Source of the DNA: Candidatus Omnitrophota bacterium | GTDB taxonomy: Bacteria > Omnitrophota > Gorgyraeia > Zapsychrales > Fredricksoniimonadaceae | Direction of reading: 5' to 3' | Assembly: GCA_023247575.1 (NCBI GenBank) | Contig: JAHFGE010000003.1 | Coordinates: forward strand, 24,940-66,597 | DNA: 41,658 bases | In this document: one piece after another, positions 1 to 41,658 of the stretch | Layout of the letters: each line of letters begins with the position of its first letter | Position numbering within the stretch: position 1 is the first letter of the stretch | Made by a program: the position numbers and the translations under genes | Notes under the pieces: model-generated | Seen by the model: the letters and a program-made list of their open reading frames with translations, nothing else | What the model was told of the DNA's origin: nothing | Databases searched by the model: none

Positions 1-387
1 TATAAACTTTTAGGTAAAGTTTATGGTTATAAAGGTAATCATCGTCGGGCTTTCGAATGTTTTCGTATCGCCACCATCTTAAGACCTTATGATACGCCAA
101 CACGTTTGAATTTGGCTTTTAGCTATGAAAATCTTAAAGATTTCAAAGGCGCCCAGGAGCAATATGGACGAGTACTTGAAATCGATCCGAAGAGTCCTAA
201 AGCCTATTTTGGTTTGGCGCGCGCTTATGCTTTAGAGGGCCAAGAACAAAAAGCTTTGCAGGTACTGCATAAAGCCCAGCTGTTGGCCCCAGAGGATAAG
301 GTTGATGTGCAAAAAATTCATGATATTATTGAAAAGAGAAAAATAGGGGCGATCAGTCATCGCCCCTACAAAAAAGGTAAAAAGTAA
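1..387 (+). CDS. TPR repeat protein, 5'-truncated by window edge
   Basis: Frame 1 is open from base 1 (YKLLGKVYGYKGNHRRAFECF...) into the listed 106..387 ORF. It contains repeated TPR-like helical units (..AFSYENLKDFKGAQEQYGRVLEIDPKSPKAYFGLARAY..). The stop TAA at 385-387 overlaps the glgC ATG. Confidence 0.7.
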   Translation, partial: YKLLGKVYGYKGNHRRAFECFRIATILRPYDTPTRLNLAFSYENLKDFKGAQEQYGRVLEIDPKSPKAYFGLARAYALEGQEQKALQVLHKAQLLAPEDKVDVQKIHDIIEKRKIGAISHRPYKKGKK

Positions 388-1592
388 TGAGGGATGTTCT
401 AACTTTTATTCTAGCCGGCGGTAAGGGTGAGCGGTTGGATCCTCTGACAAGGGATCGTGCCAAACCCGCCGTGCCCTTTGGGGGCATTTACCGGATTGTG
501 GATTTTGTCTTGTCCAATTGCGTCAACTCAGGTTTGCGACGGATTTTTTTGCTGACACAGTACAAATCGTTTTCCTTGCAACGGCATGTCCTGGAGGGCT
601 GGAACATTTGTTCCGCCCAGTTAGGGGAATTCATTGATGTGGTGCCTGCTCAGCAACGCATTTCTACGGACTGGTATCGCGGGACGGCGGATGCCATTTA
701 CCAGAATCTTAATATGATTCAAGATTATGGTCCCAAGCTGGTTTTGATTTTAGCGGGAGACCATGTTTACAAGATGGATTACCGCAAAATGATTGAATAT
801 CATATCGACAAAGGCGCTGATATGACGGTCTCTTGTATTCAAATGCCTAAATCAGAATCAGTGCTTTTTGGTGTGGTGGAAGCAGATAAAAATAATAAAG
901 TGACTGGTTTTCAGGAAAAACCGCAGACACCTAAAACCATTCCCTCTGATCCGCAGTCCATTTTCGCATCCATGGGAATTTACCTGTTTAATACGGACAC
1001 CCTTTTTAATGAATTAAAAATGGATGCTGCCAGAGCTGATTCCGACCATGATTTCGGCAAAAATATCATTCCTCAGATGATCCAAAAAAAGTTAAAAGTG
1101 TTTGCCTATGATTTTGCTTTGGAGAACACTCACTCAACGTACTGGCGCGATATCGGGACGCGGGATGCCTATTATCAAGCCAATATGGACCTGTTGGGTG
1201 CGGAGCCTGAGTTTAATTTGTATGAAAAGAGCTGGCCGCTGCGGACCTATCATCAACAATATCCCCCCATTCGTGTGATGACCAAGGACAATCATCCGGG
1301 GACAGTGGTTGATTCACTTATTTCCGGCGGTTGTGTGATCGAAGGTGGAGAGGTCAATCGTTCCGTGGTCTCTTCTAATGTTTATATTAAAGACAAAGCT
1401 AAAGTTTCTCGTTCGGTACTGATGGAAGGAGTGATGGTCGGCGAAGGAGCACAGATTCAAAATGCCATCATCGATAAAGAAGTGGTGATCCCGCCGGGCA
1501 CAAAAATCGGTTTTGATCCCCCAGAAGACCGCCAGCATTTTACTTTGACAACTTCTGGGATTGTTATTGTTGCGAAGAAGACTTCCTTATGA
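387..1592 (+). CDS. glgC: glucose-1-phosphate adenylyltransferase (ADP-glucose pyrophosphorylase)
   Basis: The N-terminus ILAGGKGERLDPLTRDRAKPAVPFGGIYRIVDFVLSNCVNSG is the classic GlgC signature. YRGTADAI, the 401 aa length and a C-terminal beta-helix-like region also fit. Confidence 0.93.
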   Translation: MRDVLTFILAGGKGERLDPLTRDRAKPAVPFGGIYRIVDFVLSNCVNSGLRRIFLLTQYKSFSLQRHVLEGWNICSAQLGEFIDVVPAQQRISTDWYRGTADAIYQNLNMIQDYGPKLVLILAGDHVYKMDYRKMIEYHIDKGADMTVSCIQMPKSESVLFGVVEADKNNKVTGFQEKPQTPKTIPSDPQSIFASMGIYLFNTDTLFNELKMDAARADSDHDFGKNIIPQMIQKKLKVFAYDFALENTHSTYWRDIGTRDAYYQANMDLLGAEPEFNLYEKSWPLRTYHQQYPPIRVMTKDNHPGTVVDSLISGGCVIEGGEVNRSVVSSNVYIKDKAKVSRSVLMEGVMVGEGAQIQNAIIDKEVVIPPGTKIGFDPPEDRQHFTLTTSGIVIVAKKTSL

Positions 1593-2782
1593 TCATCCAG
1601 CCTAAAATCCGCGGGTTCATTTGCACGACGGCCCATCCCGTCGGCTGTGCCAGGCGCGTCCAGGACGAAATTGATTATGTGAAGGCGAAAGGCCCCATTG
1701 CTGGCGGCCCCAAGAAGGTTTTGGTGATTGGCGCTTCCAACGGCTATGGCTTAGCTTCCCGTATTACGGCGGCCTTTGGCTGCAGGGCTGCCACCATCGG
1801 CGTCTTTTTTGAAAAGGAATCCGATGGCAAGCGTACGGCCACCGCCGGATGGTATAACGCTGCCGCTTTTGAGGCCGCGGCTAAAAAAGCAGGTCTGTAT
1901 TCTAAAAGTTTCAACGGCGATGCCTTCTCCGATGAGATGCGATCAAAAGTCTGTGAGGCCATTAAAAAAGACCTGGGGCAGGTCGACGGTGTTATTTACT
2001 CTTTGGCATCTCCGCGCCGGGTGGATCCCCAAACGGGTCAGCTTTATAAAAGTGTGCTTAAACCCAAAGGTGCGGCCTATACAAATAAAAGCATTGATTT
2101 TGAAACCAATCAGGTGACGACTGTTACCCTGGAAACAGCCACCCCGCAGGAGGTGGCTGAGGCTGTCAAAGTCATGGGGGGAGAAGACTGGCAGTTGTGG
2201 ATTGAGGCTTTAATGAAGGGAAATCTTTTGTCTTCCCATGCTGTGACCGTAGCCTATTCTTACATTGGCCCGGCGGTGACAACACCTGTCTATCGTCATG
2301 GCACCATCGGTGCAGCTAAAGATCATCTGGAAGCTACCGCCCATCTGCTAGATGAACGTATGAAAAAAATTGGCGGCTGGGCCCTGGTTTCGGTCAACAA
2401 GGCTTTGGTCACCCAAAGCAGTTCCGCCATTCCGTTTATTCCTTTATATTTTGTGATTTTGATGAAAGTCATGAAGGCCAAAGGTCTGCATGAAGATTGC
2501 ATTCACCAGATCTATCGGTTGTTTTCCCAGCGGCTTTACAATAACCGTCCATTTGATCAGATCCCCATGGATCAAAAGGGCCGCGTGCGCATTGATGACT
2601 GGGAAATGCGGCCTGATGTACAGGAGGAAGTGGAAAAAATCTGGTCGATGATCGGCGATGCCAATCTTCTGCAAGTCGCCGACGTCAAAGGCTATAATCA
2701 AGACTTCCTTAAATTGTTCGGCTTCGGTCTTGCCGGTGTGGACTATAGTGCTGACGTAAATCCTGAAGTGCCTATCCTATAA
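1589..2782 (+). CDS. fabV: trans-2-enoyl-CoA / enoyl-ACP reductase, FabV (TER) family
   Basis: MIIQPKIRGFICTTAHPVGC...KKVLVIGASNGYGLASRI...YSYIGP are hallmarks of the FabV/TER family. The protein is 397 aa and has an ATGA overlap with glgC. Confidence 0.88.
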   Translation: MIIQPKIRGFICTTAHPVGCARRVQDEIDYVKAKGPIAGGPKKVLVIGASNGYGLASRITAAFGCRAATIGVFFEKESDGKRTATAGWYNAAAFEAAAKKAGLYSKSFNGDAFSDEMRSKVCEAIKKDLGQVDGVIYSLASPRRVDPQTGQLYKSVLKPKGAAYTNKSIDFETNQVTTVTLETATPQEVAEAVKVMGGEDWQLWIEALMKGNLLSSHAVTVAYSYIGPAVTTPVYRHGTIGAAKDHLEATAHLLDERMKKIGGWALVSVNKALVTQSSSAIPFIPLYFVILMKVMKAKGLHEDCIHQIYRLFSQRLYNNRPFDQIPMDQKGRVRIDDWEMRPDVQEEVEKIWSMIGDANLLQVADVKGYNQDFLKLFGFGLAGVDYSADVNPEVPIL

Positions 2783-2883
2783 CCTGGAGGATAGGCTATG
2801 ACTCTCCAAATAAATTTTTCCTTCAACAATTTTCATGGTACCAGTATATCTATGCAACTGTTACGAAATTACATACAATAAAA

Positions 2884-2912
2884 GGAACTTTTTAGAAACT
2901 GATTTTGTCTAA
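2884..2912 (+). promoter_or_regulatory. candidate ECF-type promoter (GGAACTT - spacer - GTCTAA)
   Basis: GGAACTT lies at 2884-2890 and GTCTAA at 2907-2912, about 28 nt upstream of the ECF sigma ATG. This resembles autoregulated ECF promoters (GGAAC N16-18 (C)GTC). Found by eye only. Confidence 0.38.
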
Positions 2913-2939
2913 CTAACCGAGAAGACAGAAAGAGCATCG

Positions 2940-3500
2940 ATGCAAGAAATTACGGAAGATGTCATAAGGCAGGCGGCGCAAGGGAACGTAGAGGCGTTTG
3001 AGACGGTTTATAAGGCTGCTTCCAGCTTTGTCTATAACGTGGCCTACCGGGTCATAGGAAAGAGAGAGGATGCCGAGGAAGTAACCCAGGAGGTTTTTTT
3101 AACGCTTCACCACAAATTAAAGGGATTCAGGTTTGAATCTTCTTTTAAAACATGGGTGTATCGGATAACGGTGAATCAGGCGATCAATATGGCCAAAAGA
3201 GAAGCTAAAACTAGAGATAAGATGACCAGTTATGATGAACAGCTGGAAGTCCCAGCTATCTCGGGGGGTGTGCAAGAAAACATCGAGCGGGAATATCACA
3301 ATAAAATTATCGATGATTTGCTACAAGGTATTAATCCGGATCAAAGATCCTGTGTGGTTTTACGAAATATCGAAGGCTTAAGCTATGAAGAGATAGCCAA
3401 GACTTTAAAAATTAACATCAACACTGTTCGTTCGAGGTTAAAAAGGGCCAGAGAAAAACTTTTGGCTACAAGAAAGCAGATGAGTTATGGACAAGTGTAA
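2940..3500 (+). CDS. RNA polymerase sigma-70 factor, ECF subfamily
   Basis: Region 2 reads FVYNVAYRVIGKREDAEEVTQEVFL..FKTWVYRITVNQAIN. Region 4 reads QRSCVVLRNIEGLSYEEIAKTLKININTVRSRLKRAREKL. The protein is 186 aa. Confidence 0.9.
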   Translation: MQEITEDVIRQAAQGNVEAFETVYKAASSFVYNVAYRVIGKREDAEEVTQEVFLTLHHKLKGFRFESSFKTWVYRITVNQAINMAKREAKTRDKMTSYDEQLEVPAISGGVQENIEREYHNKIIDDLLQGINPDQRSCVVLRNIEGLSYEEIAKTLKININTVRSRLKRAREKLLATRKQMSYGQV

Positions 3501-3969
3501 AAAATTTAGAGATTTAATTCTGACTGATTATATCGACGCTCAGCTTGACGGAGTTTCAAAAGCGCAAGTGCAAGAGCATTTGCATCAGTGTGCGACCTGC
3601 CAGGCTTTTTTCTTGGAAGTAAAAAATAAGTTAATTGTTCCTTTTGAAAAGGCACCGCATCAACCAGTGCCGACTCACCTGTGGGGCATCATTGAAGAGA
3701 GAATTCGGCAGGGGCACTCCCGGGTCAGTGTAGTTGATTTCATCCGAGGCTGGATAGAAGGAATTACTTTCCCGCGGCTGGTACCGGCCCTGGCAAGCCT
3801 GATCATGGTCGTGTTTATTGGATCCACGGTCTTTGTAAACCAGCAAGTCAAGCAGGCCCAGGATTGGGAGGGAGGAACATATCTGGCTTATATTTTAAGT
3901 TCGACAGGAGTTTCTGTTCCTGTGAATAATCATGATTTAGGGACACCAATTGAACAATATTTTCTTTAA
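3487..3969 (+). CDS. anti-sigma factor, zf-HC2 type, single-pass membrane
   Basis: It overlaps the sigma gene by 14 nt. It carries the H-x3-C-x2-C motif (EHLHQCATCQAFF) and one TM segment (LVPALASLIMVVFIGSTVFV). Confidence 0.7.
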   Translation: MDKCKKFRDLILTDYIDAQLDGVSKAQVQEHLHQCATCQAFFLEVKNKLIVPFEKAPHQPVPTHLWGIIEERIRQGHSRVSVVDFIRGWIEGITFPRLVPALASLIMVVFIGSTVFVNQQVKQAQDWEGGTYLAYILSSTGVSVPVNNHDLGTPIEQYFL

Positions 3970-3976
3970 CGTAAAA

Positions 3977-4007
3977 TGTAGAGACGCAGCAATGCTGCGT
4001 CTCTACA
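3977..4007. repeat. perfect 14-bp-stem palindrome TGTAGAGACGCAGC-AAT-GCTGCGTCTCTACA (GTAG...CTAC family), possible terminator
   Basis: The reverse complement of the left arm equals the right arm. It lies 8 nt after the anti-sigma stop. A near-identical copy is at 28694-28722. Confidence 0.8.
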
Positions 4008-4026
4008 TTAAATAAACGGAGGACAT

Positions 4027-4545
4027 ATGAAAAGAATTCAACAATATATCTTGACGGTAGTTATCTGCAGTTTTATGGCTTTACCCCTCGTCTATGCTCA
4101 GAATGAGGGTGGTGCATCAGCGGGCCCCGCTGGAAGCGGGGTGGGACAACATGAGCATATGGGTAAAAAAATGCAGGAAATCTATGTTCAATTGAAATTA
4201 ACGGATGATCAGAAGAAACAATTGGAAGCTAATAAACAAAAACAAAGGGAGCAGATGAAGTCGGTTTTTGAGCAAATGAAGACTCAAAGAGAAGCTTTGC
4301 ACCAGGAATTAATGAAGACTGATTTGGATATGAATAAAATCAATAGTATTCAGACCCAAATTAAAACGCTTCAGTCACAGATGATTGATAATCGGCTAAA
4401 TTCCATCCTTGAAGTAAGAAAAATTTTAACACCGGAACAATTCAAGAAGTTCATTTCATCAATGGAACAGCGCAAACATAAATGGGCTGACAAACGGGGG
4501 CATAAACCGTCGAAAGACAAAAATAAAAATGAAGAGGCTGAATAG
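4027..4545 (+). CDS. periplasmic Spy/CpxP-family (LTXXQ motif) protein
   Basis: It has a signal peptide (VVICSFMALPLVYAQ), two LTXXQ motifs (LTDDQKKQL, LTPEQFKKF) and a coiled, Q/K-rich sequence. The GGAGG RBS is at 4019-4023. Confidence 0.7.
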   Translation: MKRIQQYILTVVICSFMALPLVYAQNEGGASAGPAGSGVGQHEHMGKKMQEIYVQLKLTDDQKKQLEANKQKQREQMKSVFEQMKTQREALHQELMKTDLDMNKINSIQTQIKTLQSQMIDNRLNSILEVRKILTPEQFKKFISSMEQRKHKWADKRGHKPSKDKNKNEEAE

Positions 4546-5803
4546 AATTTTATGGGCATTGGTTATTGTTTTATCGCTTTGTTCAAGGAGCCATGCGCAA
4601 GAAAAATTGACATGGATTGACTGCTTGCGCCTGGCCTCTGAATATCATCCTGATTTGATATCGGCCAAAGAGGGCATTCGTCAATCACAGGACAATAAAG
4701 TTATTACGGCCCAAAGCTTATGGCCCCAGGCCAATACCAGTTTAAGCCTGACTCAAGCCAAATCTAACTCCACTTCAGCAAAATCCAATACTACGACCTA
4801 TGCTTACGGCGTCTCAGGATCACAACTCTTATTCGATGGCTTTAAAACAATCAATAATGTTAATGCTTCCCGGGAGAACATCAAAGGCTCTCAATGGAAT
4901 TTTCAATTTGTTTCTTCTCAAGTCCGTTTTCGTCTAAGAAATGCCTTCATTGATTTACTCAAAGCCCAGGAGCTTTTAAAGCTTACCAAAGAGATTTATG
5001 ACATCCGCAAGCAGAATCTGGATTTGATTACCTTGCGTTATAATTCCGGCATGGAACATCAAGGAGCTCTGCTGACCGCCCAGGCCAACCTGGCTCAGGC
5101 GGAATTTGAAATCCATCAAGCCAATCGCGGCCTGGAAGTGGCCCAAAGGCAATTAGCCAAAGAATTGGGCATGAAACAATTTGAACCCATTGAGGTCGCT
5201 GGAGATTTCGATATCAGCAGGGATTATAAAGAGAAGCCCGATTTTGAAGGATTGGTCAATCTCAACCCGCAATTATTGAAAATTATGACCCAAATCAATG
5301 CTGCTACTTTTAGCGTGAAATCCAGCCAAGGGGATTTCTGGCCGTCGGTATCTTTGGTGGGAGGAGTTGATAAAAGCGCCAACCATTGGCCTCCTCCCGC
5401 AACAGATACCAATGTAGGATTGAAATTGACCTGGCCCCTTCTGGAAGGAGGCTCAAGGGCGGCTCAATTAGACCAGGCTAAAAGTGTAGTCCGTGACTTG
5501 CAAGCCCAGCAGCAAAGCCTTAAAGATAGTTTGGTACTTACTTTAGAGCAATCGTGGGCTGGTCTTAAAGATGCCATGGAGCAGGTGGGGGTAGAACAAA
5601 AATTTGTGCAGGCCTCCCAGGAGCGAGCTAAAATCGCCCAGCAACAATATTCGGTGGGGCTCCTTACTTATGATAACTGGACCATCATTGAAGATGGTTT
5701 AGTTACTACTAAAAAGACATTTTTAAATACTCAAGCCAATGCTTTGCTGGCAGAGACCAGCTGGATAGAGGCCCAAGGGAGGACATTAGAATATGCGAAT
5801 TAA
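4529..5803 (+). CDS. TolC-family outer membrane efflux protein
   Basis: It has a signal peptide, two repeated helical halves and a tail of the type YDNWTIIEDGLV..L.NTQANALLAE typical of the OEP/TolC family. It sits upstream of MacAB-like genes. Confidence 0.85.
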   Translation: MKRLNRILWALVIVLSLCSRSHAQEKLTWIDCLRLASEYHPDLISAKEGIRQSQDNKVITAQSLWPQANTSLSLTQAKSNSTSAKSNTTTYAYGVSGSQLLFDGFKTINNVNASRENIKGSQWNFQFVSSQVRFRLRNAFIDLLKAQELLKLTKEIYDIRKQNLDLITLRYNSGMEHQGALLTAQANLAQAEFEIHQANRGLEVAQRQLAKELGMKQFEPIEVAGDFDISRDYKEKPDFEGLVNLNPQLLKIMTQINAATFSVKSSQGDFWPSVSLVGGVDKSANHWPPPATDTNVGLKLTWPLLEGGSRAAQLDQAKSVVRDLQAQQQSLKDSLVLTLEQSWAGLKDAMEQVGVEQKFVQASQERAKIAQQQYSVGLLTYDNWTIIEDGLVTTKKTFLNTQANALLAETSWIEAQGRTLEYAN

Positions 5804-6779
5804 AAAATCTCTGGTCATTATTATCATCGTCGTCATTGGATCGGTTGGTTGGATGTTGTTAAAGAAAAAAACATCTTCCCAGGAGAGCGTCAAAATCGTT
5901 AATTCTCATTATGGAGATATACAAACCGTCATTACGACCACAGCTACTGTTCTTCCCGAAAATAGGCTGGAGGTCAAACCACCCGTCAATGGGCGTGTTG
6001 ATAAAGTCTTGGTCCAGGAAGGTGGTATGGTTAAGGCCGGTCAGGTGTTAGCCTGGATGAGTTCCACAGATCGTGCCGCTCTTTTAGATTCGGCTCGGGG
6101 GCAGGGAGAACAGGAATATAAATACTGGCAAGATGTTTATAAGCCCATTGCACTGGTGGCGCCTATCAATGGGCAGGTCATCGTAGGTACGACTCAACCA
6201 GGTCAGACAATGACGACCAGCGATGCCGTCATTGTGCTTTCTGACCATTTGATTGTTCGTGCTCAAGTGGATGAGACAGACATAGGCAAAATTAAACTTC
6301 AACAGGCGGCTTCTGTTTCGCTGGATGCTTATCCTGATACTAAAATCAAAGTTGTCGTCGACCATATTTATTACGAATCTAAGACCGTTAATAACGTGAC
6401 TATTTATGATGTGGATTTGTTACCGCAAGAAGTGCCATCATTTTTTCGTTCAGGAATGAATGCCAATGTAGATTTTATCGTGCAGAGCAAATCTCATGTT
6501 TTGCTTTTGCCCGTGGCCGCTGTCCATAAAAAGGGAGATCAAAATTTTGTCCTGCTGGCAGGCTCCAATCCCAATAAACCTGTTATGCAGGACATAGAGA
6601 CAGGTATCAGTGATGACAAAAATATAGAAATCGTCAGTGGCTTAAAAGAAGACGATGAAGTGGTTATTAAAACTCAAAAATATAGTTTAAATAAATCAAG
6701 TACGGGTTCTAATCCTTTTATGCCATCGAGAAGCGGTGCCAGTAAGCCACCAGCGGGTTCAGCCAAAGGCGGTGGATAG
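5793..6779 (+). CDS. efflux transporter periplasmic adaptor subunit (HlyD/MacA-like)
   Basis: It has an N-terminal TM segment and lipoyl/beta-barrel motifs (VKPPVNGRVDKVLVQEGGMVKAGQVLA, ..VDETDIGKIKLQQAASVSLDAYPD..). It overlaps tolC by 11 nt. Confidence 0.85.
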   Translation: MRIKKSLVIIIIVVIGSVGWMLLKKKTSSQESVKIVNSHYGDIQTVITTTATVLPENRLEVKPPVNGRVDKVLVQEGGMVKAGQVLAWMSSTDRAALLDSARGQGEQEYKYWQDVYKPIALVAPINGQVIVGTTQPGQTMTTSDAVIVLSDHLIVRAQVDETDIGKIKLQQAASVSLDAYPDTKIKVVVDHIYYESKTVNNVTIYDVDLLPQEVPSFFRSGMNANVDFIVQSKSHVLLLPVAAVHKKGDQNFVLLAGSNPNKPVMQDIETGISDDKNIEIVSGLKEDDEVVIKTQKYSLNKSSTGSNPFMPSRSGASKPPAGSAKGGG

Positions 6780-6786
6780 TACATCT

Positions 6787-8754
6787 ATGATTGAATTAAA
6801 GAACATAAGTAAAACTTATTATATCGGGACCCTGGAAGTGCCGGCGGTACGCGATGTGTCGTTGACCATGAATACCGGAGAATTTGTGGCTATTATGGGG
6901 GCTTCGGGTTCAGGTAAATCCACACTCATGCATATGTTGGGGCTTTTGGATAGGCCTGATTCCGGAAGTTATACATTAGCCGGTTACGATGTCACTAAAC
7001 TTACCGACGAGCAGATGGCCTTGGTACGCAATCGCTTCATTGGTTTTGTCTTTCAACAATTTCACCTTTTACCGCGCATGACGGCTTTAGAAAACGCAGC
7101 CTTACCTTTAGTGTATGCGGGCATTCATAGTTTAGATCAATCCAAGGAAAAATTACACGCCGTAGGCCTGGGGGACAGAATTGGGCATAAACCTAATGAA
7201 CTTTCCGGCGGCCAACAGCAAAGAGTGGCTATTGCCCGTGCTTTGGTTAATGACCCCGTGCTTTTGATGGCGGATGAACCGACAGGTAATCTGGACAGTA
7301 AAAGCAAAGAAGAGATCGTGACGATCTTGAAGAAACTTAATGACGAAGGTAAAACCGTGGTCATGGTGACTCATGAAAAAGACATGGCCTCTCATGCCAA
7401 ACGCATCATTCAAATGCGAGATGGCGTAATTATTTCAGATGAATATAATTCCACCGTACGGGGACAGTTGAATTCAACTGTCCCCATTAATGATTGGAGT
7501 TTTATAAATAAAACTATTTCTTCTTGGCAGGATATGGGTAAATGGCTGGATTCTCTTAAGCAGGCTATCAACGCTATGCTTTCCCATAAACTACGTTCTT
7601 TACTTTCTATTTTGGGAATTTTGATCGGAGTCGCAGCCGTTATCGCTATGTTGGCTTTGGGACAAGGAGCACAAGATTCTATCCAGGCGCAATTAGCTTC
7701 CTTAGGATCTAATCTGTTGATGGTGCGTCCTGGAAACATACGTACAGGCGGCGTTTCTTTAGGGGCTGGGACAGTCACTCGTATGACTTTTGCAGATGTG
7801 GCGGCTGTTCGTCAAATATCCGGGGTCCGAAGAGTCAGCGGCGCGGTTTCCGGAAGGGTGCAAGTCGTTGCTGGAAGTAAAAATTGGAATACAGAAGTAG
7901 ATGGCGTAGATGTGGATTATGGACTTATGCGCGCCTCGATGCCTGACATCGGACGGTTTTTTAACGCACAGGAAGTCACAGGTTGCGCTAAGGTCGCACT
8001 TTTAGGGCCAACGGTGGCCCAACAGCTCTTTGGAGATAAGAATCCTGTCGGAGAAGAAATTAAAATTAATTTAGTCAATTTTAAAGTTATTGGTATTCTG
8101 CCCCCTAAAGGTGCTAGCGGCGGCTGGCGTGACCAGGATGATGTGATCGTTGCTCCCATTACAACGACCATGTATCGTCTTTTAGGCAAACAGTATATTG
8201 ATTCGCTTTATGTAGAAGGGGCTTCTACGGATGTACTCGATAACATTCAAAATAATATTGTAGAATTGTTAGCTAAACGGCATCGTATCAATAGTAAAGA
8301 GGCCAATGATGCTTTTCAGGTACGCAATATGTCAGACATTAAGGCTACTTTAGAATCAACCACCAAAACCATGTCTATGCTTTTGGGCTCTATTGCGGCC
8401 ATATCGCTTTTGGTCGGCGGTATTGGCATCATGAATATTATGCTGGTTTCTGTGACCGAGAGAACTAGAGAAATCGGCCTGCGCAAAGCGATCGGGGCCA
8501 ATCGTCAGGATATTATGCTTCAGTTTTTGATTGAAGCGGTCATGCTATCGCTGATTGGCGGCCTGGCAGGTGTTGTTTTAGGTTCAGGAGTTTCTTTTTT
8601 GCTGACTCTTTTTGCAGGCTGGGCAGTGAAAGTTTCTTTATTTTCTATCATTTTATCGACGGTATTTTCATTGGCTGTGGGATTAATTTTTGGATTATGG
8701 CCTGCCTATCAAGCTTCTTTGCTTAATCCCATCGAAGCTTTGCGGTACGAATAA
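6787..8754 (+). CDS. macB: MacB-type ABC transporter, fused ATP-binding and permease (FtsX) domains
   Basis: [11 protein letters not shown], Walker [10 protein letters not shown], signature [15 protein letters not shown] and Walker [13 protein letters not shown] are followed by the MacB periplasmic domain and FtsX TM segments. I place the start at the ATG at 6787, downstream of the macA stop, rather than at the ORF-track start 6736. Confidence 0.9.
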
Positions 8755-8835
8755 TCTTTTAAGGATGGTCCTCATTTAACTCTTGCCTTAGGCTGTTTTA
8801 CTCATACAATTGATTAAATAGAATCGGAGGATGAT

Positions 8836-9246
8836 ATGGTCAAAATGAATGTAGTTTATGAAGGGAATTTAAGGTGCCGTATGACGCATGAGCCATCGGG
8901 TTCTGTCATTTTAACAGATGCGCCTAAGGACAATATGGGTAAAGGCGAGGCCTTCTCTCCGACGGATTTAACGGCCGCCGCTTTGGCCTCTTGCATGATG
9001 ACCGTCATGGGGATCGTGGCCAATCGCCACCATATTGACCTTAAAGGCACCCGGCTGGACACAACCAAAGAAATGGTAACGGCTCCTGTACGTAGGATCG
9101 GCGTTATCCGTGTGGATTTTCACATGCCCAAGGGAATTTCCGTCGATAAACGCGGCTTATTGGAGAATGCTGCACACACTTGTCCGGTGCATAAAAGTCT
9201 GCATCCGGATGTACAGATACCTGTTCAATTTCATTATCCTGATTAG
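8836..9246 (+). CDS. OsmC family peroxiredoxin-like protein
   Basis: FSPTDLTAAALASCMMTVMG and AAHTCPVHKSL carry the two conserved Cys of OsmC/Ohr. The GGAGG RBS is at 8826-8830. Confidence 0.85.
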   Translation: MVKMNVVYEGNLRCRMTHEPSGSVILTDAPKDNMGKGEAFSPTDLTAAALASCMMTVMGIVANRHHIDLKGTRLDTTKEMVTAPVRRIGVIRVDFHMPKGISVDKRGLLENAAHTCPVHKSLHPDVQIPVQFHYPD

Positions 9247-9251
9247 GTTTT

Positions 9252-10520
9252 ATGAATATCTTACGCTCCATCGGTCGCGCCTTGCGCTATCGCAATTACC
9301 GTCTGTTTTTTGCTGGTCAAAGTATATCACTGATTGGTACCTGGCTTCAACAAACAGCCTTACCATGGTTAGTGTACCGCCTCACCTCGTCGGTCTTCTT
9401 ACTAGGCGTGGTAGGCTTTTTAAGCCAGATTCCCGCCTTTTTACTAACACCCTTTGCCGGAGTGTTCATTGATCGTATGGATCGCCGACACATGCTGTTG
9501 ATAACTCAGACAACATCGATGCTTCAGGCGCTTCTGTTATGGTTATTGTTAGTAAGCCACCATATGAGTGTGCCAGCGGTTCTCATACTTTCTTTAGTTT
9601 TAGGGATTATTAATGCTTTCGATATCCCCGCCCGTCAATCATTTGTGGTTGACATGATTGAAAATAAAGAAGATTTGGGTAACGCCATTGCGCTTAATTC
9701 CTCCATGGTGCATGCGGCGCGTTTAATTGGGCCGACGCTGGCAGGGATTATTATCGGCCTTGCTGGGGAAGCCAGCTGTTTTTTGCTCAACTCTCTAAGT
9801 TTTTTAGCTGTCATTGCTTCTTTATTAAAAATGAACACTCAACCTCGCCCTGTTGCTGTCTCTCAAACCAGTATCTGGAATGGCGTCAAAGAAGGGGTCT
9901 CATACGTTAGGGGACATATCCCCATGCGAGCTATTTTGTTTCTGATAGCTACTGTCAGTTTAACAGGGATGCCTTATATGATATTTATGCCGGTATACGC
10001 TAAAGATATTTTTCATGGGACTTCCTATACATTAGGTTTTTTGATAGGTGCCTCAGGTTTGGGTGCATTGGCAGGAGCTATGTACCTGGCTTCTCGTCAA
10101 GGGATTCAAGGCTTTAGTCGCATTATTGCCGGTGCGTCGAGTTTGTTTGGACTTGGACTTATGGCTTTTGCGATTTCGCAAACCTTATGGCTTTCCTGGG
10201 GCTGTATGGTGTTAGTAGGATTCGGCATGATGGTTCAATTTGCCGCTACTAACACAGTACTGCAAACGCTAGTCCAGGATGCTAAACGGGGACGGGTGAT
10301 GAGTCTTTACACGGTCTGTTTTATGGGCATGACACCTGTGGGAAGTTTTATAGAAGGGTGGATGGCGCATCACCTTGGGGTGCCCTTGACTATTTTTGTG
10401 GGCGGTTTAGTATGTCTGCTGGCCTCTTTGAGTTTCGCCAGAAACCTACCTTCTTTACGCAAAGCGATGCAACGTTATAGAGAGAAAATTCCTACCGTCA
10501 CAGATCCTGCCAGTTCCTAA
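9252..10520 (+). CDS. MFS transporter
   Basis: About 12 TM segments. The N-terminus YRNYRLFFAGQSISLIGTWLQQTALPWLVY and the DRMDRR loop are typical of MFS_3/EntS-like exporters. Confidence 0.85.
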   Translation: MNILRSIGRALRYRNYRLFFAGQSISLIGTWLQQTALPWLVYRLTSSVFLLGVVGFLSQIPAFLLTPFAGVFIDRMDRRHMLLITQTTSMLQALLLWLLLVSHHMSVPAVLILSLVLGIINAFDIPARQSFVVDMIENKEDLGNAIALNSSMVHAARLIGPTLAGIIIGLAGEASCFLLNSLSFLAVIASLLKMNTQPRPVAVSQTSIWNGVKEGVSYVRGHIPMRAILFLIATVSLTGMPYMIFMPVYAKDIFHGTSYTLGFLIGASGLGALAGAMYLASRQGIQGFSRIIAGASSLFGLGLMAFAISQTLWLSWGCMVLVGFGMMVQFAATNTVLQTLVQDAKRGRVMSLYTVCFMGMTPVGSFIEGWMAHHLGVPLTIFVGGLVCLLASLSFARNLPSLRKAMQRYREKIPTVTDPASS

Positions 10521-10644
10521 TTTCAGAACCCCAGGGTGGGGAAGGTTATTAAAATATGCTATCCTTAAAGAGAGGGGAGAGTGTGAGCATTTTTTTGAAA
10601 AGTTTACTTTAAGCTTAAAGGAAATGCTGTAAAATAAAACAACT

Positions 10645-11043
10645 ATGAATTGGAAAATTTCCAAAGGATTTAGTCTCCCTGAGCTGTTATTGGTAGCCGC
10701 CCTTTTAGGCTATACCTTGTCGGTTGTATTATTGACTTTTTTTAGCGGTACCAGGCTTAACGAGGAGAGCCGTAATTTAATTTCAGCAACCACCCATGCC
10801 GAATTTGTCATGGAAAGCATTAAAAACAGTACCTTTTCCAGCCTTGTAACATACATCAACGGTGGCATGTGGACATGGAATACAGTGACAATAACCAGTA
10901 ACGGGTTAACGGCCTTAAATAGTGAAAACATCACTACAACTTCCAGCGGAACCAATCCGGTGGACGTGACCGTAACTGTTACTTGGAATGATACCCAAGG
11001 AAGGAGCCGATCAAAGATTTTAAGGACTTTGATCTCAAGATGA
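10645..11043 (+). CDS. prepilin-type N-terminal cleavage/methylation domain protein (minor pseudopilin)
   Basis: MNWKISKG|FSLPELLLVAALLG has a G at -1, F at +1 and E at +5, followed by a hydrophobic helix. Confidence 0.7.
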   Translation: MNWKISKGFSLPELLLVAALLGYTLSVVLLTFFSGTRLNEESRNLISATTHAEFVMESIKNSTFSSLVTYINGGMWTWNTVTITSNGLTALNSENITTTSSGTNPVDVTVTVTWNDTQGRSRSKILRTLISR

Positions 11044-11531
11044 TCACAATAGCACAAAACACCAGAGGCTACACCTTTGTAGAAGCTTTAATCAGCGTAC
11101 TCCTACTTTCTGTCATTTTGTTGGGAGTTCACGGTGTTTTGCTAACCGGCAACACGGTTTTCACCAAAGATTCCACTTTGCTCGATATGGAACAGCAGAC
11201 CAGAAACGCTATGGATCGCATGGTCAGGGAAGTCCGCCAGGCATCATCGCAGAACATCATTACCAATTATAACGGTACGACCAATGATTATATTCAATTT
11301 TTTACCCCTACGGCACCCACACCTAATGGACTTCAATATTATTTAAGTGGGACGAATTTGGTAAGGGTCAATAATTCGGGAGTAGCCAAAAATGTAGCCA
11401 GCAATATCGGTCTTTTAAAATTGAGTTTAACAGGATCGCTCTTACAAATCCAGGCAACGGCCCAAAAAACGATGTATTCGGTAACCATTTCTTTCCCCCT
11501 TACAGAGAGAGTGAGGTTAAGAAATGAATAA
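11040..11531 (+). CDS. prepilin-type N-terminal cleavage/methylation domain protein (PulJ/PilW-like minor pseudopilin)
   Basis: MITIAQNTRG|YTFVEALISVLLLSVILLG has E at +5. It overlaps the previous gene by 4 nt. Confidence 0.7.
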   Translation: MITIAQNTRGYTFVEALISVLLLSVILLGVHGVLLTGNTVFTKDSTLLDMEQQTRNAMDRMVREVRQASSQNIITNYNGTTNDYIQFFTPTAPTPNGLQYYLSGTNLVRVNNSGVAKNVASNIGLLKLSLTGSLLQIQATAQKTMYSVTISFPLTERVRLRNE

Positions 11532-12861
11532 ATGGATCCAAACCCTTCGACTCTCTCCTCACTTCGCTCGTCGTTCGCTCAGGGTGGTTCGACTCTGCAA
11601 TCCAATGGTGAGCGAGCGGAGCGAGTCGAACCATAGGGGCTCCATAGTTTTCGCATTTTTACTTATTCTTGTTTTATCTGGTTTAAGTGCAGCTATTCTT
11701 TTAAAGAGTGTAAATGAAAGTCGGGTAGCCAATCGGATGGCTAACTCATCCGCAGCCCTGTGGGCCGCTGAAGCCGGCGTACAAAAAGTCCTATGGGAAT
11801 ATAATTACAATAACTGCCGGGATATGATTCAGCAATCTTCAGGCATTGCCTGTACTGATTGTACTTGTGGTAGTGTGACTAAGTCCCTGGCAGGGACGCT
11901 GACTGGCTACGCTGATTATGACGTAACATTCAATAGTGCCAATACCACACTTCAATCGGTTGGCTCAGTGCCAAGCCGCAGTGCTGCTAATCTGATTCAG
12001 CGCCGGGTTCAGGTCACTGTCGGCAGGCCGCCAACTTTTGGCAATGGAATTTTTGCACAGGGACAGGTCTGGTTGTCTAATAATGCCTTGATTGATTCCT
12101 ATAACTCGAGCAATGGTCCCTATGGGGGTTCCAATATTCTTCATAATGGTAATATTGGTACCAATGGAACAGGTTCAGGCATAATAAACCTTAGTAATAA
12201 TGTCACGGTGGATGGTAATCTCAGTACAGGTCCTGGTGGCACGGTCACAAAAGGGAATAATGTAACTGTCACAGGTACGACCACCAGCAATAACAGTGTT
12301 GCCCTTCCAGCGGTAGTTGTGCCATCGACTTTAACTGGTTTATCTAGTGGAGGAACATTAAGTATTGCTAATAATGGTTCTCAGACACTTAATGCCGGTA
12401 ATTATAAATATACAAATATCAGTATGGCTAATAATGCAACACTTAATATTAATGGCAATGTAAGCATTTATTTAACGGGTGCCACTGATTTGACCGCCAG
12501 CAATAATGTTGCTATTAATGTTACTAATGGATCAACCTTGACTATTTATCTTGATGGGACACTTAGTGTTAACAATAATGCTGCGATTAATAATGTTTCC
12601 CGACTTCCATCCAATCTTCAAATTTATAGTACTTATACGGGATCTAATGGTATCAGCATCGGTAATAACGCCACTACTTATGCGGCCGTCTATGCGCCTA
12701 CGACGGATGTTAATATGAGCAATAACGATAGTCTCTATGGGGCGGTAGTGGGTAAAACAGTAACATTAAATAATAATGCGGCCATTCATTATGATCAAGT
12801 TTTGGCAACGGTGGCTAACCCTTTCCAAAATGCCATTACCAGCAATTGGCAAGAATATTAA
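11524..12861 (+). CDS. PilX/GspK-like pseudopilin with Asn-rich beta-helix repeat domain
   Basis: ..HRG|SIVFAFLLILVLSGLSAAILL..RVANRMANSSAALWAAEAGV is a PilX_N-like N-terminus with no E at +5. About 10 units of xNN(A/V)x(I/V)N follow at roughly 20-25 aa spacing. The first 37 or so codons derive from a palindromic repeat. An alternative start is the ATG at 11605. Confidence 0.6.
   Translation: MNKWIQTLRLSPHFARRSLRVVRLCNPMVSERSESNHRGSIVFAFLLILVLSGLSAAILLKSVNESRVANRMANSSAALWAAEAGVQKVLWEYNYNNCRDMIQQSSGIACTDCTCGSVTKSLAGTLTGYADYDVTFNSANTTLQSVGSVPSRSAANLIQRRVQVTVGRPPTFGNGIFAQGQVWLSNNALIDSYNSSNGPYGGSNILHNGNIGTNGTGSGIINLSNNVTVDGNLSTGPGGTVTKGNNVTVTGTTTSNNSVALPAVVVPSTLTGLSSGGTLSIANNGSQTLNAGNYKYTNISMANNATLNINGNVSIYLTGATDLTASNNVAINVTNGSTLTIYLDGTLSVNNNAAINNVSRLPSNLQIYSTYTGSNGISIGNNATTYAAVYAPTTDVNMSNNDSLYGAVVGKTVTLNNNAAIHYDQVLATVANPFQNAITSNWQEY
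11543..11632. repeat. palindromic dispersed repeat (CCTTCGAC...GCTCAGGG...GAGCGAGTCGAACC), copy A, inside CDS 5' end
   Basis: CCCTTCGACTC...CGCTCAGGGTGGTTCGACTC...GTGAGCGAGCGGAGCGAGTCGAACC. The arms GGTTCGACTC and GAGTCGAACC are inverted. It shares motifs with the copies at 14791, 18090 and 34149. Borders are set by eye. Confidence 0.65.
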
Positions 12862-12875
12862 TTTAGGGAAATAGC

Positions 12876-12956
12876 ATGGACATTGTTTTTATAGGATTAA
12901 TCATTTTTCTTATGGTTTTATCGCTAGGCTTCATCACTTTATGCGGCAAGGTATAA
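12876..12956 (+). CDS. 26-aa hydrophobic peptide (MDIVFIGLIIFLMVLSLGFITLCGKV), not in ORF track
   Basis: ATG at 12876 preceded by AGGGAA. It forms a single TM-like helix and lies directly upstream of kdpF. No family assignment is possible. Confidence 0.3.
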   Translation: MDIVFIGLIIFLMVLSLGFITLCGKV

Positions 12957-12968
12957 GGGGGTGTGTTT

Positions 12969-13058
12969 ATGTTAGCTATTTACTGGGTTGGAGGTATTGT
13001 TTCGGTTGCCTTGTTTGCGTATCTTTTAATTGCATTTTTTAAACCGGAGATTTTTTAG
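12969..13058 (+). CDS. kdpF: K+-transporting ATPase subunit F
   Basis: The 29-aa peptide MLAIYWVGGIVSVALFAYLLIAFFKPEIF has the typical KdpF length, position (2 nt before kdpA) and C-terminal ..L(L/I)xxxxKPExF ending. The AAGGGGG RBS is at 12955-12961. It is too short for the ORF track. Confidence 0.7.
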   Translation: MLAIYWVGGIVSVALFAYLLIAFFKPEIF

Positions 13059-13060
13059 TT

Positions 13061-14896
13061 ATGAGCCATAACGATTTTATTCAAATGGGTATTTATCTTG
13101 TAGTGTTACTTTTGGCCGTCAAGCCATTAGGAATTTATATGGCGTATGTTTATGAAGGCAAACCAGCTGGTCTGAACATATGGTTGAGTGGTCTGGAACG
13201 GTGGATTTATCGCATCTGCGGAGTCAAACCGGAAAAGGGCATGACCTGGAAAGAATATGCCATTGCTCTTTTGGTGTTTAATATATTAGGTATTCTGATG
13301 GTTTATGCTATTCAGCGTCTTCAGGCCTTCTTACCTTTAAATCCCATGGCCATGGCAGCTGTATCACCGGACTCTTCCTTTAATACGGCAGTCAGTTTCG
13401 CTACCAACACCAACTGGCAGGGTTATAGCGGTGAAAGCACGACGAGTTACTTAACGCAGATGTTGGCCTTGGCCAAACAAAATTTTTCATCCGCAGCAAC
13501 GGGAATGGCTGTTCTGGCTGCTTTGATCAGAGGATTTATTCAAAAGCAGATGAATACCATTGGTAATTTCTGGGTCGATTTGGTAAGAACTGTTCTTTAT
13601 ATTCTACTGCCTCTGTCGATTATCTTTGCGCTGATTCTCGTATCTCAAGGGGTACCGCAAACCTTTAGTCCTAGCGCAAAAGCTACCTTGGTTCAAGCAA
13701 CGAAAGATTCAAATGGGAAACCAATGACCGAGCAGGATATAGCGCTAGGTCCCGTGGCTTCCCAGATAGCCATCAAGCAATTGGGAACCAATGGAGGTGG
13801 ATATTACAATGCTAATTCCGCCCATCCGTATGAAAATTCAACGCCTTTATCGAATTTTTTAGAAATGATCGCCATACTTTTGATTCCAGCAGCACTATGT
13901 TATACCTTTGGGGTTATGGTCAGAGATCGTCGCCAGGGTTGGGCTCTTCTGGCGGCCATGTTAGTTATTTTTATTCCTTGTCTTTGGGCTTCTATCACCA
14001 TTGAACAGAAAGGGAATCCTCTCTTCGATAAACTCGGTGTTGACCAAAGGGCAACAGCCTATCAGCCGGGTGGCAATATGGAAGGCAAGGAGGCCCGTTT
14101 TGGCGTTGTTTCTTCTGCTATTTGGTCTGTGGCCACCACCTCGGCTTCTAATGGTTCGGTTAATTCTATGCATGATTCATATATGCCTTTAGGTGGTTTG
14201 ATTCCGATGTGGCTTATTCAGCTTGGGGAAGTCATTTTTGGAGGTGTTGGTTCAGGCCTTTATGGAATGATCGCTTTTGTGATTGTGGCAGTTTTCGTGG
14301 CTGGTCTTATGATCGGCCGCACGCCGGAATATTTAGGGAAGAAGATTGAGGCCTTTGAAATGAAAATGGCGTCTTTGATGGCTTTGATCCCACATATTTT
14401 TGTCCTTATACCAACGGCTATCGCTGTACTTACAGTCGCAGGCAAAGCAGGGATTTCAAACCCAGGGCCACATGGTTTCAGTGAAATCCTTTATGGGTTT
14501 TCCTCGGCAGGCAATAATAATGGCAGTGCATTTGCGGGCTTAAATGCCAATACGGTTTTTTATAATACTGCTTTAGGGGTATCCATGTTTTTTGCACGTT
14601 ATTGGCTTATGATTCCGGCCTTAGCCATCGCGGGGTCTTTATCGGCAAAAAAAATTGTGCCAACAACTCAAGGAACCCTGCCCACTCATACGCCACTTTT
14701 TGTATTTTTTCTGGCGATGGTTATTTTAATTGTTGGAGCATTGGCCTTTTTCCCGGCTTTGGCGTTGGGGCCAATGGTGGAACATTTAATCCTTCGATCC
14801 TTCGATTTTACTCAGGATCAAACACTGAGCATAGTCGAATGTGTTCGATTACACTCAGGATTAACCCTGAGCGAAGTCGAAGGGTTAATGATATGA
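13061..14896 (+). CDS. kdpA: potassium-transporting ATPase subunit A, with repeat-derived C-terminal extension
   Basis: [16 protein letters not shown](Y)[20 protein letters not shown] and NNGSAFAG are KdpA selectivity-filter-like motifs. The usual KdpA end (..[14 protein letters not shown]) is followed by about 33 extra residues encoded by repeat copy B. Confidence 0.95.
14791..14884. repeat. palindromic dispersed repeat, copy B (two tandem hairpin units) forming the 3' end of kdpA
   Basis: CCTTCGATCC TTCGATTTTACTCAGGATCAAACACTGAGCATAGTCGAA TGTG TTCGATTACACTCAGGATTAACCCTGAGCGAAGTCGAAGGG. Each unit is TTCGA..CTCAG(G)..C(C)TGAG..TCGAA. Confidence 0.7.
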
Positions 14897-16983
14897 AAAA
14901 AATATCCCGCACAACCTCATCATTGTTCGATCCTTCTATCGTGGTGCCAGCCATTATTGAGTCATTGAAGAAATTAGACCCCAGGCATCAAATCAGGAAT
15001 CCTGTTATGTTTGTGGTCTGGGTGGGAAGTCTGTTGACGACGGGATTGTATGTGCAGGCACTTTGTGGTCATGGAGAGGCACCGGCTGGTTTTATTCTGG
15101 CGGTTGCCTTATGGCTGTGGTTTACCATTATTTTTGCTAACTTTGCAGAAAGCATGGCCGAAGGTCGGGGCAAGGCCCAGGCAGAGAGTTTACGCAAAGC
15201 CCGCAAAGATACTCCTGCCAAGAAACTATCCAACCTCAAATATGGTTCTGATTATACTACCGTTTCAGCCACAACTTTGCGTAAAGACGATATTGTCCTG
15301 GTGGAACGAGGTGATTTTATTCCTATGGATGGAGAAGTCATGGAAGGGGTGGCTTCCGTTGATGAAAGTGCCATTACCGGAGAAAGCGCGCCGGTCATCC
15401 GCGAAAGTGGTGGCGACCGCTGTGCTGTCACCGGCGGTACACGAGTACTTTCCGACTGGCTAATAGTCCGCATTACCTCAAACCCCGGAGAAACATTCCT
15501 TGATCATATGATTGCGATGGTGGAAGGTGCCAAGAGGCAAAAAACTCCTAATGAAATCGCTTTAAGTATTTTACTGATTGTTTTTACAATTATCTTTTTA
15601 TTGGTTACCGTCACTTTGTTACCTTTTTCGATTTTTAGTGTAGGTGTGGCCGGGCATGGTCAGGTCATTACCGTGACTGTATTGGTGGCCCTGCTTGTCT
15701 GCCTTATTCCGACTACGATCGGCGGATTACTGCCAGCCATTGGGATCGCTGGAATGGACCGCATGATACAGACTAATGTGATCGCTACCTCCGGCCGAGC
15801 GGTGGAGGCAGCGGGAGACGTGGATGTTCTATTGTTGGATAAAACCGGAACCATCACTTTGGGTAACCGGCAGGCGGTTGAATTTATACCTGTATCGGGA
15901 ATAAATATGGAAACATTTGTCGATGCCGTGCAGCTGGCCTCTTTGTCTGATGAAACCCCGGAAGGAAGAAGCATTGTTGTTTTGGCCAAAGCGAAACACG
16001 GGATCAGGGAGCGGCATATTCAGGACATCAATGCTAAATTTATCCCTTTTACAGCCCAGACCAAAATGAGCGGAGTGGACTTGGGAGATGGCCGGCAAAT
16101 TAGAAAAGGGGCCGTGGATGCCATTGATAGTTATGTTAGAAAATTGGGAGGTATATTTCCTGAATCTCTGAAATCTATCGTGGAGACCATATCCAAAAGT
16201 GGCGGTACTCCTTTAGCGGTCGCTGAAAATAATCGTATCCTGGGTATTGTTCAATTAAAAGATATTGTCAAAGGGGGGATTAAAGAACGGTTTGCTGAAT
16301 TACGTCGTATGGGTATTAAGACGGTGATGATTACTGGCGACAATCCTTTGACGGCAGCGGCCATTGCGGCAGAGTCAGGGATGGATGACTTTTTAGCCCA
16401 GGCCACCCCTGAGACTAAACTGAAATTTATTCGCGAGATGCAAACAGGTGGTCGGCTGGTGGCTATGACAGGAGATGGGACCAATGACGCGCCGGCCTTG
16501 GCCCAAGCAGATGTAGCGGTGGCGATGAACACGGGAACGCAGGCGGCTAAAGAGGCCGGCAATATGGTCGACCTTGATTCCAATCCAACCAAACTGATCG
16601 AAGTGGTCAAAATTGGTAAACAACTGCTCATTACCCGTGGTTCTTTGACGACATTTAGTATTGCCAATGATGTGTCCAAATATTTTGCTATTATCCCGGC
16701 GGCATTTGTAGGGACTTACCCGGTACTGGGAGCGCTTAATATCATGCATCTGGCAACCCCGCAAAGTGCCATTTTATCGGCAGTGATTTTTAATGCCCTG
16801 ATTATTATAGCTTTGATTCCATTGTCTTTGTTTGGCGTACCCTACAGGGCTGTAGCTGCCAGCCGCCTGTTAAGGGATAATTTGCTCATTTATGGGGTGG
16901 GTGGAATCATCGCGCCGTTTGCGGGGATTAAATTGATTGATATGATTTTGGTGGGGTTAAAATTAACATCGGGGGGATCATAA
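14893..16983 (+). CDS. kdpB: potassium-transporting ATPase subunit B (P-type ATPase)
   Basis: The true start is the ATG at 14893 ([31 protein letters not shown]), which overlaps the kdpA TGA (ATGA). It carries [15 protein letters not shown] and [21 protein letters not shown]. The ORF-track start 14602 is an out-of-frame overlap with kdpA. Confidence 0.95.
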
Positions 16984-16984
16984 A

Positions 16985-17560
16985 ATGTTATTTGCGCAAA
17001 TCAGACCCGCTATACTTTCTTTTATCCTGCTAACAATAGTCACCGGCATTCTTTATCCGCTTCTGGTGACCGGGATTGCTCAAACTGTTTTTCATAAACA
17101 GGCCGAAGGCAGTTTAATTGTCCAAGATGGAAAAGTACTTGGCTCATCACTGATCGGACAAAATTTTGATGATCCAAAATATTTTTGGGGACGTATCTCT
17201 GCCACCTCACCAGTATACAATGCTTCTTCCTCTACGGGTTCTAACCTGGGGCCATTAAATCCTGCTCTTATGGATGAAGTTAAAGGGCGAATCTCTGCTC
17301 TTAAAGCAGCAGATCCCAATAATACCAACCTCATACCTGTAGATCTGGTGACCTCTTCTGGTAGTGGATTGGATCCTCACATCAGTTTAGCCGCCGCTTA
17401 TTACCAAATCCCCCGCATTGCCCGTGTTAGAGGTTTACGACAGGAACAAATCAAGACAATTGTTGGCCAGCACACTCACGGCCGCCTTTTATGGGTATTG
17501 GGAGAACCAGTGATCAATGTGCTGGAGCTTAATCTGGCGTTGGATGGGCTCCATTCCTAG
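16985..17560 (+). CDS. kdpC: potassium-transporting ATPase subunit C
   Basis: It has an N-terminal TM segment, then ..GSLI..GKVLGSSLIGQNF..YFWGR.SA, VTSSGSGLDPHIS and A.YQ.PRIA. The protein is 191 aa and starts 1 nt after the kdpB stop. Confidence 0.93.
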   Translation: MLFAQIRPAILSFILLTIVTGILYPLLVTGIAQTVFHKQAEGSLIVQDGKVLGSSLIGQNFDDPKYFWGRISATSPVYNASSSTGSNLGPLNPALMDEVKGRISALKAADPNNTNLIPVDLVTSSGSGLDPHISLAAAYYQIPRIARVRGLRQEQIKTIVGQHTHGRLLWVLGEPVINVLELNLALDGLHS

Positions 17561-17614
17561 CCGCAGCCAAGACTTTAACACCCGACAAACTACTACGACA
17601 ACTACGACAAATGA

Positions 17615-17632
17615 GGGGGGGGGGGGGGGGGG
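17615..17632. repeat. homopolymeric G18 tract
   Basis: Counted directly as atga + 18 G + ttcaaaca. It is preceded by the short direct repeats CGACAA x3 (17583-17610). Confidence 0.95.
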
Positions 17633-17661
17633 TTCAAACAACTATTCTCGGTAGGGATAAC

Positions 17662-18333
17662 ATGCGTCCCCAAGGCGTTCCTATACTGAAGATTAAATTT
17701 ACAGGAAAGGTTCTATCTACAAAATCGAAGAAAACCGAAGATGATATTATTTCGAAAATAGAAAGATTTATGGAAGTTGATTTAATTGAGAGTATGAAAT
17801 CCGTTACAGACTACTACCAGGGAAACCGCGAAGAAGCAAAGGTCGAAATGACATGGTATCTTTTTGATCTGTTATTTGAGATATTTAAAGTGGATGGAAT
17901 CGGAGGATTAAATTCAGCTTGGTTTACGATCAAGCATTCTGGCTCTATACGATCAATCGAAGATACAGCGATGAATGCTTCGCAAGAACCATTTGGTACT
18001 GTAATTGCTCAAGGACATACAGAGACACGTCGCCAAGGCGGTATCGACTTGACCGCCAACAAAACGCCTTTGGAAATTAAATATGGTAGCCCTTCGACTC
18101 GCCCTGACGGGCTCGCTCAGGGTGAACCTTTCAGGTTCAACCCCGCCATGTCCGCCACCCCATCAAATCGGGGTGGCGAGACCTCGCCAGGCCTTGAGCC
18201 TGGCGGGCTCCAGCAGTTGCAGAATGCCCCTGGTTTTGTGCCGGTGATTATTAATATTCAGGAGATGACAAATTTAAGTGAATTTCTTGGCCTGCCGAAA
18301 GAAAATCGTACGGTACTCACAACAAGCAGCTAG
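17662..18333 (+). CDS. hypothetical protein with conserved C-terminal GGIDL...LQQLQNAPGFVPVIINIQ module, interrupted by two repeat insertions
   Basis: The open frame runs 17611-18333. I prefer the ATG at 17662 (MRPQGVPILKIKF..) because the 17611 start would translate the poly-G tract as Gly5. The C-terminal motif is one I recall from uncultured-bacterium hypothetical proteins; this is unverified. Confidence 0.5.
   Translation: MRPQGVPILKIKFTGKVLSTKSKKTEDDIISKIERFMEVDLIESMKSVTDYYQGNREEAKVEMTWYLFDLLFEIFKVDGIGGLNSAWFTIKHSGSIRSIEDTAMNASQEPFGTVIAQGHTETRRQGGIDLTANKTPLEIKYGSPSTRPDGLAQGEPFRFNPAMSATPSNRGGETSPGLEPGGLQQLQNAPGFVPVIINIQEMTNLSEFLGLPKENRTVLTTSS
18090..18128. repeat. palindromic dispersed repeat, copy D, in frame inside CDS
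   Basis: CCCTTCGACTCGCCCTGACGGGCTCGCTCAGGGTGAACC, translated as PSTRPDGLAQGEP. It forms the hairpin CGCCCTGA/TCAGGGTG. Confidence 0.65.
18151..18207. repeat. double GC-rich hairpin element in frame inside CDS
   Basis: CGCCACCCC-ATCAAATC-GGGGTGGCG has a 9-bp stem. It is followed by CGCCAGGC-CTTGA-GCCTGGCG with an 8-bp stem. The element is translated as SATPSNRGGETSPGLEPGG. Confidence 0.65.
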
Positions 18334-18400
18334 GAAAGTCTTGACGGATAAAATTAATGATGTTACATATAATGTAGTTTGAATAAGATAATAAGGGAGC

Positions 18401-18703
18401 GTGATGGCCAATTTTATTGATTTTGAATGGGATCCTGTTAAAGCCAGAGCAAATTACAAGAAGCATGGAGTATCATTTGAACGAGCAGCGACCGTATTTA
18501 ATGATCCAAGAGCAATTACTATTTATGATGATGAACATAGCACTGTGGAAGAAAGGTGGATTACCTTAGGATTGGATTACAGTGGTGGATTAACTGTGGT
18601 TTCTCATACGTATGCACGGGAAAGTGATCAGACGGTTAGAATAAGGATTATCTCGGCGAGAAAAGCAACGAAATTTGAAATTAAACAGTACAGGGAGATA
18701 TAA
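18401..18703 (+). CDS. brnT: BrnT family toxin (DUF497)
   Basis: FEWDPVKARANYKKHGVSFERAATVF.DP....YDDEHS..EERW..LG......L.VV.HT is the BrnT/DUF497 signature. The start is either GTG at 18401 or ATG at 18404, after the AAGGGAG RBS. Confidence 0.85.
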   Translation: MMANFIDFEWDPVKARANYKKHGVSFERAATVFNDPRAITIYDDEHSTVEERWITLGLDYSGGLTVVSHTYARESDQTVRIRIISARKATKFEIKQYREI

Positions 18704-18706
18704 GAT

Positions 18707-18901
18707 ATGAAAAAAGAATACGACTTTTCAAATGGGACAAGAGGCAAATTTTATAAGAAAGGCATCCAATTAAGGTTACCTATTTATTTAGATTTAGATT
18801 TACAACATAAGCTTGAATCGATGGCCAGTAAACGTCATAAGGCTTTGAATGAAATGGTATCCAACCTTTTGCGTAAAGAAATTCAGTTGGTAAGCAATTA
18901 G
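18707..18901 (+). CDS. brnA: BrnA-like antitoxin
   Basis: This 64-aa ORF starts 3 nt after brnT. It has the KKEYDFSNGTRGKFY motif typical of the small partners of BrnT, and a C-terminal RHH-like helix. Confidence 0.65.
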   Translation: MKKEYDFSNGTRGKFYKKGIQLRLPIYLDLDLQHKLESMASKRHKALNEMVSNLLRKEIQLVSN

Positions 18902-18935
18902 TAGGAAAATTAATCCTAATCTCTGTCAGAATTAA

Positions 18936-20258
18936 ATGAAAACCACCGTCGATTTCCAAAAAGAGCGTTTAAAAAACGCCGGTACCGCCGTTGGCGGGAT
19001 CGGCGTTATTAATTTAGGTTGCGCCCGCAATCTGGTCGATGCCCAGATGATGCTTGGCCGTTTAAAGAAGAACGGCCATCGCATTGTGGAGGTTGATCAG
19101 GCGGAGGTGGTCATCGTCAATACCTGCTCATTTATCGAGGATGCCCGCCAGGAATCGGTGGACACCATTTTGGACGTTATCGAACTTAAAAAACAAGGCA
19201 AAATCCAAAGAATAGTGGTGGCCGGCTGCCTGGCCCAGCGCTATGGCATGGAATTGGCCAAAGAGTTTAAAGAAGTTGATGCCTTCGTCGGTACTCCGAC
19301 CTTAAATCGGCAGGACAATCCTGCGCAAATTCAATTGACCCCTAGGCATTTTGCTTATGTAAAAATCTGCGAAAGCTGTTTTAACGCTTGTTCATTTTGC
19401 GCTATCCCTAAAATCAAGGGTAAATTTATTTCCCGCACCATGGAATCGATAGTCAAACAAGTGCAAGTCTTGGATGCGAAAGGTGTCAAAGAAATCAACA
19501 TCATTGGCCAAGACATCACCGCTTATGGAATGGATATTTATCGGCGCAAAGCTTTAGCCGAGTTACTCAAAGAACTGGTGAAGGTAACCAAGAATATTGG
19601 GTGGATTCGGCTTTTATACGCTTTTCCCGCCCATGTCACCGACGAGCTGATTGAAACAATTGCCGCTCAGGAGAAAATTTGTTCCTATATCGATATGCCC
19701 TTACAGCATATTAGTGATCACATTTTAAAGGAGCAGAATCGCAATATTACGACGGCGCAGACCTTTGACTTGATGCACAAAATCCGTCAAGCCATACCTC
19801 AGGGTTTCTTACGTACTACTTATATTGTGGGCTTGCCCGGAGAAACCGAAGAAGATTTCCAACAGTTAAGAGATTTTAACCGTCAAATGCGTTTTGAACG
19901 GGTGGGAGTGTTTATTTATTCTAAGGAAGAGGGGACAGCGGCCGCCACTATGCCGGGCCAAGTGCCTGAAAAAATTAAAAAGCAGCGTTTGGATTTACTC
20001 ATGCGGGACCAGCAGGAGATTTCCAAAGAAATCCAACAGTCGTTGGTGGGACGTAAATTAAAGGTATTGATTGAGGAAGAGGAAAAAAATGGTGACTTCG
20101 CCACCAAAGTTACATATATAGGGCGTAGTCAGTACGATGCTCCGGATGTAGATGGGTTAGTGTACGTACGCTCTTCTAAAGTTTTAAAGCCGGGGGATTT
20201 TGTGGACGTCTCTATTACTGACGCCTATGAATATGATTTAGCAGGGATAGCTTTATGA
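18936..20258 (+). CDS. rimO: ribosomal protein S12 methylthiotransferase RimO (radical SAM, MiaB family)
   Basis: It has an UPF0004 N-domain (INLGCARNLVDAQMMLG), the radical-SAM motif CFNACSFC (C-x3-C-x2-C) and a C-terminal TRAM domain (GRKLKVLIEE...). Confidence 0.88.
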   Translation: MKTTVDFQKERLKNAGTAVGGIGVINLGCARNLVDAQMMLGRLKKNGHRIVEVDQAEVVIVNTCSFIEDARQESVDTILDVIELKKQGKIQRIVVAGCLAQRYGMELAKEFKEVDAFVGTPTLNRQDNPAQIQLTPRHFAYVKICESCFNACSFCAIPKIKGKFISRTMESIVKQVQVLDAKGVKEINIIGQDITAYGMDIYRRKALAELLKELVKVTKNIGWIRLLYAFPAHVTDELIETIAAQEKICSYIDMPLQHISDHILKEQNRNITTAQTFDLMHKIRQAIPQGFLRTTYIVGLPGETEEDFQQLRDFNRQMRFERVGVFIYSKEEGTAAATMPGQVPEKIKKQRLDLLMRDQQEISKEIQQSLVGRKLKVLIEEEEKNGDFATKVTYIGRSQYDAPDVDGLVYVRSSKVLKPGDFVDVSITDAYEYDLAGIAL

Positions 20259-20827
20259 TTTGGCCCAATATATTGACAGTTTCGCGGATCGGATTTGCAG
20301 TGCTCTTGGTCTTTTTGCTGCTGCAAAATTCTCTGACGGGGAATATTTTGGCGATCATCGTGTTTACGCTAGCTTCTTTAACTGACTTTTACGACGGATA
20401 TTTGGCTAAAAAAAAGAGCACTATCAGCGATTTTGGTAAAATTATGGACCCTATTGCCGATAAAATTCTCATGTTATCGGTTTTTTTTGTGCTGGTGCAC
20501 CTCGGCATGGTGGCGCTTTGGATGGTCATTTTGATTGCTGCTCGTGAAATACTGGTTACCTTGGATCGTCTTTGGTGCACGTGCAGGGGGCAGGTTTTAG
20601 CTGCTGAAATGGCCGGTAAGATTAAAACCGTTTTTCAGATAATCACCGTCAGCTTGATTTTATTGTATTTGATATTGGACCAAGCGGCCTTTGCTAATAG
20701 TTGGTTTTATCAAATCCAAAAATTTTATCTTGGTTGGATTAATGTGTTTATGGTTATTACGGTATTGGTAACGGTAGTGAGCGGCGTAGCGTATTTTCAA
20801 AACCGCCTTAAGAGGCTTTCTTCATGA
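20255..20827 (+). CDS. pgsA: CDP-diacylglycerol--glycerol-3-phosphate 3-phosphatidyltransferase
   Basis: It carries the CDP-alcohol phosphatidyltransferase motif DFYDGYLAKK...GKIMDPIADK and NILTVSRI at the N-terminus. It has an ATGA overlap with rimO. Confidence 0.9.
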   Translation: MIWPNILTVSRIGFAVLLVFLLLQNSLTGNILAIIVFTLASLTDFYDGYLAKKKSTISDFGKIMDPIADKILMLSVFFVLVHLGMVALWMVILIAAREILVTLDRLWCTCRGQVLAAEMAGKIKTVFQIITVSLILLYLILDQAAFANSWFYQIQKFYLGWINVFMVITVLVTVVSGVAYFQNRLKRLSS

Positions 20828-21276
20828 AGTTCTGGGCGATTTTTTTAGCGACGTTCGGTGGAGTTGGATATTGCCCTGTTGCTCCTGGAACGGCGGCCAC
20901 CGCCGCAGGAATCGTGGTGGCGTTGATTTGTCAGGGCTCTCTTTTTCTTTATAGTGCGGTCACCGCAGTACTTTTTGTAGTGGGGGTACCTGCCTGCACT
21001 TATATGGAAAAGTTACTTGGGGTTAAAGATCCAGGCATGGCCTGTATTGATGAGGTGGTGGGAGTGCTCATTGCCCTTTGGAATCTGCCTTTGACCTGGC
21101 CGGTGCTAATCAGCGGATTTTTCTTGTTTCGGGCCTTGGATATGTTTAAAATATACCCTATTAATCGTTTAGAAGCCATTAGTGGTGGTATGGGTATTAT
21201 GCTTGATGATGAGATGGCTGGGCGTTATACGAACATAATCCTGCGTTTGGCATTAGGCTATGCAGGAATTTTTTAA
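20824..21276 (+). CDS. pgpA: phosphatidylglycerophosphatase A
   Basis: GGVGYCPVAPGTAATAAG, IDEVVG and FRALDMFKIYPI are PgpA family motifs. It has an ATGA overlap with pgsA. Confidence 0.85.
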   Translation: MKFWAIFLATFGGVGYCPVAPGTAATAAGIVVALICQGSLFLYSAVTAVLFVVGVPACTYMEKLLGVKDPGMACIDEVVGVLIALWNLPLTWPVLISGFFLFRALDMFKIYPINRLEAISGGMGIMLDDEMAGRYTNIILRLALGYAGIF

Positions 21277-21277
21277 C

Positions 21278-21335
21278 GTAGGGGCGATGCTTGTCATCGC
21301 CCGAAATATTGGGCGAACATGAGGTTCGTCCCTAC
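21278..21335. repeat. compound palindromic element GTAGGG-[GGGCGATG..CATCGCCC]-[GGGCGAAC..GTTCGTCC]-CTAC
   Basis: Two internal hairpins are bracketed by GTAGGG...CCCTAC. It starts 1 nt after the pgpA stop and is possibly a terminator. Confidence 0.7.
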
Positions 21336-21360
21336 TATGATTTAACAAGGAGGTAGTTAG

Positions 21361-22110
21361 ATGGATACATCAAATCCGACATTAAATGGCGGGATTTTCG
21401 CCAAAGCCAGAGCCGCGGTTGGTTCTGGTGGGACCATGACTGTTCAGGGAACAGTTAACAAAACGTTTATCCTGTTTGCGGTATTGTTATTGACCGCTGG
21501 CTGGAGCTGGAGCAATGCGTTTAGTCCAGAAAGAGCGCCACTAGTAGGCATTAGCCTTCTCGTTGGCTTGTTCGCTGGGCTGGTGTTGTGCTTTGCCACA
21601 GCGTTTAAGCCCAACTGGTCACCAGTGACAGCACCTTTGTATGCGGCCTGTGAAGGTGTGGTTTTGGGATCTATTTCCGTTTATTTTGAACGTTCTTATC
21701 CTGGTATTGTTGTTCAGGCCGTGGGATTAACCTTTGCGACGATGTTTGCCATGCTCATGGCTTATCGTACCGGCTGGATTCAAGCCACCGAGGGTTTCCG
21801 CCGTGGTTTAATGATTGCCATGATTGCCTTAATGGTTTTTTACGGCATTATATGGATTACCAGTTTGTTTGGTGTGCATCCGCCCAGCTTTATTAATGGC
21901 GGCGGCGCATTAGGAATTGGTTTTAGCCTTTTTGTAGTGGGATTGGCGGCGCTCAATTTGATTTTGGATTTTGATTTTATTGAACGCGCTTCTCAGGAAG
22001 GTTTGGAGAAATACATGGAGTGGTACGGTGCTTTTGCGCTGATGGTCACCTTAGTATGGTTGTATATGGAAATCTTAAGGTTGTTGTCTAAAATTAGTCG
22101 TCGCGATTGA
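21361..22110 (+). CDS. Bax inhibitor-1-like membrane protein (BaxI_1/COG4760 type)
   Basis: It has the N-terminus M.TSNPTL.., a soluble leader and then about 6-7 TM segments, ending in a charged tail. The AAGGAGG RBS is at 21348-21354. Confidence 0.75.
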   Translation: MDTSNPTLNGGIFAKARAAVGSGGTMTVQGTVNKTFILFAVLLLTAGWSWSNAFSPERAPLVGISLLVGLFAGLVLCFATAFKPNWSPVTAPLYAACEGVVLGSISVYFERSYPGIVVQAVGLTFATMFAMLMAYRTGWIQATEGFRRGLMIAMIALMVFYGIIWITSLFGVHPPSFINGGGALGIGFSLFVVGLAALNLILDFDFIERASQEGLEKYMEWYGAFALMVTLVWLYMEILRLLSKISRRD

Positions 22111-22114
22111 ATAT

Positions 22115-22138
22115 GTAGGGGGTACCCGCCTGCCCTAC
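22115..22138. repeat. GTAGGG...CCCTAC palindromic element
   Basis: GTAGGGGGTACCCGCCTGCCCTAC lies 4 nt after the BaxI-like stop. The outer stem is 6 bp and the inner GGGTACCC is a palindrome. Confidence 0.6.
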
Positions 22139-22172
22139 AAAGCCTACGGGACAAAAAATTTCACTTTCCATT

Positions 22173-22202
22173 TTGCATTTTGTTTTTCTTTGTTAATATA
22201 AT
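22173..22202 (+). promoter_or_regulatory. candidate sigma70-type promoter (TTGCAT-18 nt-TATAAT)
   Basis: The -35 TTGCAT is at 22173-22178 and the -10 TATAAT at 22197-22202, about 48 nt upstream of the ATG at 22250. The context is AT-rich, so this could arise by chance. Confidence 0.3.
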
Positions 22203-22249
22203 TCTACAAATAAAATTACCTAATCCAGAAATTAAGGGCGTAGTGCATT

Positions 22250-22825
22250 ATGACCCGTGATGAGATATATGACCATCTAGCAAAGGTGTATCTTGGCAAA
22301 CGGCAAAATGCCGCCGACCAAAAGAGGAAGAAAACTTTAAACCAATCATGGCTGGTTATCAATATTGCTATTACCACTGCCATTCTAATATCGACGGTAT
22401 ATGGCTTTACGGCTTTTTTAACCCATCGAGTGGTTCTTAAGAATGAAGTTTTCTATTCTCTCAACAATAATCCGATCCGTATTGTTTATGACCTTAATGA
22501 TCCTTTCCCGGCAACAAAAAATTTTTCTATTATCATTCCCCATAAGGACGTTTCTAAATACAATCGACTCAACCTAAGCATTCGTGGCATGAATGAAGCG
22601 TATCCCGGGGTTGTTAAAATAGTCGTCGGTAATCAGCTTAACGAAAAGGCCACCTATTTTATTAGAAATGTGGGAAACAATTGGCAGAAGGTTAGTATCC
22701 CATTGGAAAAATTGAATTTAACCGAGTGGAGTTCCGTGACAGATATTGCTTTTATACTTGAAGCCTGGAATCTAGACTTTAAAAAAGGTACTGTTTTGAT
22801 AGACGATATAAGTTTTTCGAATTAA
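22250..22825 (+). CDS. hypothetical single-pass membrane protein with C-terminal beta-sandwich (CBM/CIA30-like) domain
   Basis: It has a basic N-terminus (KRQNAADQKRKK), a TM segment (WLVINIAITTAILISTVYGFTAFL) and a C-terminus ending ..W..KGTVLIDDISFSN, reminiscent of carbohydrate-binding modules. No firm family can be assigned. Confidence 0.5.
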   Translation: MTRDEIYDHLAKVYLGKRQNAADQKRKKTLNQSWLVINIAITTAILISTVYGFTAFLTHRVVLKNEVFYSLNNNPIRIVYDLNDPFPATKNFSIIIPHKDVSKYNRLNLSIRGMNEAYPGVVKIVVGNQLNEKATYFIRNVGNNWQKVSIPLEKLNLTEWSSVTDIAFILEAWNLDFKKGTVLIDDISFSN

Positions 22826-22840
22826 TAAGAGGCTTTATTT

Positions 22841-23944
22841 ATGAAAATTATTTCCATAGCCAATCAAAAAGGGGGGTGTGGTAAAACAACAACAGCTATT
22901 AACTTAGCCTCCAGCCTTGGGTATCATGGCAAAAAAGTCCTTTTGATTGATCTGGATCCTCAGGCTCATGCCACGCTGGGTCTTAATGTTGATGAGAGCT
23001 ATAGCCTTTACAATGTTATTTCTAAATTAACTCCCCGTAAATTAGAAATTAAAAAAATTATTAAAACAGTTGATAAAAATTTTAATATTGTTCCTTCTAA
23101 CGTTTTGGTTGGCACTCTGGAACAAGAATTAGCCGATGAAATTGGCCGTGAATTGAAATTGGCTGAGATTATGGTGGAAATCAGGGATGACTATGATTAT
23201 ATCCTTATCGATTGCCCTCCCAGCCTAGGTTTTTTGACAGTCAATGCTATCCGTGCCAGCGATCAGGTGATTATTCCGGTGGAAACCAGTCGTTTTTCCC
23301 TGCAGGGGGTGGATCACTTAACAGACATCGTTAATCTTATTCGAGACCGTCTGAATCATCCGGTGCAAGAAAAGATTCTCGTTACCATGTTTGATTCCCG
23401 TTTGCGACATTCTTTTACCATGCTGGCCAAGATGAAAGAAAAATTTGGCAAACTTCTTTATGATACGATTGTGCATGTTAACGTCAAACTTAAAGAGGCA
23501 GCGGTGATGGGTGAGGCCGTTTTAACATATGACAAATACTGTCGCGGTGCGAAGGATTATTTAAGTTTGGCCAGTGAGATTCTTTTATTAGACAGGCCAA
23601 CCATCCCAACCCCGGGGGTTGAGGAGGTTTATAAGCCGACCCAACGTATGCAGGAGCTCGTGGCTCAAGAGACCAGTGAATTCATTGGTTTAGCTACTTT
23701 TGTTTTGAAAGCGCCCCAGGCTCAGTCGGTCTATGTCACCGGTTCCTTTAATGATTGGTCTTTGGATGAAAAATGCCGTATGATGAATAAGAAAGAGGTT
23801 TGGACCTTGAGCCTTCCGCTGAAGGCAGGTGTTTATAAATATCAGTTTATTGTTGATGGCAGGTGGCAGGAAGACCCTGAAAACAAAAAGACCGAACGCA
23901 ATTCCTTTGGAGATATTAATTCTCTTATTGAGGTTAAAGTTTAA
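22841..23944 (+). CDS. ParA/MinD-family ATPase fused to C-terminal CBM48 (AMPK-beta-like glycogen-binding) domain
   Basis: It has a deviant Walker A (IANQKGGCGKTTTAINLA), A' (VLLIDLDPQ) and Walker B (YDYILIDCPPSLG). The C-terminus VYVTGSFNDWS...LPLKAGVYKYQFIVDGRWQEDPEN...GDINSLIEV matches the GSFNxW / YxYKFxVDGxWxxDP hallmark of CBM48. Confidence 0.85.
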   Translation: MKIISIANQKGGCGKTTTAINLASSLGYHGKKVLLIDLDPQAHATLGLNVDESYSLYNVISKLTPRKLEIKKIIKTVDKNFNIVPSNVLVGTLEQELADEIGRELKLAEIMVEIRDDYDYILIDCPPSLGFLTVNAIRASDQVIIPVETSRFSLQGVDHLTDIVNLIRDRLNHPVQEKILVTMFDSRLRHSFTMLAKMKEKFGKLLYDTIVHVNVKLKEAAVMGEAVLTYDKYCRGAKDYLSLASEILLLDRPTIPTPGVEEVYKPTQRMQELVAQETSEFIGLATFVLKAPQAQSVYVTGSFNDWSLDEKCRMMNKKEVWTLSLPLKAGVYKYQFIVDGRWQEDPENKKTERNSFGDINSLIEVKV

Positions 23945-24261
23945 TGCCAGAAAGTTTTTCCAAGCAAGAAATTCTCGACGGTAAAATCTACGCACTTTTG
24001 GCTTATCTTTCCATTCTTTGCATTATTCCGCTGATTGTTAAAAAAGATAATCCTTTTGTTTTAGCTCACGGCAAACAAGGCCTAGTTCTTTTTATTGCCC
24101 AGACAGCGGTGTGGATTCTCAGCATTGTCATTCCGATGGTTTTGGCACCATTGATGTTTATCTTTATGCTCTTGTCTTTTTGCGGGCTTATTGCTGTTGT
24201 TAAGGGAGAATTTGTACGTCTTCCCGTTGTTGCTGATTGGGCGGATAAAATCTCCTTATAA
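23944..24261 (+). CDS. DUF4870-like small membrane protein
   Basis: ALLAYLSILCIIPLIVKKDNPFVLAHGKQGLVLFI fits the DUF4870 pattern (..iPli..kd..fv.fHakQ.l.l). It has 3 TM segments and a TAATG overlap with the ParA gene. Confidence 0.6.
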   Translation: MPESFSKQEILDGKIYALLAYLSILCIIPLIVKKDNPFVLAHGKQGLVLFIAQTAVWILSIVIPMVLAPLMFIFMLLSFCGLIAVVKGEFVRLPVVADWADKISL

Positions 24262-24263
24262 CT

Positions 24264-24668
24264 ATGTCAATCTTACGGAAGTTATCTGATGTCCTTCAAG
24301 AGGTTTTCTGGATAAAACCTTCTAAGAAAAAATTTTTGCGCAGTCGTAGAGCTCCAGCCAAGAAAGCGCCGAAAAAGAAATTCATAAAGCCGCGGCAGGG
24401 ACCGGCCCGTACACTACCTTTCAATTTAGTCAAAGTTGGTGAAATTACCCATTATTTTGATCGGATTAAGGTTTGTGTCATCAAGGTTACCCAGGGTACG
24501 ATATTGATTGGCGATAGATTGACCATCGTGGGGCCTAAAGTGCAGTTTATTCAGAAAGTATGGTCGATGCAAATTGAAAGTGAGGATGTCAAAGTAGCTA
24601 AAAAAGGTCAGCTCATTGGCCTTAAAATAGATAAGCCGGTGCGGGTTGGCGATATGGTTTATAAATAG
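24264..24668 (+). CDS. translation-elongation-factor-like (EF-Tu domain 2 barrel) small protein with highly basic N-terminal extension
   Basis: The C-terminal 80 aa (VGEITHYFDRIKVCVIKVT.G.ILIGDRL.I.G....F.Q.V.SMQIE.EDV..AKKGQLIGLK.D.PVRVGD.VYK) match the small EF-like beta-barrel family. Residues 18-49 (KPSKKKFLRSRRAPAKKAPKKKFIKPRQGPAR) contain 15 K/R out of 32. Confidence 0.65.
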   Translation: MSILRKLSDVLQEVFWIKPSKKKFLRSRRAPAKKAPKKKFIKPRQGPARTLPFNLVKVGEITHYFDRIKVCVIKVTQGTILIGDRLTIVGPKVQFIQKVWSMQIESEDVKVAKKGQLIGLKIDKPVRVGDMVYK

Positions 24669-24671
24669 AAT

Positions 24672-24854
24672 ATGAAAAATGAAAAAGCCCAAAATGTGGT
24701 GGAATATATTTTGCTTGCTGTTGCCGTTATTTTAGTTTTCCTCATTCTTTTAAATCCTCAGGCTGGTCCCGTGAAACAATCCGTCAATGGTATGCTGTAT
24801 AGCACAGTCGACAAACTTCATAACATGACTCAGGAAATTAAAATTACCCCTTAA
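24672..24854 (+). CDS. small Flp/class-III-signal-peptide-like protein
   Basis: MKNEKAQ|NVVEYILLAVAVILVFLILL resembles the Flp-type prepilin motif (G/A-x-x-x-x-EY plus a hydrophobic helix). The protein is 60 aa. No Tad genes lie nearby. Confidence 0.4.
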   Translation: MKNEKAQNVVEYILLAVAVILVFLILLNPQAGPVKQSVNGMLYSTVDKLHNMTQEIKITP

Positions 24855-25276
24855 TGAAAATCAGCGCTTCCCATAAAGACTTGATCCGTCGCTATTTGCT
24901 TTGGGCGTATAAAACAACCAAAGAATCATTTGAACGCATTGAACGCAAGACCACCCAGCTCATGGTGGATGAGTATATATTAAAGGCATTAAAGCAAAAT
25001 ACTCGGTGCGAGGCAGCCGTACAGAAAGACTATCAAAAATTTATTGAGGAATTTGAACAATATATTGCCAGAAAGAAAGAAGATGAAGTTAAGCAGAAAT
25101 TTGCTGATGGTAGTAGAAAAGTTCTTCATCCTCAGTATATTTATTTAGAAAGGCGTTTGTTGGTTATTGAAGGGGCTATAAAATATTTTTTAGGCCCCGA
25201 TACGCTAAAAACGATGAAAGAGCTTTATGAGAAAGAATTTACCAATCGTATTCTCCAAGCTCGGGAACATACATAA
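24854..25276 (+). CDS. hypothetical cytoplasmic helical protein
   Basis: This 140-aa open frame has a TAATG overlap with the upstream gene and a charged, helical composition. I recognise no motif. Confidence 0.5.
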   Translation: MKISASHKDLIRRYLLWAYKTTKESFERIERKTTQLMVDEYILKALKQNTRCEAAVQKDYQKFIEEFEQYIARKKEDEVKQKFADGSRKVLHPQYIYLERRLLVIEGAIKYFLGPDTLKTMKELYEKEFTNRILQAREHT

Positions 25277-25715
25277 GGTACTCCTGCTTATATTGTTTTT
25301 TTTGATTTCGATAGTCTTTCCATCCCATGCCGCCATTGAAATTTATGCCGGAGGCAAGCACTTTGACTCTTTTGAAGATTATCAAGCAAGTCACCGGAGT
25401 AATTTATTAGATCATATGAAGCTTAGCGGCCCTATTCAAGAGAGCCGTCAGGCTCCATTTATTTCAAGGGAAGTTCGCCGAAAGTTAGACAAAATCAGTT
25501 ACAATAGTGGCGTGTATCATGTTATTGTAGACTTCCAACAGAATTGGCAGAATCCTAAACCTCGGTTTATTATGGATGCTCAGGAGCTTCAGGATGTGCT
25601 TCAAGAAACCATAGAAGGCCAACAGGGGCCGGTGCTTTTGATTTCCGACCCTAAGAAAATGCGGATTATGTCCTATTCTTCAAATTCAAATGTTGAGAAT
25701 AAACAGAAGCAGTAA
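25227..25715 (+). CDS. hypothetical secreted protein
   Basis: It has a signal peptide (VLLLILFFLISIVFPSHA|AIEIY) and is 162 aa. It overlaps the upstream ORF by 50 nt, so the start is uncertain. Confidence 0.5.
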   Translation: MRKNLPIVFSKLGNIHKVLLLILFFLISIVFPSHAAIEIYAGGKHFDSFEDYQASHRSNLLDHMKLSGPIQESRQAPFISREVRRKLDKISYNSGVYHVIVDFQQNWQNPKPRFIMDAQELQDVLQETIEGQQGPVLLISDPKKMRIMSYSSNSNVENKQKQ

Positions 25716-25729
25716 TTAAGGAGGGGTAT

Positions 25730-25909
25730 ATGGCTGAAGAAAAGAAGGAAGAAAGTTGTTCAACGAAGGGCGGCTGTGGTTGCTGTAGCGGAGTTAAACA
25801 GCTTATTATTGGGCTGCTTTTAGGGGCGTTGATTTTCGCCTTTGGCTATTTTGTCGCCCAGGGTGGATGTCCTTTCGGTTCTAAAATATGCCCATTGATG
25901 CAGCGTTAA
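25730..25909 (+). CDS. 59-aa Cys-rich small membrane protein (not in ORF track)
   Basis: A strong AAGGAGG RBS at 25717-25723 lies 6 nt before the ATG at 25730. The sequence is MAEEKKEESCSTKGGCGCCSGVKQLIIGLLLGALIFAFGYFVAQGGCPFGSKICPLMQR, with 7 Cys flanking one TM helix. Confidence 0.5.
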   Translation: MAEEKKEESCSTKGGCGCCSGVKQLIIGLLLGALIFAFGYFVAQGGCPFGSKICPLMQR

Positions 25910-27108
25910 AGGAAAAATTAGTACGGACGATTATCTTGGCCATCATTGGCTGGTATTTGCTCTTGATAGTCGTGCATTATTTTAACCAGCGCCCTTTATG
26001 GAATGATGAACAGTGTATTTTATTAAATATTCAGCAAATGAGGCCTTCGGATCTATTCCACAACCCTTTGCTTAGCTTGCAAGAGTTTCCCCGAACTTAT
26101 CTTTATATCATCCAGCAATTCTCCAGCCATTTTAATTTTCAATTATTGGCTTTACGTTTTTTTCCGTTTGGCAGTATGTTGACAGCTTTTTTTATTTGGA
26201 TTTATTTAGCCCAAAAGCAAATACCGTCTTTAATAGGCCTTTTAACGTTTTTTTTATGCTGGGCTGCCAGCGCACCTTTGATCTATTATGCAGCTGAATT
26301 GAAGCAATATTCTATGGACGTACTGGTAAGCTCTTTATTTCTACTTTTTTTGTATCATCAAAAAACTTTCCGAAAACATTTCTGCGGGCCAATATATGCG
26401 TTGATCTTATTGCTTCTTGCAGTTTCAGGGCTGTTGTCTTATCCTGCGTTCTTTTTTATGCCGCTACCTTTATATAACCTCTGGATGGATGCTAAAGAAG
26501 ATTCTCGCTGGCGGCCATTGGTATGGCTTTATCTGCTTAGTTGCCTCGGTTGTTTTCTCGCTGTTTACTATTTTGATTTTCGCGTTAGTACCAGCAATAT
26601 TGCTTCATTAAAAGTATATTGGAAAAATTATTTTATTTCTTTTGATTCCCCAGTACATTTTTTTAGAAGTGTGCAAGAAGGGTTAAATGGATTTATATCC
26701 CGCTGGTTTGTTGAAAAACCCAGATGGATCCGCATGGCCGCAAGATTTTTTGTGGGGATCGGCTTTCTGCGCCTTTTGCTGGGGGCTTGGCCTATATTTA
26801 AAAAAGAAGGATTGCATTTTATGAGTATTCACAGCATTGCGGGTATTGTTTTTTTAGAATATTTTATTCTAAGTGCCTTTAAAAATATTGCCTTCGGAGT
26901 TCCACGGGTCTCTTTATTTTTTGCTCCCATGCTTTTGTTTCTGACGGTTGATGCTCTCCAATGGCTTAAGCAGCACAATGGAGTTCTTTATGCGTTGGCA
27001 CAGTATCCTTTTTTAATTTATCTGCTCTACATATCCTTAGGCATTGCCAGGATGATTTTTGCGGGGGATTTGGGCGCAGAACCATTTATTTGGAGACAAA
27101 TAGTCTGA
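25888..27108 (+). CDS. polytopic membrane protein, possibly GT-C (ArnT/PMT-like) glycosyltransferase
   Basis: About 10 TM segments. The first loop, RPLWNDEQCILLNIQQM, resembles the DE-containing loop of the GT39/GT83 families. The assignment is weak. Confidence 0.45.
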   Translation: MPIDAALKEKLVRTIILAIIGWYLLLIVVHYFNQRPLWNDEQCILLNIQQMRPSDLFHNPLLSLQEFPRTYLYIIQQFSSHFNFQLLALRFFPFGSMLTAFFIWIYLAQKQIPSLIGLLTFFLCWAASAPLIYYAAELKQYSMDVLVSSLFLLFLYHQKTFRKHFCGPIYALILLLLAVSGLLSYPAFFFMPLPLYNLWMDAKEDSRWRPLVWLYLLSCLGCFLAVYYFDFRVSTSNIASLKVYWKNYFISFDSPVHFFRSVQEGLNGFISRWFVEKPRWIRMAARFFVGIGFLRLLLGAWPIFKKEGLHFMSIHSIAGIVFLEYFILSAFKNIAFGVPRVSLFFAPMLLFLTVDALQWLKQHNGVLYALAQYPFLIYLLYISLGIARMIFAGDLGAEPFIWRQIV

Positions 27109-27161
27109 CATTAATTTTGCGGTATGCTATACTTCTTTTAATATTTTAATAGGAGCAGGTT

Positions 27162-28697
27162 ATGCGTGCAGGAGTTATTGATATAGGATCATCAACGACT
27201 AAATTGCTTATCGGCGAGCGCCAGGGAGAAGATGTTAGAATTATAGAGTCCCTTAAAAACGCCGTGCCTTTAGGTCGCCATGCCTTTTTAAAACCTCGTA
27301 TCCCACAGACCATCATTAATCAAACCGCCTCTGTCTTACAAAAGTATAAAGAAACGCTTAAAGAATATGATGTTTCTGATGTCACTGTCATCGCCACCAC
27401 CGCTGTACGCGAGGCCCGTAATCAGGACATTTTTTTAGATACAGTTTTACGCAAGACTGGCTTTAAGATCGACGTACTTAATGTTGGTGATGTGGTGTAT
27501 TACATTGATTATTTCCTCTCTCATAAGCTCAAGAAAACCTATCCAGTGGATGAAAAGAATTTATTGATTGCTGAATTGGGCGCAGGAAGTCTTGACATGT
27601 CGGTGATGGAAAAAGGTCTAACCTTGGTCAATATTGGTTTTCCTGTCGGTACCCTTCGTTTATCTCAGTTTATGGAACATTTAGATGGCTCTATGCAGGA
27701 AATCCATGAGGCTACCGAAGAGTATATTGAGAATGAAATCCTGTTCTTGAAAAAGAATAATCCATCCTTGAAAATCGACGATATCATCTTGATCGATGAG
27801 AATTATTCCGTTTTTATTCAGAATATCCTGCCTAACAAACGTCGCGATTCGGATTTTTTTAAATTTAAATCGTCGGAGGCTCAGGAGTTTCTTTTACGTC
27901 TGCGCCAGATGAACTCGGAAGAAATTGCTAGGACCTATAATGTACCGCCTGATGTTGCCACGACCATCGTAGGTTTTGCCATCATTCTCAATACGCTTCT
28001 GAAAATTAATAAGAGCGAATATGTCTATATCCTGGAAGCTTCTTTATCCGAGGCTATCTTAGCCAACCAGCTTTTCCGTCTGGAAACTTCTGAGAAGACC
28101 GATAAGATAAGTCAGTTGGTTTCTGTGGCGCATTTTCTGTGTCGCAAATATGGCATGGATTTAGATCATCTCAAACACGTGGCCACCATAACACAACAAT
28201 TATTCGATGCTTTTAAGGACATTTTAGGCTTGGATCAGCAGGATCGTCTGTATTTAATTTTGGCGTCCTATTTGCACGATTTGGGTATGTTTATCAATAA
28301 TCGCTCTCACCACAAACACAGCGAATACATTATCAGCTCTTCCAATCTGTTTCGCCTGACAGAAGATGAGATTAATATCATTGCTTGCATTGCCCGCTAT
28401 CATCGACGGTCAGCACCTTTAAAGACCCACTTGGTTTATAACTCCTTATCTTCCCAGCAGCAGATTTTAGTCCAGAAACTCAGTGCGCTTTTGCGTATTG
28501 CCAATGCTTTGGATCGTTCGCATAAGCAAAAGGCCAAGGGTTTAGAAGTGAAGTTTAATGCTAGCGGTGACGCCACTATCATTGTTTACACCAACGAGAA
28601 TTTTTTATTGGAAAAAGAAAATTTTTTGGAGAAAAAGGAACTTTTTGAAGAAATTACTGGCAATCAATTGACGTTGGCGGTCAAAAGCCAGCAGTAG
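27162..28697 (+). CDS. ppx: exopolyphosphatase / Ppx-GppA family phosphatase with HD domain
   Basis: It has an actin-like ATPase fold start (MRAGVIDIGSSTTKLLIGE, AELGAGSLD) and a C-terminal HD region (YLHDLGMFIN.RSHHKHSEYII, ARYHRRS). The protein is 511 aa. Confidence 0.88.
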   Translation: MRAGVIDIGSSTTKLLIGERQGEDVRIIESLKNAVPLGRHAFLKPRIPQTIINQTASVLQKYKETLKEYDVSDVTVIATTAVREARNQDIFLDTVLRKTGFKIDVLNVGDVVYYIDYFLSHKLKKTYPVDEKNLLIAELGAGSLDMSVMEKGLTLVNIGFPVGTLRLSQFMEHLDGSMQEIHEATEEYIENEILFLKKNNPSLKIDDIILIDENYSVFIQNILPNKRRDSDFFKFKSSEAQEFLLRLRQMNSEEIARTYNVPPDVATTIVGFAIILNTLLKINKSEYVYILEASLSEAILANQLFRLETSEKTDKISQLVSVAHFLCRKYGMDLDHLKHVATITQQLFDAFKDILGLDQQDRLYLILASYLHDLGMFINNRSHHKHSEYIISSSNLFRLTEDEINIIACIARYHRRSAPLKTHLVYNSLSSQQQILVQKLSALLRIANALDRSHKQKAKGLEVKFNASGDATIIVYTNENFLLEKENFLEKKELFEEITGNQLTLAVKSQQ

Positions 28698-28722
28698 AGA
28701 CGCAGCAATGCTACGTCTGTAC
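28694..28722. repeat. GTAGAGACGCAGC-AAT-GCTACGTCTGTAC palindrome, second copy of the 3977 element
   Basis: It differs from copy 1 at 2 positions in the right arm. It overlaps the ppx stop codon (TAG, 28695-28697). Confidence 0.8.
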
Positions 28723-28735
28723 AACGAAAAGAATT

Positions 28736-30781
28736 ATGGAACTAAAAGATAAATTTATTCATAGAGACTTAAGCTGGCTGGAGTTTAACCGCCGAGTTTT
28801 GGAAGAAGCGGCGGATGAACGTAATCCCCTGTTGGAGCGCTTGAAATTTTTAAGTATTTTTAGCAGTAATCTGGACGAATTTTACATGGTGCGTTTGGCA
28901 GGGGCCAAGAAGCTCTTGGCCTCTGGTTTTAATCGTAAAGATCAATTCGGGTTTACTCCTCAGGAGATATTTGCCGAAGTTAAACTAAAAGCCGATAGCT
29001 TAGTCAAAGACCTTTACGATATTTATACCGGTTCACTCAAGGTAACCCTGGAGACTAACAGGATTTACCTAAAGACCATTGATCAGTTAAATGAGACCCA
29101 GAAAAAGTTTGTTAAACGTTTTTTTGATACCACGCTTTATCCCATCATTACGCCCATGGCGGTCGATCAAGGGCATCCTTTTCCTGACCTTCCTTCGAAA
29201 ACCATTGCTTTGGCTGTCTCCATTGTTCGCTTGGAGAAAAACCATTTAGCCTTGGTCCCTGTACCGAAATCTGTACCACGTCTACTTAAACTGCCTTCCG
29301 AAGGAGAAGACTTTGATTTCATCTTGATCGACCATTTGATTAAGGACAATCTGAAAGATTTTTTTAAAGGATATAAAATTCAAGCAGCCTCGGCCTTTCG
29401 CTTACTGCGTGATAGTGACATTGCTTTCGATGAGGAATTCGCGCCCAATTTACTTAAGGCTATGGAAAAGGAGTTGAAAAAACGTACAAGCGCTCAAACG
29501 GTTTACGTGCAGATGGAGCAGGCCCCGACCGTACTACCATCTGGGGAGGTGGCTAATGCCGAATTGGTTGATGTCCTCTGCAATGGACTTGGCTTCCCAA
29601 AAGAAGAAGTGGCTTTTGTCCCCCCTGATTTGGATTTGACGTTTTTTTATGAGATGGCTAATAGCATTGACCGGCCCGGAGGACGTTTTGATAGTTTCTC
29701 GCCAGTCAAAACTCCTTATGAAAATATTTTCGACAAAATCAAAGAAGAGGATTTTATCATTCACTTGCCTTTTCAATCCTTCTTTCCAACGGAGGATTTG
29801 GTGCAGACCTCTGCCAAAGATCCGGATGTACTGGCCATTAAAATGACGCTTTATCGTACTAATGAAGATTCTAATATTATTAAAGCGCTTATGGAAGCGG
29901 CTAAGCGACGCAAACAAGTCACGGCTGTGGTTGAGATCAAGGCTCGGTTTGAAGAAGAAAAGAACATTCAATGGGCCCGGGATCTGGAGCAGGCTGGTTG
30001 TCATGTCATTTACGGGATTGCTGGTTTAAAAATTCATTCCAAGATGACCTTAATTGTCCGTCGGGAAGAAGGACGCATCCGCCGGTATGTACACCTTTCT
30101 ACTGGTAATTACAATGAAAAGACAGCGCGCCTGTATACGGATATTGGATATTTTACTGCCAATGATGATTTCGCCCGCGATGTGGCTGACGTTTTTAACG
30201 TCATTACCGGTTATTCGCAACCCAGTCCCTGGAAGAGGGTTATTTCTTCGCCGTATGATTTACGCAAATACTTTTTAGATCTCATCGATCGCGAAATGGA
30301 GCATCAAAAAACTCATAAAAATGGCCTTATTACCGCTAAAATGAATTCTTTAGAAGACGTAGCTATGATTGAGAAGCTTTATGCAGCTTCCCAGGCGGGG
30401 GTTAAAATCCGGATGGTGGTACGAGGGATTTGCTGTTTGATTCCGGGGGTAGAGGGTTTAAGTGAGAATATTGAAGTGAGCAGTGTGGTTGGTCAATTTT
30501 TGGAGCATTCACGAATTTTTGTTTTTCACAATAACGGCACCCCAAGAATTTTTTTATCCTCGGCAGACTGGATGACGCGCAATTTCGACCGTCGCATTGA
30601 GTTGTTATTTGAAATTACTAAACCTGAAATTAAAACACACTTGCAATTCATATTAGATAATTATTTAAAGGATAGTTTTAAGGTGCGTATTTTGAAAAGT
30701 AATAAAATTTATACACGTTTATCAAAGGATCAGGCATCTTTTAGCGTTCAGGAATATTTTATTAAGCATTATACGAAATAA
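28736..30781 (+). CDS. ppk: polyphosphate kinase 1
   Basis: It carries FIHRDLSWLEFNRRVLEEAADERNPLLERLKFLSIFSSNLDEFYMVR plus two PLD-like domains (KIHSKMTLIVR, ..FLEHSRIF). The protein is 681 aa. Confidence 0.95.
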   Translation: MELKDKFIHRDLSWLEFNRRVLEEAADERNPLLERLKFLSIFSSNLDEFYMVRLAGAKKLLASGFNRKDQFGFTPQEIFAEVKLKADSLVKDLYDIYTGSLKVTLETNRIYLKTIDQLNETQKKFVKRFFDTTLYPIITPMAVDQGHPFPDLPSKTIALAVSIVRLEKNHLALVPVPKSVPRLLKLPSEGEDFDFILIDHLIKDNLKDFFKGYKIQAASAFRLLRDSDIAFDEEFAPNLLKAMEKELKKRTSAQTVYVQMEQAPTVLPSGEVANAELVDVLCNGLGFPKEEVAFVPPDLDLTFFYEMANSIDRPGGRFDSFSPVKTPYENIFDKIKEEDFIIHLPFQSFFPTEDLVQTSAKDPDVLAIKMTLYRTNEDSNIIKALMEAAKRRKQVTAVVEIKARFEEEKNIQWARDLEQAGCHVIYGIAGLKIHSKMTLIVRREEGRIRRYVHLSTGNYNEKTARLYTDIGYFTANDDFARDVADVFNVITGYSQPSPWKRVISSPYDLRKYFLDLIDREMEHQKTHKNGLITAKMNSLEDVAMIEKLYAASQAGVKIRMVVRGICCLIPGVEGLSENIEVSSVVGQFLEHSRIFVFHNNGTPRIFLSSADWMTRNFDRRIELLFEITKPEIKTHLQFILDNYLKDSFKVRILKSNKIYTRLSKDQASFSVQEYFIKHYTK

Positions 30782-30804
30782 GGAATTGTGACACATCTAC
30801 AACC

Positions 30805-31797
30805 ATGCATTACTACGTCGGCATTGACATTGGCGGTACCAAGATGGCGGCGGTTATGATGATGGATAGTGGCCGCATTATTTCTCGCCTTAAAGTATCC
30901 ACTCCAGATCAAGCAAACCCTAAAAATATTTTGGCTTGTTTAGTAACATTGATTGAGGAATTAAAATCATCTTCGTCGGTAAAATCCTCTGAAATTAAAG
31001 GTATTGGGGTGGGTGTCCCTGGTATTGTGGATACAGACAAGGGACACATTTTAGCCGCTCCCAATATACGTTTGACCGGTTTTCCTTTAAGTGAACATTT
31101 AAAAAAGAAATATAGAACCAAGATTATCCTAGCTAATGATGTCAATGCTGGTCTTTTAGGGGAAGCCTGGTTAGGGGCGGCTCGTGGTTTTAATCATGTG
31201 GTCGGTATTTTTCCCGGCACAGGAGTAGGGGGGGCTGCATTAGTCAATGGTCATTTGATTTTAGGTGCTCAAGGCGCTGCTACAGAGTTAGGTCATATGA
31301 TTATGCACATCAATGGGCCTTTATGCCATTGCGGCAACCGCGGCTGCTTGGAAGCCTTGACCAGCCGCTGGGCCATAGAGCGTGATATACGGGCTCTCAT
31401 TAAAAAGGGGCGTAAAAGCATCATCAAGGACCTTAATAAGGGCAGTTTAACCACTATTAAAAGCCGGGTGCTGAAGGAAGCTTTGCAAAAAAATGATAGA
31501 GTGGCCAAAACTGTTTTAAAGCAAGTGGCAGTGAGTTTAGGCCAGGCCTCGGTTTCCATTAATCATATTTTTAATCCTCAAGCCATTGTTTTGGGTGGAG
31601 GAGTGATCAAAGCCTGCGGGTTTTTTATGCTTCCTATTATAAAAAAGACGCTTCAAGCGGACCCTTTCTTTAAACGCTTCAATACCTGCCAGATCTTCCA
31701 ATCCAGCCTGGGGGATGATGCTGTGCCTTTAGGCGCGGTCCGATTGGTACAAACTACCAGCCGAAGGGATTTTACGATTCACCCTCTTGTCTTTTAG
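30805..31797 (+). CDS. glk: ROK family glucokinase
   Basis: It carries YVGIDIGGTKMAAV, NDVNAGLLGE, ELGHM and the ROK zinc motif CHCGNRGCLEA. Confidence 0.85.
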   Translation: MHYYVGIDIGGTKMAAVMMMDSGRIISRLKVSTPDQANPKNILACLVTLIEELKSSSSVKSSEIKGIGVGVPGIVDTDKGHILAAPNIRLTGFPLSEHLKKKYRTKIILANDVNAGLLGEAWLGAARGFNHVVGIFPGTGVGGAALVNGHLILGAQGAATELGHMIMHINGPLCHCGNRGCLEALTSRWAIERDIRALIKKGRKSIIKDLNKGSLTTIKSRVLKEALQKNDRVAKTVLKQVAVSLGQASVSINHIFNPQAIVLGGGVIKACGFFMLPIIKKTLQADPFFKRFNTCQIFQSSLGDDAVPLGAVRLVQTTSRRDFTIHPLVF

Positions 31798-31820
31798 GTT
31801 ATGGTCTACGGTCTTAAACC

Positions 31821-31870
31821 CCTGCCTGCTGGCAAGGCAGGTATGGTCTCCATATAAAAGAGACCATACC
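31821..31870. repeat. two stacked hairpins (CCTGCC-9-GGCAGG; GGTATGGTCTC-9-GAGACCATACC)
   Basis: I checked the inverted repeats base by base. The second stem is a perfect 11 bp (31840-31850 / 31860-31870). Confidence 0.75.
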
Positions 31871-31876
31871 CGCCTG

Positions 31877-31930
31877 GCCTGTCCGCCTCGGCGAGCCATA
31901 GGACAGGCATGGGGATTTTTTATTATTTTT
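31877..31930 (+). terminator. candidate intrinsic terminator downstream of glk
   Basis: The stem is GCCTGTCC (31877-84) / GGACAGGC (31901-08), with an inner CGCC-TC-GGCG. It is followed by the T-rich run ATGGGGATTTTTTATTATTTTT. Confidence 0.5.
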
Positions 31931-31958
31931 GACAACCCCGCAGGGAATAAACATTGAC

Positions 31959-31983
31959 AAGTATGCATTTATAATGCATACTT
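31959..31983. promoter_or_regulatory. perfect 25-bp palindrome AAGTATGCATT-TAT-AATGCATACTT abutting the vapB ATG; candidate VapB operator
   Basis: The 11-bp arms are exact reverse complements. It contains TATAAT (31970-75). The ATGCATA motif recurs at 31984-90. Confidence 0.55.
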
Positions 31984-32178
31984 ATGCATATGAGAACAAC
32001 ATTAATTCTTAACGAAGATATTTATAAAAAAGCAGCGGAGATGACTGGCGTCAAGGAGAAAACTGCCTTAATTCATATGGGACTGCAGACCTTGATTGCA
32101 CATGAGGCTGCCCGTCGTCTGGCTAAATTAGGTGGAAGCGAAAAACAGCTTAAAGCCATCCGTCGCCGTAGGTTTTAA
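31984..32178 (+). CDS. vapB: type II antitoxin, VapB family (DUF2191-like)
   Basis: (MH)MRTTLILNEDIYKKAAEMTGVKEKTALIHMGLQTLIA.EAARRLAKLGGSE is the typical VapB_antitoxin sequence. An alternative start is the ATG at 31990. Confidence 0.8.
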   Translation: MHMRTTLILNEDIYKKAAEMTGVKEKTALIHMGLQTLIAHEAARRLAKLGGSEKQLKAIRRRRF

Positions 32179-32179
32179 T

Positions 32180-32545
32180 ATGATCCTCGTAGACACCTCC
32201 GTGTGGATTTCCCACCTGCGACGGCATAATCAGCAACTGGATAATCTGCTGGGCTTTGAATTCGTTTTTTGCCATCCCTTGATTATTGGAGAGATTTCTT
32301 GTGGCCAGTTGAAAGAGCGGTCTTTAGTGTTGACTTTACTTGAGGAGTTGCCCCAGGCTTCTATTGTGACTCATCAGGAGGCTATGAATTTTATTGAACA
32401 TCATCATCTTATGGGACGCGGCCTGAGCTTTATTGACATACATCTTTTAGCGTCTTGCCAAATAACCAATCTTTCCCTTTGGACGGAAGATAAAATCCTG
32501 CAAAAAGTTGCCCACCAGCTTGGCTTGGCCTTTATTATAGTTTAA
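32180..32545 (+). CDS. vapC: type II toxin VapC, PIN-domain ribonuclease
   Basis: MILVDTSVWISHLR (Asp5), GEIS, FIDIHLLA and WTEDK supply the PIN acidic residues. The ATG at 32180 lies 1 nt after the vapB stop. The ORF-track start 32132 overlaps vapB. Confidence 0.85.
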   Translation: MILVDTSVWISHLRRHNQQLDNLLGFEFVFCHPLIIGEISCGQLKERSLVLTLLEELPQASIVTHQEAMNFIEHHHLMGRGLSFIDIHLLASCQITNLSLWTEDKILQKVAHQLGLAFIIV

Positions 32546-32580
32546 AAACCAAATTTTTTTGTACACCTCCTAAAAATAAA

Positions 32581-32608
32581 TTGTAATATTAGCAGGATTT
32601 GCTATAAT
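32581..32608 (+). promoter_or_regulatory. candidate sigma70 promoter with extended -10 (TTGTAA-16 nt-TGcTATAAT)
   Basis: The -35 TTGTAA is at 32581-86, TG at 32600-01 and the -10 TATAAT at 32603-08. It lies about 47 nt upstream of the ATG at 32655, the first gene of the glycogen cluster. Confidence 0.45.
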
Positions 32609-32654
32609 CATTTCCTCTTTTATCACTACCTATTGAATGACAAGAGGTTACAAG

Positions 32655-33812
32655 ATGCGCATTGCGTTTTTCTCATGGGAGGCGGTCCATTCCGTTTTTG
32701 TCGGCGGTATTGGTCTTCACGTCACTGAGCTCGCCTGTGCCCTGGAACGCAAAGGCTACGAAGTGCATGTTTTTACGCGCATGGCCCGTCCTGATCATCT
32801 CACCTATGAATGTATCGATGGGGTTCACTATCACCGATGTCCATTTGCCAGCCATCCTGATTTCATAGAAGAAGTGGCCAATATGTGTCGTTCTTTTGTG
32901 GATACTTTTTTGGCTACGGAAGACTATATTGGTGGCTTTGATGTCATTCACGGCCATGACTGGCTGACAGCCTTTTGCCTGGAATGGATTAATAAAGCCC
33001 GACGCCATAAAACCGTTTTTACGATTCATTCCACGGAATATGGTCGCTGTGGAAATAATTTTTTTAATGGCCATTCTCAACATATCCGTCATTTGGAATG
33101 GTTAGGTTCTTACTGTAGCGACCAGGTTATTACGGTATCTAATGCCTTAAAGCATGAGGCTATGGGGATGTACAGTATCCCCGAATCTAAAGTCGATGTT
33201 GTCTATAACGGTGTTAGCTATTCGGATTATAACGGTTGGATTGACCCCGGAGATGTCAAACGTCAGTACGGGATTGGGCTCATGGATCCCATGGTCCTTA
33301 TTGTCGGCCGTATCGTCTACCAAAAGGGGCCGGACTTGCTGGTTAGTGCGATCCCTTCTGTTTTAAGCTTTTATCCCAATGCCAAGTTTGTCTTTGTGGG
33401 TGATGGAGAAATGCGGTGTGAAGTTGAACAACAGGCTCGTAACATGAGGGTGTCTCATGCAACGCGTTTTTTGGGCAAGCAAAGTTCCTGGCGTTTGAAA
33501 GATTTGTTCAAGTCCACGGATTGCGTCTGTGTCCCTAGTCGTAATGAACCTTTTGGCATTGTTATCCTGGAAGCCTGGAGCGCTGGAAAACCAGTTGTGG
33601 CCACCACCAATGGTGGCCCCAATGAGATTATCTGGCACGATGTCAATGGGTTAAAAATTCAAGATAATCCTGAATCCATAGCGTGGGGAATTGGAACACT
33701 CTTTAAAGATTTTGATCACGCTCGCTGGATGGGGCACAATGGCCGAATGACTGTGGAGACGTCTTTTTCGTGGGATGTTATCGCCAATGAAACGCTTCAT
33801 GTTTATAGTTGA
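32655..33812 (+). CDS. glycogen synthase-like glycosyltransferase (GT4/GT5, GT-B fold)
   Basis: It carries MRIAFFSWEAVHSVFVGGIGLHVTELACALERKGYEVHVFT and a C-terminal EPFGIVILEAWSAGKPVVATTNGGPNEII (E-x7-E). The AGAGG RBS lies 7 nt before the ATG at 32655; the ORF track starts at 32637. Confidence 0.8.
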   Translation: MRIAFFSWEAVHSVFVGGIGLHVTELACALERKGYEVHVFTRMARPDHLTYECIDGVHYHRCPFASHPDFIEEVANMCRSFVDTFLATEDYIGGFDVIHGHDWLTAFCLEWINKARRHKTVFTIHSTEYGRCGNNFFNGHSQHIRHLEWLGSYCSDQVITVSNALKHEAMGMYSIPESKVDVVYNGVSYSDYNGWIDPGDVKRQYGIGLMDPMVLIVGRIVYQKGPDLLVSAIPSVLSFYPNAKFVFVGDGEMRCEVEQQARNMRVSHATRFLGKQSSWRLKDLFKSTDCVCVPSRNEPFGIVILEAWSAGKPVVATTNGGPNEIIWHDVNGLKIQDNPESIAWGIGTLFKDFDHARWMGHNGRMTVETSFSWDVIANETLHVYS

Positions 33813-33824
33813 GGTGTATTAATT

Positions 33825-34916
33825 ATGCCACAACACATTTTCGATTCTTCAACCGAACTTCCCGCCTTACAGCCACGTACTCATTGCATCCTTATGCCAC
33901 GAGATCCTAACTGTATTTACGCTTATTGGGATTACACCCAGGAAGATATTGACAATACCCGTAACCAGCTTAAGTTCGAAGGGGCGGATTCTCAACTGGT
34001 CCTTCGCATCTATGATATTACCTTTATTGAGTTTAGCGGTTCAAATACGAATCGTAGCTGGGATCTGGATGTAGGTTTTTCAACTAAAAATTGGTACATT
34101 CATGTATGGCAAGATAATGCGGTTTACTGTGCTGAGCTTGGGCTTCGTCCTTCGACAAACTCAGGACTTGCCCCGAGCGAAGTCGAGGGGCTTCGCTGTG
34201 GCGTAAACCGTTTTATACCATTAGCGCGTTCTAACACTATCCGTACACCACCCAAATCCACCTCGCCAAGGAATGATTTGATTTGGCAGGATATTAAAGC
34301 CCGCAAGGAATCCCAACCCTACATTAGGGAAGATATTAAGGATCTTTCCAAACGTTCCCATAGTTTCAAAAAATTTGGTCAAGCCAAACAGTCCCTCAGA
34401 GAAGGAATCTACTATTTAACCCCCCAGGACATTCGTGCTTATTACAGGGAGATTTTTTCCAGAGTATCAAAAAAGAGTAAGAGTAACATCCGTTCACTTG
34501 AAGATATTCTCAAAGGAAAACTAAGAGGTAAATCCTGGCAAAAGGTCGAGCCTTTAATGACAAACGCTGATTTCATCAGGCGTCATCTTGGCGCCTCGAT
34601 GGAACTTATAGAGAAATGGGGGGCGAGTGAAAATTTATTGAACGCTCAAGAAAAAAATTTTTTCTTTGAAATTTGGACGGAATTGCTTGTCTATGGACGG
34701 ACAGAACCTGATGCAGCGGTTTGGCTCAACCAAAAGGGAATCAAGTTAAATCCAGATGGGACATTTTCATTACGCTATGTTCTTACCAACGGCGAAATTC
34801 CTCTTAAATTCATAGCTCAATCTTCAGACGGTGCCCAACAGCGTCATATCTCTACACGCGTTAAACGCGAAAAGACAGTAAGTTTTCCAAAGATGTTAAA
34901 GGAACCCCATGGCTAA
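33825..34916 (+). CDS. DUF4912 domain protein (conserved neighbour of GH57 branching enzymes)
   Basis: The N-terminus LMPRDPNCIYAYWDYTQEDI and the C-terminus FFFEIWTELLVYGRTEPDAAVWLN..I.LNPDGTF fit my recollection of DUF4912. It overlaps the downstream GH57 gene by 8 nt and contains repeat copy C. Confidence 0.7.
   Translation: MPQHIFDSSTELPALQPRTHCILMPRDPNCIYAYWDYTQEDIDNTRNQLKFEGADSQLVLRIYDITFIEFSGSNTNRSWDLDVGFSTKNWYIHVWQDNAVYCAELGLRPSTNSGLAPSEVEGLRCGVNRFIPLARSNTIRTPPKSTSPRNDLIWQDIKARKESQPYIREDIKDLSKRSHSFKKFGQAKQSLREGIYYLTPQDIRAYYREIFSRVSKKSKSNIRSLEDILKGKLRGKSWQKVEPLMTNADFIRRHLGASMELIEKWGASENLLNAQEKNFFFEIWTELLVYGRTEPDAAVWLNQKGIKLNPDGTFSLRYVLTNGEIPLKFIAQSSDGAQQRHISTRVKREKTVSFPKMLKEPHG
34149..34190. 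repeat. palindromic dispersed repeat, copy C, in frame inside DUF4912 CDS
   Basis: CCTTCGACAAACTCAGGACTTGCCCCGAGCGAAGTCGAGGGG is 42 nt, or 14 codons (PSTNSGLAPSEVEG). Confidence 0.7.
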
Positions 34917-36588
34917 AAAATCTAAAGGGTATCTTGCCCTTGTCCTTCATGCTCATTTGCCCTTTGTCCGCCATCCTGAAGCAAACTATTTTTTGGAAGA
35001 GAACTGGCTATTTGAGGCGGTCACCGAAACTTATATTCCCTTGATCCGGGTGTTTGAATCACTAACCAGAGATGATGTTGATTTTCGTGTGACTATGTCG
35101 ATTAGCCCGACCTTGTCAGCCATGTTCACTGACCCTTTGCTGCAGGACCGCTACGTGTGTCATATCAACAAACTCATTGAGCTGTCTGAGAAAGAATTAG
35201 ACCGCACCTGCCATGAGCCTCATTATCATGGACTAGCGCTTATGTACTATAACCGATTTCTGCAGGCGCGTGATACTTTTATTAATCGTTACCAAAGAAA
35301 TCTTATCCATGCTTTTAAAAGATTTCAGGAATCCGGTTGCTTGGAAATTATTGCCTGTGCCGCCACCCACGGCTTTTTACCGAATTTAAATATTAATAGA
35401 TCCTCCGTTAAGGCCCAAATTGAAATCGGTGTAGAGCAATATCGTAATCATTTTGGCATTGACCCCAAAGGAATGTGGCTCCCTGAATGCGGTTTTTATC
35501 CTGGGCTTGACCGTCTCTTAAAGGAAGCTGGAATTCGATATTTCTTCTGTGATTCCCACGGGATTATGAATGCGGATCCACAACCGCAATTTGGTGTTTA
35601 TGCTCCTGTTTATTGTCCCAGCGGTGTGGCTGCTTTTGGAAGAGATTGGGAATCCTCTAAACAGGTCTGGAGTTCAAAGGAAGGCTATCCAGGAGACCAA
35701 GCCTATCGTGAATACTACCGCGATATAGGCTTTACGCTCGATTTTAATTATATTAAGCCCTACATTCATCCCGATGGTATTCGCATTAATACAGGAATCA
35801 AGTATTGGCGCATCACGGGCAACACGGAATATAAAGAGCCTTACCAACCTCAGTGGGCTAAAGAGAAGGCTGGGGACCATGCTGGAAATTTTATGTTTAA
35901 CCGCCAAAAACAAATCGAACATTTATATCCATCTATGGACCGTCAACCTATCATCGTCGCTCCTTATGATGCGGAATTGTTTGGTCATTGGTGGTTTGAA
36001 GGTCCACAGTGGATTGACTTTTTAGCCAGAAAGGTATTTTACGATCAAGATACTGTTGAAATGACCACGCCTTCTGAGTATTTAAAACAGTATTCCACTA
36101 ATCAAGTAGCCATGCCCAGCCAATCCAGCTGGGGTGACAAAGGTTTTAGCGAGTTTTGGCTAGATGGTTGCAATGACTGGATTTACCCCTATCTTCATGA
36201 AGCCGGACGGCTCATGCAAGAACTGGCGAGAAAGAATTCTGGTTTGATCAAAGGAGATTTTAAGACAAATCCATCTAAATCGGCTTTGCGTTATCGAGCC
36301 ATTAATCAGGCCGCGCGTGAACTTCTTTTGGCCGAGGCTAGCGACTGGCCATTTATTATGAAGGCAGGCACGATGGTGGCTTACGCGCAAAAGCGATTAA
36401 AACAGCATTTACATCGGTTTTACAAATTATTTCATGAATTAGAGAGTGATTGTGTTGACGAAAATTGGCTTAGAGAAATTGAATTTAGAGATAATATATT
36501 TGAGAATACCAATTGTGCCAAATGTTATTTAGAGACAGAAAAGTTCGCCCCACCCAAGCCTAAAAAGAAAACCCTTCAACGGCTATGA
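34909..36588 (+). CDS. GH57-family 1,4-alpha-glucan branching enzyme (DUF1957-containing)
   Basis: It carries GYLALVLHAHLPFVRHPE, GMWLPECGFYPG (nucleophile Glu) and VAPYDAELFGHWWFEG (acid/base Asp). The protein is 559 aa. Confidence 0.85.
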   Translation: MAKKSKGYLALVLHAHLPFVRHPEANYFLEENWLFEAVTETYIPLIRVFESLTRDDVDFRVTMSISPTLSAMFTDPLLQDRYVCHINKLIELSEKELDRTCHEPHYHGLALMYYNRFLQARDTFINRYQRNLIHAFKRFQESGCLEIIACAATHGFLPNLNINRSSVKAQIEIGVEQYRNHFGIDPKGMWLPECGFYPGLDRLLKEAGIRYFFCDSHGIMNADPQPQFGVYAPVYCPSGVAAFGRDWESSKQVWSSKEGYPGDQAYREYYRDIGFTLDFNYIKPYIHPDGIRINTGIKYWRITGNTEYKEPYQPQWAKEKAGDHAGNFMFNRQKQIEHLYPSMDRQPIIVAPYDAELFGHWWFEGPQWIDFLARKVFYDQDTVEMTTPSEYLKQYSTNQVAMPSQSSWGDKGFSEFWLDGCNDWIYPYLHEAGRLMQELARKNSGLIKGDFKTNPSKSALRYRAINQAARELLLAEASDWPFIMKAGTMVAYAQKRLKQHLHRFYKLFHELESDCVDENWLREIEFRDNIFENTNCAKCYLETEKFAPPKPKKKTLQRL

Positions 36589-38072
36589 ACGATATCATCG
36601 AAAATTTACCAAACATATATCCAGAAGAAAATGAATTTAAATCAACAAAAAGCAAGAAACTTTATTCACCTTATTCGAATATTGATTTTAATAAAGTAAA
36701 ATCTGCCTTCGGCATTGCTCTTCATATGCATCAACCAACCATTCCGGCCGGAGGGAGCGATCTTCATACTGCCAATCTAATTTCAAATCTGCAATACATG
36801 TTTGAAAACCAAGGTATCGGCGATCATCATAATGCCTCTGTATTTTTTTGGTGCTACTATCGATTGTCTGAAATGATACCAGACCTTGTTAAGGAAGGTA
36901 AAAGTCCTCGGGTGATGCTGGATTATTCCGGTAATCTTCTGTGGGGTTTACGTCAGATCAATCATGGCTTGGTCATTGAAAATTTAAAAAAAATCACATG
37001 TGATCAGTTTTATTATCCTTATGTCGAATGGCTTGGAACAATGTGGTCGCATGCCGTTGTTACATCGACGCCGATACCAGATATTAAGCTTCATATGTTG
37101 GCGTTTCGTCATCATTTTGCTTCTATTTTTGGCCAAGAAGCTGAGGAACGTCTGAAAGGATTTTCTGCCCCCGAGATGCACTTGCCAATTCATCCGGACG
37201 TTTGCTATGAATATGTCAAAGCATTAAAGGAATGTGGCTACCAGTGGTTAATGGTGCAAGAACACACCATTGAATATCTTAATGGTCGCGGCATCGACAA
37301 TACCCATGTTCCTCATAAGCTGGTGGCCAAGAATTCTCTGGGGCAAATTCAAGAAATCACCGTCCTTATTAAAACTCAAGGATCTGATACAAAACTAGTT
37401 GCTCAGATGCAGCCTTTATCAGAGGCTCAGGGATTTTCCAAACAGCAGTATTGCGGTCATCAGATTCCACCTTTTGTTTGTCAGATCGGTGATGGGGAGA
37501 ATGGGGGTGTCATGATGAATGAGTTTCCCCCTATGTACATTCAATCGATCCGGGGCCTGACGAGGGAAGGGACTGTTGCTCTCAATGGTTCAGAATATTT
37601 GGAATTCTTAGAAGAGGCTGGTATCGATCCTGCTGATTTCGCGCCCGTACAGCCAATTTCCCAGCATCGTATTTGGCAGAAGATTAAAAAGTTTGAACCG
37701 CACGCAGCTGACATGGCCATCCAGGAAATTCAAAAACAAGATTCCTCTTTCAATCTTGATAAAGGTTCATGGACCAATGACCGCAACTGGGTCAAAGGAT
37801 ATGAACATTTGATGGATCCGATTAATCAATTGAGTGTGGCTTTTCATGAAAAATTTGATCAAAAAAATGTAGAAGGGCGTGATAAACCTGCCTGGCCGGC
37901 CGGCAGGTCACGCCCCTACAAGGAAGCCCTGTTATGCCTTCTCCTTTCTCAAACTAGCTGTTTCCGTTATTGGGGGCAGGGGGTGTGGACAGACTACGCT
38001 AAGGAACTTTGTCGACGAGGGATGGAGGCCATTCAAGGAAGAACGTCTGTACCGATGGAATTCTTTATTTAA
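36585..38072 (+). CDS. divergent GH57-like glycoside hydrolase, specificity unknown
   Basis: FGIALHMHQPTIP matches GH57 region I. GFSAPEMHLP and QIGDGENGGVMMNEF sit where GH57 places its catalytic Glu and Asp. It has an ATGA overlap with the branching enzyme gene. Confidence 0.55.
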   Translation: MNDIIENLPNIYPEENEFKSTKSKKLYSPYSNIDFNKVKSAFGIALHMHQPTIPAGGSDLHTANLISNLQYMFENQGIGDHHNASVFFWCYYRLSEMIPDLVKEGKSPRVMLDYSGNLLWGLRQINHGLVIENLKKITCDQFYYPYVEWLGTMWSHAVVTSTPIPDIKLHMLAFRHHFASIFGQEAEERLKGFSAPEMHLPIHPDVCYEYVKALKECGYQWLMVQEHTIEYLNGRGIDNTHVPHKLVAKNSLGQIQEITVLIKTQGSDTKLVAQMQPLSEAQGFSKQQYCGHQIPPFVCQIGDGENGGVMMNEFPPMYIQSIRGLTREGTVALNGSEYLEFLEEAGIDPADFAPVQPISQHRIWQKIKKFEPHAADMAIQEIQKQDSSFNLDKGSWTNDRNWVKGYEHLMDPINQLSVAFHEKFDQKNVEGRDKPAWPAGRSRPYKEALLCLLLSQTSCFRYWGQGVWTDYAKELCRRGMEAIQGRTSVPMEFFI

Positions 38073-38126
38073 ATATAGTGAGGAAAAGTTGAAGATTTTG
38101 AAAGTCAATTTATAATAACTCTGCAT

Positions 38127-40073
38127 ATGAATGATCCAATGACTAAAACCATGCACTCCTTTATTAGTGACCACGACGTCTATCTTTTTAAGGAAGGTAA
38201 TCACTTTAAACTTTATGAAAAATTGGGGGCCCATCCGATGGTGGTTGACGGCCAGCCAGGAGTTCATTTTGCTGTGTGGGCGCCTAATGCTAAACAAGTT
38301 TCAGTGATTGGCAACTTTAATAACTGGAATCGTCATGCACACCCCCTACAGTCTCGCTGGGACTCTTCGGGCATCTGGGAAGGATTTATCCCTGGTTTAA
38401 CAAAAGGAGAAGTTTATAAACATTTTATTGCTTCTAGTCATGGATTTTATCAAGTAGAAAAACAGGATCCGTTTGCCTTTTATAACGAGATAGCTCCTCA
38501 AACAGCTTCTGTAGTCTGGGGTCTAGACTATCAATGGCAGGATGCAAGCTGGATGAAAGAGCGTTATCAGAAAAATAGTTTAAGTGCTCCGTTTTCCATT
38601 TATGAAACGCATATTGGTTCTTGGAAAAGGGTGCCGGAAGATAACCACCGCCCTTTGACCTACCGGGAGTTAGCTGACCAGCTCCCCAAATATTTACAAG
38701 AAATGGGGTTTACCCATGTGGAATTTTTGCCCGTCATGGAACATCCCTTTTACGGGTCCTGGGGCTATCAAACATTGGGATATTTTGCCCCCACCAGCCG
38801 TTACGGGAGTCCTCAGGACTTTATGTATTTAGTTGACTGTCTTCATCAGCATGGCATTGGGGTTATCCTGGACTGGGTGCCATCCCATTTTCCTACCGAC
38901 GAGCATGGTTTAGTCTATTTTGATGGCACTCATCTTTATGAACATGCTGACGCTAAAAAAGGTTATCATCCGGATTGGAAAAGTTCCATTTTTAATTACG
39001 GCAGGAATGAAGTAAAGGAGTTTCTAATTTCTTCGGCTATGTTTTGGATGGACAAATTTCATGTTGATGGTCTTCGGGTTGATGCGGTTGCTTCCATGTT
39101 GTATCTGGATTATTCTCGTGGGCCTCATGAATGGATTCCCAATGAATATGGGGGAAGGGAAAATCTGGAAGCGATTTATTTTTTGCGCCGGCTCAATGAA
39201 GTTATCTATTCCTATTTCCCTGATACCCAGATGATTGCTGAAGAATCTACCGCTTGGGGCGGAGTTTCACGGCCGGCGTTCGTCGGTGGTTTAGGCTTTG
39301 GTATGAAATGGAACATGGGGTGGATGCACGACACTCTCGTTTACATAACCAAAGATCCTATTTATCGTAAATACCACCATAATGAGCTGACATTTTCGTT
39401 TTTATATGCGTACTCGGAGAATTTTTTGTTGTCTCTTTCCCACGACGAGGTTACTCATGGCAAAGGTTCTTTGGTAGGCAAAATGCCAGGGGATCATTGG
39501 CAAAAATTTGCCAATTTGCGTTTATTATTTGGATATATGTTTGCTCATCCAGGTAAGAAGCTCACTTTTATGGGGTCTGAATTCGCTCAAGTGGCTGAAT
39601 GGAGCCATGATCACAGCATTGAATGGCACCTTTTGCAATATGCCCCTCACCAAGGTATGCAAAAATGGTTAAAAGATTTAAATCACCTTTACCGTAGCCA
39701 ACCAGCTTTATATGAGAGAGATTTTACTCCGGAAGGGTTTGAGTGGATTGATTTAAGTGATTGTCAAAACAGCATTATAAGTTTTATTCGTAAATCTGCT
39801 GATAACAAGGATAGGATCATCGTCGTTTGTAATTTTACGCCTATGACATGGAACAACTATCGCATTGGGGTGCCTTATGGAGGATATTGGAAGGAAATTT
39901 TAAATAGTGATGCGGCCATTTATGGCGGTAGTAATCAAGGAAATGGTGGAGGCAAGGAAGCTGAGGATAAATCATGTCACGGCAGGCCATTTTCATTATC
40001 ATTAACCATACCACCATTGGGGATATTATTCTTTAAAAAACAGGAGACTGATTATGAAAACACAAGTCATTGA
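38127..40073 (+). CDS. glgB: GH13 1,4-alpha-glucan branching enzyme
   Basis: It has an N-terminal CBM48 ([22 protein letters not shown]) and the motifs [63 protein letters not shown] and LSHDEV. Confidence 0.95.
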
Positions 40074-40353
40074 AGCGGCAGGAAAAACATGGAGATTTTT
40101 AGGCCAAAACGGCGAGACTAACGTCAGTAAACTTCCCCGGTTGCTCAAAGAAAAAGATCCCGTGGTATTTCAGGCGTTAGGATGGTTAGCCCGTGAGGAT
40201 AAAGTCAACTATTCGACTAAAAATCGTCGTACATTTGTTTCTTTAGTAGAAAGTGAATTACGGGCCTTCAATAGTGTCATGTACCATATGAATACCCAGA
40301 TACAAGATGGCAAGGCTTTAAGTTCCCTTAATGGGCAGAGAGCCAAACAATGA
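40054..40353 (+). CDS. winged helix-turn-helix protein (DUF2582-like)
   Basis: [20 protein letters not shown]...[15 protein letters not shown] fits the DUF2582 wHTH pattern. It overlaps the glgB 3' end by 20 nt. Confidence 0.55.
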
Positions 40354-40379
40354 TTCTTCAATGAAACTGTCGGTAAAGT

Positions 40380-41658
40380 ATGAACAATCGTTTTGTTTGT
40401 ATTCATGGTCACTTTTACCAGCCGCCACGAGAAAATCCCTGGCTAGATGAGGTAGAGCTTCAAGATTCTGCCTTCCCTTACCATGATTGGAATGAACGCA
40501 TTAATTCTGAATGCTATGTGCGTAATGCCACCTCCCGTATCCTAGACGGCAACCATAAAATTGTTGATATTATCAATAATTATTCCAAGATCAGCTTCAA
40601 CTTTGGTCCTACCTTACTTTCTTGGCTAGAGCAAAAAGCACCAGACACTTATGCAGCCATCTTGGAAGCGGATCATTTAAGCCAAAAGAATTTTTCTGGT
40701 CATGGCAGTGCCTTAGCTCAGGTCTATAATCATATGATTATGCCTTTGGCTAATTCACGGGACAAAAGAACTCAGATACTGTGGGGTATTAGGGATTTTG
40801 AATACCGCTTCCGGCGTAAACCTGAAGGGATGTGGTTGCCAGAAACAGCGGTGGATTTAGAGACCCTTGATATGATGGCCGAATATGGTATCAAATTTAC
40901 TGTTTTAGCTCCTCATCAAGCTAAAGAAGTCAAAAAGATCCAACAGGATCTCCTTTGGCATGATGTCCAGGGCCAAAAGGTGGACCCTAAAGTGGCCTAT
41001 GTGTGCCACCTTCCTTCCGGACGGAAAATGAACATTTTCTTCTACCATAGCCCGATTGCCCGAGGGGTTGCGTTTGAAGGACTTTTAAATAATGGTGAAT
41101 ATTTTGCTAAGACACTCGTTCGTGAATTTGATAACAATAACACCAATGCCCAGCTCGTGCATATTGCAACCGACGGAGAAACTTATGGACATCACCATAA
41201 ATTTGGCGATATGGCTTTGGCGTATGGGCTACACTATATTCAGACCCATCAGCTGGCTCAATTGACGGTTTATGGAGAATTTCTAGATAAATTTCCCCCT
41301 CAGCAGGAGGTAACCATTGTAGAAAATTCTTCTTGGAGCTGTGTGCACGGCATAGAACGCTGGCGGTCTGATTGCGGTTGCTTTATCGGTGGACAGGTGG
41401 GATGGAAGCAACAATGGCGCCAGCCGCTTCGTAAAGCTTTAGATTGGCTCAGAGATCAACTTGTAGAAATCTATCAACAGCAAATCAGTGCATTCACTGC
41501 CGACGGCTGGGCGTTACGCAATCATTATATTGAACTTATCTTGGACCGTAGTCCACAGAACGTGAACCAGTTTATTAAAAACCATATTCCCCATCCGCTG
41601 GATGACGATCACCGCATTAAGTTATTGAAACTTTTGGAAATGCAGTATAACGCTCTTT
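40380..41658 (+). CDS. GH57 family glycoside hydrolase (DUF3536-type), 3'-truncated by window edge
   Basis: It is not in the ORF track because no stop is reached. I translated it by hand: MNNRFVCIHGHFYQPPRENPWLDEV.., GMWLPETAVD, HIATDGETYGHHHKFGD, SSWSCVHGIERWRSDCGC. The frame stays open to base 41658. Confidence 0.85.
   Translation, partial: MNNRFVCIHGHFYQPPRENPWLDEVELQDSAFPYHDWNERINSECYVRNATSRILDGNHKIVDIINNYSKISFNFGPTLLSWLEQKAPDTYAAILEADHLSQKNFSGHGSALAQVYNHMIMPLANSRDKRTQILWGIRDFEYRFRRKPEGMWLPETAVDLETLDMMAEYGIKFTVLAPHQAKEVKKIQQDLLWHDVQGQKVDPKVAYVCHLPSGRKMNIFFYHSPIARGVAFEGLLNNGEYFAKTLVREFDNNNTNAQLVHIATDGETYGHHHKFGDMALAYGLHYIQTHQLAQLTVYGEFLDKFPPQQEVTIVENSSWSCVHGIERWRSDCGCFIGGQVGWKQQWRQPLRKALDWLRDQLVEIYQQQISAFTADGWALRNHYIELILDRSPQNVNQFIKNHIPHPLDDDHRIKLLKLLEMQYNAL

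Follow-up and report, generated by a model that had tools for sequence, protein, structure and literature searches.

IS200/IS605 insertion sequences such as IS608 and ISDra2 carry hairpins at their ends and insert, with no fixed-length duplication, beside short target sites that pair with an internal guide; a similar short site lies at the element's own 3′ end. MIRUs, confined to mycobacteria, are small repeats at the junctions of operon genes, where their frames keep the stop/start overlap of the neighbours, and are tandem direct repeats rather than palindromes. The small dispersed repeats that Elhai et al. described in Cyanobacteria in 2008 are reportedly tens of nucleotides long, mobile-looking and associated with hairpins. 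The closest known analogue of the repeats described here is provided by the Rickettsia palindromic elements (RPEs), which, in the account of Ogata et al. (2000) relayed in PMC10969869, measure ~100-150 bp, occur in Rickettsia only and fall into ten sequence families.

Here, we analyse a 41,658-nt stretch of Omnitrophota DNA (hereafter the window) and describe what its sequence indicates is a real, small and putatively mobile repeat family that would add short predicted peptides to protein ends and loops. Four loci, in a PilX-like gene, kdpA, a GGIDL-module ORF and a DUF4912 gene (sites A to D, Table 1), belong to one dispersed palindromic family. The motif CCTTCGAY-N2-30-CTCAGG matches six times in the window, with all four loci included, compared to 0.01 matches in dinucleotide shuffles, and the full unit TTCGA-N3-6-CTCAGG-N4-12-CYGAGC-NNN-GTCGA three times (kdpA twice, DUF4912 once) compared to 0.00. 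The shared motifs that the earlier note had picked out are thus confirmed at their places, far above chance. A covariance model trained solely on copies from other genomes scored the DUF4912 unit at 53.6 bits (E 3e-14), the two kdpA units at 43.3 and 42.8 bits, and the right part of the PilX copy (11588-11630) at 11.7 bits (E 0.16), with no further scoring match in the rest of the window. Folding, proposed earlier as a check, gave z-scores of -3.7, -7.5, -2.2 and -3.1 for sites A, B, C and D. Overall, the window holds three full units and two partial copies of these short, imperfect, multi-copy palindromes, whose doublets can form a long hairpin. All copies lie within ORFs, and the coding fraction of the window is ~93%, as estimated from the ORF list. 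Searches with Rfam 15 covariance models found no match above gathering score at the elements in the window or at 10 further loci, and relaxed searches returned chance-level hits only. The window also contains a separate palindrome family of GTAG type, and the GTAGAGACGCAGC family is a repeat different from the in-frame palindromes.

Table 1 Features of the repeat family in the window and their host genes
Feature	Positions	Strand	Description
Site A, composite palindromic insert	11533-11634	+	102 nt = 34 codons, exact, set against orthologues
Host of site A, PilX-like gene	11524-12861	+	insert between codon 3 (MNK) and RGSIVFAF
Site A, expanded left arm	11544-11584	+	CCTTCGACTC...TTCGCTCAGGG
Site A, hairpin	11586-11632	+	GGTTCGACTC...GAGTCGAACC
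Site B, insert	14791-14889	+	99 nt = 33 codons, border set against orthologues
Host of site B, kdpA	13061-14896	+	insert precedes last two codons (MI*)
Site C, decayed half-copy	18091-18141	+	inside ORF 17611-18333
Site D, insert	34149-34196	+	48 nt = 16 codons, border set against orthologues
Host of site D, DUF4912 gene	33825-34916	+	

Alignment with orthologues shows sites A, B and D to be lineage-specific in-frame insertions. Lengths divisible by three, suggested earlier from borders set by eye, held at these three sites, with the sizes themselves refined to 102, 99 and 48 nt; each insert is free of stop codons and leaves the host frame open, as had been proposed. Validated intragenic inserts measure 48, 48+51, 51 and 102 nt. 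The PilX-like orthologues begin MNK(R/K)GSI..., and the site A segment is missing in 27 of them. Empty sites were recovered at the DNA level in two relatives (L149, ATGAATAAA|AGGGGCTCC; L151, ATGAATAAT|AGGGGCTCT). The flanks of site A show no duplication, both stem halves lie inside the insert, and the fold energy is -38.8 kcal/mol.

At site B (-43.1 kcal/mol), the KdpA Pfam profile stops at residue 576 of 611, alignments to 150 homologues end at query residues 575-581 with the homologues' own tails adding 2-8 residues, and E. coli KdpA terminates one residue beyond ...GPVAEYL. Downstream, the ATGA overlap with kdpB (start 14893) is retained. The pair of hairpins may be read as tandem units (14799-14841 and 14842-14883), as first described, and would fit equally well as a 51-nt unit (14799-14849) nested after the TTCGAT of a 48-nt outer unit (14791-14798 plus 14850-14889). 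TTAAT flanks the insert (14786-14790) and recurs as its last five bases (14885-14889), the direct repeats at the flanks being 6-8 nt and imperfect; the short flank of the inner unit is likewise imperfect (CCTTCGAT vs TGTTCGAT). At site D, the left arm (CCTTCGACAAACTCAGG), the centre ACTTGCC and the right arm (CCGAGCGAAGTCGAGG) are followed by GGCTTCGC, which repeats the native GGCTTCGT at 34141-34148 and so forms an 8-nt flank repeat. This insert is missing in 30 DUF4912 orthologues, and relatives carry empty sites (e.g., CTT GGA CTT CGT|TCC). AlphaFold models residues 109-124 with low confidence, as a loop lying between strands 100-109 and 131-135 of a beta domain that is itself modelled confidently, which places the insert in a predicted surface loop of a beta-hairpin. 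Of the inserts absent from orthologues, one sits at the N terminus of its protein, one at the C terminus and one in a surface loop, in agreement with the earlier suggestion that such elements remodel protein termini and loops.

Site C carries the family motif and is a decayed half-copy, whose left arm with its expanded middle and small hairpin occupies 18091-18128. Its left arm has a mini-hairpin in the middle, CCTTCGAC-TC-[GCCCTGACGGGC]-TC-GCTCAGG, followed by a hairpin TGAACC-TTTCA-GGTTCA, and the right arm is absent; the predicted peptide is PSTRPDGLAQGEP. A pattern match ties it to site A, and the same expanded-arm form is intergenic in the relative L149. Site C is likely an insertion into a variable linker, graded so since the length of the host linker differs among homologues.

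One unit spans ~48-51 nt. Its arms X, ccTTCGA(C/T)-n3-5-(G)CTCAgg, and X′, c(c/t)GAGC-n3-GTCGA(a/g)gg, are ~17 nt each and mutually reverse complementary, and enclose a variable centre, T′, of 4-12 nt. X′ is followed, and X usually preceded, by a short flank, T, and T′ is complementary to both of these flanks. This T-X-T′-X′-T layout, in which the centre is complementary to both flanks, is a new finding here. The flanks are mutual direct repeats that the reverse complement of the centre matches, so that either two adjacent hairpins, with X and X′ as loops, or one long X/X′ hairpin could form. A left stem of at least 6 bp is present in 54 of 129 copies (59 of 1990 controls) and a right stem of at least 7 bp in 56 of 129 (15 of 1990 controls). 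The covariation score of the left stem is 0.40, compared to 0.17 when shuffled, a level reached by none of 500 shuffles, and slid controls score far lower. T varies from 3 to 9 nt across copies and is constant by subfamily: in the candidate phyla radiation (Patescibacteria) T is TCAA and the centre TTGAT, and in Acidobacteriota they are CGA and GGGTCGYCCC. Nesting after the TTCGAC/T of another unit occurs both in the window and in Acidobacteriota. Junctions are inconsistent: site A has no flank repeat, site D and locus L041 have 8-nt flank repeats, locus L002 has no left-flank pairing, and at site D the centre pairs with only the ends of T.

A scan of other genomes found the same core, ccTTCGAC-n-GCTCAgg / cyGAGC-n-GTCGArgg, its specified bases being conserved partly by construction because the scan pattern was derived from the window copies, at no fewer than 119 loci; the first 80 among the matches listed span at least 13 phyla, in genomes that are nearly all MAGs. 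The consensus of 90 copies is CCTTCGAC...GTCGAAGG, and 4-5 of the 6 reading frames through the arm consensus are open. Copies elsewhere are mostly intergenic, some lie in unrelated genes, and either strand may carry them; those in frame in other phyla lie within verified domains or genes (T2SSE, a split RsmE, TilS). This distribution bears out the earlier statement that uncultured lineages often carry peptide scars of this kind. Cyanobacteria also carry the element (L010, L030 and L075), and viral contigs nearly lack it (2 matches). Across ~300 kb of related Omnitrophota loci, we found one copy only, degenerate and intergenic, which points to recent lineage-specific spread in the present genome.

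We consider it probable that the loci represent a tiny palindromic insertion element, non-autonomous and mobilised in trans, whose in-frame survivors are kept. Comparison with orthologues shows that units landed in the PilX-like gene, in kdpA (read here as one nested in another) and in the DUF4912 gene, and probably also in the GGIDL-module ORF. Since the window is so densely coding, insertions in genes are expected, and it is their survival that has to be explained. Survivors would be those with an added length that is a multiple of three, no stop codon and a tolerant position, such as a pilin-type leader (ahead of the RG motif), the very end of the C-terminal tail of KdpA, just before kdpB starts in a coupled arrangement, or a beta-hairpin loop; the notion that copies persist only when the frame is preserved is one that we infer from survivorship. 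The weakest step is mobilisation, which would depend on an enzyme encoded outside the window; no transposase of any kind, including Y1, RAYT and TnpA types, is present among the window ORFs. Should the explanation be right, our favoured guess, a tentative one, is a structure-specific single-strand HUH/Y1 transposase of the IS200/IS605 kind, for which the centre would act as guide to the flanking and terminal T. Centre-flank complementarity is strong, but site A and L002 do not fit such an element. Microhomology template switching would take a smaller share within the same explanation and a DDE-type MITE a smaller one still, these shares being conditional on the explanation and not comparable with our confidence in the rivals below. 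The inconsistent junctions, the near-absence from viral contigs and the near-identity of the arms across phyla weigh against the explanation as a whole. A bolder reading, which we hold to be doubtful, is that of a self-contained mobile module of ~48 nt common to at least 13 phyla, whose centre pairs with its insertion flanks and which is mobilised by a widespread enzyme not yet linked to it or by none. As the centre pairs with the flanks, target choice or synthesis of the insert would then be programmed by pairing.

A route that needs no transposase at all, in which template switching during replication, or gene conversion, at the short microhomologies T spreads the units with help from polymerase stalling at the hairpin, is unlikely. 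A double switch at T gives exactly native T followed by X-T′-X′-T, tolerates an imperfect T (the inner kdpA unit) and homology-free junctions (site A), and accounts for nesting at the TTCGAC/T of other copies; it leaves both the cross-phylum conservation of the arms and the centre-flank pairing unexplained. Slightly less likely is an ordinary MITE, in which a DDE insertion sequence would have supplied X and X′ as terminal inverted repeats and T would be the target-site duplication. The ~17-nt arms would serve as such repeats, and direct flank repeats of 8 nt (site D and L041) or 6-8 nt, imperfect (site B), resemble duplications. However, a fixed-length duplication of arbitrary target sequence is not what we see: the exact junctions of site A have none, and T, at 3-9 nt, is constant within subfamilies and is therefore carried along by the element, not duplicated from its target. 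A DDE mechanism also leaves the centre-flank complementarity unexplained, and neither the window nor the loci examined showed a parent insertion sequence bearing these terminal repeats.

The earlier note spoke of a MITE/REP-like family. A single dispersed palindromic family stands, but REP-like holds only loosely, as the repeats lack GTAG, are not extragenic and are not species-specific. Classical REP/REPIN elements, spread by a RAYT encoded elsewhere in the genome and with intragenic copies as accidents, are a quite improbable account. REPINs are the established model for short imperfect palindromes whose doublets can form a single long hairpin (PMC3116915), and the GTAG-type family in the window implies that the host may well possess RAYT-type activity. 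Against this, GTAG is not conserved in the 90-copy consensus, copies lie in ORFs here and in T2SSE, RsmE and TilS genes elsewhere, no Y1 gene lies within the window, and a REPIN would need its second hairpin to be the reverse complement of the first, which is not the case here. The arms are moreover near-identical over at least 13 phyla, whereas REPs are species- or RAYT-specific.

It is very improbable that the hairpins are not mobile DNA and that selection keeps them in place as cis-acting structures in RNA or DNA, for example as an mRNA stabiliser, a modulator of kdpA-kdpB translational coupling or a protein-binding site. Their stems covary strongly, the centre strand is common to the two hairpins, a layout that could work as a switch, and one copy sits at the kdpA-kdpB junction; yet no Rfam family matches, copies are scattered over both strands in many phyla, between genes or inside unrelated ones, orthologues work without them, and the complementarity to pre-existing coding flank came together with the insert. 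That the segments are native coding sequence, similar by chance or convergence, is scarcely credible: the linker at site C does match one homologue (P0123) in length, but chance predicts only 0.00-0.01 matches, and the reading is refuted at sites A, B and D by the alignments proposed earlier, in which the segments are lacking in 27, 150 and 30 orthologues, respectively.

If the preferred explanation of a trans-mobilised insertion element holds, tiny selfish repeats would persist in a compact genome inside the leaders, tails and loops of real proteins. The modules yield recurrent predicted peptides (PSTSSGQ, FDKLR, LRQAQ, PE(R/L)VEG, LSLSK) and spurious or extended ORFs in MAGs of many phyla, and a model of the family would help clean gene calls and start/stop assignments. 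It is unusual for selfish repeats to keep a ~17-nt arm near-identical from phylum to phylum, and this would need a conserved trans factor or horizontal spread; together with the flank-complementary centre, it points to an unrecognised mobilisation mechanism. A pairing-programmed module, if true, would be the smallest mobile DNA known to bear a guide and would supply compact genomes in general with in-frame peptide insertions.

Compared with IS200/IS605 elements, the present family shares end hairpins, apparent insertion with no duplication of fixed length, a short flank pairing with an internal guide-like centre and a similar short site at its own 3′ end, although one centre would serve both ends, the pairing reaches 8-9 nt rather than 4-5, site A departs from the scheme and TnpA was not found in the window. 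With REP and REPIN elements (PMC3116915) it has in common non-autonomous, multi-copy, short imperfect palindromes, often in doublets; it differs in lacking GTAG, in being neither solely extragenic nor species-specific, and in its T-X-T′-X′-T doublet geometry. By description, it resembles the cyanobacterial small dispersed repeats in its very small size and hairpins, and like MIRUs, the kdpA-kdpB junction insert keeps the stop/start overlap. RPEs, as presented in PMC10969869, are likewise dispersed palindromes in frame in unrelated functional genes, are translated into extra peptides (predicted ones in the present family) at fold-tolerant places, and are also intergenic. The in-frame insertion that marks RPEs appears here too, in the 102-, 99- and 48-nt inserts missing from orthologues, whereas RPE size and host do not apply: on description, a unit of 48-51 nt, an Omnitrophota host, arms found over at least 13 phyla and a flank-complementary centre set the present family apart. 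A supposed peculiarity of Rickettsia would thereby extend to free-living and uncultured lineages.

The palindromic motifs that an earlier note had placed in at least four genes of the window are confirmed in the sequence and form one family. Patterns with fixed spacing matched one copy each because the units differ by indels, and gapped patterns were used instead. In the window, CCTTCGAY-N2-30-CTCAGG gave six matches spanning all four loci (0.01 expected from dinucleotide shuffles) and a full-unit pattern gave three (0.00 expected), and a mismatch-tolerant scan found no further sites there. A covariance model (R1, from alignment A3) trained on 90 copies taken from other genomes matched three of the loci: the DUF4912 unit (53.6 bits), both kdpA units (43.3 and 42.8 bits) and, within the PilX copy, the right half (11.7 bits). 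Moreover, folding, which the note had proposed as a check, is more stable than in shuffles at every locus (z -2.2 to -7.5).

The window has a GC content of 43% and is ~93% coding, as estimated from the ORF list, with all genes of substantial size on the plus strand. Among these are kdpABC, polyphosphate and glycogen genes, and a cluster of type IV pilus minor pilins; after kdpABC come the GGIDL-module ORF and a gene for a BrnT-family toxin rather than kdpDE, and a PIN-domain gene is also present. Source-named orthologues of the DUF4912 and PilX-like proteins are nearly all from Candidatus Omnitrophota/Omnitrophica.

At sites A, B and D (see table), a repeated palindromic module is inserted where orthologues have none. 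Among 31 aligned DUF4912 proteins, the 16 residues of site D (PSTNSGLAPSEVEGLR) stand between LGLR and CGVNRF in the window protein only, and relatives carry the empty site ...CTT GGA CTT CGT/TCC... (slashes mark insertion points). The terminal 8 nt of this 48-nt insert (GGCTTCGC) duplicate the native GGCTTCGT immediately upstream. The Pfam DUF4912 match to the window protein stops at residue 110, and an AlphaFold model predicts the insert to be a low-confidence loop with a strand of a confidently modelled beta domain on either side. At site A, orthologues begin MNK(R/K)GSIVFAFLL, and the two halves of the empty site found in two relatives (ATGAATAAA/AGGGGCTCC and ATGAATAAT/AGGGGCTCT) are separated in the window by exactly 102 nt, with no duplication. 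The PilX-like gene starts at 11524 and shares 8 nt with the upstream pseudopilin gene, an overlap also seen in the related Omnitrophota locus L149, so this start is native. The insert falls within the leader, ahead of the RG motif, and the mature product would be unchanged if prepilin peptidase processes the protein. At site B, the profile match for KdpA reaches only to residue 576 of 611, E. coli KdpA terminates one residue past the counterpart of ...GPMVEHL, and alignments to 150 homologues end at query residues 575-581, with tails of 2-8 residues. One TTAAT directly precedes the 99-nt insert and a second forms its end; deletion in silico yields GAA CAT TTA ATG ATA TGA, a tail of MI and a stop that retains the ATGA overlap with kdpB.

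Comparison with orthologues thus upholds the claim of in-frame insertion into at least four genes for sites A, B and D, whereas insertion at site C is only probable. Its host ORF is real, with a strongly conserved C-terminal module, and the element lies in a linker of variable length, which in one homologue is equally long. The remnant is a left arm only, with a mini-hairpin in the arm middle, an expanded form that is also found intergenically in L149, and we regard it as a decayed copy. The earlier interpretation was essentially right, and the finding is real.

Positions of the palindromic units and neighbouring features in the window and in loci of other genomes
Feature	DNA	Position	Context
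Site A	window	11533-11634	PilX-like gene
Site B	window	14791-14889	3' end of kdpA, tandem or nested pair
Site C	window	18091-18141	GGIDL-module ORF
Site D	window	34149-34196	DUF4912 gene
Gene order following kdpABC	window	16985-18703	
GGIDL-module ORF	window	17611-18333	
GGIDL module	window	~18035-18300	C-terminal
Second in-frame insert	window	18151-18207	57 nt, 19 codons, SATPSNRGGETSPGLEPGG
BrnT-family toxin gene	window	18401-18703	
PIN-domain gene	window	32132-32545	
GTAGAGACGCAGCAATGCTGCGTCTCTAC palindrome	window	3977-4007	intergenic; fold -26.3 kcal/mol, z -10
GTAGAGACGCAGCAATGCTGCGTCTCTAC palindrome	window	28694-28723	intergenic; provides TAG stop of Ppx/GppA-like ORF
Ppx/GppA-like ORF	window	27162-28697	
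Unusually long intergenic region	L149/L150	8049-8585	537 nt, pilus cluster of related Omnitrophota
Expanded element	L149/L150	~8110-8200, minus strand	within the intergenic region
Array of units	L021	~3750-4345	Planctomycetales MAG

The conserved arms, X and X', read ccTTCGA(C/T)-n-(G)CTCAgg and c(c/t)GAGC-n-GTCGA(a/g)gg. The centre pairs with the 5' flank in a stem of at least 6 bp in 54 of 129 copies (59 of 1990 controls), and with the 3' flank in a stem of at least 7 bp in 56 of 129 (15 of 1990 controls). In the left stem, 72% of cells are paired compared to 57% in shuffles, and its covariation score of 0.40 (0.17 in shuffles) was reached by 0 of 500 shuffles, while slid controls collapse. 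Because the flanks are direct repeats of one another and each pairs with the centre, the layout is T-X-T'-X'-T, an anatomy that is new in this analysis. At site D, T is GGCTTCG(Y) and the centre ACTTGCC; in the outer kdpA unit, T is (G/T)TTAAT and the centre ATTAAC, and the inner unit, which adjoins CCTTCGAT of the outer arm, has T = TGTTCGAT and centre ATCAAACA. Nesting after the TTCGAC/T of another unit is seen in Acidobacteriota too. Within subfamilies T is constant (TCAA in four Patescibacteria copies, whose centre is TTGAT; CGA in Acidobacteriota, where the centre is GGGTCGYCCC), so it usually moves along with the element. One of the T copies is native coding sequence at site D and in L041, a locus from another genome; the site A insert contains both stem halves, and the flank repeat is absent. 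Validated intragenic inserts measure 48, 48+51, 51 (L041) and 102 nt, and the element core is open in 4-5 of six frames. Clearly solitary arms are few, apparent singles being mostly doublets whose partner was missed by the strict pattern.

In ~300 kb of related Omnitrophota DNA (27 DUF4912 loci, three PilX loci), the degenerate L149/L150 copy is the only one, compared to five units in 41.6 kb here, which argues for lineage-specific spread. The expanded element in that copy carries GC-rich mini-hairpins mid-arm in both arms (CCTTCGACTC-[GCCCCGCCCTTCAGGGCGGGGC]-TTGCTCAGG...). Scanning a single genome for each species recovered at least 119 loci; the 80 matches listed, from which taxonomy was taken, comprise Acidobacteriota (35), Thiotrichales (9), Omnitrophota (8), Patescibacteria (6), Planctomycetota (6), Chloroflexota (5), Cyanobacteria (3), Bacteroidota (3), and Ignavibacteria, Nitrospirae, Elusimicrobia, Verrucomicrobia and Saganbacteria (1 each). 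Viral contigs gave 2 matches only, leaving phage carriage unsupported. The majority of copies in low-GC genomes lie in short open spans and are intergenic; the ORF-span census in GC-rich Acidobacteriota was left out of the evidence for copies within genes, since high GC is expected to yield long spurious open frames. Several copies elsewhere are in frame in verified genes: inside a T2SSE ATPase domain (L002), in an RsmE methyltransferase whose profile match is split into two stretches (L041), in a TilS interdomain linker (L096) and in a PilM-like ORF, 5' of the matched Pfam region (L114). The L021 array consists of several adjacent or nested units, all in frame (LRPSTGSALRFHSGLSPERSRMDSGLGLGLSEVEGLRSGFD...), in a 7998-nt open span with no Pfam match. 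In a Leucothrix mucor MAG, the element, its arms perfectly palindromic, sits within a longer near-identical repeat (atttccgcaccc...gggtgcaatta) on at least 8 contigs (L004, L019, L026, L052, L059, L067, L071, L074).

Given that the centre pairs with the flanks, that T is constant within subfamilies and that insertion leaves no duplication of fixed length, a hairpin-recognising single-strand transposase fits best as candidate mobiliser. By analogy with IS200/IS605, the centre would guide cleavage at the flanking T and the terminal T. Site A and L002 do not fit. Spread of copies through template switching at microhomologies accounts for the junctions just as well, but leaves the conservation of the arms across phyla unexplained. 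A DDE-type MITE fits least well. TTCGA and GCTCAG look like tRNA T-loop and D-arm motifs, but motif order and stems do not fit a tRNA-like origin. Hairpin-cap/P-nucleotide and tyrosine-recombinase core-site models both predict X...X or X'...X, whereas X...X' is observed. Replicative adjacent inversion of one X yields T-X-T'-X'-T on paper but would require a pair of exactly matched events as well as solitary T-X-T precursors. The RAYT-type transposase that the earlier note suggested seeking is not among the window ORFs, nor is a transposase of any kind. Purifying selection would leave just in-frame, stop-free copies at tolerant positions, since the genome has almost no intergenic room.

The two GTAGAGACGCAGCAATGCTGCGTCTCTAC copies (30 nt, 90-93% identical) belong to a second, unrelated palindrome family that starts with GTAG, like classical REPs. 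The second in-frame insert of the GGIDL-module ORF interrupts its most conserved motif between DPAM and LQQLQNAPGF and is made up of a pair of GC-rich hairpins (CGCCACCCC/GGGGTGGCG and CGCCAGGC/GCCTGGCG); a related insert occurs, at the protein level, at the identical point in homologue P0122 (SAKIKDFGEISPGLGPGG). The module itself, GGIDLT..K..L...(I/F)xFxxDPAMLQQLQNAPGFVPVIINIQPMxDLxxFLG, is a near-invariant C-terminal module of small proteins with unrelated N-terminal parts, including Rossmann-fold and pentapeptide-repeat proteins; covered by no Pfam family, it may represent a C-terminal signal or domain spread by shuffling. Among DUF4912 orthologues, P0024, from another genome, ends in ...FTRHPERSEGS in place of the native tail ...FPKMLKE..G, a peptide typical of a palindromic repeat at a gene's 3' end, and P0008 and P0033 have a 12-residue insert in common (IDKNFTTNEAIG/LDKNPTTNEAIG; columns 389-402 of the DUF4912 alignment).

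No Rfam family matches the element at gathering or relaxed thresholds, and searches of a literature collection by taxon, encoded peptide or arm sequence found no description of it, which is not proof of novelty. Of the MITE/REP-like label given earlier, the palindromic repeat module stands, but the family fails three defining features of REPs: GTAG, extragenic location and species specificity. Its architecture and conservation across phyla merit follow-up. In behaviour, it resembles the Rickettsia palindromic elements, which are likewise in-frame palindromic insertions within functional genes (PMC10969869).

Follow-up and report, generated by a model that had tools for sequence, protein, structure and literature searches.

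The window analysed is a 41,658-nt stretch of DNA from Candidatus Omnitrophota bacterium, and nine + strand open reading frames (g1 to g9) were confirmed at the coordinates given in the original prediction (Table 1). The junctions from g1 to g9 measure, in order, +15, -1, +2, +3, -1, -50, +14 and -22 nt, and the predicted TAATG overlaps at 23944 and 24854, gaps of 2-3 nt and 22-nt overlap all match. On sequence grounds the nine are real genes, since each exact sequence has been called independently in public assemblies and eight have conserved syntenic homologues. The block had been read as one co-transcribed functional machine of cytoplasmic, membrane and exported parts, and its eight consecutive junctions of ≤15 nt, several with stop/start overlap, speak for this. 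However, the + strand carries essentially all genes of the 41.6-kb window and junctions outside the block are ≤15 nt in 15 of 30 cases, so co-orientation is uninformative and the run of tight junctions is only modestly unusual. In a scan of positions 20000-32500, block included, promoter-like matches (34 versus 29.1±5.7 in shuffles) and terminator-like matches (17 versus 14.0±3.3) were at shuffle level; the lack of internal signals above background is compatible with a single transcript, but the proposed upstream boundary is equally indistinguishable from background. Both of its sequences are present. The palindrome folds at -14.1 kcal/mol, no better than shuffles (z = -0.74), and is followed by no T-run, whilst the -35 hexamer of TTGCAT-18-TATAAT matches at only 3/6 positions and the promoter scanner therefore did not report it.

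Table 1. Features of the block and of the genes downstream, in window coordinates.
Feature	Position	Strand	Description	Basis
Palindrome	22116-22139		GTAGGG...CCCTAC	
Promoter-like sequence	22173-22202		TTGCAT-18-TATAAT	
g1	22250-22825	+	Bitopic membrane protein: predicted cytosolic N-terminal peptide, polybasic stretch, one TM, extracytoplasmic jelly roll	
g2	22841-23944	+	Soj-type ParA (residues 1-250) with C-terminal CBM48/AMPK-beta-type module (~285-366)	
g3	23944-24261	+	3-TM DUF4870 (MamF/MmsF-like) membrane protein	Pfam DUF4870 (sub-cutoff)
g4	24264-24668	+	Amphipathic helix, basic tract, predicted beta-barrel	Alignment, AF2/Foldseek
g5	24672-24854	+	60-aa Flp-type pilin-like peptide	Class III signal-like motif, hydrophobic helix
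g6	24854-25276	+	140-aa soluble protein, predicted helical	Alignment
g7	25227-25715	+	162-aa protein, Sec-type signal-peptide-like N-terminus	Alignment
g8	25730-25909	+	59-aa Cys-rich mini membrane protein	CGCC... TM ...C-P-F..C-P; one hydrophobic segment
g9	25888-27108	+	406-aa polytopic membrane protein	~9-11 hydrophobic segments
ppx	27162-28697	+		Pfam
ppk1	28736-30781	+		Pfam
glk	30805-31797	+	ROK glucokinase	NCBIfam ROK
glgA-like	32637-33812	+	GT4/GT5	Pfam
DUF4912	33825-34916	+		Pfam
GH57+BE_C	34909-36588	+	Branching enzyme	Pfam
495-aa protein	36585-38072	+	Uncharacterised	Part of alpha-glucan cluster
GlgB	38127-40073	+		Pfam; NCBIfam 984.7 bits, cutoff 741
GH57+DUF3536	40380 to window end	+		Pfam

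Domain searches identify g2 as a Soj-type ATPase, with a deviant Walker A, that carries a fused CBM48, and its ParA half is, as originally stated, the only part of the block with known biochemistry. The ParA domain matches Pfam AAA_31 at 1e-55 and, in the PDB, ParA 8ray at 1.7e-49 and the Thermus and Helicobacter Soj structures at ~2e-38; its Walker A reads KGGCGKTT. A linker holding the conserved motif Y-x-P-S-x-R-M-x-E-L leads to the C-terminal module, which scored 60.1 bits against AMPK1_CBM (cutoff 26.8, E 2.5e-16) and gave a weak T9SS plug match. When the module is aligned with AMPK beta1 (1z0n, E 7e-10), W306, W342 and N360 correspond to W100, W133 and N150, and F356 stands where AMPK beta1 has L146, all four residues being invariant in 22 homologues. 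By this alignment the CBM48 keeps three key AMPK-beta sugar-binding residues. Homologues of g2 number more than 120 at 69-92% identity.

Upstream, g1 has 297 homologues, all of Omnitrophota type. Its N-terminal peptide (MTRDEIYDHLAKVYLGKR), predicted to be cytosolic, is invariant (residues 1-18 across 25 sequences), and the polybasic stretch lies between this peptide and the TM at approximately residues 33-57. Foldseek matched the AF2 model (pLDDT 71.6) to CBM11 (1v0a, E 1.3e-7) and also to CBM8, CBM4 and CBM28, and the outer domain is modelled as a CBM11/CBM4-like beta-jelly-roll. At every Omnitrophota locus with upstream sequence g1 stands directly 5′ of ParA-CBM48. A homologous TM+CBM protein precedes the 41%-identical ParA-CBM48s of L023-L025 and L029, with the motif hLAxΦYΦ common to both. 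g1 belongs to the core, and we regard it as a candidate for the membrane anchor or partner of the g2 ATPase.

The DUF4870 match of g3 is below cutoff (E 0.0018, 18.7 bits), and PF09685 is listed, unmarked, among the precomputed matches. It follows ParA-CBM48 in 13 of 19 genome loci and in L081-L083, which suggests a frequent, not universal, core member. g4, with 346 homologues, was found downstream of ParA-CBM48 in 16 of the 17 genome loci with enough sequence, as well as in L081-L083, and may serve as a partner or adaptor of ParA. Its conserved N-terminal amphipathic helix (..LxEVFWIKPS; E13, F15, W16, K18 and S20 invariant) is followed by a variable K/R/P/A-rich tract of 30-83 aa, histone-H1-like, with 34% K+R and almost no D/E. 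The C-terminal domain is predicted to be a beta-barrel of the translation-factor (EF-Tu/IF2) or U32-C type: pLDDT was ~80-90 over most of the barrel (~70-80 around residues 91-110), and Foldseek ranked 4he5 (U32 C-terminal domain, E 3.6e-5) ahead of IF2, EF-Tu and Pbp11.

Synteny was compared across 22 Omnitrophota loci. The order g1-g2-(g3)-g4 is kept at 49-92% ParA identity, and the g1-g2 pairing is deepest, reaching down to 41%. The order g1-g8 is retained in L001, L002, L081 and L082, which favours the larger unit, but g5-g8 are confined to closer relatives and vanish below ~55-65% ParA identity, where g1, g2 and g4 persist. The real unit is thus probably a four-gene core, g1-g4, with clade-specific accessory genes g5-g8; neighbourhood conservation holds for the core and not for the nine-gene block.

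Among the accessories, g5 is a lineage-restricted gene. The motif K-G-Q-N-x-x-E-Y-I-L-L (G/XXXXEY) occurs in L001-3, L006 and L008; in the window copy the G is replaced by A, and Pfam values were below cutoff (Flp1_like 0.026, Flp_Fap 0.061). Homologues of g6, with the conserved motif RRYLLWxYKTTKE..R..R..TQL.VD, were found in L001, L002, L007-L009 and L081-L083, down to ~55% ParA identity; Pfam and NCBIfam gave nothing above threshold, and profile searches against the PDB returned no match for g6 or g7. In g7 a hydrophobic N-terminus precedes an A-x-A-like site (aligned with L001-3, L006, L081 and L082), and its identity of only 30-53% where ParA is at 76-81% suggests a fast-evolving accessory gene. 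g8 was seen only in the closest clade (L001, L002, L081, L082).

For g9, no direct Pfam or PDB match was obtained. It has 1453 homologues in the representative library, and PMT_2 is matched by the 40%-identical P0370 and by relatives of 500-580 aa; g9 is therefore probably, by transitive homology, a remote GT-C (PMT_2/ArnT-like) glycosyltransferase homologue, and an 'NDE' sequence follows TM1. The content originally assigned to g1-g5 and g7-g9 fits these domain, motif, hydrophobicity and homology results. The membership of g9 does not survive. The gene is missing from L081, L082 and L002 (relatives at 92%, 81% and 76% identity lack it), L001 keeps a remnant of two fragments only, and in the nearest relatives (92% and 81%) g8 is followed directly by ppx. 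Judged by synteny, g9 is a lineage-specific insertion, outside the conserved module and unrelated to it. The nine-gene machine is largely refuted as to g9, and taken as a whole we consider it very unlikely.

The neighbourhood is rich in storage-polymer genes. An alpha-glucan (glycogen) cluster spans 32637..41657 (+), and the window also has a glgC-like gene. In close relatives pstSCAB-phoU lies upstream of the block and ppx-ppk1-glk-glgB-GH57 downstream, with glgB and GH57 after ppx-ppk-glk in L082. Elsewhere GH57 is immediately 5′ of g1-g2 (L010-L017), malQ, GH57/DUF3536 and glgP adjoin a 40%-identical ParA-CBM48 (L030), or GH57+BE_C lies 8 kb away (L031). Alpha-glucan genes therefore lie beside ParA-CBM48 in four or more distinct arrangements, at varying distance; glycogen genes are absent near several distant loci, e.g. 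Desulfobacterota L020 and L022.

The ppx-ppk1-glk trio raises the possibility that the system organises polyphosphate granules, with g4 as an AlgP-like polyP binder, g2 providing ATP-driven spacing and the CBM48 either secondary or a link between polyP and glycogen stores. AlgP spaces polyP granules via an H1-like tract, the mechanism of polyP positioning being otherwise unknown (PMC13052382; PMC13081873), and this precedent for a polybasic tract (PMC13052382), the basic linker of g4 and the position of the block between pstSCAB-phoU-porin and ppx-ppk1 in the closest clade all favour it. However, the adjacency emphasised in the original prediction holds here and in L001, L002, L081 and L082 only, and ppx-ppk adjacency is limited to relatives with at least ~75% ParA identity. 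Beyond that clade the downstream genes are rpsO-pnp-ftsK-rodZ or others (rpsO-pnp-ftsK in L003, L005 and L006), and distant Omnitrophota loci have GH57 upstream. Moreover, the alpha-glucan module is the sole domain with a predicted ligand, and polybasic tracts bind DNA and RNA just as readily. We find this reading rather unlikely.

A role in the chromosome or cell cycle was also considered. With 45-48% identity, the ParA domain stands unusually near to the bona fide chromosomal Soj proteins of Bacteroidota and Bacillota, and it lacks none of the Soj motifs, the MFDSR-segment Arg included, so a chromosome-related role is possible. g2 would then be the lineage's own Soj with an acquired glycogen-sensing CBM48, comparable to the AMPK beta subunit, g4 a ParB-like partner, and the cell would tie chromosome segregation or the control of replication to the state of its energy store. 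The partner-like N-terminus and H1-like tract of g4 agree with this, and a specific peptide-pattern scan, which is weak evidence, found plain Omnitrophota ParA absent from the best 80 genome loci. Against it, a ParB box II motif lay within ±10 kb at 0 of 38 ParA-CBM48 loci versus 35 of 46 plain-ParA loci; the g2 locus is therefore, on this count, not a parAB operon. The neighbours, too, are storage-polymer rather than origin-proximal genes, and this alternative is unlikely.

Another alternative draws on an Alginate_exp-family porin that most Omnitrophota loci encode shortly before g1 or before GH57-g1. By analogy with BcsQ in cellulose secretion, the ATPase would localise or assemble a g1+g3 membrane complex for an exported or periplasmic polysaccharide, with the outer-membrane barrel as conduit. 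The CBM-like domain of g1, predicted outside the cytoplasm, the match of g2 to CBP_BcsQ (E 2.4e-12) and the exported or membrane character of g5, g7 and g8 are consistent with this. Yet the conserved module has no polysaccharide synthase (GT2), PilZ, Wzx/Wzy or ABC exporter, the porin follows pstSCAB-phoU and may be phosphate-related, g2 resembles Soj much more than BcsQ, and its CBM48 is cytoplasmic and of alpha-glucan type. We judge it improbable.

The explanation we favour, though tentatively, is that g1-g4 with their accessories form a system of the ParA/MinD type that positions or anchors cytoplasmic alpha-glucan (glycogen) granules, and perhaps polyphosphate too. A storage-granule organising module had been suggested cautiously before, and the storage-polymer neighbours now favour it, gene neighbourhood being a criterion for assigning cargos to A/D ATPases (PMC10241942). 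The ATP-bound g2 dimer would bind a matrix, either the nucleoid, by homology to Soj, or the membrane via g1, whilst its two CBM48 modules would hold glycogen particles, so that a single protein would bind matrix and cargo alike. Very small cells could in this way space, anchor and pass on the few storage granules they have.

Several observations sit awkwardly with a granule role. Where AMPK has K126, g2 has an invariant Gln (Q335), and E-set/CBM48-like domains can make protein contacts instead of binding sugar. The link to glycogen genes varies in distance and is missing at some distant loci. The granule model also does not account for the fact that g1, the partner conserved most deeply, sits in the membrane with its folded domain predicted outside the cytoplasm, and it gives g3 no role.

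Lastly, the proposed granule system can be set beside known ones. Partner proteins of A/D ATPases act through charged N-termini (PMC10241942), and the N-terminal peptides of both g1 and g4 are very highly conserved; like those partners, one or both peptides may dock on the ParA dimer and stimulate ATP hydrolysis or recruit the ATPase. The K/P/A-rich tract of g4 would bind DNA or polyphosphate in the manner of PhaM, PhaF and AlgP, which tether PHB and polyP granules via H1-like tracts (PMC13052382). No description of such an ATP-driven storage-granule system was found in the literature searched; if the reading is correct, storage granules would be a cargo for which no ParA-type ATP-driven system had been described there. 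In classical diffusion-ratchet systems it is the partner, not the ATPase, that binds the cargo, whereas g2 is a ParA fused to its own cargo binder and would thus act more as a tether.

All nine + strand reading frames of the original prediction were confirmed at the positions claimed, and its list of what the nine proteins contain was essentially right. The exact sequences of all nine proteins have also been called independently in public assemblies. Junctions from g1 to g9 measure +15, -1, +2, +3, -1, -50, +14 and -22 nt. The weight of this packing is reduced, since nearly all genes of the 41.6-kb window lie on the + strand and 15 of the 30 junctions outside the block are equally tight. The GTAGGG...CCCTAC palindrome and the TTGCAT-18-TATAAT sequence that had been read as the upstream boundary are both present. 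However, the hairpin is no more stable than those of shuffled sequences (z = -0.74), and the palindrome was rejected as a boundary terminator because its fold does not rise above that background. Between 20000 and 32500, a region that contains the block, promoter- and terminator-like matches occur at shuffle-level counts, so that a single transcript is neither supported nor refuted. A promoter-like CTGACA-17-TATACT with an extended -10 TG lies at 27105-27133, within the 53 nt that separate g9 from ppx, and is one of six sites sharing the top score (10/12) in the scanned region. This site suggests that ppx-ppk-glk may have a start of their own. The window contains neither Rfam families nor tRNAs, and a repeat search within the block gave short, chance-level matches only.

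Positions of the nine block genes and of the alpha-glucan gene cluster in the window
Feature	Description	Position	Strand	Length	Basis
g1	TM and CBM-like protein	22250-22825	+	191 aa	
g2	ParA-CBM48	22841-23944	+	367 aa	
g3	DUF4870-like protein	23944-24261	+	105 aa	
g4	basic tract and beta-barrel	24264-24668	+	134 aa	
g5	Flp-like peptide	24672-24854	+	60 aa	
g6	predicted helical protein	24854-25276	+	140 aa	
g7	putative secreted protein	25227-25715	+	162 aa	
g8	Cys-rich mini membrane protein	25730-25909	+	59 aa	
g9	GT-C-like protein	25888-27108	+	406 aa	
Alpha-glucan cluster		32637-41657	+ (same strand as module)		family matches

The proposal that the nine genes form one functional unit was set against a synteny sample of 80 genome loci fetched with the ParA-CBM48 alignment and three added by exact look-up (numbered L001-L083). 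g1 and g2 are adjacent in all Omnitrophota loci with upstream sequence, over ParA identities of 49-92%. A g1 homologue of the same TM and CBM type, with the cytosolic motif hLAxΦYΦ, also precedes ParA-CBM48 genes of 41% identity (L023-L025, L029). g4 lies downstream in 16 of the 17 genome loci with enough sequence, as well as in L081-L083, and g3 is found in 13/19 genome loci. g5-g7 are limited to closer relatives and g8 to the closest clade. g9 is absent from L081 (92%-identical), L082 (81%-identical) and L002, where ppx directly follows g8; its site in the first of these is a 72-nt spacer (L081 3764-3837), and L001 holds only two fragments of it, beside an FKBP gene (L001 13802-14345). Gene order marks g9 as an exact insertion, specific to its lineage, that separates g8 from ppx. 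Synteny therefore resolves the block into three parts: g1-g2-(g3)-g4 are the deep core, g5-g8 are accessories of particular clades, and g9 is a GT-C-like insertion peculiar to its lineage. The nine-gene framing is thus only partly right: the core is deeply conserved, but by the criteria set out with the original prediction the case for g5-g8 is weakened and that for g9 refuted. With g9 missing in near relatives and g5-g8 clade-restricted, a machine made of all nine proteins now seems very improbable.

The centre of the core is g2. Pfam identifies AAA_31 (1e-55) and CbiA (2.3e-17) in this protein, and residues 10-17 (KGGCGKTT) form a deviant Walker A motif (family pattern KGGxxK[ST]). Its closest PDB relatives are ParA (8ray, 1.7e-49) and then Thermus and Helicobacter Soj, to 2e-38. 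By its sequence, g2 belongs to the ParA/MinD (A/D) ATPase family and is of Soj type. A sequence hint of matrix binding is that the Arg of its 'TMFDSR' aligns with the Soj segment that holds the nsDNA-binding Arg. A C-terminal amphipathic membrane-targeting helix is absent, because CBM48 occupies the C-terminus. This module, attached via a linker, scores 60.1 bits against AMPK1_CBM (cutoff 26.8) and 28.3 bits against CBM_48 (cutoff 22.4), and has the defining sequence features of a CBM48. When aligned to the AMPK beta1 CBM (1z0n, E 7e-10), W306, W342 and N360 of g2 fall at W100, W133 and N150, with F356 in place of L146 and Q335 in place of K126. All five g2 residues are invariant across 22 homologues, and their AMPK counterparts are the sugar contacts of the 1Z0M/1Z0N structures. 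Homologues of g2 fall into more than 120 clusters at 69-92% identity, with deeper homologues in other phyla; ParA-CBM48 is widespread and highly conserved in Omnitrophota.

The setting of g2 differs from that of a plain ParA. The ParB box II motif (GERRxRA) was found at 0/38 ParA-CBM48 loci compared with 35/46 plain-ParA loci in the same scan (±10 kb), and no ParB family occurs among the neighbour genes scanned. g2 is therefore not in a parAB operon, and on this control the canonical form of such an operon was rejected. A glycogen-sensing chromosomal Soj would fit the 45-48% identity of the g2 ATPase domain to Soj; both the ParB control and the neighbourhood speak against it, and we regard it as unlikely. 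A defence system was also considered and rejected, as PADLOC gave only two weak P-loop-level matches, both with g2, and left the remaining eight proteins unmatched.

Among the remaining core proteins, g1 begins with 18 invariant residues (MTRDEIYDHLAKVYLGKR), followed by a polybasic stretch, one TM segment and a beta-jelly-roll. An AF2 model of g1 (pLDDT 71.6) matches CBM11, CBM8, CBM4 and CBM28, and the distribution of charge predicts an N-in, C-out topology; 297 homologues were found. g4, with 346 homologues, opens with a very highly conserved amphipathic helix in which E13, F15, W16, K18 and S20 are invariant. A variable tract of 30-83 aa follows (34% K+R, 58% K+R+P+A), nearly free of acidic residues. 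At the C-terminus comes a beta-barrel, for which the nearest known structures are those of the U32-peptidase C-domain (4he5, E 3.6e-5), IF2, EF-Tu and Pbp11. With their invariant N-terminal residues, g1 and g4 are two candidate ParA partners. g3 is a 3-TM protein, probably of the DUF4870/MamF_MmsF family. It scores 18.7 bits against the current Pfam DUF4870, below the cutoff of 25, and in precomputed annotation g3 and its orthologues carry PF09685 without a weak mark (E ≤ 1e-5). A magnetosome link through this MamF/MmsF-like protein was dropped, there being no other magnetosome families in the window or the loci.

Among the accessories, the Flp-type G/XXXXEY motif of g5 reads KGQNxxEY in five homologues, with Ala for Gly in the window copy, and Flp_Fap lies below threshold (13.6 bits, cutoff 32.2). 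No prepilin peptidase, secretin, TadA-C or TadZ was found in the block or the flanking genes scanned, and a Tad pilus locus around g5 was rejected. Three consecutive genes at 10645-12861, 12 kb from g5 and unrelated to it, encode two proteins with type IV (pseudo)pilin-like N-termini (KGFSLPELLL..., RGYTFVEALI...) and a DUF7305 protein. In some relatives the g5 homologue is longer, at 143-170 aa, owing to a C-terminal Cys-rich extension (L003 11973-12404; L008 3082-3594); the window has a gene of its own for the Cys-rich element, g8, which encodes a Cys-rich peptide with one TM segment. For g6, a soluble protein, no relatives of known function were detected, and g7 has a signal-peptide-like N-terminus; neither gave a significant match in Pfam, NCBIfam or profile searches against the PDB. 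The inserted g9 has about 9-11 hydrophobic segments and a 'WNDE' after TM1. Direct Pfam and PDB sequence searches with g9 gave no match, and its assignment as a remote GT-C glycosyltransferase is by transitive homology only, since homologues from the protein library match PMT_2, among them P0370 (27.3, cutoff 26.1), which is 40% identical to g9 (E 3.5e-82), and P0480 (41.9).

Gene neighbourhood is the standard lead to the cargo of ParA/MinD ATPases (PMC10241942), and for ParA-CBM48 it leads to storage polymers. ParA-CBM48 occurs with alpha-glucan genes in no fewer than four different layouts. In the first, the gene immediately upstream of g1 is a GH57 (L010-L017); in the second, glgB and GH57/DUF3536 come just after ppx-ppk-glk (L082). 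A third has malQ, GH57/DUF3536 and glgP next to a ParA-CBM48 of 40% identity in L030, with GH57+BE_C 8 kb from the ParA-CBM48 of L031. The fourth is that of the window itself, which has a full gene set: a cluster comprising a glgA-like GT4/GT5, DUF4912, GH57+BE_C, a GH13 GlgB (985 bits, cutoff 741) and a GH57+DUF3536 that runs off the window end. A 495-aa protein of this cluster (36585-38072) has no family match. A glgC-like nucleotidyltransferase stands at the window start (387-1592).

Phosphate genes are also close at hand. In the closest clade, the upstream flank comprises Porin_O_P, pstSCAB, phoU and an Alginate_exp-type porin, and the downstream flank ppx-ppk1-ROK kinase. These phosphate and polyphosphate flanks are lost in more distant Omnitrophota, and L003, L005 and L006 have rpsO-pnp-ftsK-rodZ downstream instead. 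An organiser of polyphosphate granules, to which the pst and ppx-ppk flanks and the g4 tract would lend themselves, is in our view unlikely given how shallow this adjacency is. The g1 ectodomain and the nearby porin could instead be accommodated by a BcsQ-like role for g2 in the assembly of an envelope-glycan machine. CBP_BcsQ does match g2 (2.4e-12), as one of many ParA-superfamily matches. However, there is no synthase or exporter, neither a GT2 synthase (BcsA) nor BcsB being found among the neighbours scanned, and we think this role unlikely.

Several other features of these neighbourhoods were recorded. An Alginate_exp-family outer-membrane beta-barrel of ~450-540 aa is encoded just upstream of g1 or GH57-g1 in most Omnitrophota loci (L001-L004, L006, L007, L011-L016, L018, L082), following pstSCAB-phoU in the closest relatives. 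The window lacks this barrel and has MiaB-PgsA-PgpA-BaxI in its place, indicating a rearrangement. A VapC-type PIN toxin (NCBIfam E 4.3e-8) follows a small antitoxin-like ORF (31984-32178), the pair (31984-32545) lying after glk and before the glycogen cluster; in L082 glgB comes directly after glk. At 18401-18901, a BrnT-type toxin (100 aa; PF04365 in the precomputed annotation of the identical ENA contig) and a 64-aa partner ORF lie in a 602-nt gap upstream of the MiaB/RimO-like gene. Potassium-pump genes kdpA-kdpB-kdpC occupy 13061-17560. The mechanical kdpB ORF (TTG at 14602) overlaps kdpA by 295 nt, and the true kdpB start is therefore probably further downstream. Lastly, two non-Omnitrophota lineages (L026, L031) have a different conserved neighbourhood: downstream of ParA-CBM48 comes another, divergent ParA-like gene (CbiA E 7e-8), and after it genes for an unknown protein, a CAAX protease of Rce1-like type and a URO-D-like protein.

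The function that we infer for the ParA-CBM48 module concerns storage granules. Core and accessories may together form a system that spaces, anchors and transmits them, a reading that we consider plausible if somewhat short of probable. An ATP-bound g2 dimer would bind a matrix, most likely the nucleoid because g2 is close to Soj, and the CBM48 modules of the dimer would bind glycogen particles. The conserved peptides at the N-termini of membrane-anchored g1, of g4 or of both would dock on the dimer and either stimulate hydrolysis or recruit the ATPase, as partner proteins across the ParA/MinD family act through their N-termini (PMC10241942). The tract of g4 might bind DNA or polyphosphate, by analogy with PhaM, PhaF and AlgP, whose H1-like tracts tether PHB and polyP granules (PMC13052382). 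The granule model has its weak points in the parts that g3 and the predicted extracytoplasmic fold of g1 would play, in the Gln that replaces K126, and in the unusual fusion of a cargo binder to the ATPase, which suggests tethering rather than a classical ratchet.

Two recent reviews, on ParA/MinD positioning and on where bacterial organelles are localised (including PMC13052382), name as cargos chromosomes, plasmids, carboxysomes, flagella, chemoreceptor arrays and the divisome, and do not mention glycogen; one of the two calls energy use for storage-granule positioning unknown. No prior description of a ParA-CBM48 protein, or of an Omnitrophota glycogen/polyphosphate system, was found in the literature searched. 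It is possible, though we think it doubtful, that ParA-CBM48 with g1, g3 and g4 represents the first ATP-driven system of the ParA/MinD family to serve a storage-polymer granule and nothing else. Glycogen would be its cargo, with polyphosphate perhaps co-organised. The logic would be a new one: the cargo-binding module would sit on the ATPase itself, and a trans-envelope membrane protein and an H1-like adaptor would regulate it. If this is true, some bacteria treat glycogen particles as organelles to be actively positioned and not as a passively dispersed polymer. Omnitrophota cells are ultra-small with few granules each, and their fitness could depend in part on reliably passing on energy and phosphate stores. 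A ParA with a built-in predicted alpha-glucan-binding domain is a concrete and testable candidate for active glycogen-granule organisation, and the module supplies two new types of candidate partner protein, one of them membrane-anchored.

By its gene content, the g2 locus falls outside the ParABS, McdAB and Bcs systems. g2 shares with Soj/ParA, besides the closeness of the ATPase domain, the deviant Walker A, DxDPQ, IDCPPSLG and the conserved Arg of the MFDSR segment. It differs from the Soj-Spo0J (ParA-ParB) pair in having no ParB within ±10 kb and an extra C-terminal CBM48, and what is conserved around it are genes for membrane proteins, beta-barrel proteins and storage polymers. HubP is a bitopic polar landmark with an outer LysM domain, and BcsQ is an assembly ATPase. 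g1 is likewise bitopic with a CBM-like outer domain, and its cytosolic part could recruit ParA-like ATPases; however, that part is only about 30 residues long, there is no sequence homology, and the module has no synthase, flagellar or chemotaxis genes. The CBM48 of g2 is of the same fold family as the AMPK beta CBM and the N-terminal CBM48 of GlgB and isoamylase, and keeps both Trp residues and the Asn of the sugar site. It differs from AMPK beta in its Gln at K126, and is fused to a P-loop ATPase instead of to a kinase scaffold or a glycoside hydrolase.

The closest parallels in proposed role are with granule tethers and carboxysome positioning. PhaM, PhaF and PhaH (PHB) and AlgP (polyP) unite a granule binder and a DNA-binding surface in one polypeptide, have the same kind of K/P/A-rich H1-like tract as g4, and space storage granules and secure their inheritance, as we propose for the present module (PMC13052382). 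In contrast to g2, they are not ATPases and have no ParA homology; here an ATP-switchable Soj-type dimer would bind DNA and the granule binder would be a CBM48, glycogen not being among their known cargos. The folded domain of g4 is a barrel of translation-factor/U32-C type, unrelated to phasins. McdA/McdB offers an orphan ParA-type ATPase encoded near the genes of its non-DNA cargo, with the nucleoid as presumed matrix. Like McdB, g4 is small, is encoded downstream of the ATPase, and joins a charged, conserved N-terminus to a basic region that is disordered; it has no sequence homology to McdB. McdA structures are distant PDB matches of g2 (about 1e-13), and no carboxysome/BMC genes occur in the window or loci. 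Unlike McdA, g2 itself bears the predicted cargo-binding module, the predicted cargo is a polysaccharide granule and not a protein shell, and the most conserved neighbour is a membrane protein, g1. The ParA/MinD family is a known one, and what is new in this module is the predicted cargo, the built-in cargo binder and the candidate partners.

Follow-up and report, generated by a model that had tools for sequence, protein, structure and literature searches.

What a ParA-type ATPase might do with a glycogen-binding module of its own is the question raised by an intact open reading frame of 367 amino acids (22841..23944, + strand) from a Candidatus Omnitrophota bacterium. The gene, called ParA-CBM here, lies in a DNA stretch of 41,658 nucleotides, which was analysed as a whole and is referred to as the window. 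ParA/MinD ATPases are what bacteria generally use to place chromosomes, plasmids, carboxysomes, chemoreceptor arrays, flagella, and division sites in the cell. Glycogen is the commonest bacterial carbon store, and we know of no system that positions or partitions it. A preliminary description of the window regarded the gene as a candidate storage-granule positioning system and could recall no other system of this kind; full-text literature searches on combinations of ParA, CBM48, and glycogen found no description of one either.

The ParA/Soj-type ATPase domain

Residues 1–250 (22841..23590, + strand) constitute a ParA/Soj-type ATPase domain according to Pfam, phmmer searches of PDB sequences, Foldseek, and invariant motifs. 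The CbiA, AAA_31, AMPK1_CBM, and CBM_48 profiles all match the protein above their gathering cut-offs. In the ATPase domain, AAA_31 covers residues 1–174 (E=1e-55) and CbiA matches with E=2.3e-17. The motifs on which the preliminary description relied, QKGGCGKT (with K10 and K15), LLIDLDPQ, and ILIDCPPSLG, were all found in the 367-aa translation. In the deviant Walker A motif with its signature Lys, K10, G11, G12, G14, K15, and T16 are invariant in 71–72 relatives, and D37 and D39 (switch I/A', catalytic Asp) and D124 (Walker B) are invariant in the family alignment. D39 aligns with the catalytic D60 of Myxococcus xanthus ParA. Among PDB sequences searched with phmmer, the ATPase core matches M. 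xanthus ParA (8RAY) best, with E=1.6e-49, followed by TtSoj and HpSoj at ~2e-38, and more distant entries include McdA (6e-14) and MinD (~1e-14). AlphaFold2 modelled the whole protein with a mean pLDDT of 84 and the ParA fold of residues 1–250 with a pLDDT of ~90. Foldseek compared this model with Soj/ParA structures, including 8RAY, 1wcv, and 6iub, and gave target-normalised TM scores of 0.80–0.87.

The residues for DNA contact and for partner binding were mapped on M. xanthus ParA and interpreted with a published study of that protein (PMC12462528). R187 is the equivalent of the Soj R189-type Arg and is Arg in 71 of 72 relatives. K216 is the equivalent of M. xanthus ParA R238 and is K or R in 62 of 73; the R238E variant of M. 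xanthus ParA is without non-specific DNA binding (PMC12462528). As judged from this alignment, the basic-patch residues for non-specific DNA binding are kept in ParA-CBM. A candidate pocket for a partner peptide consists of Q95, L129, F131, V134, L166, and L171, and these equivalents of the ParB-peptide pocket are hydrophobic throughout the family at five of the six positions. These correspondences suggest that ParA-CBM would dimerize in an ATP-dependent manner, bind DNA, and hydrolyze ATP.

The linker and the C-terminal CBM48-type domain

The ATPase domain is followed by a disordered, Pro-rich linker at residues 251–267 and a short, low-confidence helix at residues 268–281 in the AlphaFold2 model (23591..23686, + strand). 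The linker string given in the preliminary description, DRPTIPTPGVEEVYKPT, is present at residues 251–267. The pLDDT is below 50 at residues 255–263 and ~56–63 in the helix, and the linker of 72 relatives ranges from 21 to 114 aa with a median of 46.

Residues 283–367 with the stop codon (23687..23944, + strand) form an AMPK-beta/CBM48-type beta-sandwich, as supported by Pfam, PDB alignment, and AlphaFold2 (residues 283–365, pLDDT ~90). The string VYVTGSFNDW...SLIEV, in which the preliminary description saw this fold, is encoded here, and the fold claim was borne out. AMPK1_CBM matches residues 293–366 with E=2.5e-16 and 60.1 bits against a cut-off of 26.8, and CBM_48 matches the C-terminal region with 28.3 bits against 22.4. 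With the last 99 aa as a phmmer query against the PDB, the CBMs of AMPK beta1/beta2 (1z0n, 2f15, 4y0g) ranked first at E ~1e-9, and the profile matches after them were the CBM48s of pullulanase, GlgB, and amylase.

In the alignment to 1z0n, 2f15, and 4y0g, the sugar-contact positions W100, W133, L146, and N150 of AMPK beta1 correspond to W306, W342, F356, and N360, and G357 is a further equivalent. The roles of the contact residues in AMPK beta1 were reportedly established by Polekhina and co-workers in 2005, and W306 and W342 are presumably the two sugar-stacking Trp residues by their equivalence with W100 and W133. Both Trp residues and G357 occur in 72 of 72 relatives, and position 356 is aromatic in 66 of 72. 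The preliminary description had named conserved Trp and Lys residues as the glycogen contacts to look for. Both Trp are in place in the alignment. The K126 position of AMPK beta1 is occupied by Q335 in the window protein, with K333 two residues before it on the same strand. R is the commonest residue here in the family (39 of 72 sequences), ahead of K (21) and Q (12). Alpha-glucan binding by the C-terminal domain is a prediction from homology.

As a separate observation, the C-terminal region has a weak match to a T9SS plug model, which is an example of AMPK1_CBM-like domains in non-glycogen proteins.

Neighbouring genes in the window

ParA-CBM is tightly packed with its neighbours. Directly upstream lies c1 (22250..22825, + strand), which encodes a type II membrane protein of 191 aa. 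It consists of an N-terminal amphipathic peptide at residues 3–18 (RDEIYDHLAKVYLGKR), a poly-Lys stretch, one TM helix (~residues 33–58), and a C-terminal CBM11-like beta-sandwich at residues 76–190 (AlphaFold2, pLDDT 75.9). The top Foldseek matches of the c1 model are CBM11, CBM28, CBM8, and CBM16, and no match was found among PDB sequences. In an alignment of 45 sequences, R3, E5, I6, Y7, L10, A11, V13, Y14, L15, G16, and K17 of the peptide are invariant. c1 is directly 5' of ParA-CBM in 37 loci with a median gap of 21 nt, and the related c13 type takes this place in 8 further loci. The 297 homologues of c1 are found exclusively in Omnitrophota and are named hypothetical or CIA30 family. We regard c1 as a possible partner of the ATPase, anchored in the membrane.

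Directly downstream lies c4 (23944..24261, + strand), which encodes a small multi-pass membrane protein of 105 aa of the PF09685 (DUF4870/MamF_MmsF) family. Its PF09685 score of 18.7 bits in hmmscan is below the cut-off, and the database record of the same protein lists PF09685. The ATG of c4 overlaps the stop codon of ParA-CBM (TAATG), and c4 directly follows ParA-CBM in 25 loci with a median gap of 1 nt. Next comes c2 (24264..24668, + strand), which starts 2 nt past the c4 stop and encodes a protein of 134 aa with an N-terminal peptide (MSILRKLSDVLQEVFWIK), a poly-basic tract at residues 18–50, and a small beta-barrel at residues ~55–134. Relatives of c2 occur in 32 loci. Its Pfam matches are weak and confined to EF-Tu domain 2 and U32_C, and no match was found among PDB sequences.

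Three small ORFs of 60, 140, and 162 aa are packed behind c2 (24672..25715, + strand) and have no Pfam match above cut-off. One type, c14, occurs in 7 loci, and another, c33, in the window and its closest relatives (L001–L003). These ORFs may be operon members, and they are conserved in the closest relatives only. The operon limits were defined by gene packing only. Promoter and terminator scans gave no signal beyond the shuffled expectation; the terminator scan includes a terminator-like hairpin at 25820–25845 that is not above shuffles. No notable repeats were found around ParA-CBM.

A ParB-like peptide in the partner proteins

A ParB-like ParA-binding peptide (KLGRGLEDISHLFLS) opens the gene after ParA-CBM in 17 loci of several phyla, 16 of which are distinct (L082 duplicates L071). 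The strict motif occurs in 10 of 1411 ORFs, and every one of these is at the +1 position. A relaxed six-frame scan gave 23 matches in 1.24 Mb, of which 17 are at the start of the gene after ParA-CBM, including those in the window, Myxococcota, Planctomycetota, and Eisenbacteria. The peptide follows the L-x-R/K-x-L-x-x-hydrophobic pattern of the ParB ParA-binding motif, with the core L-G-R-G-L-x-D-I in many lineages. The version in the window is that of c2, which begins MSILRKLSDVLQEVFW at 24264 and resembles the peptide of the +1 genes in Myxococcota (PRELSDVLHYFLP) and in further phyla. Within Omnitrophota, the N-terminal peptide of c2 is confined to the subclade of the window, and most c2 proteins begin directly with poly-Lys. 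The body of the partner varies by lineage (pseudo-ParA, AAA_22, TM plus CBM-like, poly-basic barrel) while the N-terminal peptide is constant. The pseudo-ParA partners carry a degenerate ParA-like domain and occur in several lineages. From its N-terminal peptide, c2 is a candidate ATPase-activating partner in the window.

These results modify the earlier idea that a cargo adaptor is fused to the motor. The CBM is indeed part of the ATPase, but the idea is incomplete, as there are separate, conserved partners (the peptide in 17 loci, c1 and c4). Given these partners, the role of the CBM is probably to bind the cargo or surface, with control of the ATPase probably left to another protein. Besides the nucleoid, the membrane may be part of the frame of reference.

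Glycogen genes near ParA-CBM

Pfam supported most of the gene context listed in the preliminary description, namely glgC (387–1592), a GT4/GT5 synthase (32637), ppx (27162), ppk1 (28736), and two branching-enzyme types, a GH57 with BE_C at 34909 and a GH13 GlgB at 38127. Three GH57 genes had also been listed; two were recovered by Pfam (34909–36588, and a truncated gene with DUF3536 from 40380 to the end) and the third was not confirmed. Part of this context is an alpha-glucan cluster identified by Pfam (32637..41657, + strand), which contains the GT4/GT5 synthase at 32637, DUF4912 at 33825, the GH57 branching enzyme at 34909, a 495-aa ORF at 36585, GlgB at 38127, and the truncated GH57+DUF3536 gene at 40380. 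The alpha-glucan genes of the window are at least 8.7 kb from ParA-CBM and are therefore outside its operon here, so that the cluster is context, separate from the ParA-CBM operon. The genome of the window has a full glycogen gene set.

The link is stronger in related loci than the window context had suggested. A GH57 gene lies two genes upstream of ParA-CBM, in the same operon and with operon-like gaps, in 27 loci, and glgC or GT5-DUF4912-GH57 clusters are near ParA-CBM in 4 other loci. The GH57 linkage is partly one inherited synteny block, so these cases amount to about 5–6 independent associations and not 31.

Distribution of the family

A census of the architecture and its phyletic spread found the full-length ParA-CBM family in at least 580 species genomes of five or more phyla. 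The carriers are labelled Omnitrophota (the phylum of the window), Planctomycetota, Myxococcota, Margulisiibacteriota, and others, and all carriers encountered are uncultured MAGs. Database names of the members are generic throughout, for example, 'AAA family ATPase' or 'chromosome partitioning protein'. The ATPase domains of all 73 fusions group together, and the two canonical ParAs compared fall outside this clade; identity of the fusions to those two is 37–43%, and among the fusions themselves 52%. No ParA-CBM fusion was found among the 72,556 plasmids searched with the CBM region. Plasmid partition was rejected as a role, as the CBM region matched one plasmid protein, which is not a ParA.

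Proposed mechanism

The explanation we favour, with confidence that stops just short of even, is glycogen positioning or partition by an ATP-gated dimer. This dimer would connect glycogen particles with the nucleoid, and a peptide of a partner protein would reset it. ParA-CBM would be a cytoplasmic ParA/Soj-type switch with glycogen as cargo or surface. ATP-bound subunits would pair as the usual sandwich dimer, which would bind nucleoid DNA non-specifically through the basic patch (R187, K216). Two CBM48 modules on flexible linkers of ~20–110 aa would grip a glycogen particle by avidity. A partner encoded by a separate gene would then insert the amphipathic peptide at its N-terminus into the conserved hydrophobic cleft where the two subunits meet; the candidates in the window are c2 (MSILRKLSDVLQEVFW) and/or the membrane-anchored c1 peptide. 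Insertion of the peptide would lead to ATP hydrolysis and dimer release, and cycling would tether glycogen particles, spread them over the nucleoid, and partition them at division. Both the stimulation of the ATPase by the partner peptide and the cellular outcome are inferred from the features above.

Several points weigh against glycogen positioning. The Omnitrophota neighbours c1 and c4 are membrane proteins, and a membrane-referenced role fits them equally well or better. An ATPase that holds the cargo itself does not automatically give a Brownian ratchet, in which the activator is on the cargo. The window protein has Q, not K/R, at the K126 equivalent, the c2 peptide is restricted to the window's subclade, the independent glucan-gene associations number only ~5–6, and proteins with no relation to glycogen carry AMPK1_CBM-like domains as well.

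A broader form of this explanation, that ATP-driven organization and inheritance of glycogen are widespread, is a tentative one that we hold at somewhat below even confidence. In this form, the cargo module is in the ParA, and the separate partner gives only a ParB-like activating peptide. Several lineages would use a pseudo-ParA as the activating partner, Omnitrophota a CBM-like protein anchored in the membrane, and the window's subclade a poly-basic barrel protein. As a variant, the polysaccharide granule, and not DNA or membrane, could be the matrix for ParA/MinD cycling.

Alternative explanations

A MinD-like switch with glycogen as its surface is unlikely. ATP-dependent dimerization would pair two weak CBM48s, so that the protein would be glycogen-bound in the ATP state only. 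It would then recruit or exclude effectors on glycogen (pseudo-ParA, membrane c1, GH57, and other glycogen enzymes), and the outcome would be the coupling of energy charge to glycogen turnover or the anchoring of granules at the membrane. The surface element is C-terminal to the ATPase core, at the position of the MinD targeting helix; the membrane proteins c1 and c4 are translationally packed around ParA-CBM in the Omnitrophota operon; a cytoplasmic GH57 is within the operon; and lineage-variable partners that share the N-terminal peptide alone have the look of a recruitment hub. However, the core matches Soj/ParA at E=1e-38 to 1e-49 and MinD at E ~1e-14, which puts it much nearer to the former, and it keeps both basic DNA-binding residues, for which a switch referenced to glycogen alone would have no use.

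It is improbable that the protein is a chromosome-segregation or nucleoid ParA with an accessory CBM48, which would tie partition or the division site (cf. MipZ, PomZ) to glycogen, the CBM48 being either an anchor or a means of reading out energy stores. In favour of this role, the Soj-like ATPase core shares ~37% identity with M. xanthus ParA and T. thermophilus Soj, and both its DNA-contact residues and its peptide pocket of the ParB type are preserved. Yet the window and all 80 related loci lack parB and parS out to 10 kb. This agrees with the preliminary description, which had noted no parB or parS-like repeat nearby. The ParB-box motif is found in 0 of 1411 ORFs (the window and 80 related loci), the parS consensus TGTTNCACGTGAAACA gave 2 matches at 3 mismatches against 1.14 expected with neither near the gene, and no ParB Pfam domain was found in the neighbours or partner proteins. 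The family also forms a clade of its own, in which C13, H43, and Q95 are distinctive invariant residues. Myxococcota possess an essential canonical ParABS (PMC12462528), so ParA-CBM is an extra paralogue there.

There is a similarly small chance that ParA-CBM acts as the organizer of a membrane complex or an envelope polysaccharide, as BcsQ does for cellulose secretion and as split BY-kinase/TM-activator pairs do, with c1 and an upstream AlgE-like outer-membrane barrel forming a trans-envelope alpha-glucan system that the ATPase assembles or localizes. Such ParA/MinD-family ATPases exist, and BcsQ is among the fold matches. The typical gene order in Omnitrophota is an Alginate_exp-family barrel, GH57, c1, ParA-CBM, and c4, and by the positive-inside rule c1 is predicted to be N-in/C-out with its CBM11-like domain facing the periplasm. 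In contrast, the operon has no synthase, flippase, Wza, or PCP genes, no barrel or GH57 gene lies upstream of ParA-CBM in this window, and outside Omnitrophota ParA-CBM persists without c1 or the barrel. The CBM48 itself is cytoplasmic, with no signal peptide on ParA-CBM, there is no C-terminal Tyr cluster, and neither the BY-kinase nor the BcsQ models come near their cut-offs.

It is very doubtful that the CBM48-like fold no longer binds glucan and serves as a protein–protein or other-ligand module with a spurious glycogen link, since the Q at the K126-equivalent position, the weak T9SS plug match, and the wide occurrence of AMPK1_CBM-like domains in bacterial proteins of obscure role (often in tandem, 3–18 copies; 1.84 billion representatives searched) are set against two invariant stacking Trp, nearby contact positions conserved across phyla, glycogen-binding AMPK beta CBMs as the best matches, and repeated genomic linkage to alpha-glucan enzymes.

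Comparison with known systems

As a glycogen-positioning ATPase, ParA-CBM would resemble McdA/McdB, in which an orphan ParA-type ATPase without parB/parS serves a large non-DNA cytoplasmic body under partner control. Foldseek also recovers the McdA fold (E ~1e-17, TM 0.8). Unlike McdA, which reaches its cargo only via McdB, ParA-CBM has its cargo module, CBM48, built into the ATPase, and its partner carries a ParB-like peptide and often a degenerate ParA-like domain. Membership in McdA was rejected (E=6e-14 only; no carboxysome or RuBisCO genes in the window). The ParA/Soj–ParB/Spo0J–parS system has the closest ATPase core, with the same catalytic motifs, equivalents of the DNA contacts and pocket, and the peptide pattern. 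It differs in that ParA-CBM is accompanied by neither a ParB (HTH/CTPase) nor parS, has an extra linker and CBM48, and belongs to a separate clade. With the NCBIfam ParA_partition model the protein reaches 111 bits where 180 are required, and the RepA and SopA models are far below their cut-offs.

MinD/MinE shares with ParA-CBM a C-terminal surface-binding appendage that would gain avidity on dimerization and a peptide that resets the switch. Where MinD has an amphipathic helix, ParA-CBM has a folded carbohydrate-binding module. MinD membership was rejected (TIGR01968, 59 against 213; no minC/minE in the window; beta-sandwich at the C-terminus), as was membership in BY-kinase/BcsQ (eps_fam, 45 against 108; BcsQ, 75 against 158; C-terminal Tyr cluster absent). 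The CBM of AMPK beta and CBM48 belong to the same fold family by sequence, with the stacking Trp, loop Gly, and Asn conserved, but here the module is joined to a P-loop ATPase and not to a kinase scaffold or GH13 enzyme.

PhaM/PhaF-type proteins tether PHB/PHA granules to the nucleoid, which results in their distribution to daughter cells. The concept of a storage-polymer granule coupled to the nucleoid is the same, but PhaM/PhaF are non-ATPases of polyester granules and have no sequence relationship to ParA-CBM. The PomXYZ system of Myxococcus xanthus is similar in that non-ParB partners stimulate a nucleoid ParA/MinD ATPase through their N-terminal peptides. A system with two activators has been described (PMC13170346, PMC7993993). 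PomXYZ differs in that PomZ has no CBM, the cargo is the division-site complex, and the partners are unrelated in sequence.

Significance

If glycogen positioning by ParA-CBM is true, it would represent the first case of a polysaccharide store being actively positioned. The ParA/MinD ATPases would also gain a cargo class and an architecture not seen in them before, with the adaptor in the motor and the activator separate. The generic names 'AAA family ATPase' and 'chromosome partitioning protein' are probably misleading for this family, and several hundred genes that now carry them are given a testable role. The ParA-CBM family thus makes the question of whether glycogen is actively organized directly testable.

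Domain Architecture and Fold of ParA-CBM

The ParA-CBM gene (22841-23944, + strand) encodes a 367-aa protein, and all motifs quoted for it in the preliminary description were found in its translation. That description proposed a ParA-type ATPase with its own CBM48 domain as a candidate for glycogen-granule positioning, and Pfam bore out the domain assignment. AAA_31 covers residues 1-174 (E=1e-55), CbiA matches at E=2.3e-17, AMPK1_CBM covers residues 293-366 (E=2.5e-16; 60.1 bits against a cut-off of 26.8), and CBM_48 scores above its cut-off. None of the curated NCBIfam models reached its cut-off, the top one being ParA_partition with 111 bits against 180. In a PDB sequence search, the first 255 residues matched M. 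xanthus ParA best (8RAY, E=1.6e-49), followed by T. thermophilus and H. pylori Soj (E~2e-38), whereas McdA (E=6e-14) and MinD were much more distant. The last 99 residues matched the AMPK beta1/beta2 carbohydrate-binding modules best (1z0n, 2f15, 4y0g; E~1e-9), followed by the CBM48s of GH13 pullulanase and GlgB. The AlphaFold2 model, based on an input alignment of 71 sequences (mean pLDDT 84.4), consists of a ParA fold (residues 1-250), a disordered Pro-rich linker (251-267), a low-confidence helix (268-281), and a confident beta-sandwich (283-365). Soj/ParA structures top its Foldseek ranking (TM 0.80-0.87).

Conserved Residues of the ATPase Core and the CBM

The ATPase core was mapped residue by residue onto M. 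xanthus ParA, a mapping validated by the position of catalytic D60 on the invariant D39. K216 (K or R in 62/73) is the equivalent of R238, and the R238E variant of M. xanthus ParA lacks non-specific DNA binding (PMC12462528). R187, which corresponds to the Soj R189-type Arg, is kept in 71/72. The ParB-peptide pocket of M. xanthus ParA (V116, L150, L152, L155, L187, and L192; PMC12462528) corresponds, in the same order, to Q95, L129, F131, V134, L166, and L171, and five of the six positions are hydrophobic throughout the fusion family. Near-invariants specific to this family are Q95 (69/73), C13 (72/72), and H43 (71/72).

The C-terminal domain was aligned to rat AMPK beta1, with residues counted in 72 relatives translated from other genomes. 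Polekhina and co-workers are said to have assigned roles to W100, K126, W133, L146, and N150 of AMPK beta1 in 2005. W306 and W342, at W100 and W133, and G357, at G147, are the same residue in 72/72 relatives. F356 (L146) is F or Y in 66/72, and N360 (N150) is N or D in 70/72. The K126 position is R or K in 60/72 and Q in 12, and the window protein, with Q335, belongs to this minority. Conservation of the contact positions indicates, at the level of sequence, that the sugar-stacking platform of the family is under selection across phyla. AMPK-beta-like CBMs also occur as tandem arrays in thousands of bacterial proteins (P0361-P0510 are examples), many of about 480 aa with 4 copies, and giant arrays reach 18 copies (e.g., P0361, 1812 aa; P0368, 6207 aa).

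Distribution of the Fusion Family

More than 120 protein-database clusters from Candidatus Omnitrophica/Omnitrophota have this architecture at 69-92% identity, and their names are no more specific than 'AAA family ATPase' or 'chromosome partitioning protein'. A GTDB scan covering each species by one genome confirmed at least 580 relatives, and nearly all of the best 80 align over residues 1-365. By record label, identity is 40-76% in Omnitrophota, 33-41% in Planctomycetota classes, and 37-41% in Myxococcota, 'delta proteobacterium', and Thermodesulfobacteriota; Margulisiibacteriota and Eisenbacteria labels also occur. A search seeded with a Myxococcota member returned only same-architecture proteins with generic names, all from MAGs, and every carrier encountered was a MAG. 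No ParA fusion was found by a CBM-region search of 72,556 plasmids. Several 'uncultured Planctomycetales' MAGs (L002, L011, L012, L015, L020, L022, L034, and others) share 50-76% identity with the window protein and an Omnitrophota-type operon, and their labels are probably wrong.

The 73 fusion ATPase domains all fall into a single clade of a neighbour-joining tree, with M. xanthus ParA and TtSoj outside; this is a limited test with two outgroups only, but it agrees with the private invariants. The fusion domains are 37-43% identical to these two proteins, which are 52% identical to each other.

Gene Order and Glucan Gene Linkage

ORFs were called and clustered in the window and 80 loci. The core Omnitrophota order is an Alginate_exp-family outer-membrane barrel, a cytoplasmic 519-aa GH57, the membrane protein c1, ParA-CBM, the small membrane protein c4, and the downstream protein c2, with operon-like gaps (medians 54, 21, 1, and 12 nt). 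The window keeps c1 (22250-22825), c4 (23944-24261), and c2 (24264-24668), with rimO-pgsA-pgpA-BaxI upstream in place of the barrel and GH57. An AAGAGG ribosome-binding site precedes the ParA ATG, the c4 start overlaps the ParA stop codon (TAATG), 2 nt separate the c4 stop from the c2 start, and an AT-rich 139-nt gap lies upstream of c1. Promoter and terminator scans of the operon were not above shuffled controls, so its boundaries rest on gene packing. Upstream of rimO, an ENA contig carrying the same operon also encodes a BrnT toxin. In the Myxococcota loci L082 and L083, a MerR-family gene always adjoins ParA-CBM upstream, and an ECF sigma factor (~2 kb), a phosphoglucomutase (~5 kb), and two ArsA-like ATPases (~9 kb) lie downstream.

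Elsewhere in the window are pseudopilin-like genes (N_methyl motif, DUF7305; 10645-12861) and, directly behind c2, a Flp-pilin-like 60-aa ORF (24672-24854). The listed KdpB ORF (14602-16983, TTG start) overlaps the kdpA end by ~295 nt, and kdpB therefore probably starts at a later codon.

Among the loci, 27 had a c5-type GH57 gene, located two genes upstream where the order was resolved. glgC is close to ParA-CBM in L041 and L048, and a GT5-DUF4912-GH57 branching-enzyme cluster is close in L050 and L058. Allowing for shared ancestry, there are about five or six independent associations with alpha-glucan genes. The window encodes glgC, a GT4/GT5 synthase, a GH57 branching enzyme, GH13 GlgB, and a GH57+DUF3536 gene, all at least 8.7 kb from ParA-CBM. 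A 495-aa ORF (36585-38072) without a Pfam match at E<0.01 lies between the GH57 branching enzyme and GlgB, and a PIN-domain toxin gene (32132-32545) lies between the ROK glucokinase and glycogen synthase genes.

ParB-like Partner Peptide

Outside core Omnitrophota, the gene directly downstream of ParA-CBM starts with KLGRGLEDISHLFLS or close variants; in Myxococcota, it starts with PRELSDVLHYFLP or PRDLGDVLHYFIP. A strict regular expression for this peptide matched 10 of 1411 ORFs, all 10 in this position. A relaxed six-frame scan gave 23 matches in 1.24 Mb, 17 of which start the gene directly after ParA-CBM, window c2 (MSILRKLSDVLQEVFWIK) included. These represent 16 distinct loci, as L082 and L071 are the same place; their labels are Planctomycetota, Myxococcota, Eisenbacteria, Thermodesulfobacteriota, 'delta proteobacterium', and Omnitrophota. 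The core L-G-R-G-L-x-D-I reproduces the pattern of ParB's ParA-binding motif, hydrophobic L11, L15, L18, and I19 around a central R13 (PMC12462528).

Beyond the peptide, the partner body differs by lineage: a degenerate ParA/MinD-like domain in several non-Omnitrophota lineages (Pfam cut-offs passed in L055 and L058), longer proteins without a Pfam match in Planctomycetota and Myxococcota, an AAA_22 ATPase in the Margulisiibacteriota locus L057, and a poly-basic tract plus small barrel in window c2. The degenerate proteins lack a Walker A, carry the ParB-like peptide, and are encoded directly after ParA-CBM (+1 genes of L050, L055, L058, and L078; L044, L066, L069, L072, and L075; L082:11304-12251); those of Planctomycetota are longer (386-480 aa), with an extra C-terminal region without a Pfam match. 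c2 and its relatives (L001, L002, and L081) have a Lys/Pro/Ala-rich tract of 40-90 aa, resembling histone H1 or AlgP, ahead of a small beta-barrel. ppx-ppk1 (27162-30781) lies ~2.5 kb downstream of c2 in the window and closest relatives, and pstSCAB-phoU lies upstream in L081. The tract and these neighbours hint at a link to polyphosphate or nucleoid binding.

The peptide is absent from most c2 proteins of Omnitrophota; a better candidate is offered there by the c1 peptide. The 297 c1 homologues are restricted to Omnitrophota, and conservation among them is highest in the N-terminal peptide (consensus kkeiYeHLAkiYLdassk.kkk), which precedes a TM helix and a beta-sandwich whose AF2 model matches CBM11, CBM28, CBM8, and CBM16. 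By the positive-inside rule, the peptide would be cytoplasmic and the CBM-like domain periplasmic. More distant Omnitrophota carry the c1-related c13 upstream, with the peptide qe.LAd.Yf. The translationally coupled c4 is a PF09685 protein by a weak match (18.7 bits, below cut-off); this family is called MamF_MmsF (magnetosome membrane proteins) in newer Pfam and DUF4870 in the hmmscan copy.

Proposed Function and Alternatives

The best-supported model is that ParA-CBM may act as a Soj-derived ATP switch that tethers, spreads, and partitions glycogen; confidence in it is slightly below even, as each functional step is an inference. The ATP-bound dimer would bind the nucleoid and hold glycogen particles via its two flexibly tethered CBM48 modules, and a cognate partner peptide would reset the switch. 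As a result, glycogen would be tethered, spread, and partitioned. The logic is like that of McdAB, except that the ATPase here would carry its own cargo-binding function.

Of the observations, the membrane proteins c1 and c4 sit least easily with this preferred model. A MinD-like switch, in which glycogen is the surface where effectors or membrane anchors are recruited, is unlikely. A chromosome or division ParA carrying an accessory domain is improbable, and the same holds for a BcsQ- or BY-kinase-like protein that organises an envelope glucan system centred on c1 and the outer-membrane barrel. Least probable of all is loss of glucan binding by a CBM-like fold.

The preliminary description cites no described system of this kind, and the full-text literature searched likewise describes neither a ParA/MinD ATPase with CBM48 nor ParA-type glycogen positioning; by NCBIfam cut-offs, no curated family covers ParA-CBM. 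Established ground covers the ATPase family and its general mechanism; it does not extend to the cargo, the fused architecture, or the partner set.

Follow-up and report, generated by a model that had tools for sequence, protein, structure and literature searches.

To our knowledge, most ParA-type ATPases that position cargo are 'orphans' without a known partner, and no system that positions glycogen granules has been described in bacteria. Partners of the McdB type are reportedly recognised by a stable gene order beside the ParA-type ATPase and by an N-terminal helix that bears lysines. Established partners such as ParB have additional, separate functions. The partners of ParA/MinD ATPases generally carry a positively charged, disordered N-terminus (10.1101/2022.06.09.495121). 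[quoted passage not shown] Among barrel proteins, Pbp11 of Pyrococcus abyssi requires its disordered N-terminal tail for tRNA binding (PMC9540759). Structures of Pbp11 are available from P. abyssi (7ANU) and P. furiosus (1XE1).

The window, the whole 41,658 nt stretch of Omnitrophota DNA analysed here, encodes a small basic protein, EFL, in a closely packed array with a ParA-type ATPase fused to a glycogen-binding module (ParA-CBM48). EFL had been put forward as a partner and ATPase-activating adaptor of this ATPase (the original prediction), on the strength of an EF-Tu-domain-2-like barrel preceded by a lysine/arginine-rich tail. The presence of ParA-CBM48 two genes upstream of EFL is confirmed by its domain matches (AAA_31, 1e-55; AMPK1_CBM, 2.5e-16; CBM_48, 2.2e-6). 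A literature search on ParA, glycogen, CBM48 and Omnitrophota found nothing on this system. Coordinates are collected in Table 1. Labels f, g, L and G denote families, genera, loci and genomes; EFL, g191, TM105 and Flp60 denote proteins.

Table 1. Features of the EFL and ParA-CBM48 region, in window coordinates
Feature	Position	Strand	Basis
g191, membrane protein, 191 aa, upstream of ParA-CBM48	22250..22825	+	conserved cytoplasmic N-terminal peptide
ParA-type ATPase fused to CBM48/AMPK glycogen-binding module (ParA-CBM48)	22841..23944	+	Pfam
TM105, DUF4870-like membrane protein, 105 aa, between ParA-CBM48 and EFL	23944..24261	+	weak PF09685 match
EFL, basic-tailed barrel protein, 134 aa	24264..24668	+	ORF; 346 full-length homologues
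EFL residues 1–17, conserved N-terminal amphipathic helix, MSILRKLSDVLQEVFWI	24264..24314	+	AlphaFold2 and conservation
EFL residues 18–55, polybasic disordered linker, histone-H1-tail-like	24315..24428	+	composition, pLDDT < 50
EFL residues 56–134, translation-factor-type beta-barrel	24429..24665	+	AlphaFold2, Foldseek; Pfam sub-threshold
Flp60, Flp-like membrane mini-protein, 60 aa, directly downstream of EFL	24672..24854	+	

Architecture of the EFL protein

The EFL reading frame is genuine and encodes 134 aa; its ATG lies 3 nt past the stop codon of the preceding gene, and 3 nt separate its own stop codon from the start of the next. Homologues span 99–100 % of the query, and the length of the tail differs among them. 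Conservation extends over the first 20 residues, some of which do not vary at all: E13, F15 and W16 are identical in all 58 sequences compared, and K6, K12, V14 and K18 are nearly so. A mis-called start, which inspection by eye had already spoken against, is thereby ruled out.

Residues 18–49 (nt 24315–24410), KPSKKKFLRSRRAPAKKAPKKKFIKPRQGPAR, contain 10 lysines and 5 arginines, which bears out the 15 K/R in 32 residues counted originally. Against a K+R background of 10.2 %, taken from the 23 ORFs of at least 200 aa in the window, this corresponds to a binomial P of 1.3e-7, and none of the 9,790 segments of 32 aa in those ORFs reaches 15 K/R; a basic stretch arising by chance is ruled out on these figures. 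The linker as a whole (residues 18–55) consists of 39 % Lys/Arg, with 15 K/R, no Asp or Glu and a net charge of +14.8, and the pI of the entire protein is 10.6. Residues 1–30 include 9 K/R, giving EFL the positively charged N-terminus that is a feature of ParA/MinD partners; the same is true of family members in genomes without ParA-CBM48.

An AlphaFold2 model based on 58 homologues predicts a helix at residues 3–14, disorder at 15–55 and a barrel at 57–133, with pLDDT above 90 in the barrel and below 50 in the tail. The extension is made up of two parts, an amphipathic helix and then a polybasic linker. The linker is rich in K, R, A, P and S, which we take to be a likeness to bacterial H1-like proteins such as chlamydial Hc1 and Hc2, AlgP and the tail of mycobacterial HupB. 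Unlike EFL, these proteins have neither a translation-factor barrel nor an N-terminal amphipathic helix.

That the C-terminal ~80 aa form an EF-Tu-domain-2-like barrel holds at the level of fold, with Pfam sequence scores below threshold. EFL reaches 19.8 bits against a threshold of 23.8 for PF14578, 20.1 against 30.3 for PF03144, and 18.5 against 28.2 for PF16325 (Peptidase_U32_C), for which the best match spans residues 58–132; EFL stands alone, without the U32 catalytic domain. Some close homologues of EFL do carry a precomputed PF03144 match. When the family profile was searched against the sequences of solved structures, the only match was ribosomal protein eS8, at an insignificant E of 0.09. 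Structural comparison by Foldseek placed the U32 C-terminal domain 4HE5 first (TM 0.85 on the target, 82 columns, 18 % identity), followed after 4HE5/4HE6 by IF2, Pbp11 (7ANU) and EF-Tu domain II, with a probability of 1.00 for 4HE5, IF2, EF-Tu and 7ANU. On the predicted model, the barrel clearly has the translation-protein beta-barrel fold (EF-Tu domain II / IF2-C2 / U32-C).

None of the structural relatives is a close counterpart. The U32 C-terminal domain (PF16325, 4HE5/4HE6), the best structural match, differs from EFL in being part of large enzymes, and its function is not established. The C2 domain of IF2 and domain II of EF-Tu share the barrel fold and a similar motif spacing (G-x-I-T-H-Y-F ... 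S-M-Q-I-E ... G-x-x-I-G-L ... G-D), whereas the GTPase domain is absent from EFL. The residues by which IF2-C2 holds fMet-tRNA (the KRYK and ECG motifs) presumably correspond to QIES and LIG in EFL. Pbp11 is, like EFL, a small stand-alone EF-Tu-domain-II-type barrel placed after a disordered N-terminal tail. It differs from EFL in its archaeal origin (Thermococcales), its short tail and its binding to the proteasome regulator PAN, and it lacks both the amphipathic helix and the long H1-like linker. The similarity between the two is weak: EFL scores 14.9 bits against the cut-off of 100 for the Pbp11 equivalog NF041207, and Foldseek aligns it to 7ANU at 25 % identity over 80 columns with an E of 5e-3 and TM of 0.39/0.57. 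EFL is thus a small barrel of translation-factor type that stands alone and carries a basic tail, and proteins of a similar kind are already known; its combination of helix, H1-like tail and translation-factor barrel is covered by no curated family.

Distribution of EFL and its linkage to ParA-CBM48

EFL is a mostly single-copy, phylum-wide family of Omnitrophota built of helix, H1-like linker and barrel. Of 401 sampled Omnitrophota genomes, 333 (83 %) yielded a match, and the source names on EFL homologues point to the same phylum. An exhaustive search with the barrel returned 1,762 clusters at 50 % identity. The barrel family had originally been described as normally lacking an extension, and this is contradicted among the nearest relatives: 130 of the 142 single-barrel representative clusters are extended at the N-terminus by 40 aa or more (median 91 aa). 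A separate, word-indexed search with the barrel alone reached only close relatives and was uninformative on tail-less families in other phyla. The extension is therefore present in this copy as described, but is the family norm and not peculiar to it. Its composition across the same 142 clusters is 38 % K+R and 2.4 % D+E. An amphipathic start of the type M-S-I-L-K-K-F-L-x-S-L-K-K-I-F is found in 85 % of EFL representative clusters; the hydrophobic moment of the N-terminus has a median of 0.75, compared with 0.56 for internal tail controls, and is at least 0.6 in 85 % of the clusters. One 1,841-aa representative (P0122) contains 16 separate stretches that match the 82-aa barrel query and is apparently a giant of repeated barrel fragments.

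A tree of 114 EFL barrels tracks taxonomy, and copies linked to ParA-CBM48 are interleaved with copies that are not. A separate ParA-linked paralogue of EFL is ruled out by this pattern. Linked and unlinked copies instead make up one orthologous EFL family, which has moved into and out of the ParA-CBM48 operon.

Gene order ties EFL to the ATPase in a large part of the phylum. Of the 30 loci that matched best, 28 share the order ParA-CBM48, TM105, EFL, Flp-like mini-protein and a 140-aa protein, with EFL on the strand of the ATPase gene. A further 80 loci, from families outside the order of the window, were anchored on ParA-CBM48 and not on EFL. Within the core clade, defined as ParA-CBM48 at least ~49 % identical to that of the window (f21, f27, f32, f37, f39, f44, f45 and f52), 56 of the 59 loci that could be assessed, drawn from about nine other families, have EFL downstream of the ATPase gene, on its strand and no more than 1.2 kb away. 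The gap between the two genes is often 14–40 nt, and usually below 100 nt where TM105 is absent. In the order of the window, 54 genomes have ParA-CBM48, and 38 of them have EFL linked to it. That the gene order is so stable in about 18 families speaks for co-expression and for a functional link of some kind. E-value cut-offs in the full-length ParA-CBM48 search did not cleanly separate the fusion from Soj-type ParA, and calls of ParA-CBM48 presence relied on how far matches covered the two domains and on the fetched loci.

Presence and absence of the two genes, by contrast, are uncoupled. ParA-CBM48 occurs without an EFL match anywhere in 12 of the 54 genomes of the window's order (89–96 % complete). 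At loci L031–L041 EFL is cleanly missing between TM105 and the Flp-like gene, or unrelated insertions stand in its place, and no copy is found elsewhere in these genomes. In family f18 EFL was found in none of 11 genomes, full-length ParA-CBM48 being present in genomes 94–100 % complete; three f18 genomes gave no significant EFL match even at E up to 10. The sampled genomes of f20 are similar, with ParA-CBM48 and no EFL. In total, ParA-CBM48 lacks EFL in at least five lineages (f1 g4–g6, f4 g31, f6 g27/g28/g33, f18 and f20). Both genes are present and unlinked in f10, f11, f26, f35, f46, f49, f51 and three genomes of another class, with linkage in 0 of 12 loci from the distant ParA-CBM48 clades f10, f26, f35 and f46 and in 0 of 3 loci from f51. 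EFL in turn occurs without any CBM48 domain in f14, f17, f25 and f28 and in five of six f19 genomes. By rough family-level counts, the frequency of EFL is about four in five whether or not ParA-CBM48 is present. Co-inheritance of the two, whose absence the original prediction had named as grounds for refutation, was thus not found, and each occurs without the other in several families.

Two kinds of replacement were seen at the EFL position. Loci L031 and L040 carry unrelated insertions of 2.5–3.8 kb in place of EFL. At L038 (6957–7310, genome G327), a 118-aa ORF lies between the DUF4870-like and Flp-like genes with EFL missing; on visual inspection, its product looks like the four-helix-bundle proteins that intervening sequences of 23S rRNA encode.

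A different context is conserved in family f60, which belongs to another class. In all nine loci (L057–L065) EFL lies between a gene for RNase E/G and a gene for a CCA-adding/poly(A) polymerase, with RmuC sometimes after RNase E/G. In four of these nine loci a conserved ORF of ~110 aa comes after EFL; it has no Pfam match and shows a zinc-ribbon motif, CxxC...CPxC.

Possible roles of EFL

The reading that we favour, with a probability of roughly 45 %, is that EFL is a general polyanion (nucleic-acid) binder that the ParA-CBM48 operon has taken in as a dispensable accessory. The tail would bind a polyanion electrostatically; nucleic acid would be the likeliest ligand, either RNA/tRNA, as the likeness to Pbp11 suggests, or nucleoid DNA. 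The barrel would contribute a conserved specific contact, and the helix could bind reversibly to the membrane or to a partner protein. Nucleic acid is suggested by the Pbp11 analogy, the H1-like composition and, in the other class, the neighbouring genes for RNA processing; the suggestion draws on composition and a distant structural analogy. The core function of EFL would be independent of ParA. In the clade of the present genome, the single EFL copy would have been drawn into the g191 and ParA-CBM48 operon and kept there, where its accessory role might be a link to nucleoid, RNA or membrane, or a second contact with ParA. EFL is dispensable for ParA-CBM48, as seen from the clean losses at L031–L041 and its absence from all 11 f18 genomes, and it is probably not an obligate, dedicated ATPase activator of ParA-CBM48.

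A direct activator role would have the basic N-terminus of EFL dock at the ATP-bound ParA dimer and stimulate hydrolysis, the remainder of the protein linking cargo or matrix. EFL resembles ParA/MinD partners (alpha-McdB, the ParB N-terminal peptide, MinE and PomX) in being small and encoded just downstream of a ParA-type ATPase. The features by which McdB-type partners are recognised are found here, and an activator role therefore fits the same data. The core clade (56 of 59 loci) has EFL immediately downstream on the strand of the ATPase gene, and the window's order has the two genes linked (38 of 54 genomes). Like alpha-McdB (PMC12139897), EFL begins with a lysine-bearing helix (residues 3–14; near-invariant K6, K12 and K18) and continues into disorder, and partners generally use a positively charged disordered N-terminus (10.1101/2022.06.09.495121). 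If EFL has a ParA-docking peptide, residues 1–20 would be a better candidate than the residues 18–49 proposed originally, because alpha-McdB docks through its first 20 residues.

Nonetheless, we consider this activator role unlikely. EFL shares no homology with the known partners, has a distribution largely independent of the ATPase, and has no known cargo-binding role for its barrel. ParA-CBM48 persists without EFL in the five or more lineages listed above, and the genes are unlinked in seven families and in another class. EFL with its tail is found in many genomes without ParA-CBM48; the tail is family-wide and was not gained next to ParA; and no ParA-linked subfamily separates in the tree. 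Additionally, linked copies in f21 have plain poly-Lys in place of the N-terminal helix, and the strictly co-inherited neighbour of the ATPase is a different protein, g191, with a conserved N-terminal peptide of its own (66 of 66 loci). Of the proposal that EFL is the ParA-CBM48 activator, the gene order (28 of 30 and 56 of 59 loci) and the McdB-like anatomy stand, while uncoupled presence, a family-wide tail and an interleaved tree weigh against it. Since partners such as ParB have functions of their own, an independent distribution still leaves room for a partnership between EFL and ParA.

We entertain as a doubtful idea that EFL belongs to a new class of ParA/MinD partner, in which the lysine helix would dock on the ParA-CBM48 dimer and the H1-like tail and barrel would hold nucleic acid or membrane. 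If this were true, glycogen granules bound by CBM48 would be positioned against a matrix of nucleoid, RNA or membrane. The usual arrangement would then be reversed, the ATPase carrying the cargo-binding module and the partner the matrix-binding module.

EFL as a peripheral membrane protein, its helix and basic residues inserting in anionic membranes and its barrel acting together with TM105 and Flp60, appears still more improbable. The N-termini of MinE, SepF, Noc and MreB insert in membranes and provide the basis of comparison for the EFL helix. A pattern of two hydrophobic, two basic and two hydrophobic residues recurs in the helix of 85 % of representative clusters, the array consists mostly of genes for membrane or secreted proteins, and EFL is fused in frame to an Flp-like protein at L010 and adjoins a TM105-type protein at L052 in a genome without CBM48. 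However, the latter two are single cases, and the helix is absent from many members, such as the f21 copies that start MALKKKK. In the family of the window, the helix is also invariant in sequence (KEVFWIKPS), which suits protein contact over a generic anchor.

Binding of the lysine-rich tail to polyphosphate or another non-nucleic polyanion is very improbable: polylysine tracts bind polyphosphate, and ppx and ppk lie downstream at 27162–30781, with ppx again after the array in L002, a locus from the same genus, but no ppx was found in the 13 kb loci of related genomes (L031–L044 and L066–L070), no feature of the barrel suggests polyphosphate, and the ppx-ppk link is rejected as an adjacency local to the genus.

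Few uncharacterised small proteins are as widespread in Omnitrophota as EFL, and its ligand would inform on a whole uncultivated phylum.

g191 and the other neighbours of ParA-CBM48

Candidate partners of ParA-CBM48 are narrowed by these comparisons: g191 is strictly co-inherited with it, and EFL is frequent, dispensable and would have a function of its own as well. Among loci whose flanks were long enough, the gene for g191 adjoins ParA-CBM48 on its upstream side in 22 of 23 and in 66 of 66. The cytoplasmic N-terminus of the protein, which precedes the transmembrane helix, carries the strongly conserved motif M-x-R-D/E-E-I-Y-D-H-L-A-x-V-Y-L-G-K-R. Judged from sequence and gene order, g191 is the better partner candidate of the two.

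Downstream, TM105 is found in 26 of 59 core-clade loci, and Flp60 is kept after EFL in the order of the window. Membrane or secreted proteins are the products of most genes in the array. A scan for promoters and terminators across 22000–27300 gave none above shuffled background, a result compatible with a single operon that proves nothing.

Several loci show unusual arrangements of these neighbours. In L010 (1501–2076, genome G183, f5), EFL and the Flp-like mini-protein form one in-frame ORF of 192 aa, which was seen once and reflects either a real fusion or an error in sequencing. At L052 (6481–7510, genome G083, f25), a TM105-type protein adjoins EFL in a genome without any CBM48 match, and the TM105–EFL pair may be linked independently of ParA. 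A 431-aa ORF at L142 (1501–2793, genome G332, f21) joins ParA-CBM48 (query residues 1–331) to the C-terminal part of a TM105-type protein; this, too, was seen once, and it may have arisen in assembly.

A longer variant of g191 is present in f18. In the f18 loci L071–L073, the distant ParA-CBM48 is preceded by a protein of ~270 aa, whose motif Q-E-Q-L-A-D-I-Y-F resembles the g191 N-terminal peptide. The genes after ParA-CBM48 in this family look, by eye, like a NUDIX hydrolase and a DUF151-type nuclease.

Follow-up and report, generated by a model that had tools for sequence, protein, structure and literature searches.

Why would a single bacterium carry two types of branching enzyme, one from family GH57 and one from GH13, together with two more GH57-fold genes in one gene cluster? 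The genes in question lie near the end of the window, the whole 41,658-nt stretch of a Candidatus Omnitrophota contig analyzed here, as seven tightly packed, co-directional open reading frames (g1 to g7; Table 1). Gene content and family scores bear out the initial annotation of an alpha-glucan cluster, and the gene order recurs across many related genomes, which is more than chance. The locus is a real glycogen-like storage and remodeling cluster, and neighborhood comparison divides it into two conserved, separable modules. We consider it likely that these two modules were joined in this lineage to form a glycogen-type storage alpha-glucan locus, with the roles proposed below.

The seven-gene layout described in the initial annotation, with overlaps of 8 nt (g2/g3), 4 nt (g3/g4) and 20 nt (g5/g6), is present in the ORF listing. 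Pfam and NCBIfam searches agree with its calls of a synthase, a DUF4912 protein, a GH57 protein with a BE_C domain, GlgB, a DUF2582 winged-helix protein (wHTH) and a GH57 protein with DUF3536. Gene g1 probably starts at the ATG at 32655 (MRIAFFSWE, with AAGAGG just before it) rather than at 32637. The end of the window is also the end of the contig. Contig C53, reverse-complemented, overlaps this end by 278 nt at 98.9% and supplies the remainder of g7, including the rest of its DUF3536 domain (about 819 aa in all), followed by malQ (GH77), which overlaps g7 by 8 nt.

Table 1. Features of the alpha-glucan locus and its surroundings, in window coordinates.
Feature	Coordinates	Strand	Evidence
glgC (ADP-glucose pyrophosphorylase), distal supplier, same contig	387..1592	+	TIGR02091, NTP_transferase + LbH_GLGC
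Promoter-like TTGTAA-16-TGcTATAAT, extended -10	32581..32608 (boxes 32581-32586, 32600-32608)	+	10/12 matches with TG, intergenic 5' of g1
g1, GT4-family glycogen-synthase-like alpha-glucan synthase	32655..33812 (alternative start 32637)	+	Pfam, NCBIfam, PDB matches
g2, DUF4912 protein	33825..34916	+	PF16258
g3, GH57 "branching enzyme", loop-less T. maritima AmyC class	34909..36588	+	PF03065 + BE_C
g4, divergent GH57-fold protein, 495 aa	36585..38072	+	AlphaFold model, Foldseek
Promoter-like TTGAAG-16-TATAAT	38089..38116	+	Consensus scan; in 54-nt g4-glgB gap
g5, GH13 GlgB	38127..40073	+	NF003811
g6, DUF2582 winged-helix protein, 99 aa	40054..40353	+	PF10771
g7, GH57+DUF3536, PoGH57 type, cut by contig end	40380..41658 (open)	+	PF03065, PF12055

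In Pfam, g1 matches Glycos_transf_1 (130 bits), Glyco_transf_4 (98 bits) and Glyco_transf_5 (77 bits). Its best NCBIfam model is TIGR02149 (glgA_Coryne; 150 bits, below the cut-off of 302), its PDB matches include GlgM (6TVP) and archaeal GlgA (~1e-22), and it carries the E-x7-E motif EPFGIVILE. Genome searches identified g1 as the only Glyco_transf_5 match and the only synthase candidate. We propose that g1 would extend alpha-1,4 chains, presumably from ADP-glucose supplied by the distal GlgC, which is encoded 31 kb upstream of the cluster and exceeds the TIGR02091 cut-off (490 bits versus 425). GlgE was not found in the genome, which makes the GlgM/GlgE route unlikely. A fragment of glycogen phosphorylase (GlgP) is located on contig C80, and GlgB is the only GH13 protein found. 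No GH13 debranching enzyme (GlgX), GH133 or GH15 was found in the genome. With 166 contigs and 87% completeness, however, the assembly may just be missing a debrancher or a GT5 GlgA.

All seven genes had been read as one unit behind one promoter. Comparison with other genomes instead divides the locus into two modules, each also found without the other: GT4–DUF4912–GH57(–g4), here module A, and GlgB–wHTH–GH57/DUF3536–MalQ, here module B. The order g1-g2-g3-g4 is kept in every Omnitrophota locus with sufficient flank. GlgB–wHTH–g7 is present in three genomes of the same order (G129, G141 and G079), and G129 has it without module A. The letters of the proposed promoter are present upstream of g1, but sigma-70-like sites occur in the region at chance frequency (24, versus 22.1 +/- 4.5 in shuffles), so this site alone proves nothing and only its position speaks for it. 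The second promoter-like site, between g4 and glgB, is a possible start of module B, which fits the occurrence of GlgB–wHTH–GH57/DUF3536 without module A in a genome of the same family.

Within module A, g3 aligns end to end with T. maritima AmyC/TmGBE57 (2B5D, its best PDB match; E 2e-151). It keeps WLPECG and DAELFGHWW, intact catalytic residues Glu193 and Asp354, and the GH57 branching-enzyme fingerprints HAHLP and ELFGHW; the Glu/Asp pair, HxHLP and ELFGHW are the same in AmyC. Compared with 5WU7, g3 is without the insertion after PEC and without the insertion at the loop. Neither g3 nor AmyC has the flexible loop or the beta5-beta6 strands, and the same gaps appear when g3 is aligned with loop-bearing GH57 proteins, which places g3 in the loop-less AmyC class. 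The loop and strands correlate with real branching activity (PMC9291813). The loop-less class makes up 92% of GH57 "GBE" sequences, its branching activity is very low (~50-fold weaker in vitro than that of "true" GH57 branching enzymes), and the literature openly doubts what it does physiologically (PMC9291813, PMC10346327).

The neighboring g2 is well above the PF16258 cut-off (98 bits versus 29.4). Its DUF4912 domain is N-terminal and is followed by a basic, helical stretch and then by a conserved beta domain at the C-terminus that weakly resembles Glucodextran_B (PF09136; E 1.8e-4, below the Pfam cut-off). The family alignment shows conserved blocks, and a single-sequence structure model of DUF4912 gave a pLDDT of 34. 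In a survey of 151 Omnitrophota genomes, 103 of the 105 genomes with either DUF4912 or GH57 BE_C have both, and 101 of 107 GH57 BE_C matches have DUF4912 on the same strand 1.7-2.5 kb (~2 kb) upstream, although genomes within a phylum are related and such counts overstate the independent cases. DUF4912 also lies upstream of GH57 BE_C in all nine Thermodesulfobacteriota genomes that bear it, two of the nine encode single-ORF fusions of DUF4912 repeats with a loop-less GH57 and BE_C, and no DUF4912 was found genome-wide where the GH57 of that phylum is loop-bearing. Among the control genomes, DUF4912 and BE_C occur together in T. maritima and S. elongatus, and T. thermophilus, with a loop-bearing enzyme, has BE_C only. 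The two genes are not adjacent in cyanobacteria and in one Gemmataceae genome.

On this distribution, DUF4912 appears to be a near-constant, presumably non-catalytic partner of the loop-less GH57 class. We propose that g2 and g3 act as a pair, probably in physical contact, in which the tandem beta domains of g2 would bind or scaffold glucan and so support or direct branching or transfer by g3 as a loop-less AmyC-type transglycosylase. A partner is not strictly needed, since the loop-less GH57 enzymes in the literature show weak branching by themselves. AmyC itself was studied alone, with no partner described (PMC9291813, PMC10346327), in contrast to the fixed GT4-DUF4912-GH57 order seen here.

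In module B, g5 scores 985 bits against NF003811 (cut-off 741) and matches 5GQW in the PDB (E 4e-248), with DWVPSHF, GLRVDAV, IAEEST and LSHDE all present. By these matches it is a short-type, subfamily 9-like GH13 GlgB with CBM48 and intact catalytic residues, and would provide efficient alpha-1,6 branching. The CSR motifs of g7 (HGHFY in CSR-I, ETYGHH in CSR-IV) are those of Pontibacter sp. SGAir0037 PoGH57, which has the same GH57-DUF3536 domain pair, lies beside the GH13_9 branching enzyme PoGBE13 with GH77 adjoining, and trims branches, being mainly hydrolytic on branched substrate (PMC11206854). The Pontibacter locus differs in being of the GlgE/TreS type, within a Bacteroidota PUL, whereas the Omnitrophota genome yielded no GlgE and has the wHTH gene separating glgB from g7. 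By analogy, g7 is a PoGH57-type chain trimmer or transferase and not a branching enzyme, and together with MalQ would trim and redistribute chains. An hhalign comparison of g3 with g7 gave a probability of 96.6%.

The remaining module B protein, g6, matches PF10771 (52.9 bits) and is similar to PDB entries 2L01 and 2L02, both uncharacterized. Its most likely role is to bind DNA and regulate locally. Of its 29 best Omnitrophota matches, 22 come immediately after either glgB or a GH57 gene of the AmyC type, and eight have a g7-type gene next. The initial annotation had proposed DUF4912 and the wHTH protein as partners of the enzymes, and their recurrence in related genomes marks both as conserved components, not passengers.

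The fourth gene was expected to be GH57-like, and at the level of fold it is. Although g4 has no Pfam match even at E<=10 and no PDB sequence match, its AlphaFold (AF2) model (pLDDT 86, pTM 0.90) retrieves GH57 structures first in Foldseek (1K1W, 1e-10) and GH38 next. All three GH57-type genes thus stay glucan-type by profile or fold. Invariant residues in g4 are H47, H49, Q50, P51, E148, E197, D303, G304, E305 and W463, and hhalign pairs the g4 and g3 families (E 0.0019) with E197 lined up with the g3 nucleophile. Motifs, this weak match and a fold similarity of TM ~0.5 suggest Glu197 as candidate nucleophile and Asp303 as candidate acid/base. The g4 family is a patchy add-on to module A, present in 10 of the 151 Omnitrophota genomes and always directly 3' of g3. 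It is a stand-alone gene in cyanobacteria, and cyanobacteria that have it commonly also have GlgX-type debranching enzymes. As an optional component that keeps its Glu/Asp pair, g4 would probably cut or transfer alpha-glucan chains, and may be the source of debranching activity in a genome where searches turned up no known debranching gene.

An alternative is that g4, g7 or both are mainly catabolic, and that with MalQ and GlgP they form a breakdown arm in which GH57 replaces the missing GlgX-type debrancher, in a mixed synthesis-degradation operon like glgBXCAP. The genome search results for debranching enzymes favor this, as do the amylopullulanases within GH57, two of which (7E1Y, 9JLT) fit the g4 model about as well as transferases do, and the hydrolytic behavior of PoGH57. 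The incompleteness of the genome, the GlgX-type enzymes of g4-bearing cyanobacteria, and the loss of the Glu/Asp pair in distant g4 relatives, a hint that some family members are not catalysts, count against it, and we regard a mainly catabolic role as somewhat unlikely. The resemblance to classical glgBXCAP is one of task, since synthase, branching and chain processing are clustered in both and GlgC and GlgP are in this genome too. Here, however, the synthase is GT4-like rather than GT5, no GlgX was found, glgC is distant, and the three GH57-fold genes, DUF4912 and wHTH have no counterpart in E. coli.

Less probable still is that GH57 and GH13 are truly redundant or parallel branchers making a specialized polymer, for example a denser, shorter-chain, slowly degraded glycogen. 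Both g3 and g5 keep their catalytic residues, and 41 Omnitrophota genomes retain both types. Two-step reactions in vitro with the P. mobilis and Pontibacter pairs also showed that GH13 plus GH57 alters the chain-length profile (PMC6629080, PMC11206854). However, g3 belongs to the weakly branching class, without the features tied to real branching activity, and the two genes sit in separable modules. Petrotoga mobilis and Mycobacterium tuberculosis likewise combine an intact GH13 GlgB with a loop-less GH57 in one genome; in such organisms GH13 is by far the stronger brancher, and the role of GH57 is unclear (PMC6629080, PMC9291813). In P. mobilis the activity of GH13 exceeds that of GH57 130-fold (PMC6629080). 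The joint presence of GH13 and GH57 is already known from the literature and is not the rarity implied by the view that most genomes rely on one: 41 of the 122 Omnitrophota genomes with either type have both. What differs here is that the genes for both types run in the same direction within a single cluster, alongside DUF4912, the wHTH gene and a further two GH57-fold genes. A further 63 genomes have the GH57 type only and 18 GlgB only, which shows that the two need not occur together, and the former suggest that module A can supply whatever branching is needed. We conclude that the two branching-type enzymes are probably not redundant.

The GT4-GH57 adjacency of module A mirrors that of Rv3032 and Rv3031, which we take to be neighbors in M. 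tuberculosis. Rv3031 is also a loop-less GH57, assigned to the methylglucose-lipopolysaccharide pathway of the GT4 Rv3032, and Xiang et al. propose non-glycogen pathways for loop-less GH57 (PMC9291813). It is nonetheless quite improbable that module A makes a separate small alpha-glucan of this mycobacterial type, or a surface glucan, and leaves glycogen to module B alone, since profile searches of the cluster and its flanks found no gene for a methyltransferase, an acyltransferase, glucosyl-glycerate or export, the translated N-termini show no obvious hydrophobic leader by eye, g1 is the sole synthase candidate, and module A occurs without GlgB in the 63 genomes noted above.

ORF reading and profile searches agree with the initial annotation on the anatomy of the glucan cluster. 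Seven co-directional ORFs lie within 32581-41658, with overlaps of 8, 4 and 20 nt, and profile searches identify a GT4/GT5-like synthase (g1), a DUF4912 protein (g2), a GH57 protein (g3), GlgB (g5), a winged helix-turn-helix (wHTH) protein (g6), and a GH57/DUF3536 protein (g7). The window (G000:C58:24940-66597, in source genome G000) ends where contig C58 ends. Its terminal segment, 41381-41658, overlaps the end of a second contig, C53 (reverse-complemented); the shared 278 nt are 98.9% identical, with 3 mismatches. C53 completes g7, giving a full DUF3536 domain and about 819 aa in total, and continues with malQ (GH77; g8), which overlaps g7 by 8 nt, followed by unrelated DsbA-like and MauE/DoxX genes. 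Because C53 carries the rest of g7 and malQ, the cluster comprises at least eight genes. The source genome, a 1.50-Mb Omnitrophota MAG, is 87% complete and split into 166 contigs. The break between C58 and C53 inside g7 is probably an assembly break from strain variation.

Features of the glucan cluster and its upstream neighbours, by position in the window
Feature	Coordinates	Strand	Evidence or context
glgC	387-1592		profile search
ParA/MinD-type ATPase (AAA_31, CbiA, MipZ) with C-terminal glycogen-binding module (ParA-CBM48)	22841-23944	+	AMPK1_CBM 60 bits, CBM_48 28 bits
134-aa protein, very basic N-terminal peptide SKKKFLRSRRAPAKKAPKKKF..., EF-Tu domain-2-like barrel	24264-24668	+	two genes past ParA-CBM48
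Ppx/GppA phosphatase, PPK1 polyphosphate kinase, ROK-family glucokinase in a row	27162-31797	+	just upstream of cluster
Palindrome, 13-bp arms ATAAGTATGCAT...ATGCATACTT	31957-31985		overlaps VapB/VapC promoter-like sites
VapB-like/VapC (PIN) toxin-antitoxin pair	31984-32178 and 32132-32545		between glucokinase and g1
TTGTAA-16-TGcTATAAT site	32581-32608		
g1, GT4-like synthase	32655-33812		
g2, DUF4912 protein	33825-34916		
g3, GH57 with BE_C domain	34909-36588		
g4, divergent GH57-fold protein	36585-38072		
g5, GH13 GlgB	38127-40073		
g6, DUF2582 wHTH protein	40054-40353		
g7, GH57 + DUF3536	40380-41658		open at contig end

The seven genes had been described as one unit behind one promoter. 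The proposed TTGTAA-16-TGcTATAAT site is present, and a further promoter-like site is found within the 54 nt that precede glgB. Since such sites are no more frequent in the region than in shuffled sequence, the first site was rejected as evidence for a single operon. Comparative gene orders instead divide the locus. The order g1-g2-g3-g4 is found in every g4-bearing Omnitrophota locus with enough flanking sequence, while GlgB follows these four genes in the closest relatives only. Three genomes of the same taxonomic order (G129, G141 and G079) carry GlgB-wHTH-g7 exactly as in the window, and one of them, G129, of the same family, gave no DUF4912 and no BE_C match in the profile search. In the largest sampled Omnitrophota family the arrangement is DUF4912-GH57-wHTH, often followed by g7. 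From these gene orders the locus reads as two modules, g1-g4 and g5-g8, rather than one unit. We conclude that it is a real, non-classical glycogen-type locus of two joined modules. It adds one more case to a recurring pattern that is still undescribed, and does not constitute a new type of system. In the closest relative (L020:9734-17445, g4 81% identical), glgB was recovered by tblastn as two overlapping pieces, which may reflect a frameshift or an assembly error, and some 5 kb of other sequence intervenes between glgB and the wHTH-g7 pair.

The g3 and g5 products had been proposed as redundant branching enzymes. The g5 product matches at equivalog level (NF003811, 985 bits, cut-off 741; TIGR01515, 917 bits, cut-off 464), contains Pfam CBM_48 and Alpha-amylase_C domains, and aligns in all four GH13 regions (DWVPSHF, GLRVDAV, IAEEST and LSHDE) with Cyanothece GlgB 5GQW (E 4e-248). 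Profile, CBM48, four regions and Asp-Glu-Asp triad are those of a GH13 subfamily 9-type GlgB, and g5 encodes a standard short GlgB. The g3 product matches PF03065 (139.6 bits) and BE_C (106.4 bits) and carries the motifs LHAHLPF, WLPECG and DAELFGHWW. The GH57 branching-enzyme criteria of Xiang et al. 2021 (HxHLP in CSR-I, a catalytic Glu in CSR-III, and ELF/YGHW with a catalytic Asp in CSR-IV) include g3, which has the HxHLP and ELFGHW fingerprints and the catalytic Glu and Asp. Its alignment with T. maritima AmyC (2B5D; E 2e-151) spans the full length and keeps the nucleophile (WLPECG) and acid/base (DAELFGHWW). A "true" GH57 branching enzyme of the T. kodakarensis or T. thermophilus type is distinguished by a flexible loop of ~17-22 residues over the active site and by strands beta5-beta6 after the nucleophile, and g3 has neither. 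Both elements of P. horikoshii 5WU7, and of two loop-bearing GH57 proteins (L136 and L137), align to gaps in g3, which scores 322 and 302 bits against the Thermococcales and Thermus equivalog models of NCBIfam, well short of their cut-offs (1000 and 920).

The loop-less kind accounts for 92% of 2497 GH57 "GBE" sequences; branching activity was 10.5 mU/mg for TmGBE versus 480-550 for loop-bearing enzymes, and the authors proposed that loop-less GH57 proteins are not glycogen branching enzymes (PMC9291813). In P. mobilis, the GH13 enzyme was 130-fold more active than the GH57 one (PMC6629080). Neither enzyme of the window looks catalytically dead, the outcome that would have undone the proposal, as g3 and g5 both keep their catalytic residues. 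The proposed redundancy is nevertheless weakened by the placement of g3 in the loop-less, weakly branching class, and "redundant" is the wrong word for the pair. The joint presence of GH13 and GH57 branching enzymes is already documented in the literature and is not new. Among 151 sampled Omnitrophota genomes, which are related to one another so that counts are descriptive and not independent trials, GH57 with BE_C is found in 104 and GH13 GlgB in 59. The two occur together in 41, and the combination is therefore common in the phylum; many members have the GH57 module only (63/151), 18 have GlgB only, and 29 have neither.

The two other GH57-type genes differ in how readily they are recognized. 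The window part of g7 matches PF03065 (60 bits) and PF12055 (106 bits), with 372 bits in the C53 continuation, and its homology to g3 is clear (hhalign probability 96.6%). With GH57 at the N-terminus, DUF3536 behind it, and the motifs HGHFY (CSR-I) and ETYGHH (CSR-IV), g7 is of the PoGH57/Amo45 type. Pontibacter PoGH57 has identical CSR-I and CSR-IV motifs, and its GH57-DUF3536 gene likewise lies beside a GH13_9 branching enzyme; its activity is low and consists mainly of branch shortening or 4-alpha-glucanotransferase action (PMC11206854).

For g4, Pfam gave no match even at E<=10, phmmer against PDB sequences found nothing, a g4-family profile found no GH57 in PDB, and hhalign of the g4 family against the single g3 and g7 sequences was not significant. 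Profile-profile comparison with the g3 family gave E 0.0019 at 14% probability and placed E197 on the g3 nucleophile, and some g4 homologues have a faint precomputed PF03065 match. By sequence profile g4 thus falls outside CAZy GH57, and current Pfam GH57 profiles largely miss its family. An AlphaFold model built from the alignment (pLDDT 86, pTM 0.90) retrieved GH57 structures first in Foldseek (1K1W, a 4-alpha-glucanotransferase, at 1e-10; 7E1Y, 3P0B and 5WU7; TM ~0.5). An amylopullulanase and branching enzymes are among these matches, and GH38 mannosidases, which share the barrel, rank next. Invariant residues of g4 match five GH57 regions (HMHQP, VEW, PEMHLP, GDGENGG and YWG), and D303-G-E conforms to D-[AG]-E as seen in g3 and g7. 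The modelled fold, the conserved regions and the E197 alignment, with no profile match, make it plausible that g4 is GH57-like by fold only, with Glu197/Asp303 as a candidate catalytic pair. The initial label "GH57-like" is in this sense borne out by the modelled fold where sequence profiles missed it.

The g4 family is strongly conserved, with >8000 close matches, and has 732 clusters at 50% identity. It occurs in 10 of the 151 Omnitrophota genomes, always directly after g3, and outside the phylum in many cyanobacteria as well as in Gemmataceae and Desulfobacterota-type MAGs. The cyanobacterial genes (L053-L099, e.g., L077 and L089) stand alone and encode ~480 aa proteins of ~55% identity, an unusually high value across phyla, in hosts including Nostoc, Synechocystis salina and Oscillatoria PCC 10802. 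The locus points to an unstudied GH57-fold family, missed by current profiles and shared with cyanobacteria. GlgB is present in 8/10 g4 genomes and 33/94 others (Fisher p = 0.013), a comparison that ignores kinship and carries no weight here. Among distant g4 relatives in an alignment of the family (A2), P0135, P0150 and P0151 have the candidate nucleophile Glu and/or the DGE Asp replaced, so some members may lack catalytic activity.

The g1 product is the only synthase candidate found in the assembled genome. Its best match is the GT4-type TIGR02149 (150 bits, cut-off 302); at 88.8 bits against TIGR02095 (cut-off 328) and 45-61 bits against GlgA equivalogs (cut-offs 459-649), it lies outside GT5 GlgA at the equivalog and subfamily levels. 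A glycogen phosphorylase fragment was found at a contig end. The mycobacterial MGLP cluster (Rv3030-Rv3032 type) shares with this locus a GT4-loop-less GH57 neighbourhood, but an MGLP-like pathway was given low weight because its methyl- and acyltransferase genes are missing nearby, Pfam scans having found neither among the cluster neighbours. A GlgM/GlgE route for g1 was rejected because no GlgE (PF11896) was found in the 87% complete genome. The same 87% contains no GH13 other than GlgB, no GH133 and no GH15; as no known debranching enzyme was found in the assembled part, g4 or g7 are candidates for that role.

The g2 product matches DUF4912 (98 bits, cut-off 29.4) and has three parts: DUF4912 itself, a central region that is basic and helical, and a highly conserved C-terminal beta domain with weak similarity to Glucodextran_B (E 1.8e-4, below cut-off). 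A single-sequence AlphaFold model was unusable (pLDDT 34), a profile of 25 DUF4912 proteins had no credible match in PDB, and a full-text literature search for DUF4912 gave only two incidental mentions. Its genomic association with BE_C is close. DUF4912 is found in 104 of the 151 Omnitrophota genomes, 103 of which also have the GH57 BE_C gene, and 101/107 BE_C matches are preceded on their own strand, at a distance of 1.7-2.5 kb, by a DUF4912 domain. In most of the other six a contig end interrupts the locus. In 101 genomes of a second phylum (the one to which a Thermodesulfobacteriota MAG belongs), DUF4912 was found in 9 and BE_C in 23, and the two lie on one strand ~2 kb apart in all 9 DUF4912 genomes. 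In two of these nine Thermodesulfobacteriota genomes, single ORFs of 1012 and 1029 aa (L134:1221-4259 and L135:145-3234, both on the minus strand) encode about four DUF4912-like repeats ("aYW...lRiY" pattern), then a loop-less GH57, then BE_C; they are natural fusions of what the window has as two genes. Like g3, the fused enzymes have neither the loop nor the beta5-beta6 strands. In contrast, L136 and L137, from DUF4912-free genomes, have both insertions and sit in an unrelated context, between LpxC or release factor and PhoH. Five of five g4-bearing genomes of other phyla have DUF4912 and BE_C (adjacent in 2/5). Of the control genomes, T. maritima and S. elongatus contain the two families, and the loop-bearing T. 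thermophilus has BE_C only.

The genome counts, the two fused ORFs and the comparison of loop-bearing with loop-less enzymes strengthen the earlier suggestion that DUF4912 is an uncharacterised partner. We tentatively propose, as a possibility that we consider rather unlikely to hold in full, that DUF4912 is the missing non-catalytic subunit of the loop-less GH57 class, a glucan-binding, tandem-beta protein, fused to the enzyme in some lineages and replacing the loop and strands in trans; that GT4, DUF4912 and GH57 would form a self-sufficient, alternative machine for glycogen synthesis and branching; and that g4 would represent a new GH57 subfamily with a debranching or trimming role. If true, this reading would explain both the near lack of activity of loop-less GH57s assayed on their own and the 63/151 sampled Omnitrophota genomes without GH13 GlgB. 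Loop-less GH57s (~92% of the family) show so little activity in vitro that researchers working on them question whether they branch glycogen at all (PMC9291813); the DUF4912 pairing bears on this open question of glycogen enzymology and on the use of such enzymes in starch modification. Distant Omnitrophota DUF4912 proteins (P0340, P0352, P0364, P0371, P0377 and P0385 in the DUF4912 alignment A3) have a lysine-rich N-terminal extension of 60-130 residues that contains the short conserved motif KK.(P)IERVYR.GRE; the extension is absent from g2 and its close relatives.

The g6 product belongs to DUF2582 (52.9 bits, cut-off 24.2) and resembles two uncharacterised NMR structures (PDB 2L01, E 2.8e-4). 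For 22 of its 29 best matches in the phylum, the gene immediately before is glgB or a GH57 gene of the AmyC type, and for 8 of the 29 the next gene is of the g7 type. A search of five g4-bearing genomes from other phyla gave no DUF2582, so this placement appears conserved but lineage-specific. The simplest reading is that g6 encodes a putative local regulator. The locus thereby points to another unstudied component, a winged-helix protein that sits inside glucan clusters throughout a phylum.

The Ppx/GppA, PPK1 and glucokinase genes share their strand with glgC and ParA-CBM48, and together these make the 41-kb window rich in storage-polymer genes. From the ParA-CBM48 gene down to the glucan cluster the distance is 8.7 kb. 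The palindrome ahead of the toxin-antitoxin pair is a probable VapB/VapC autoregulation operator.
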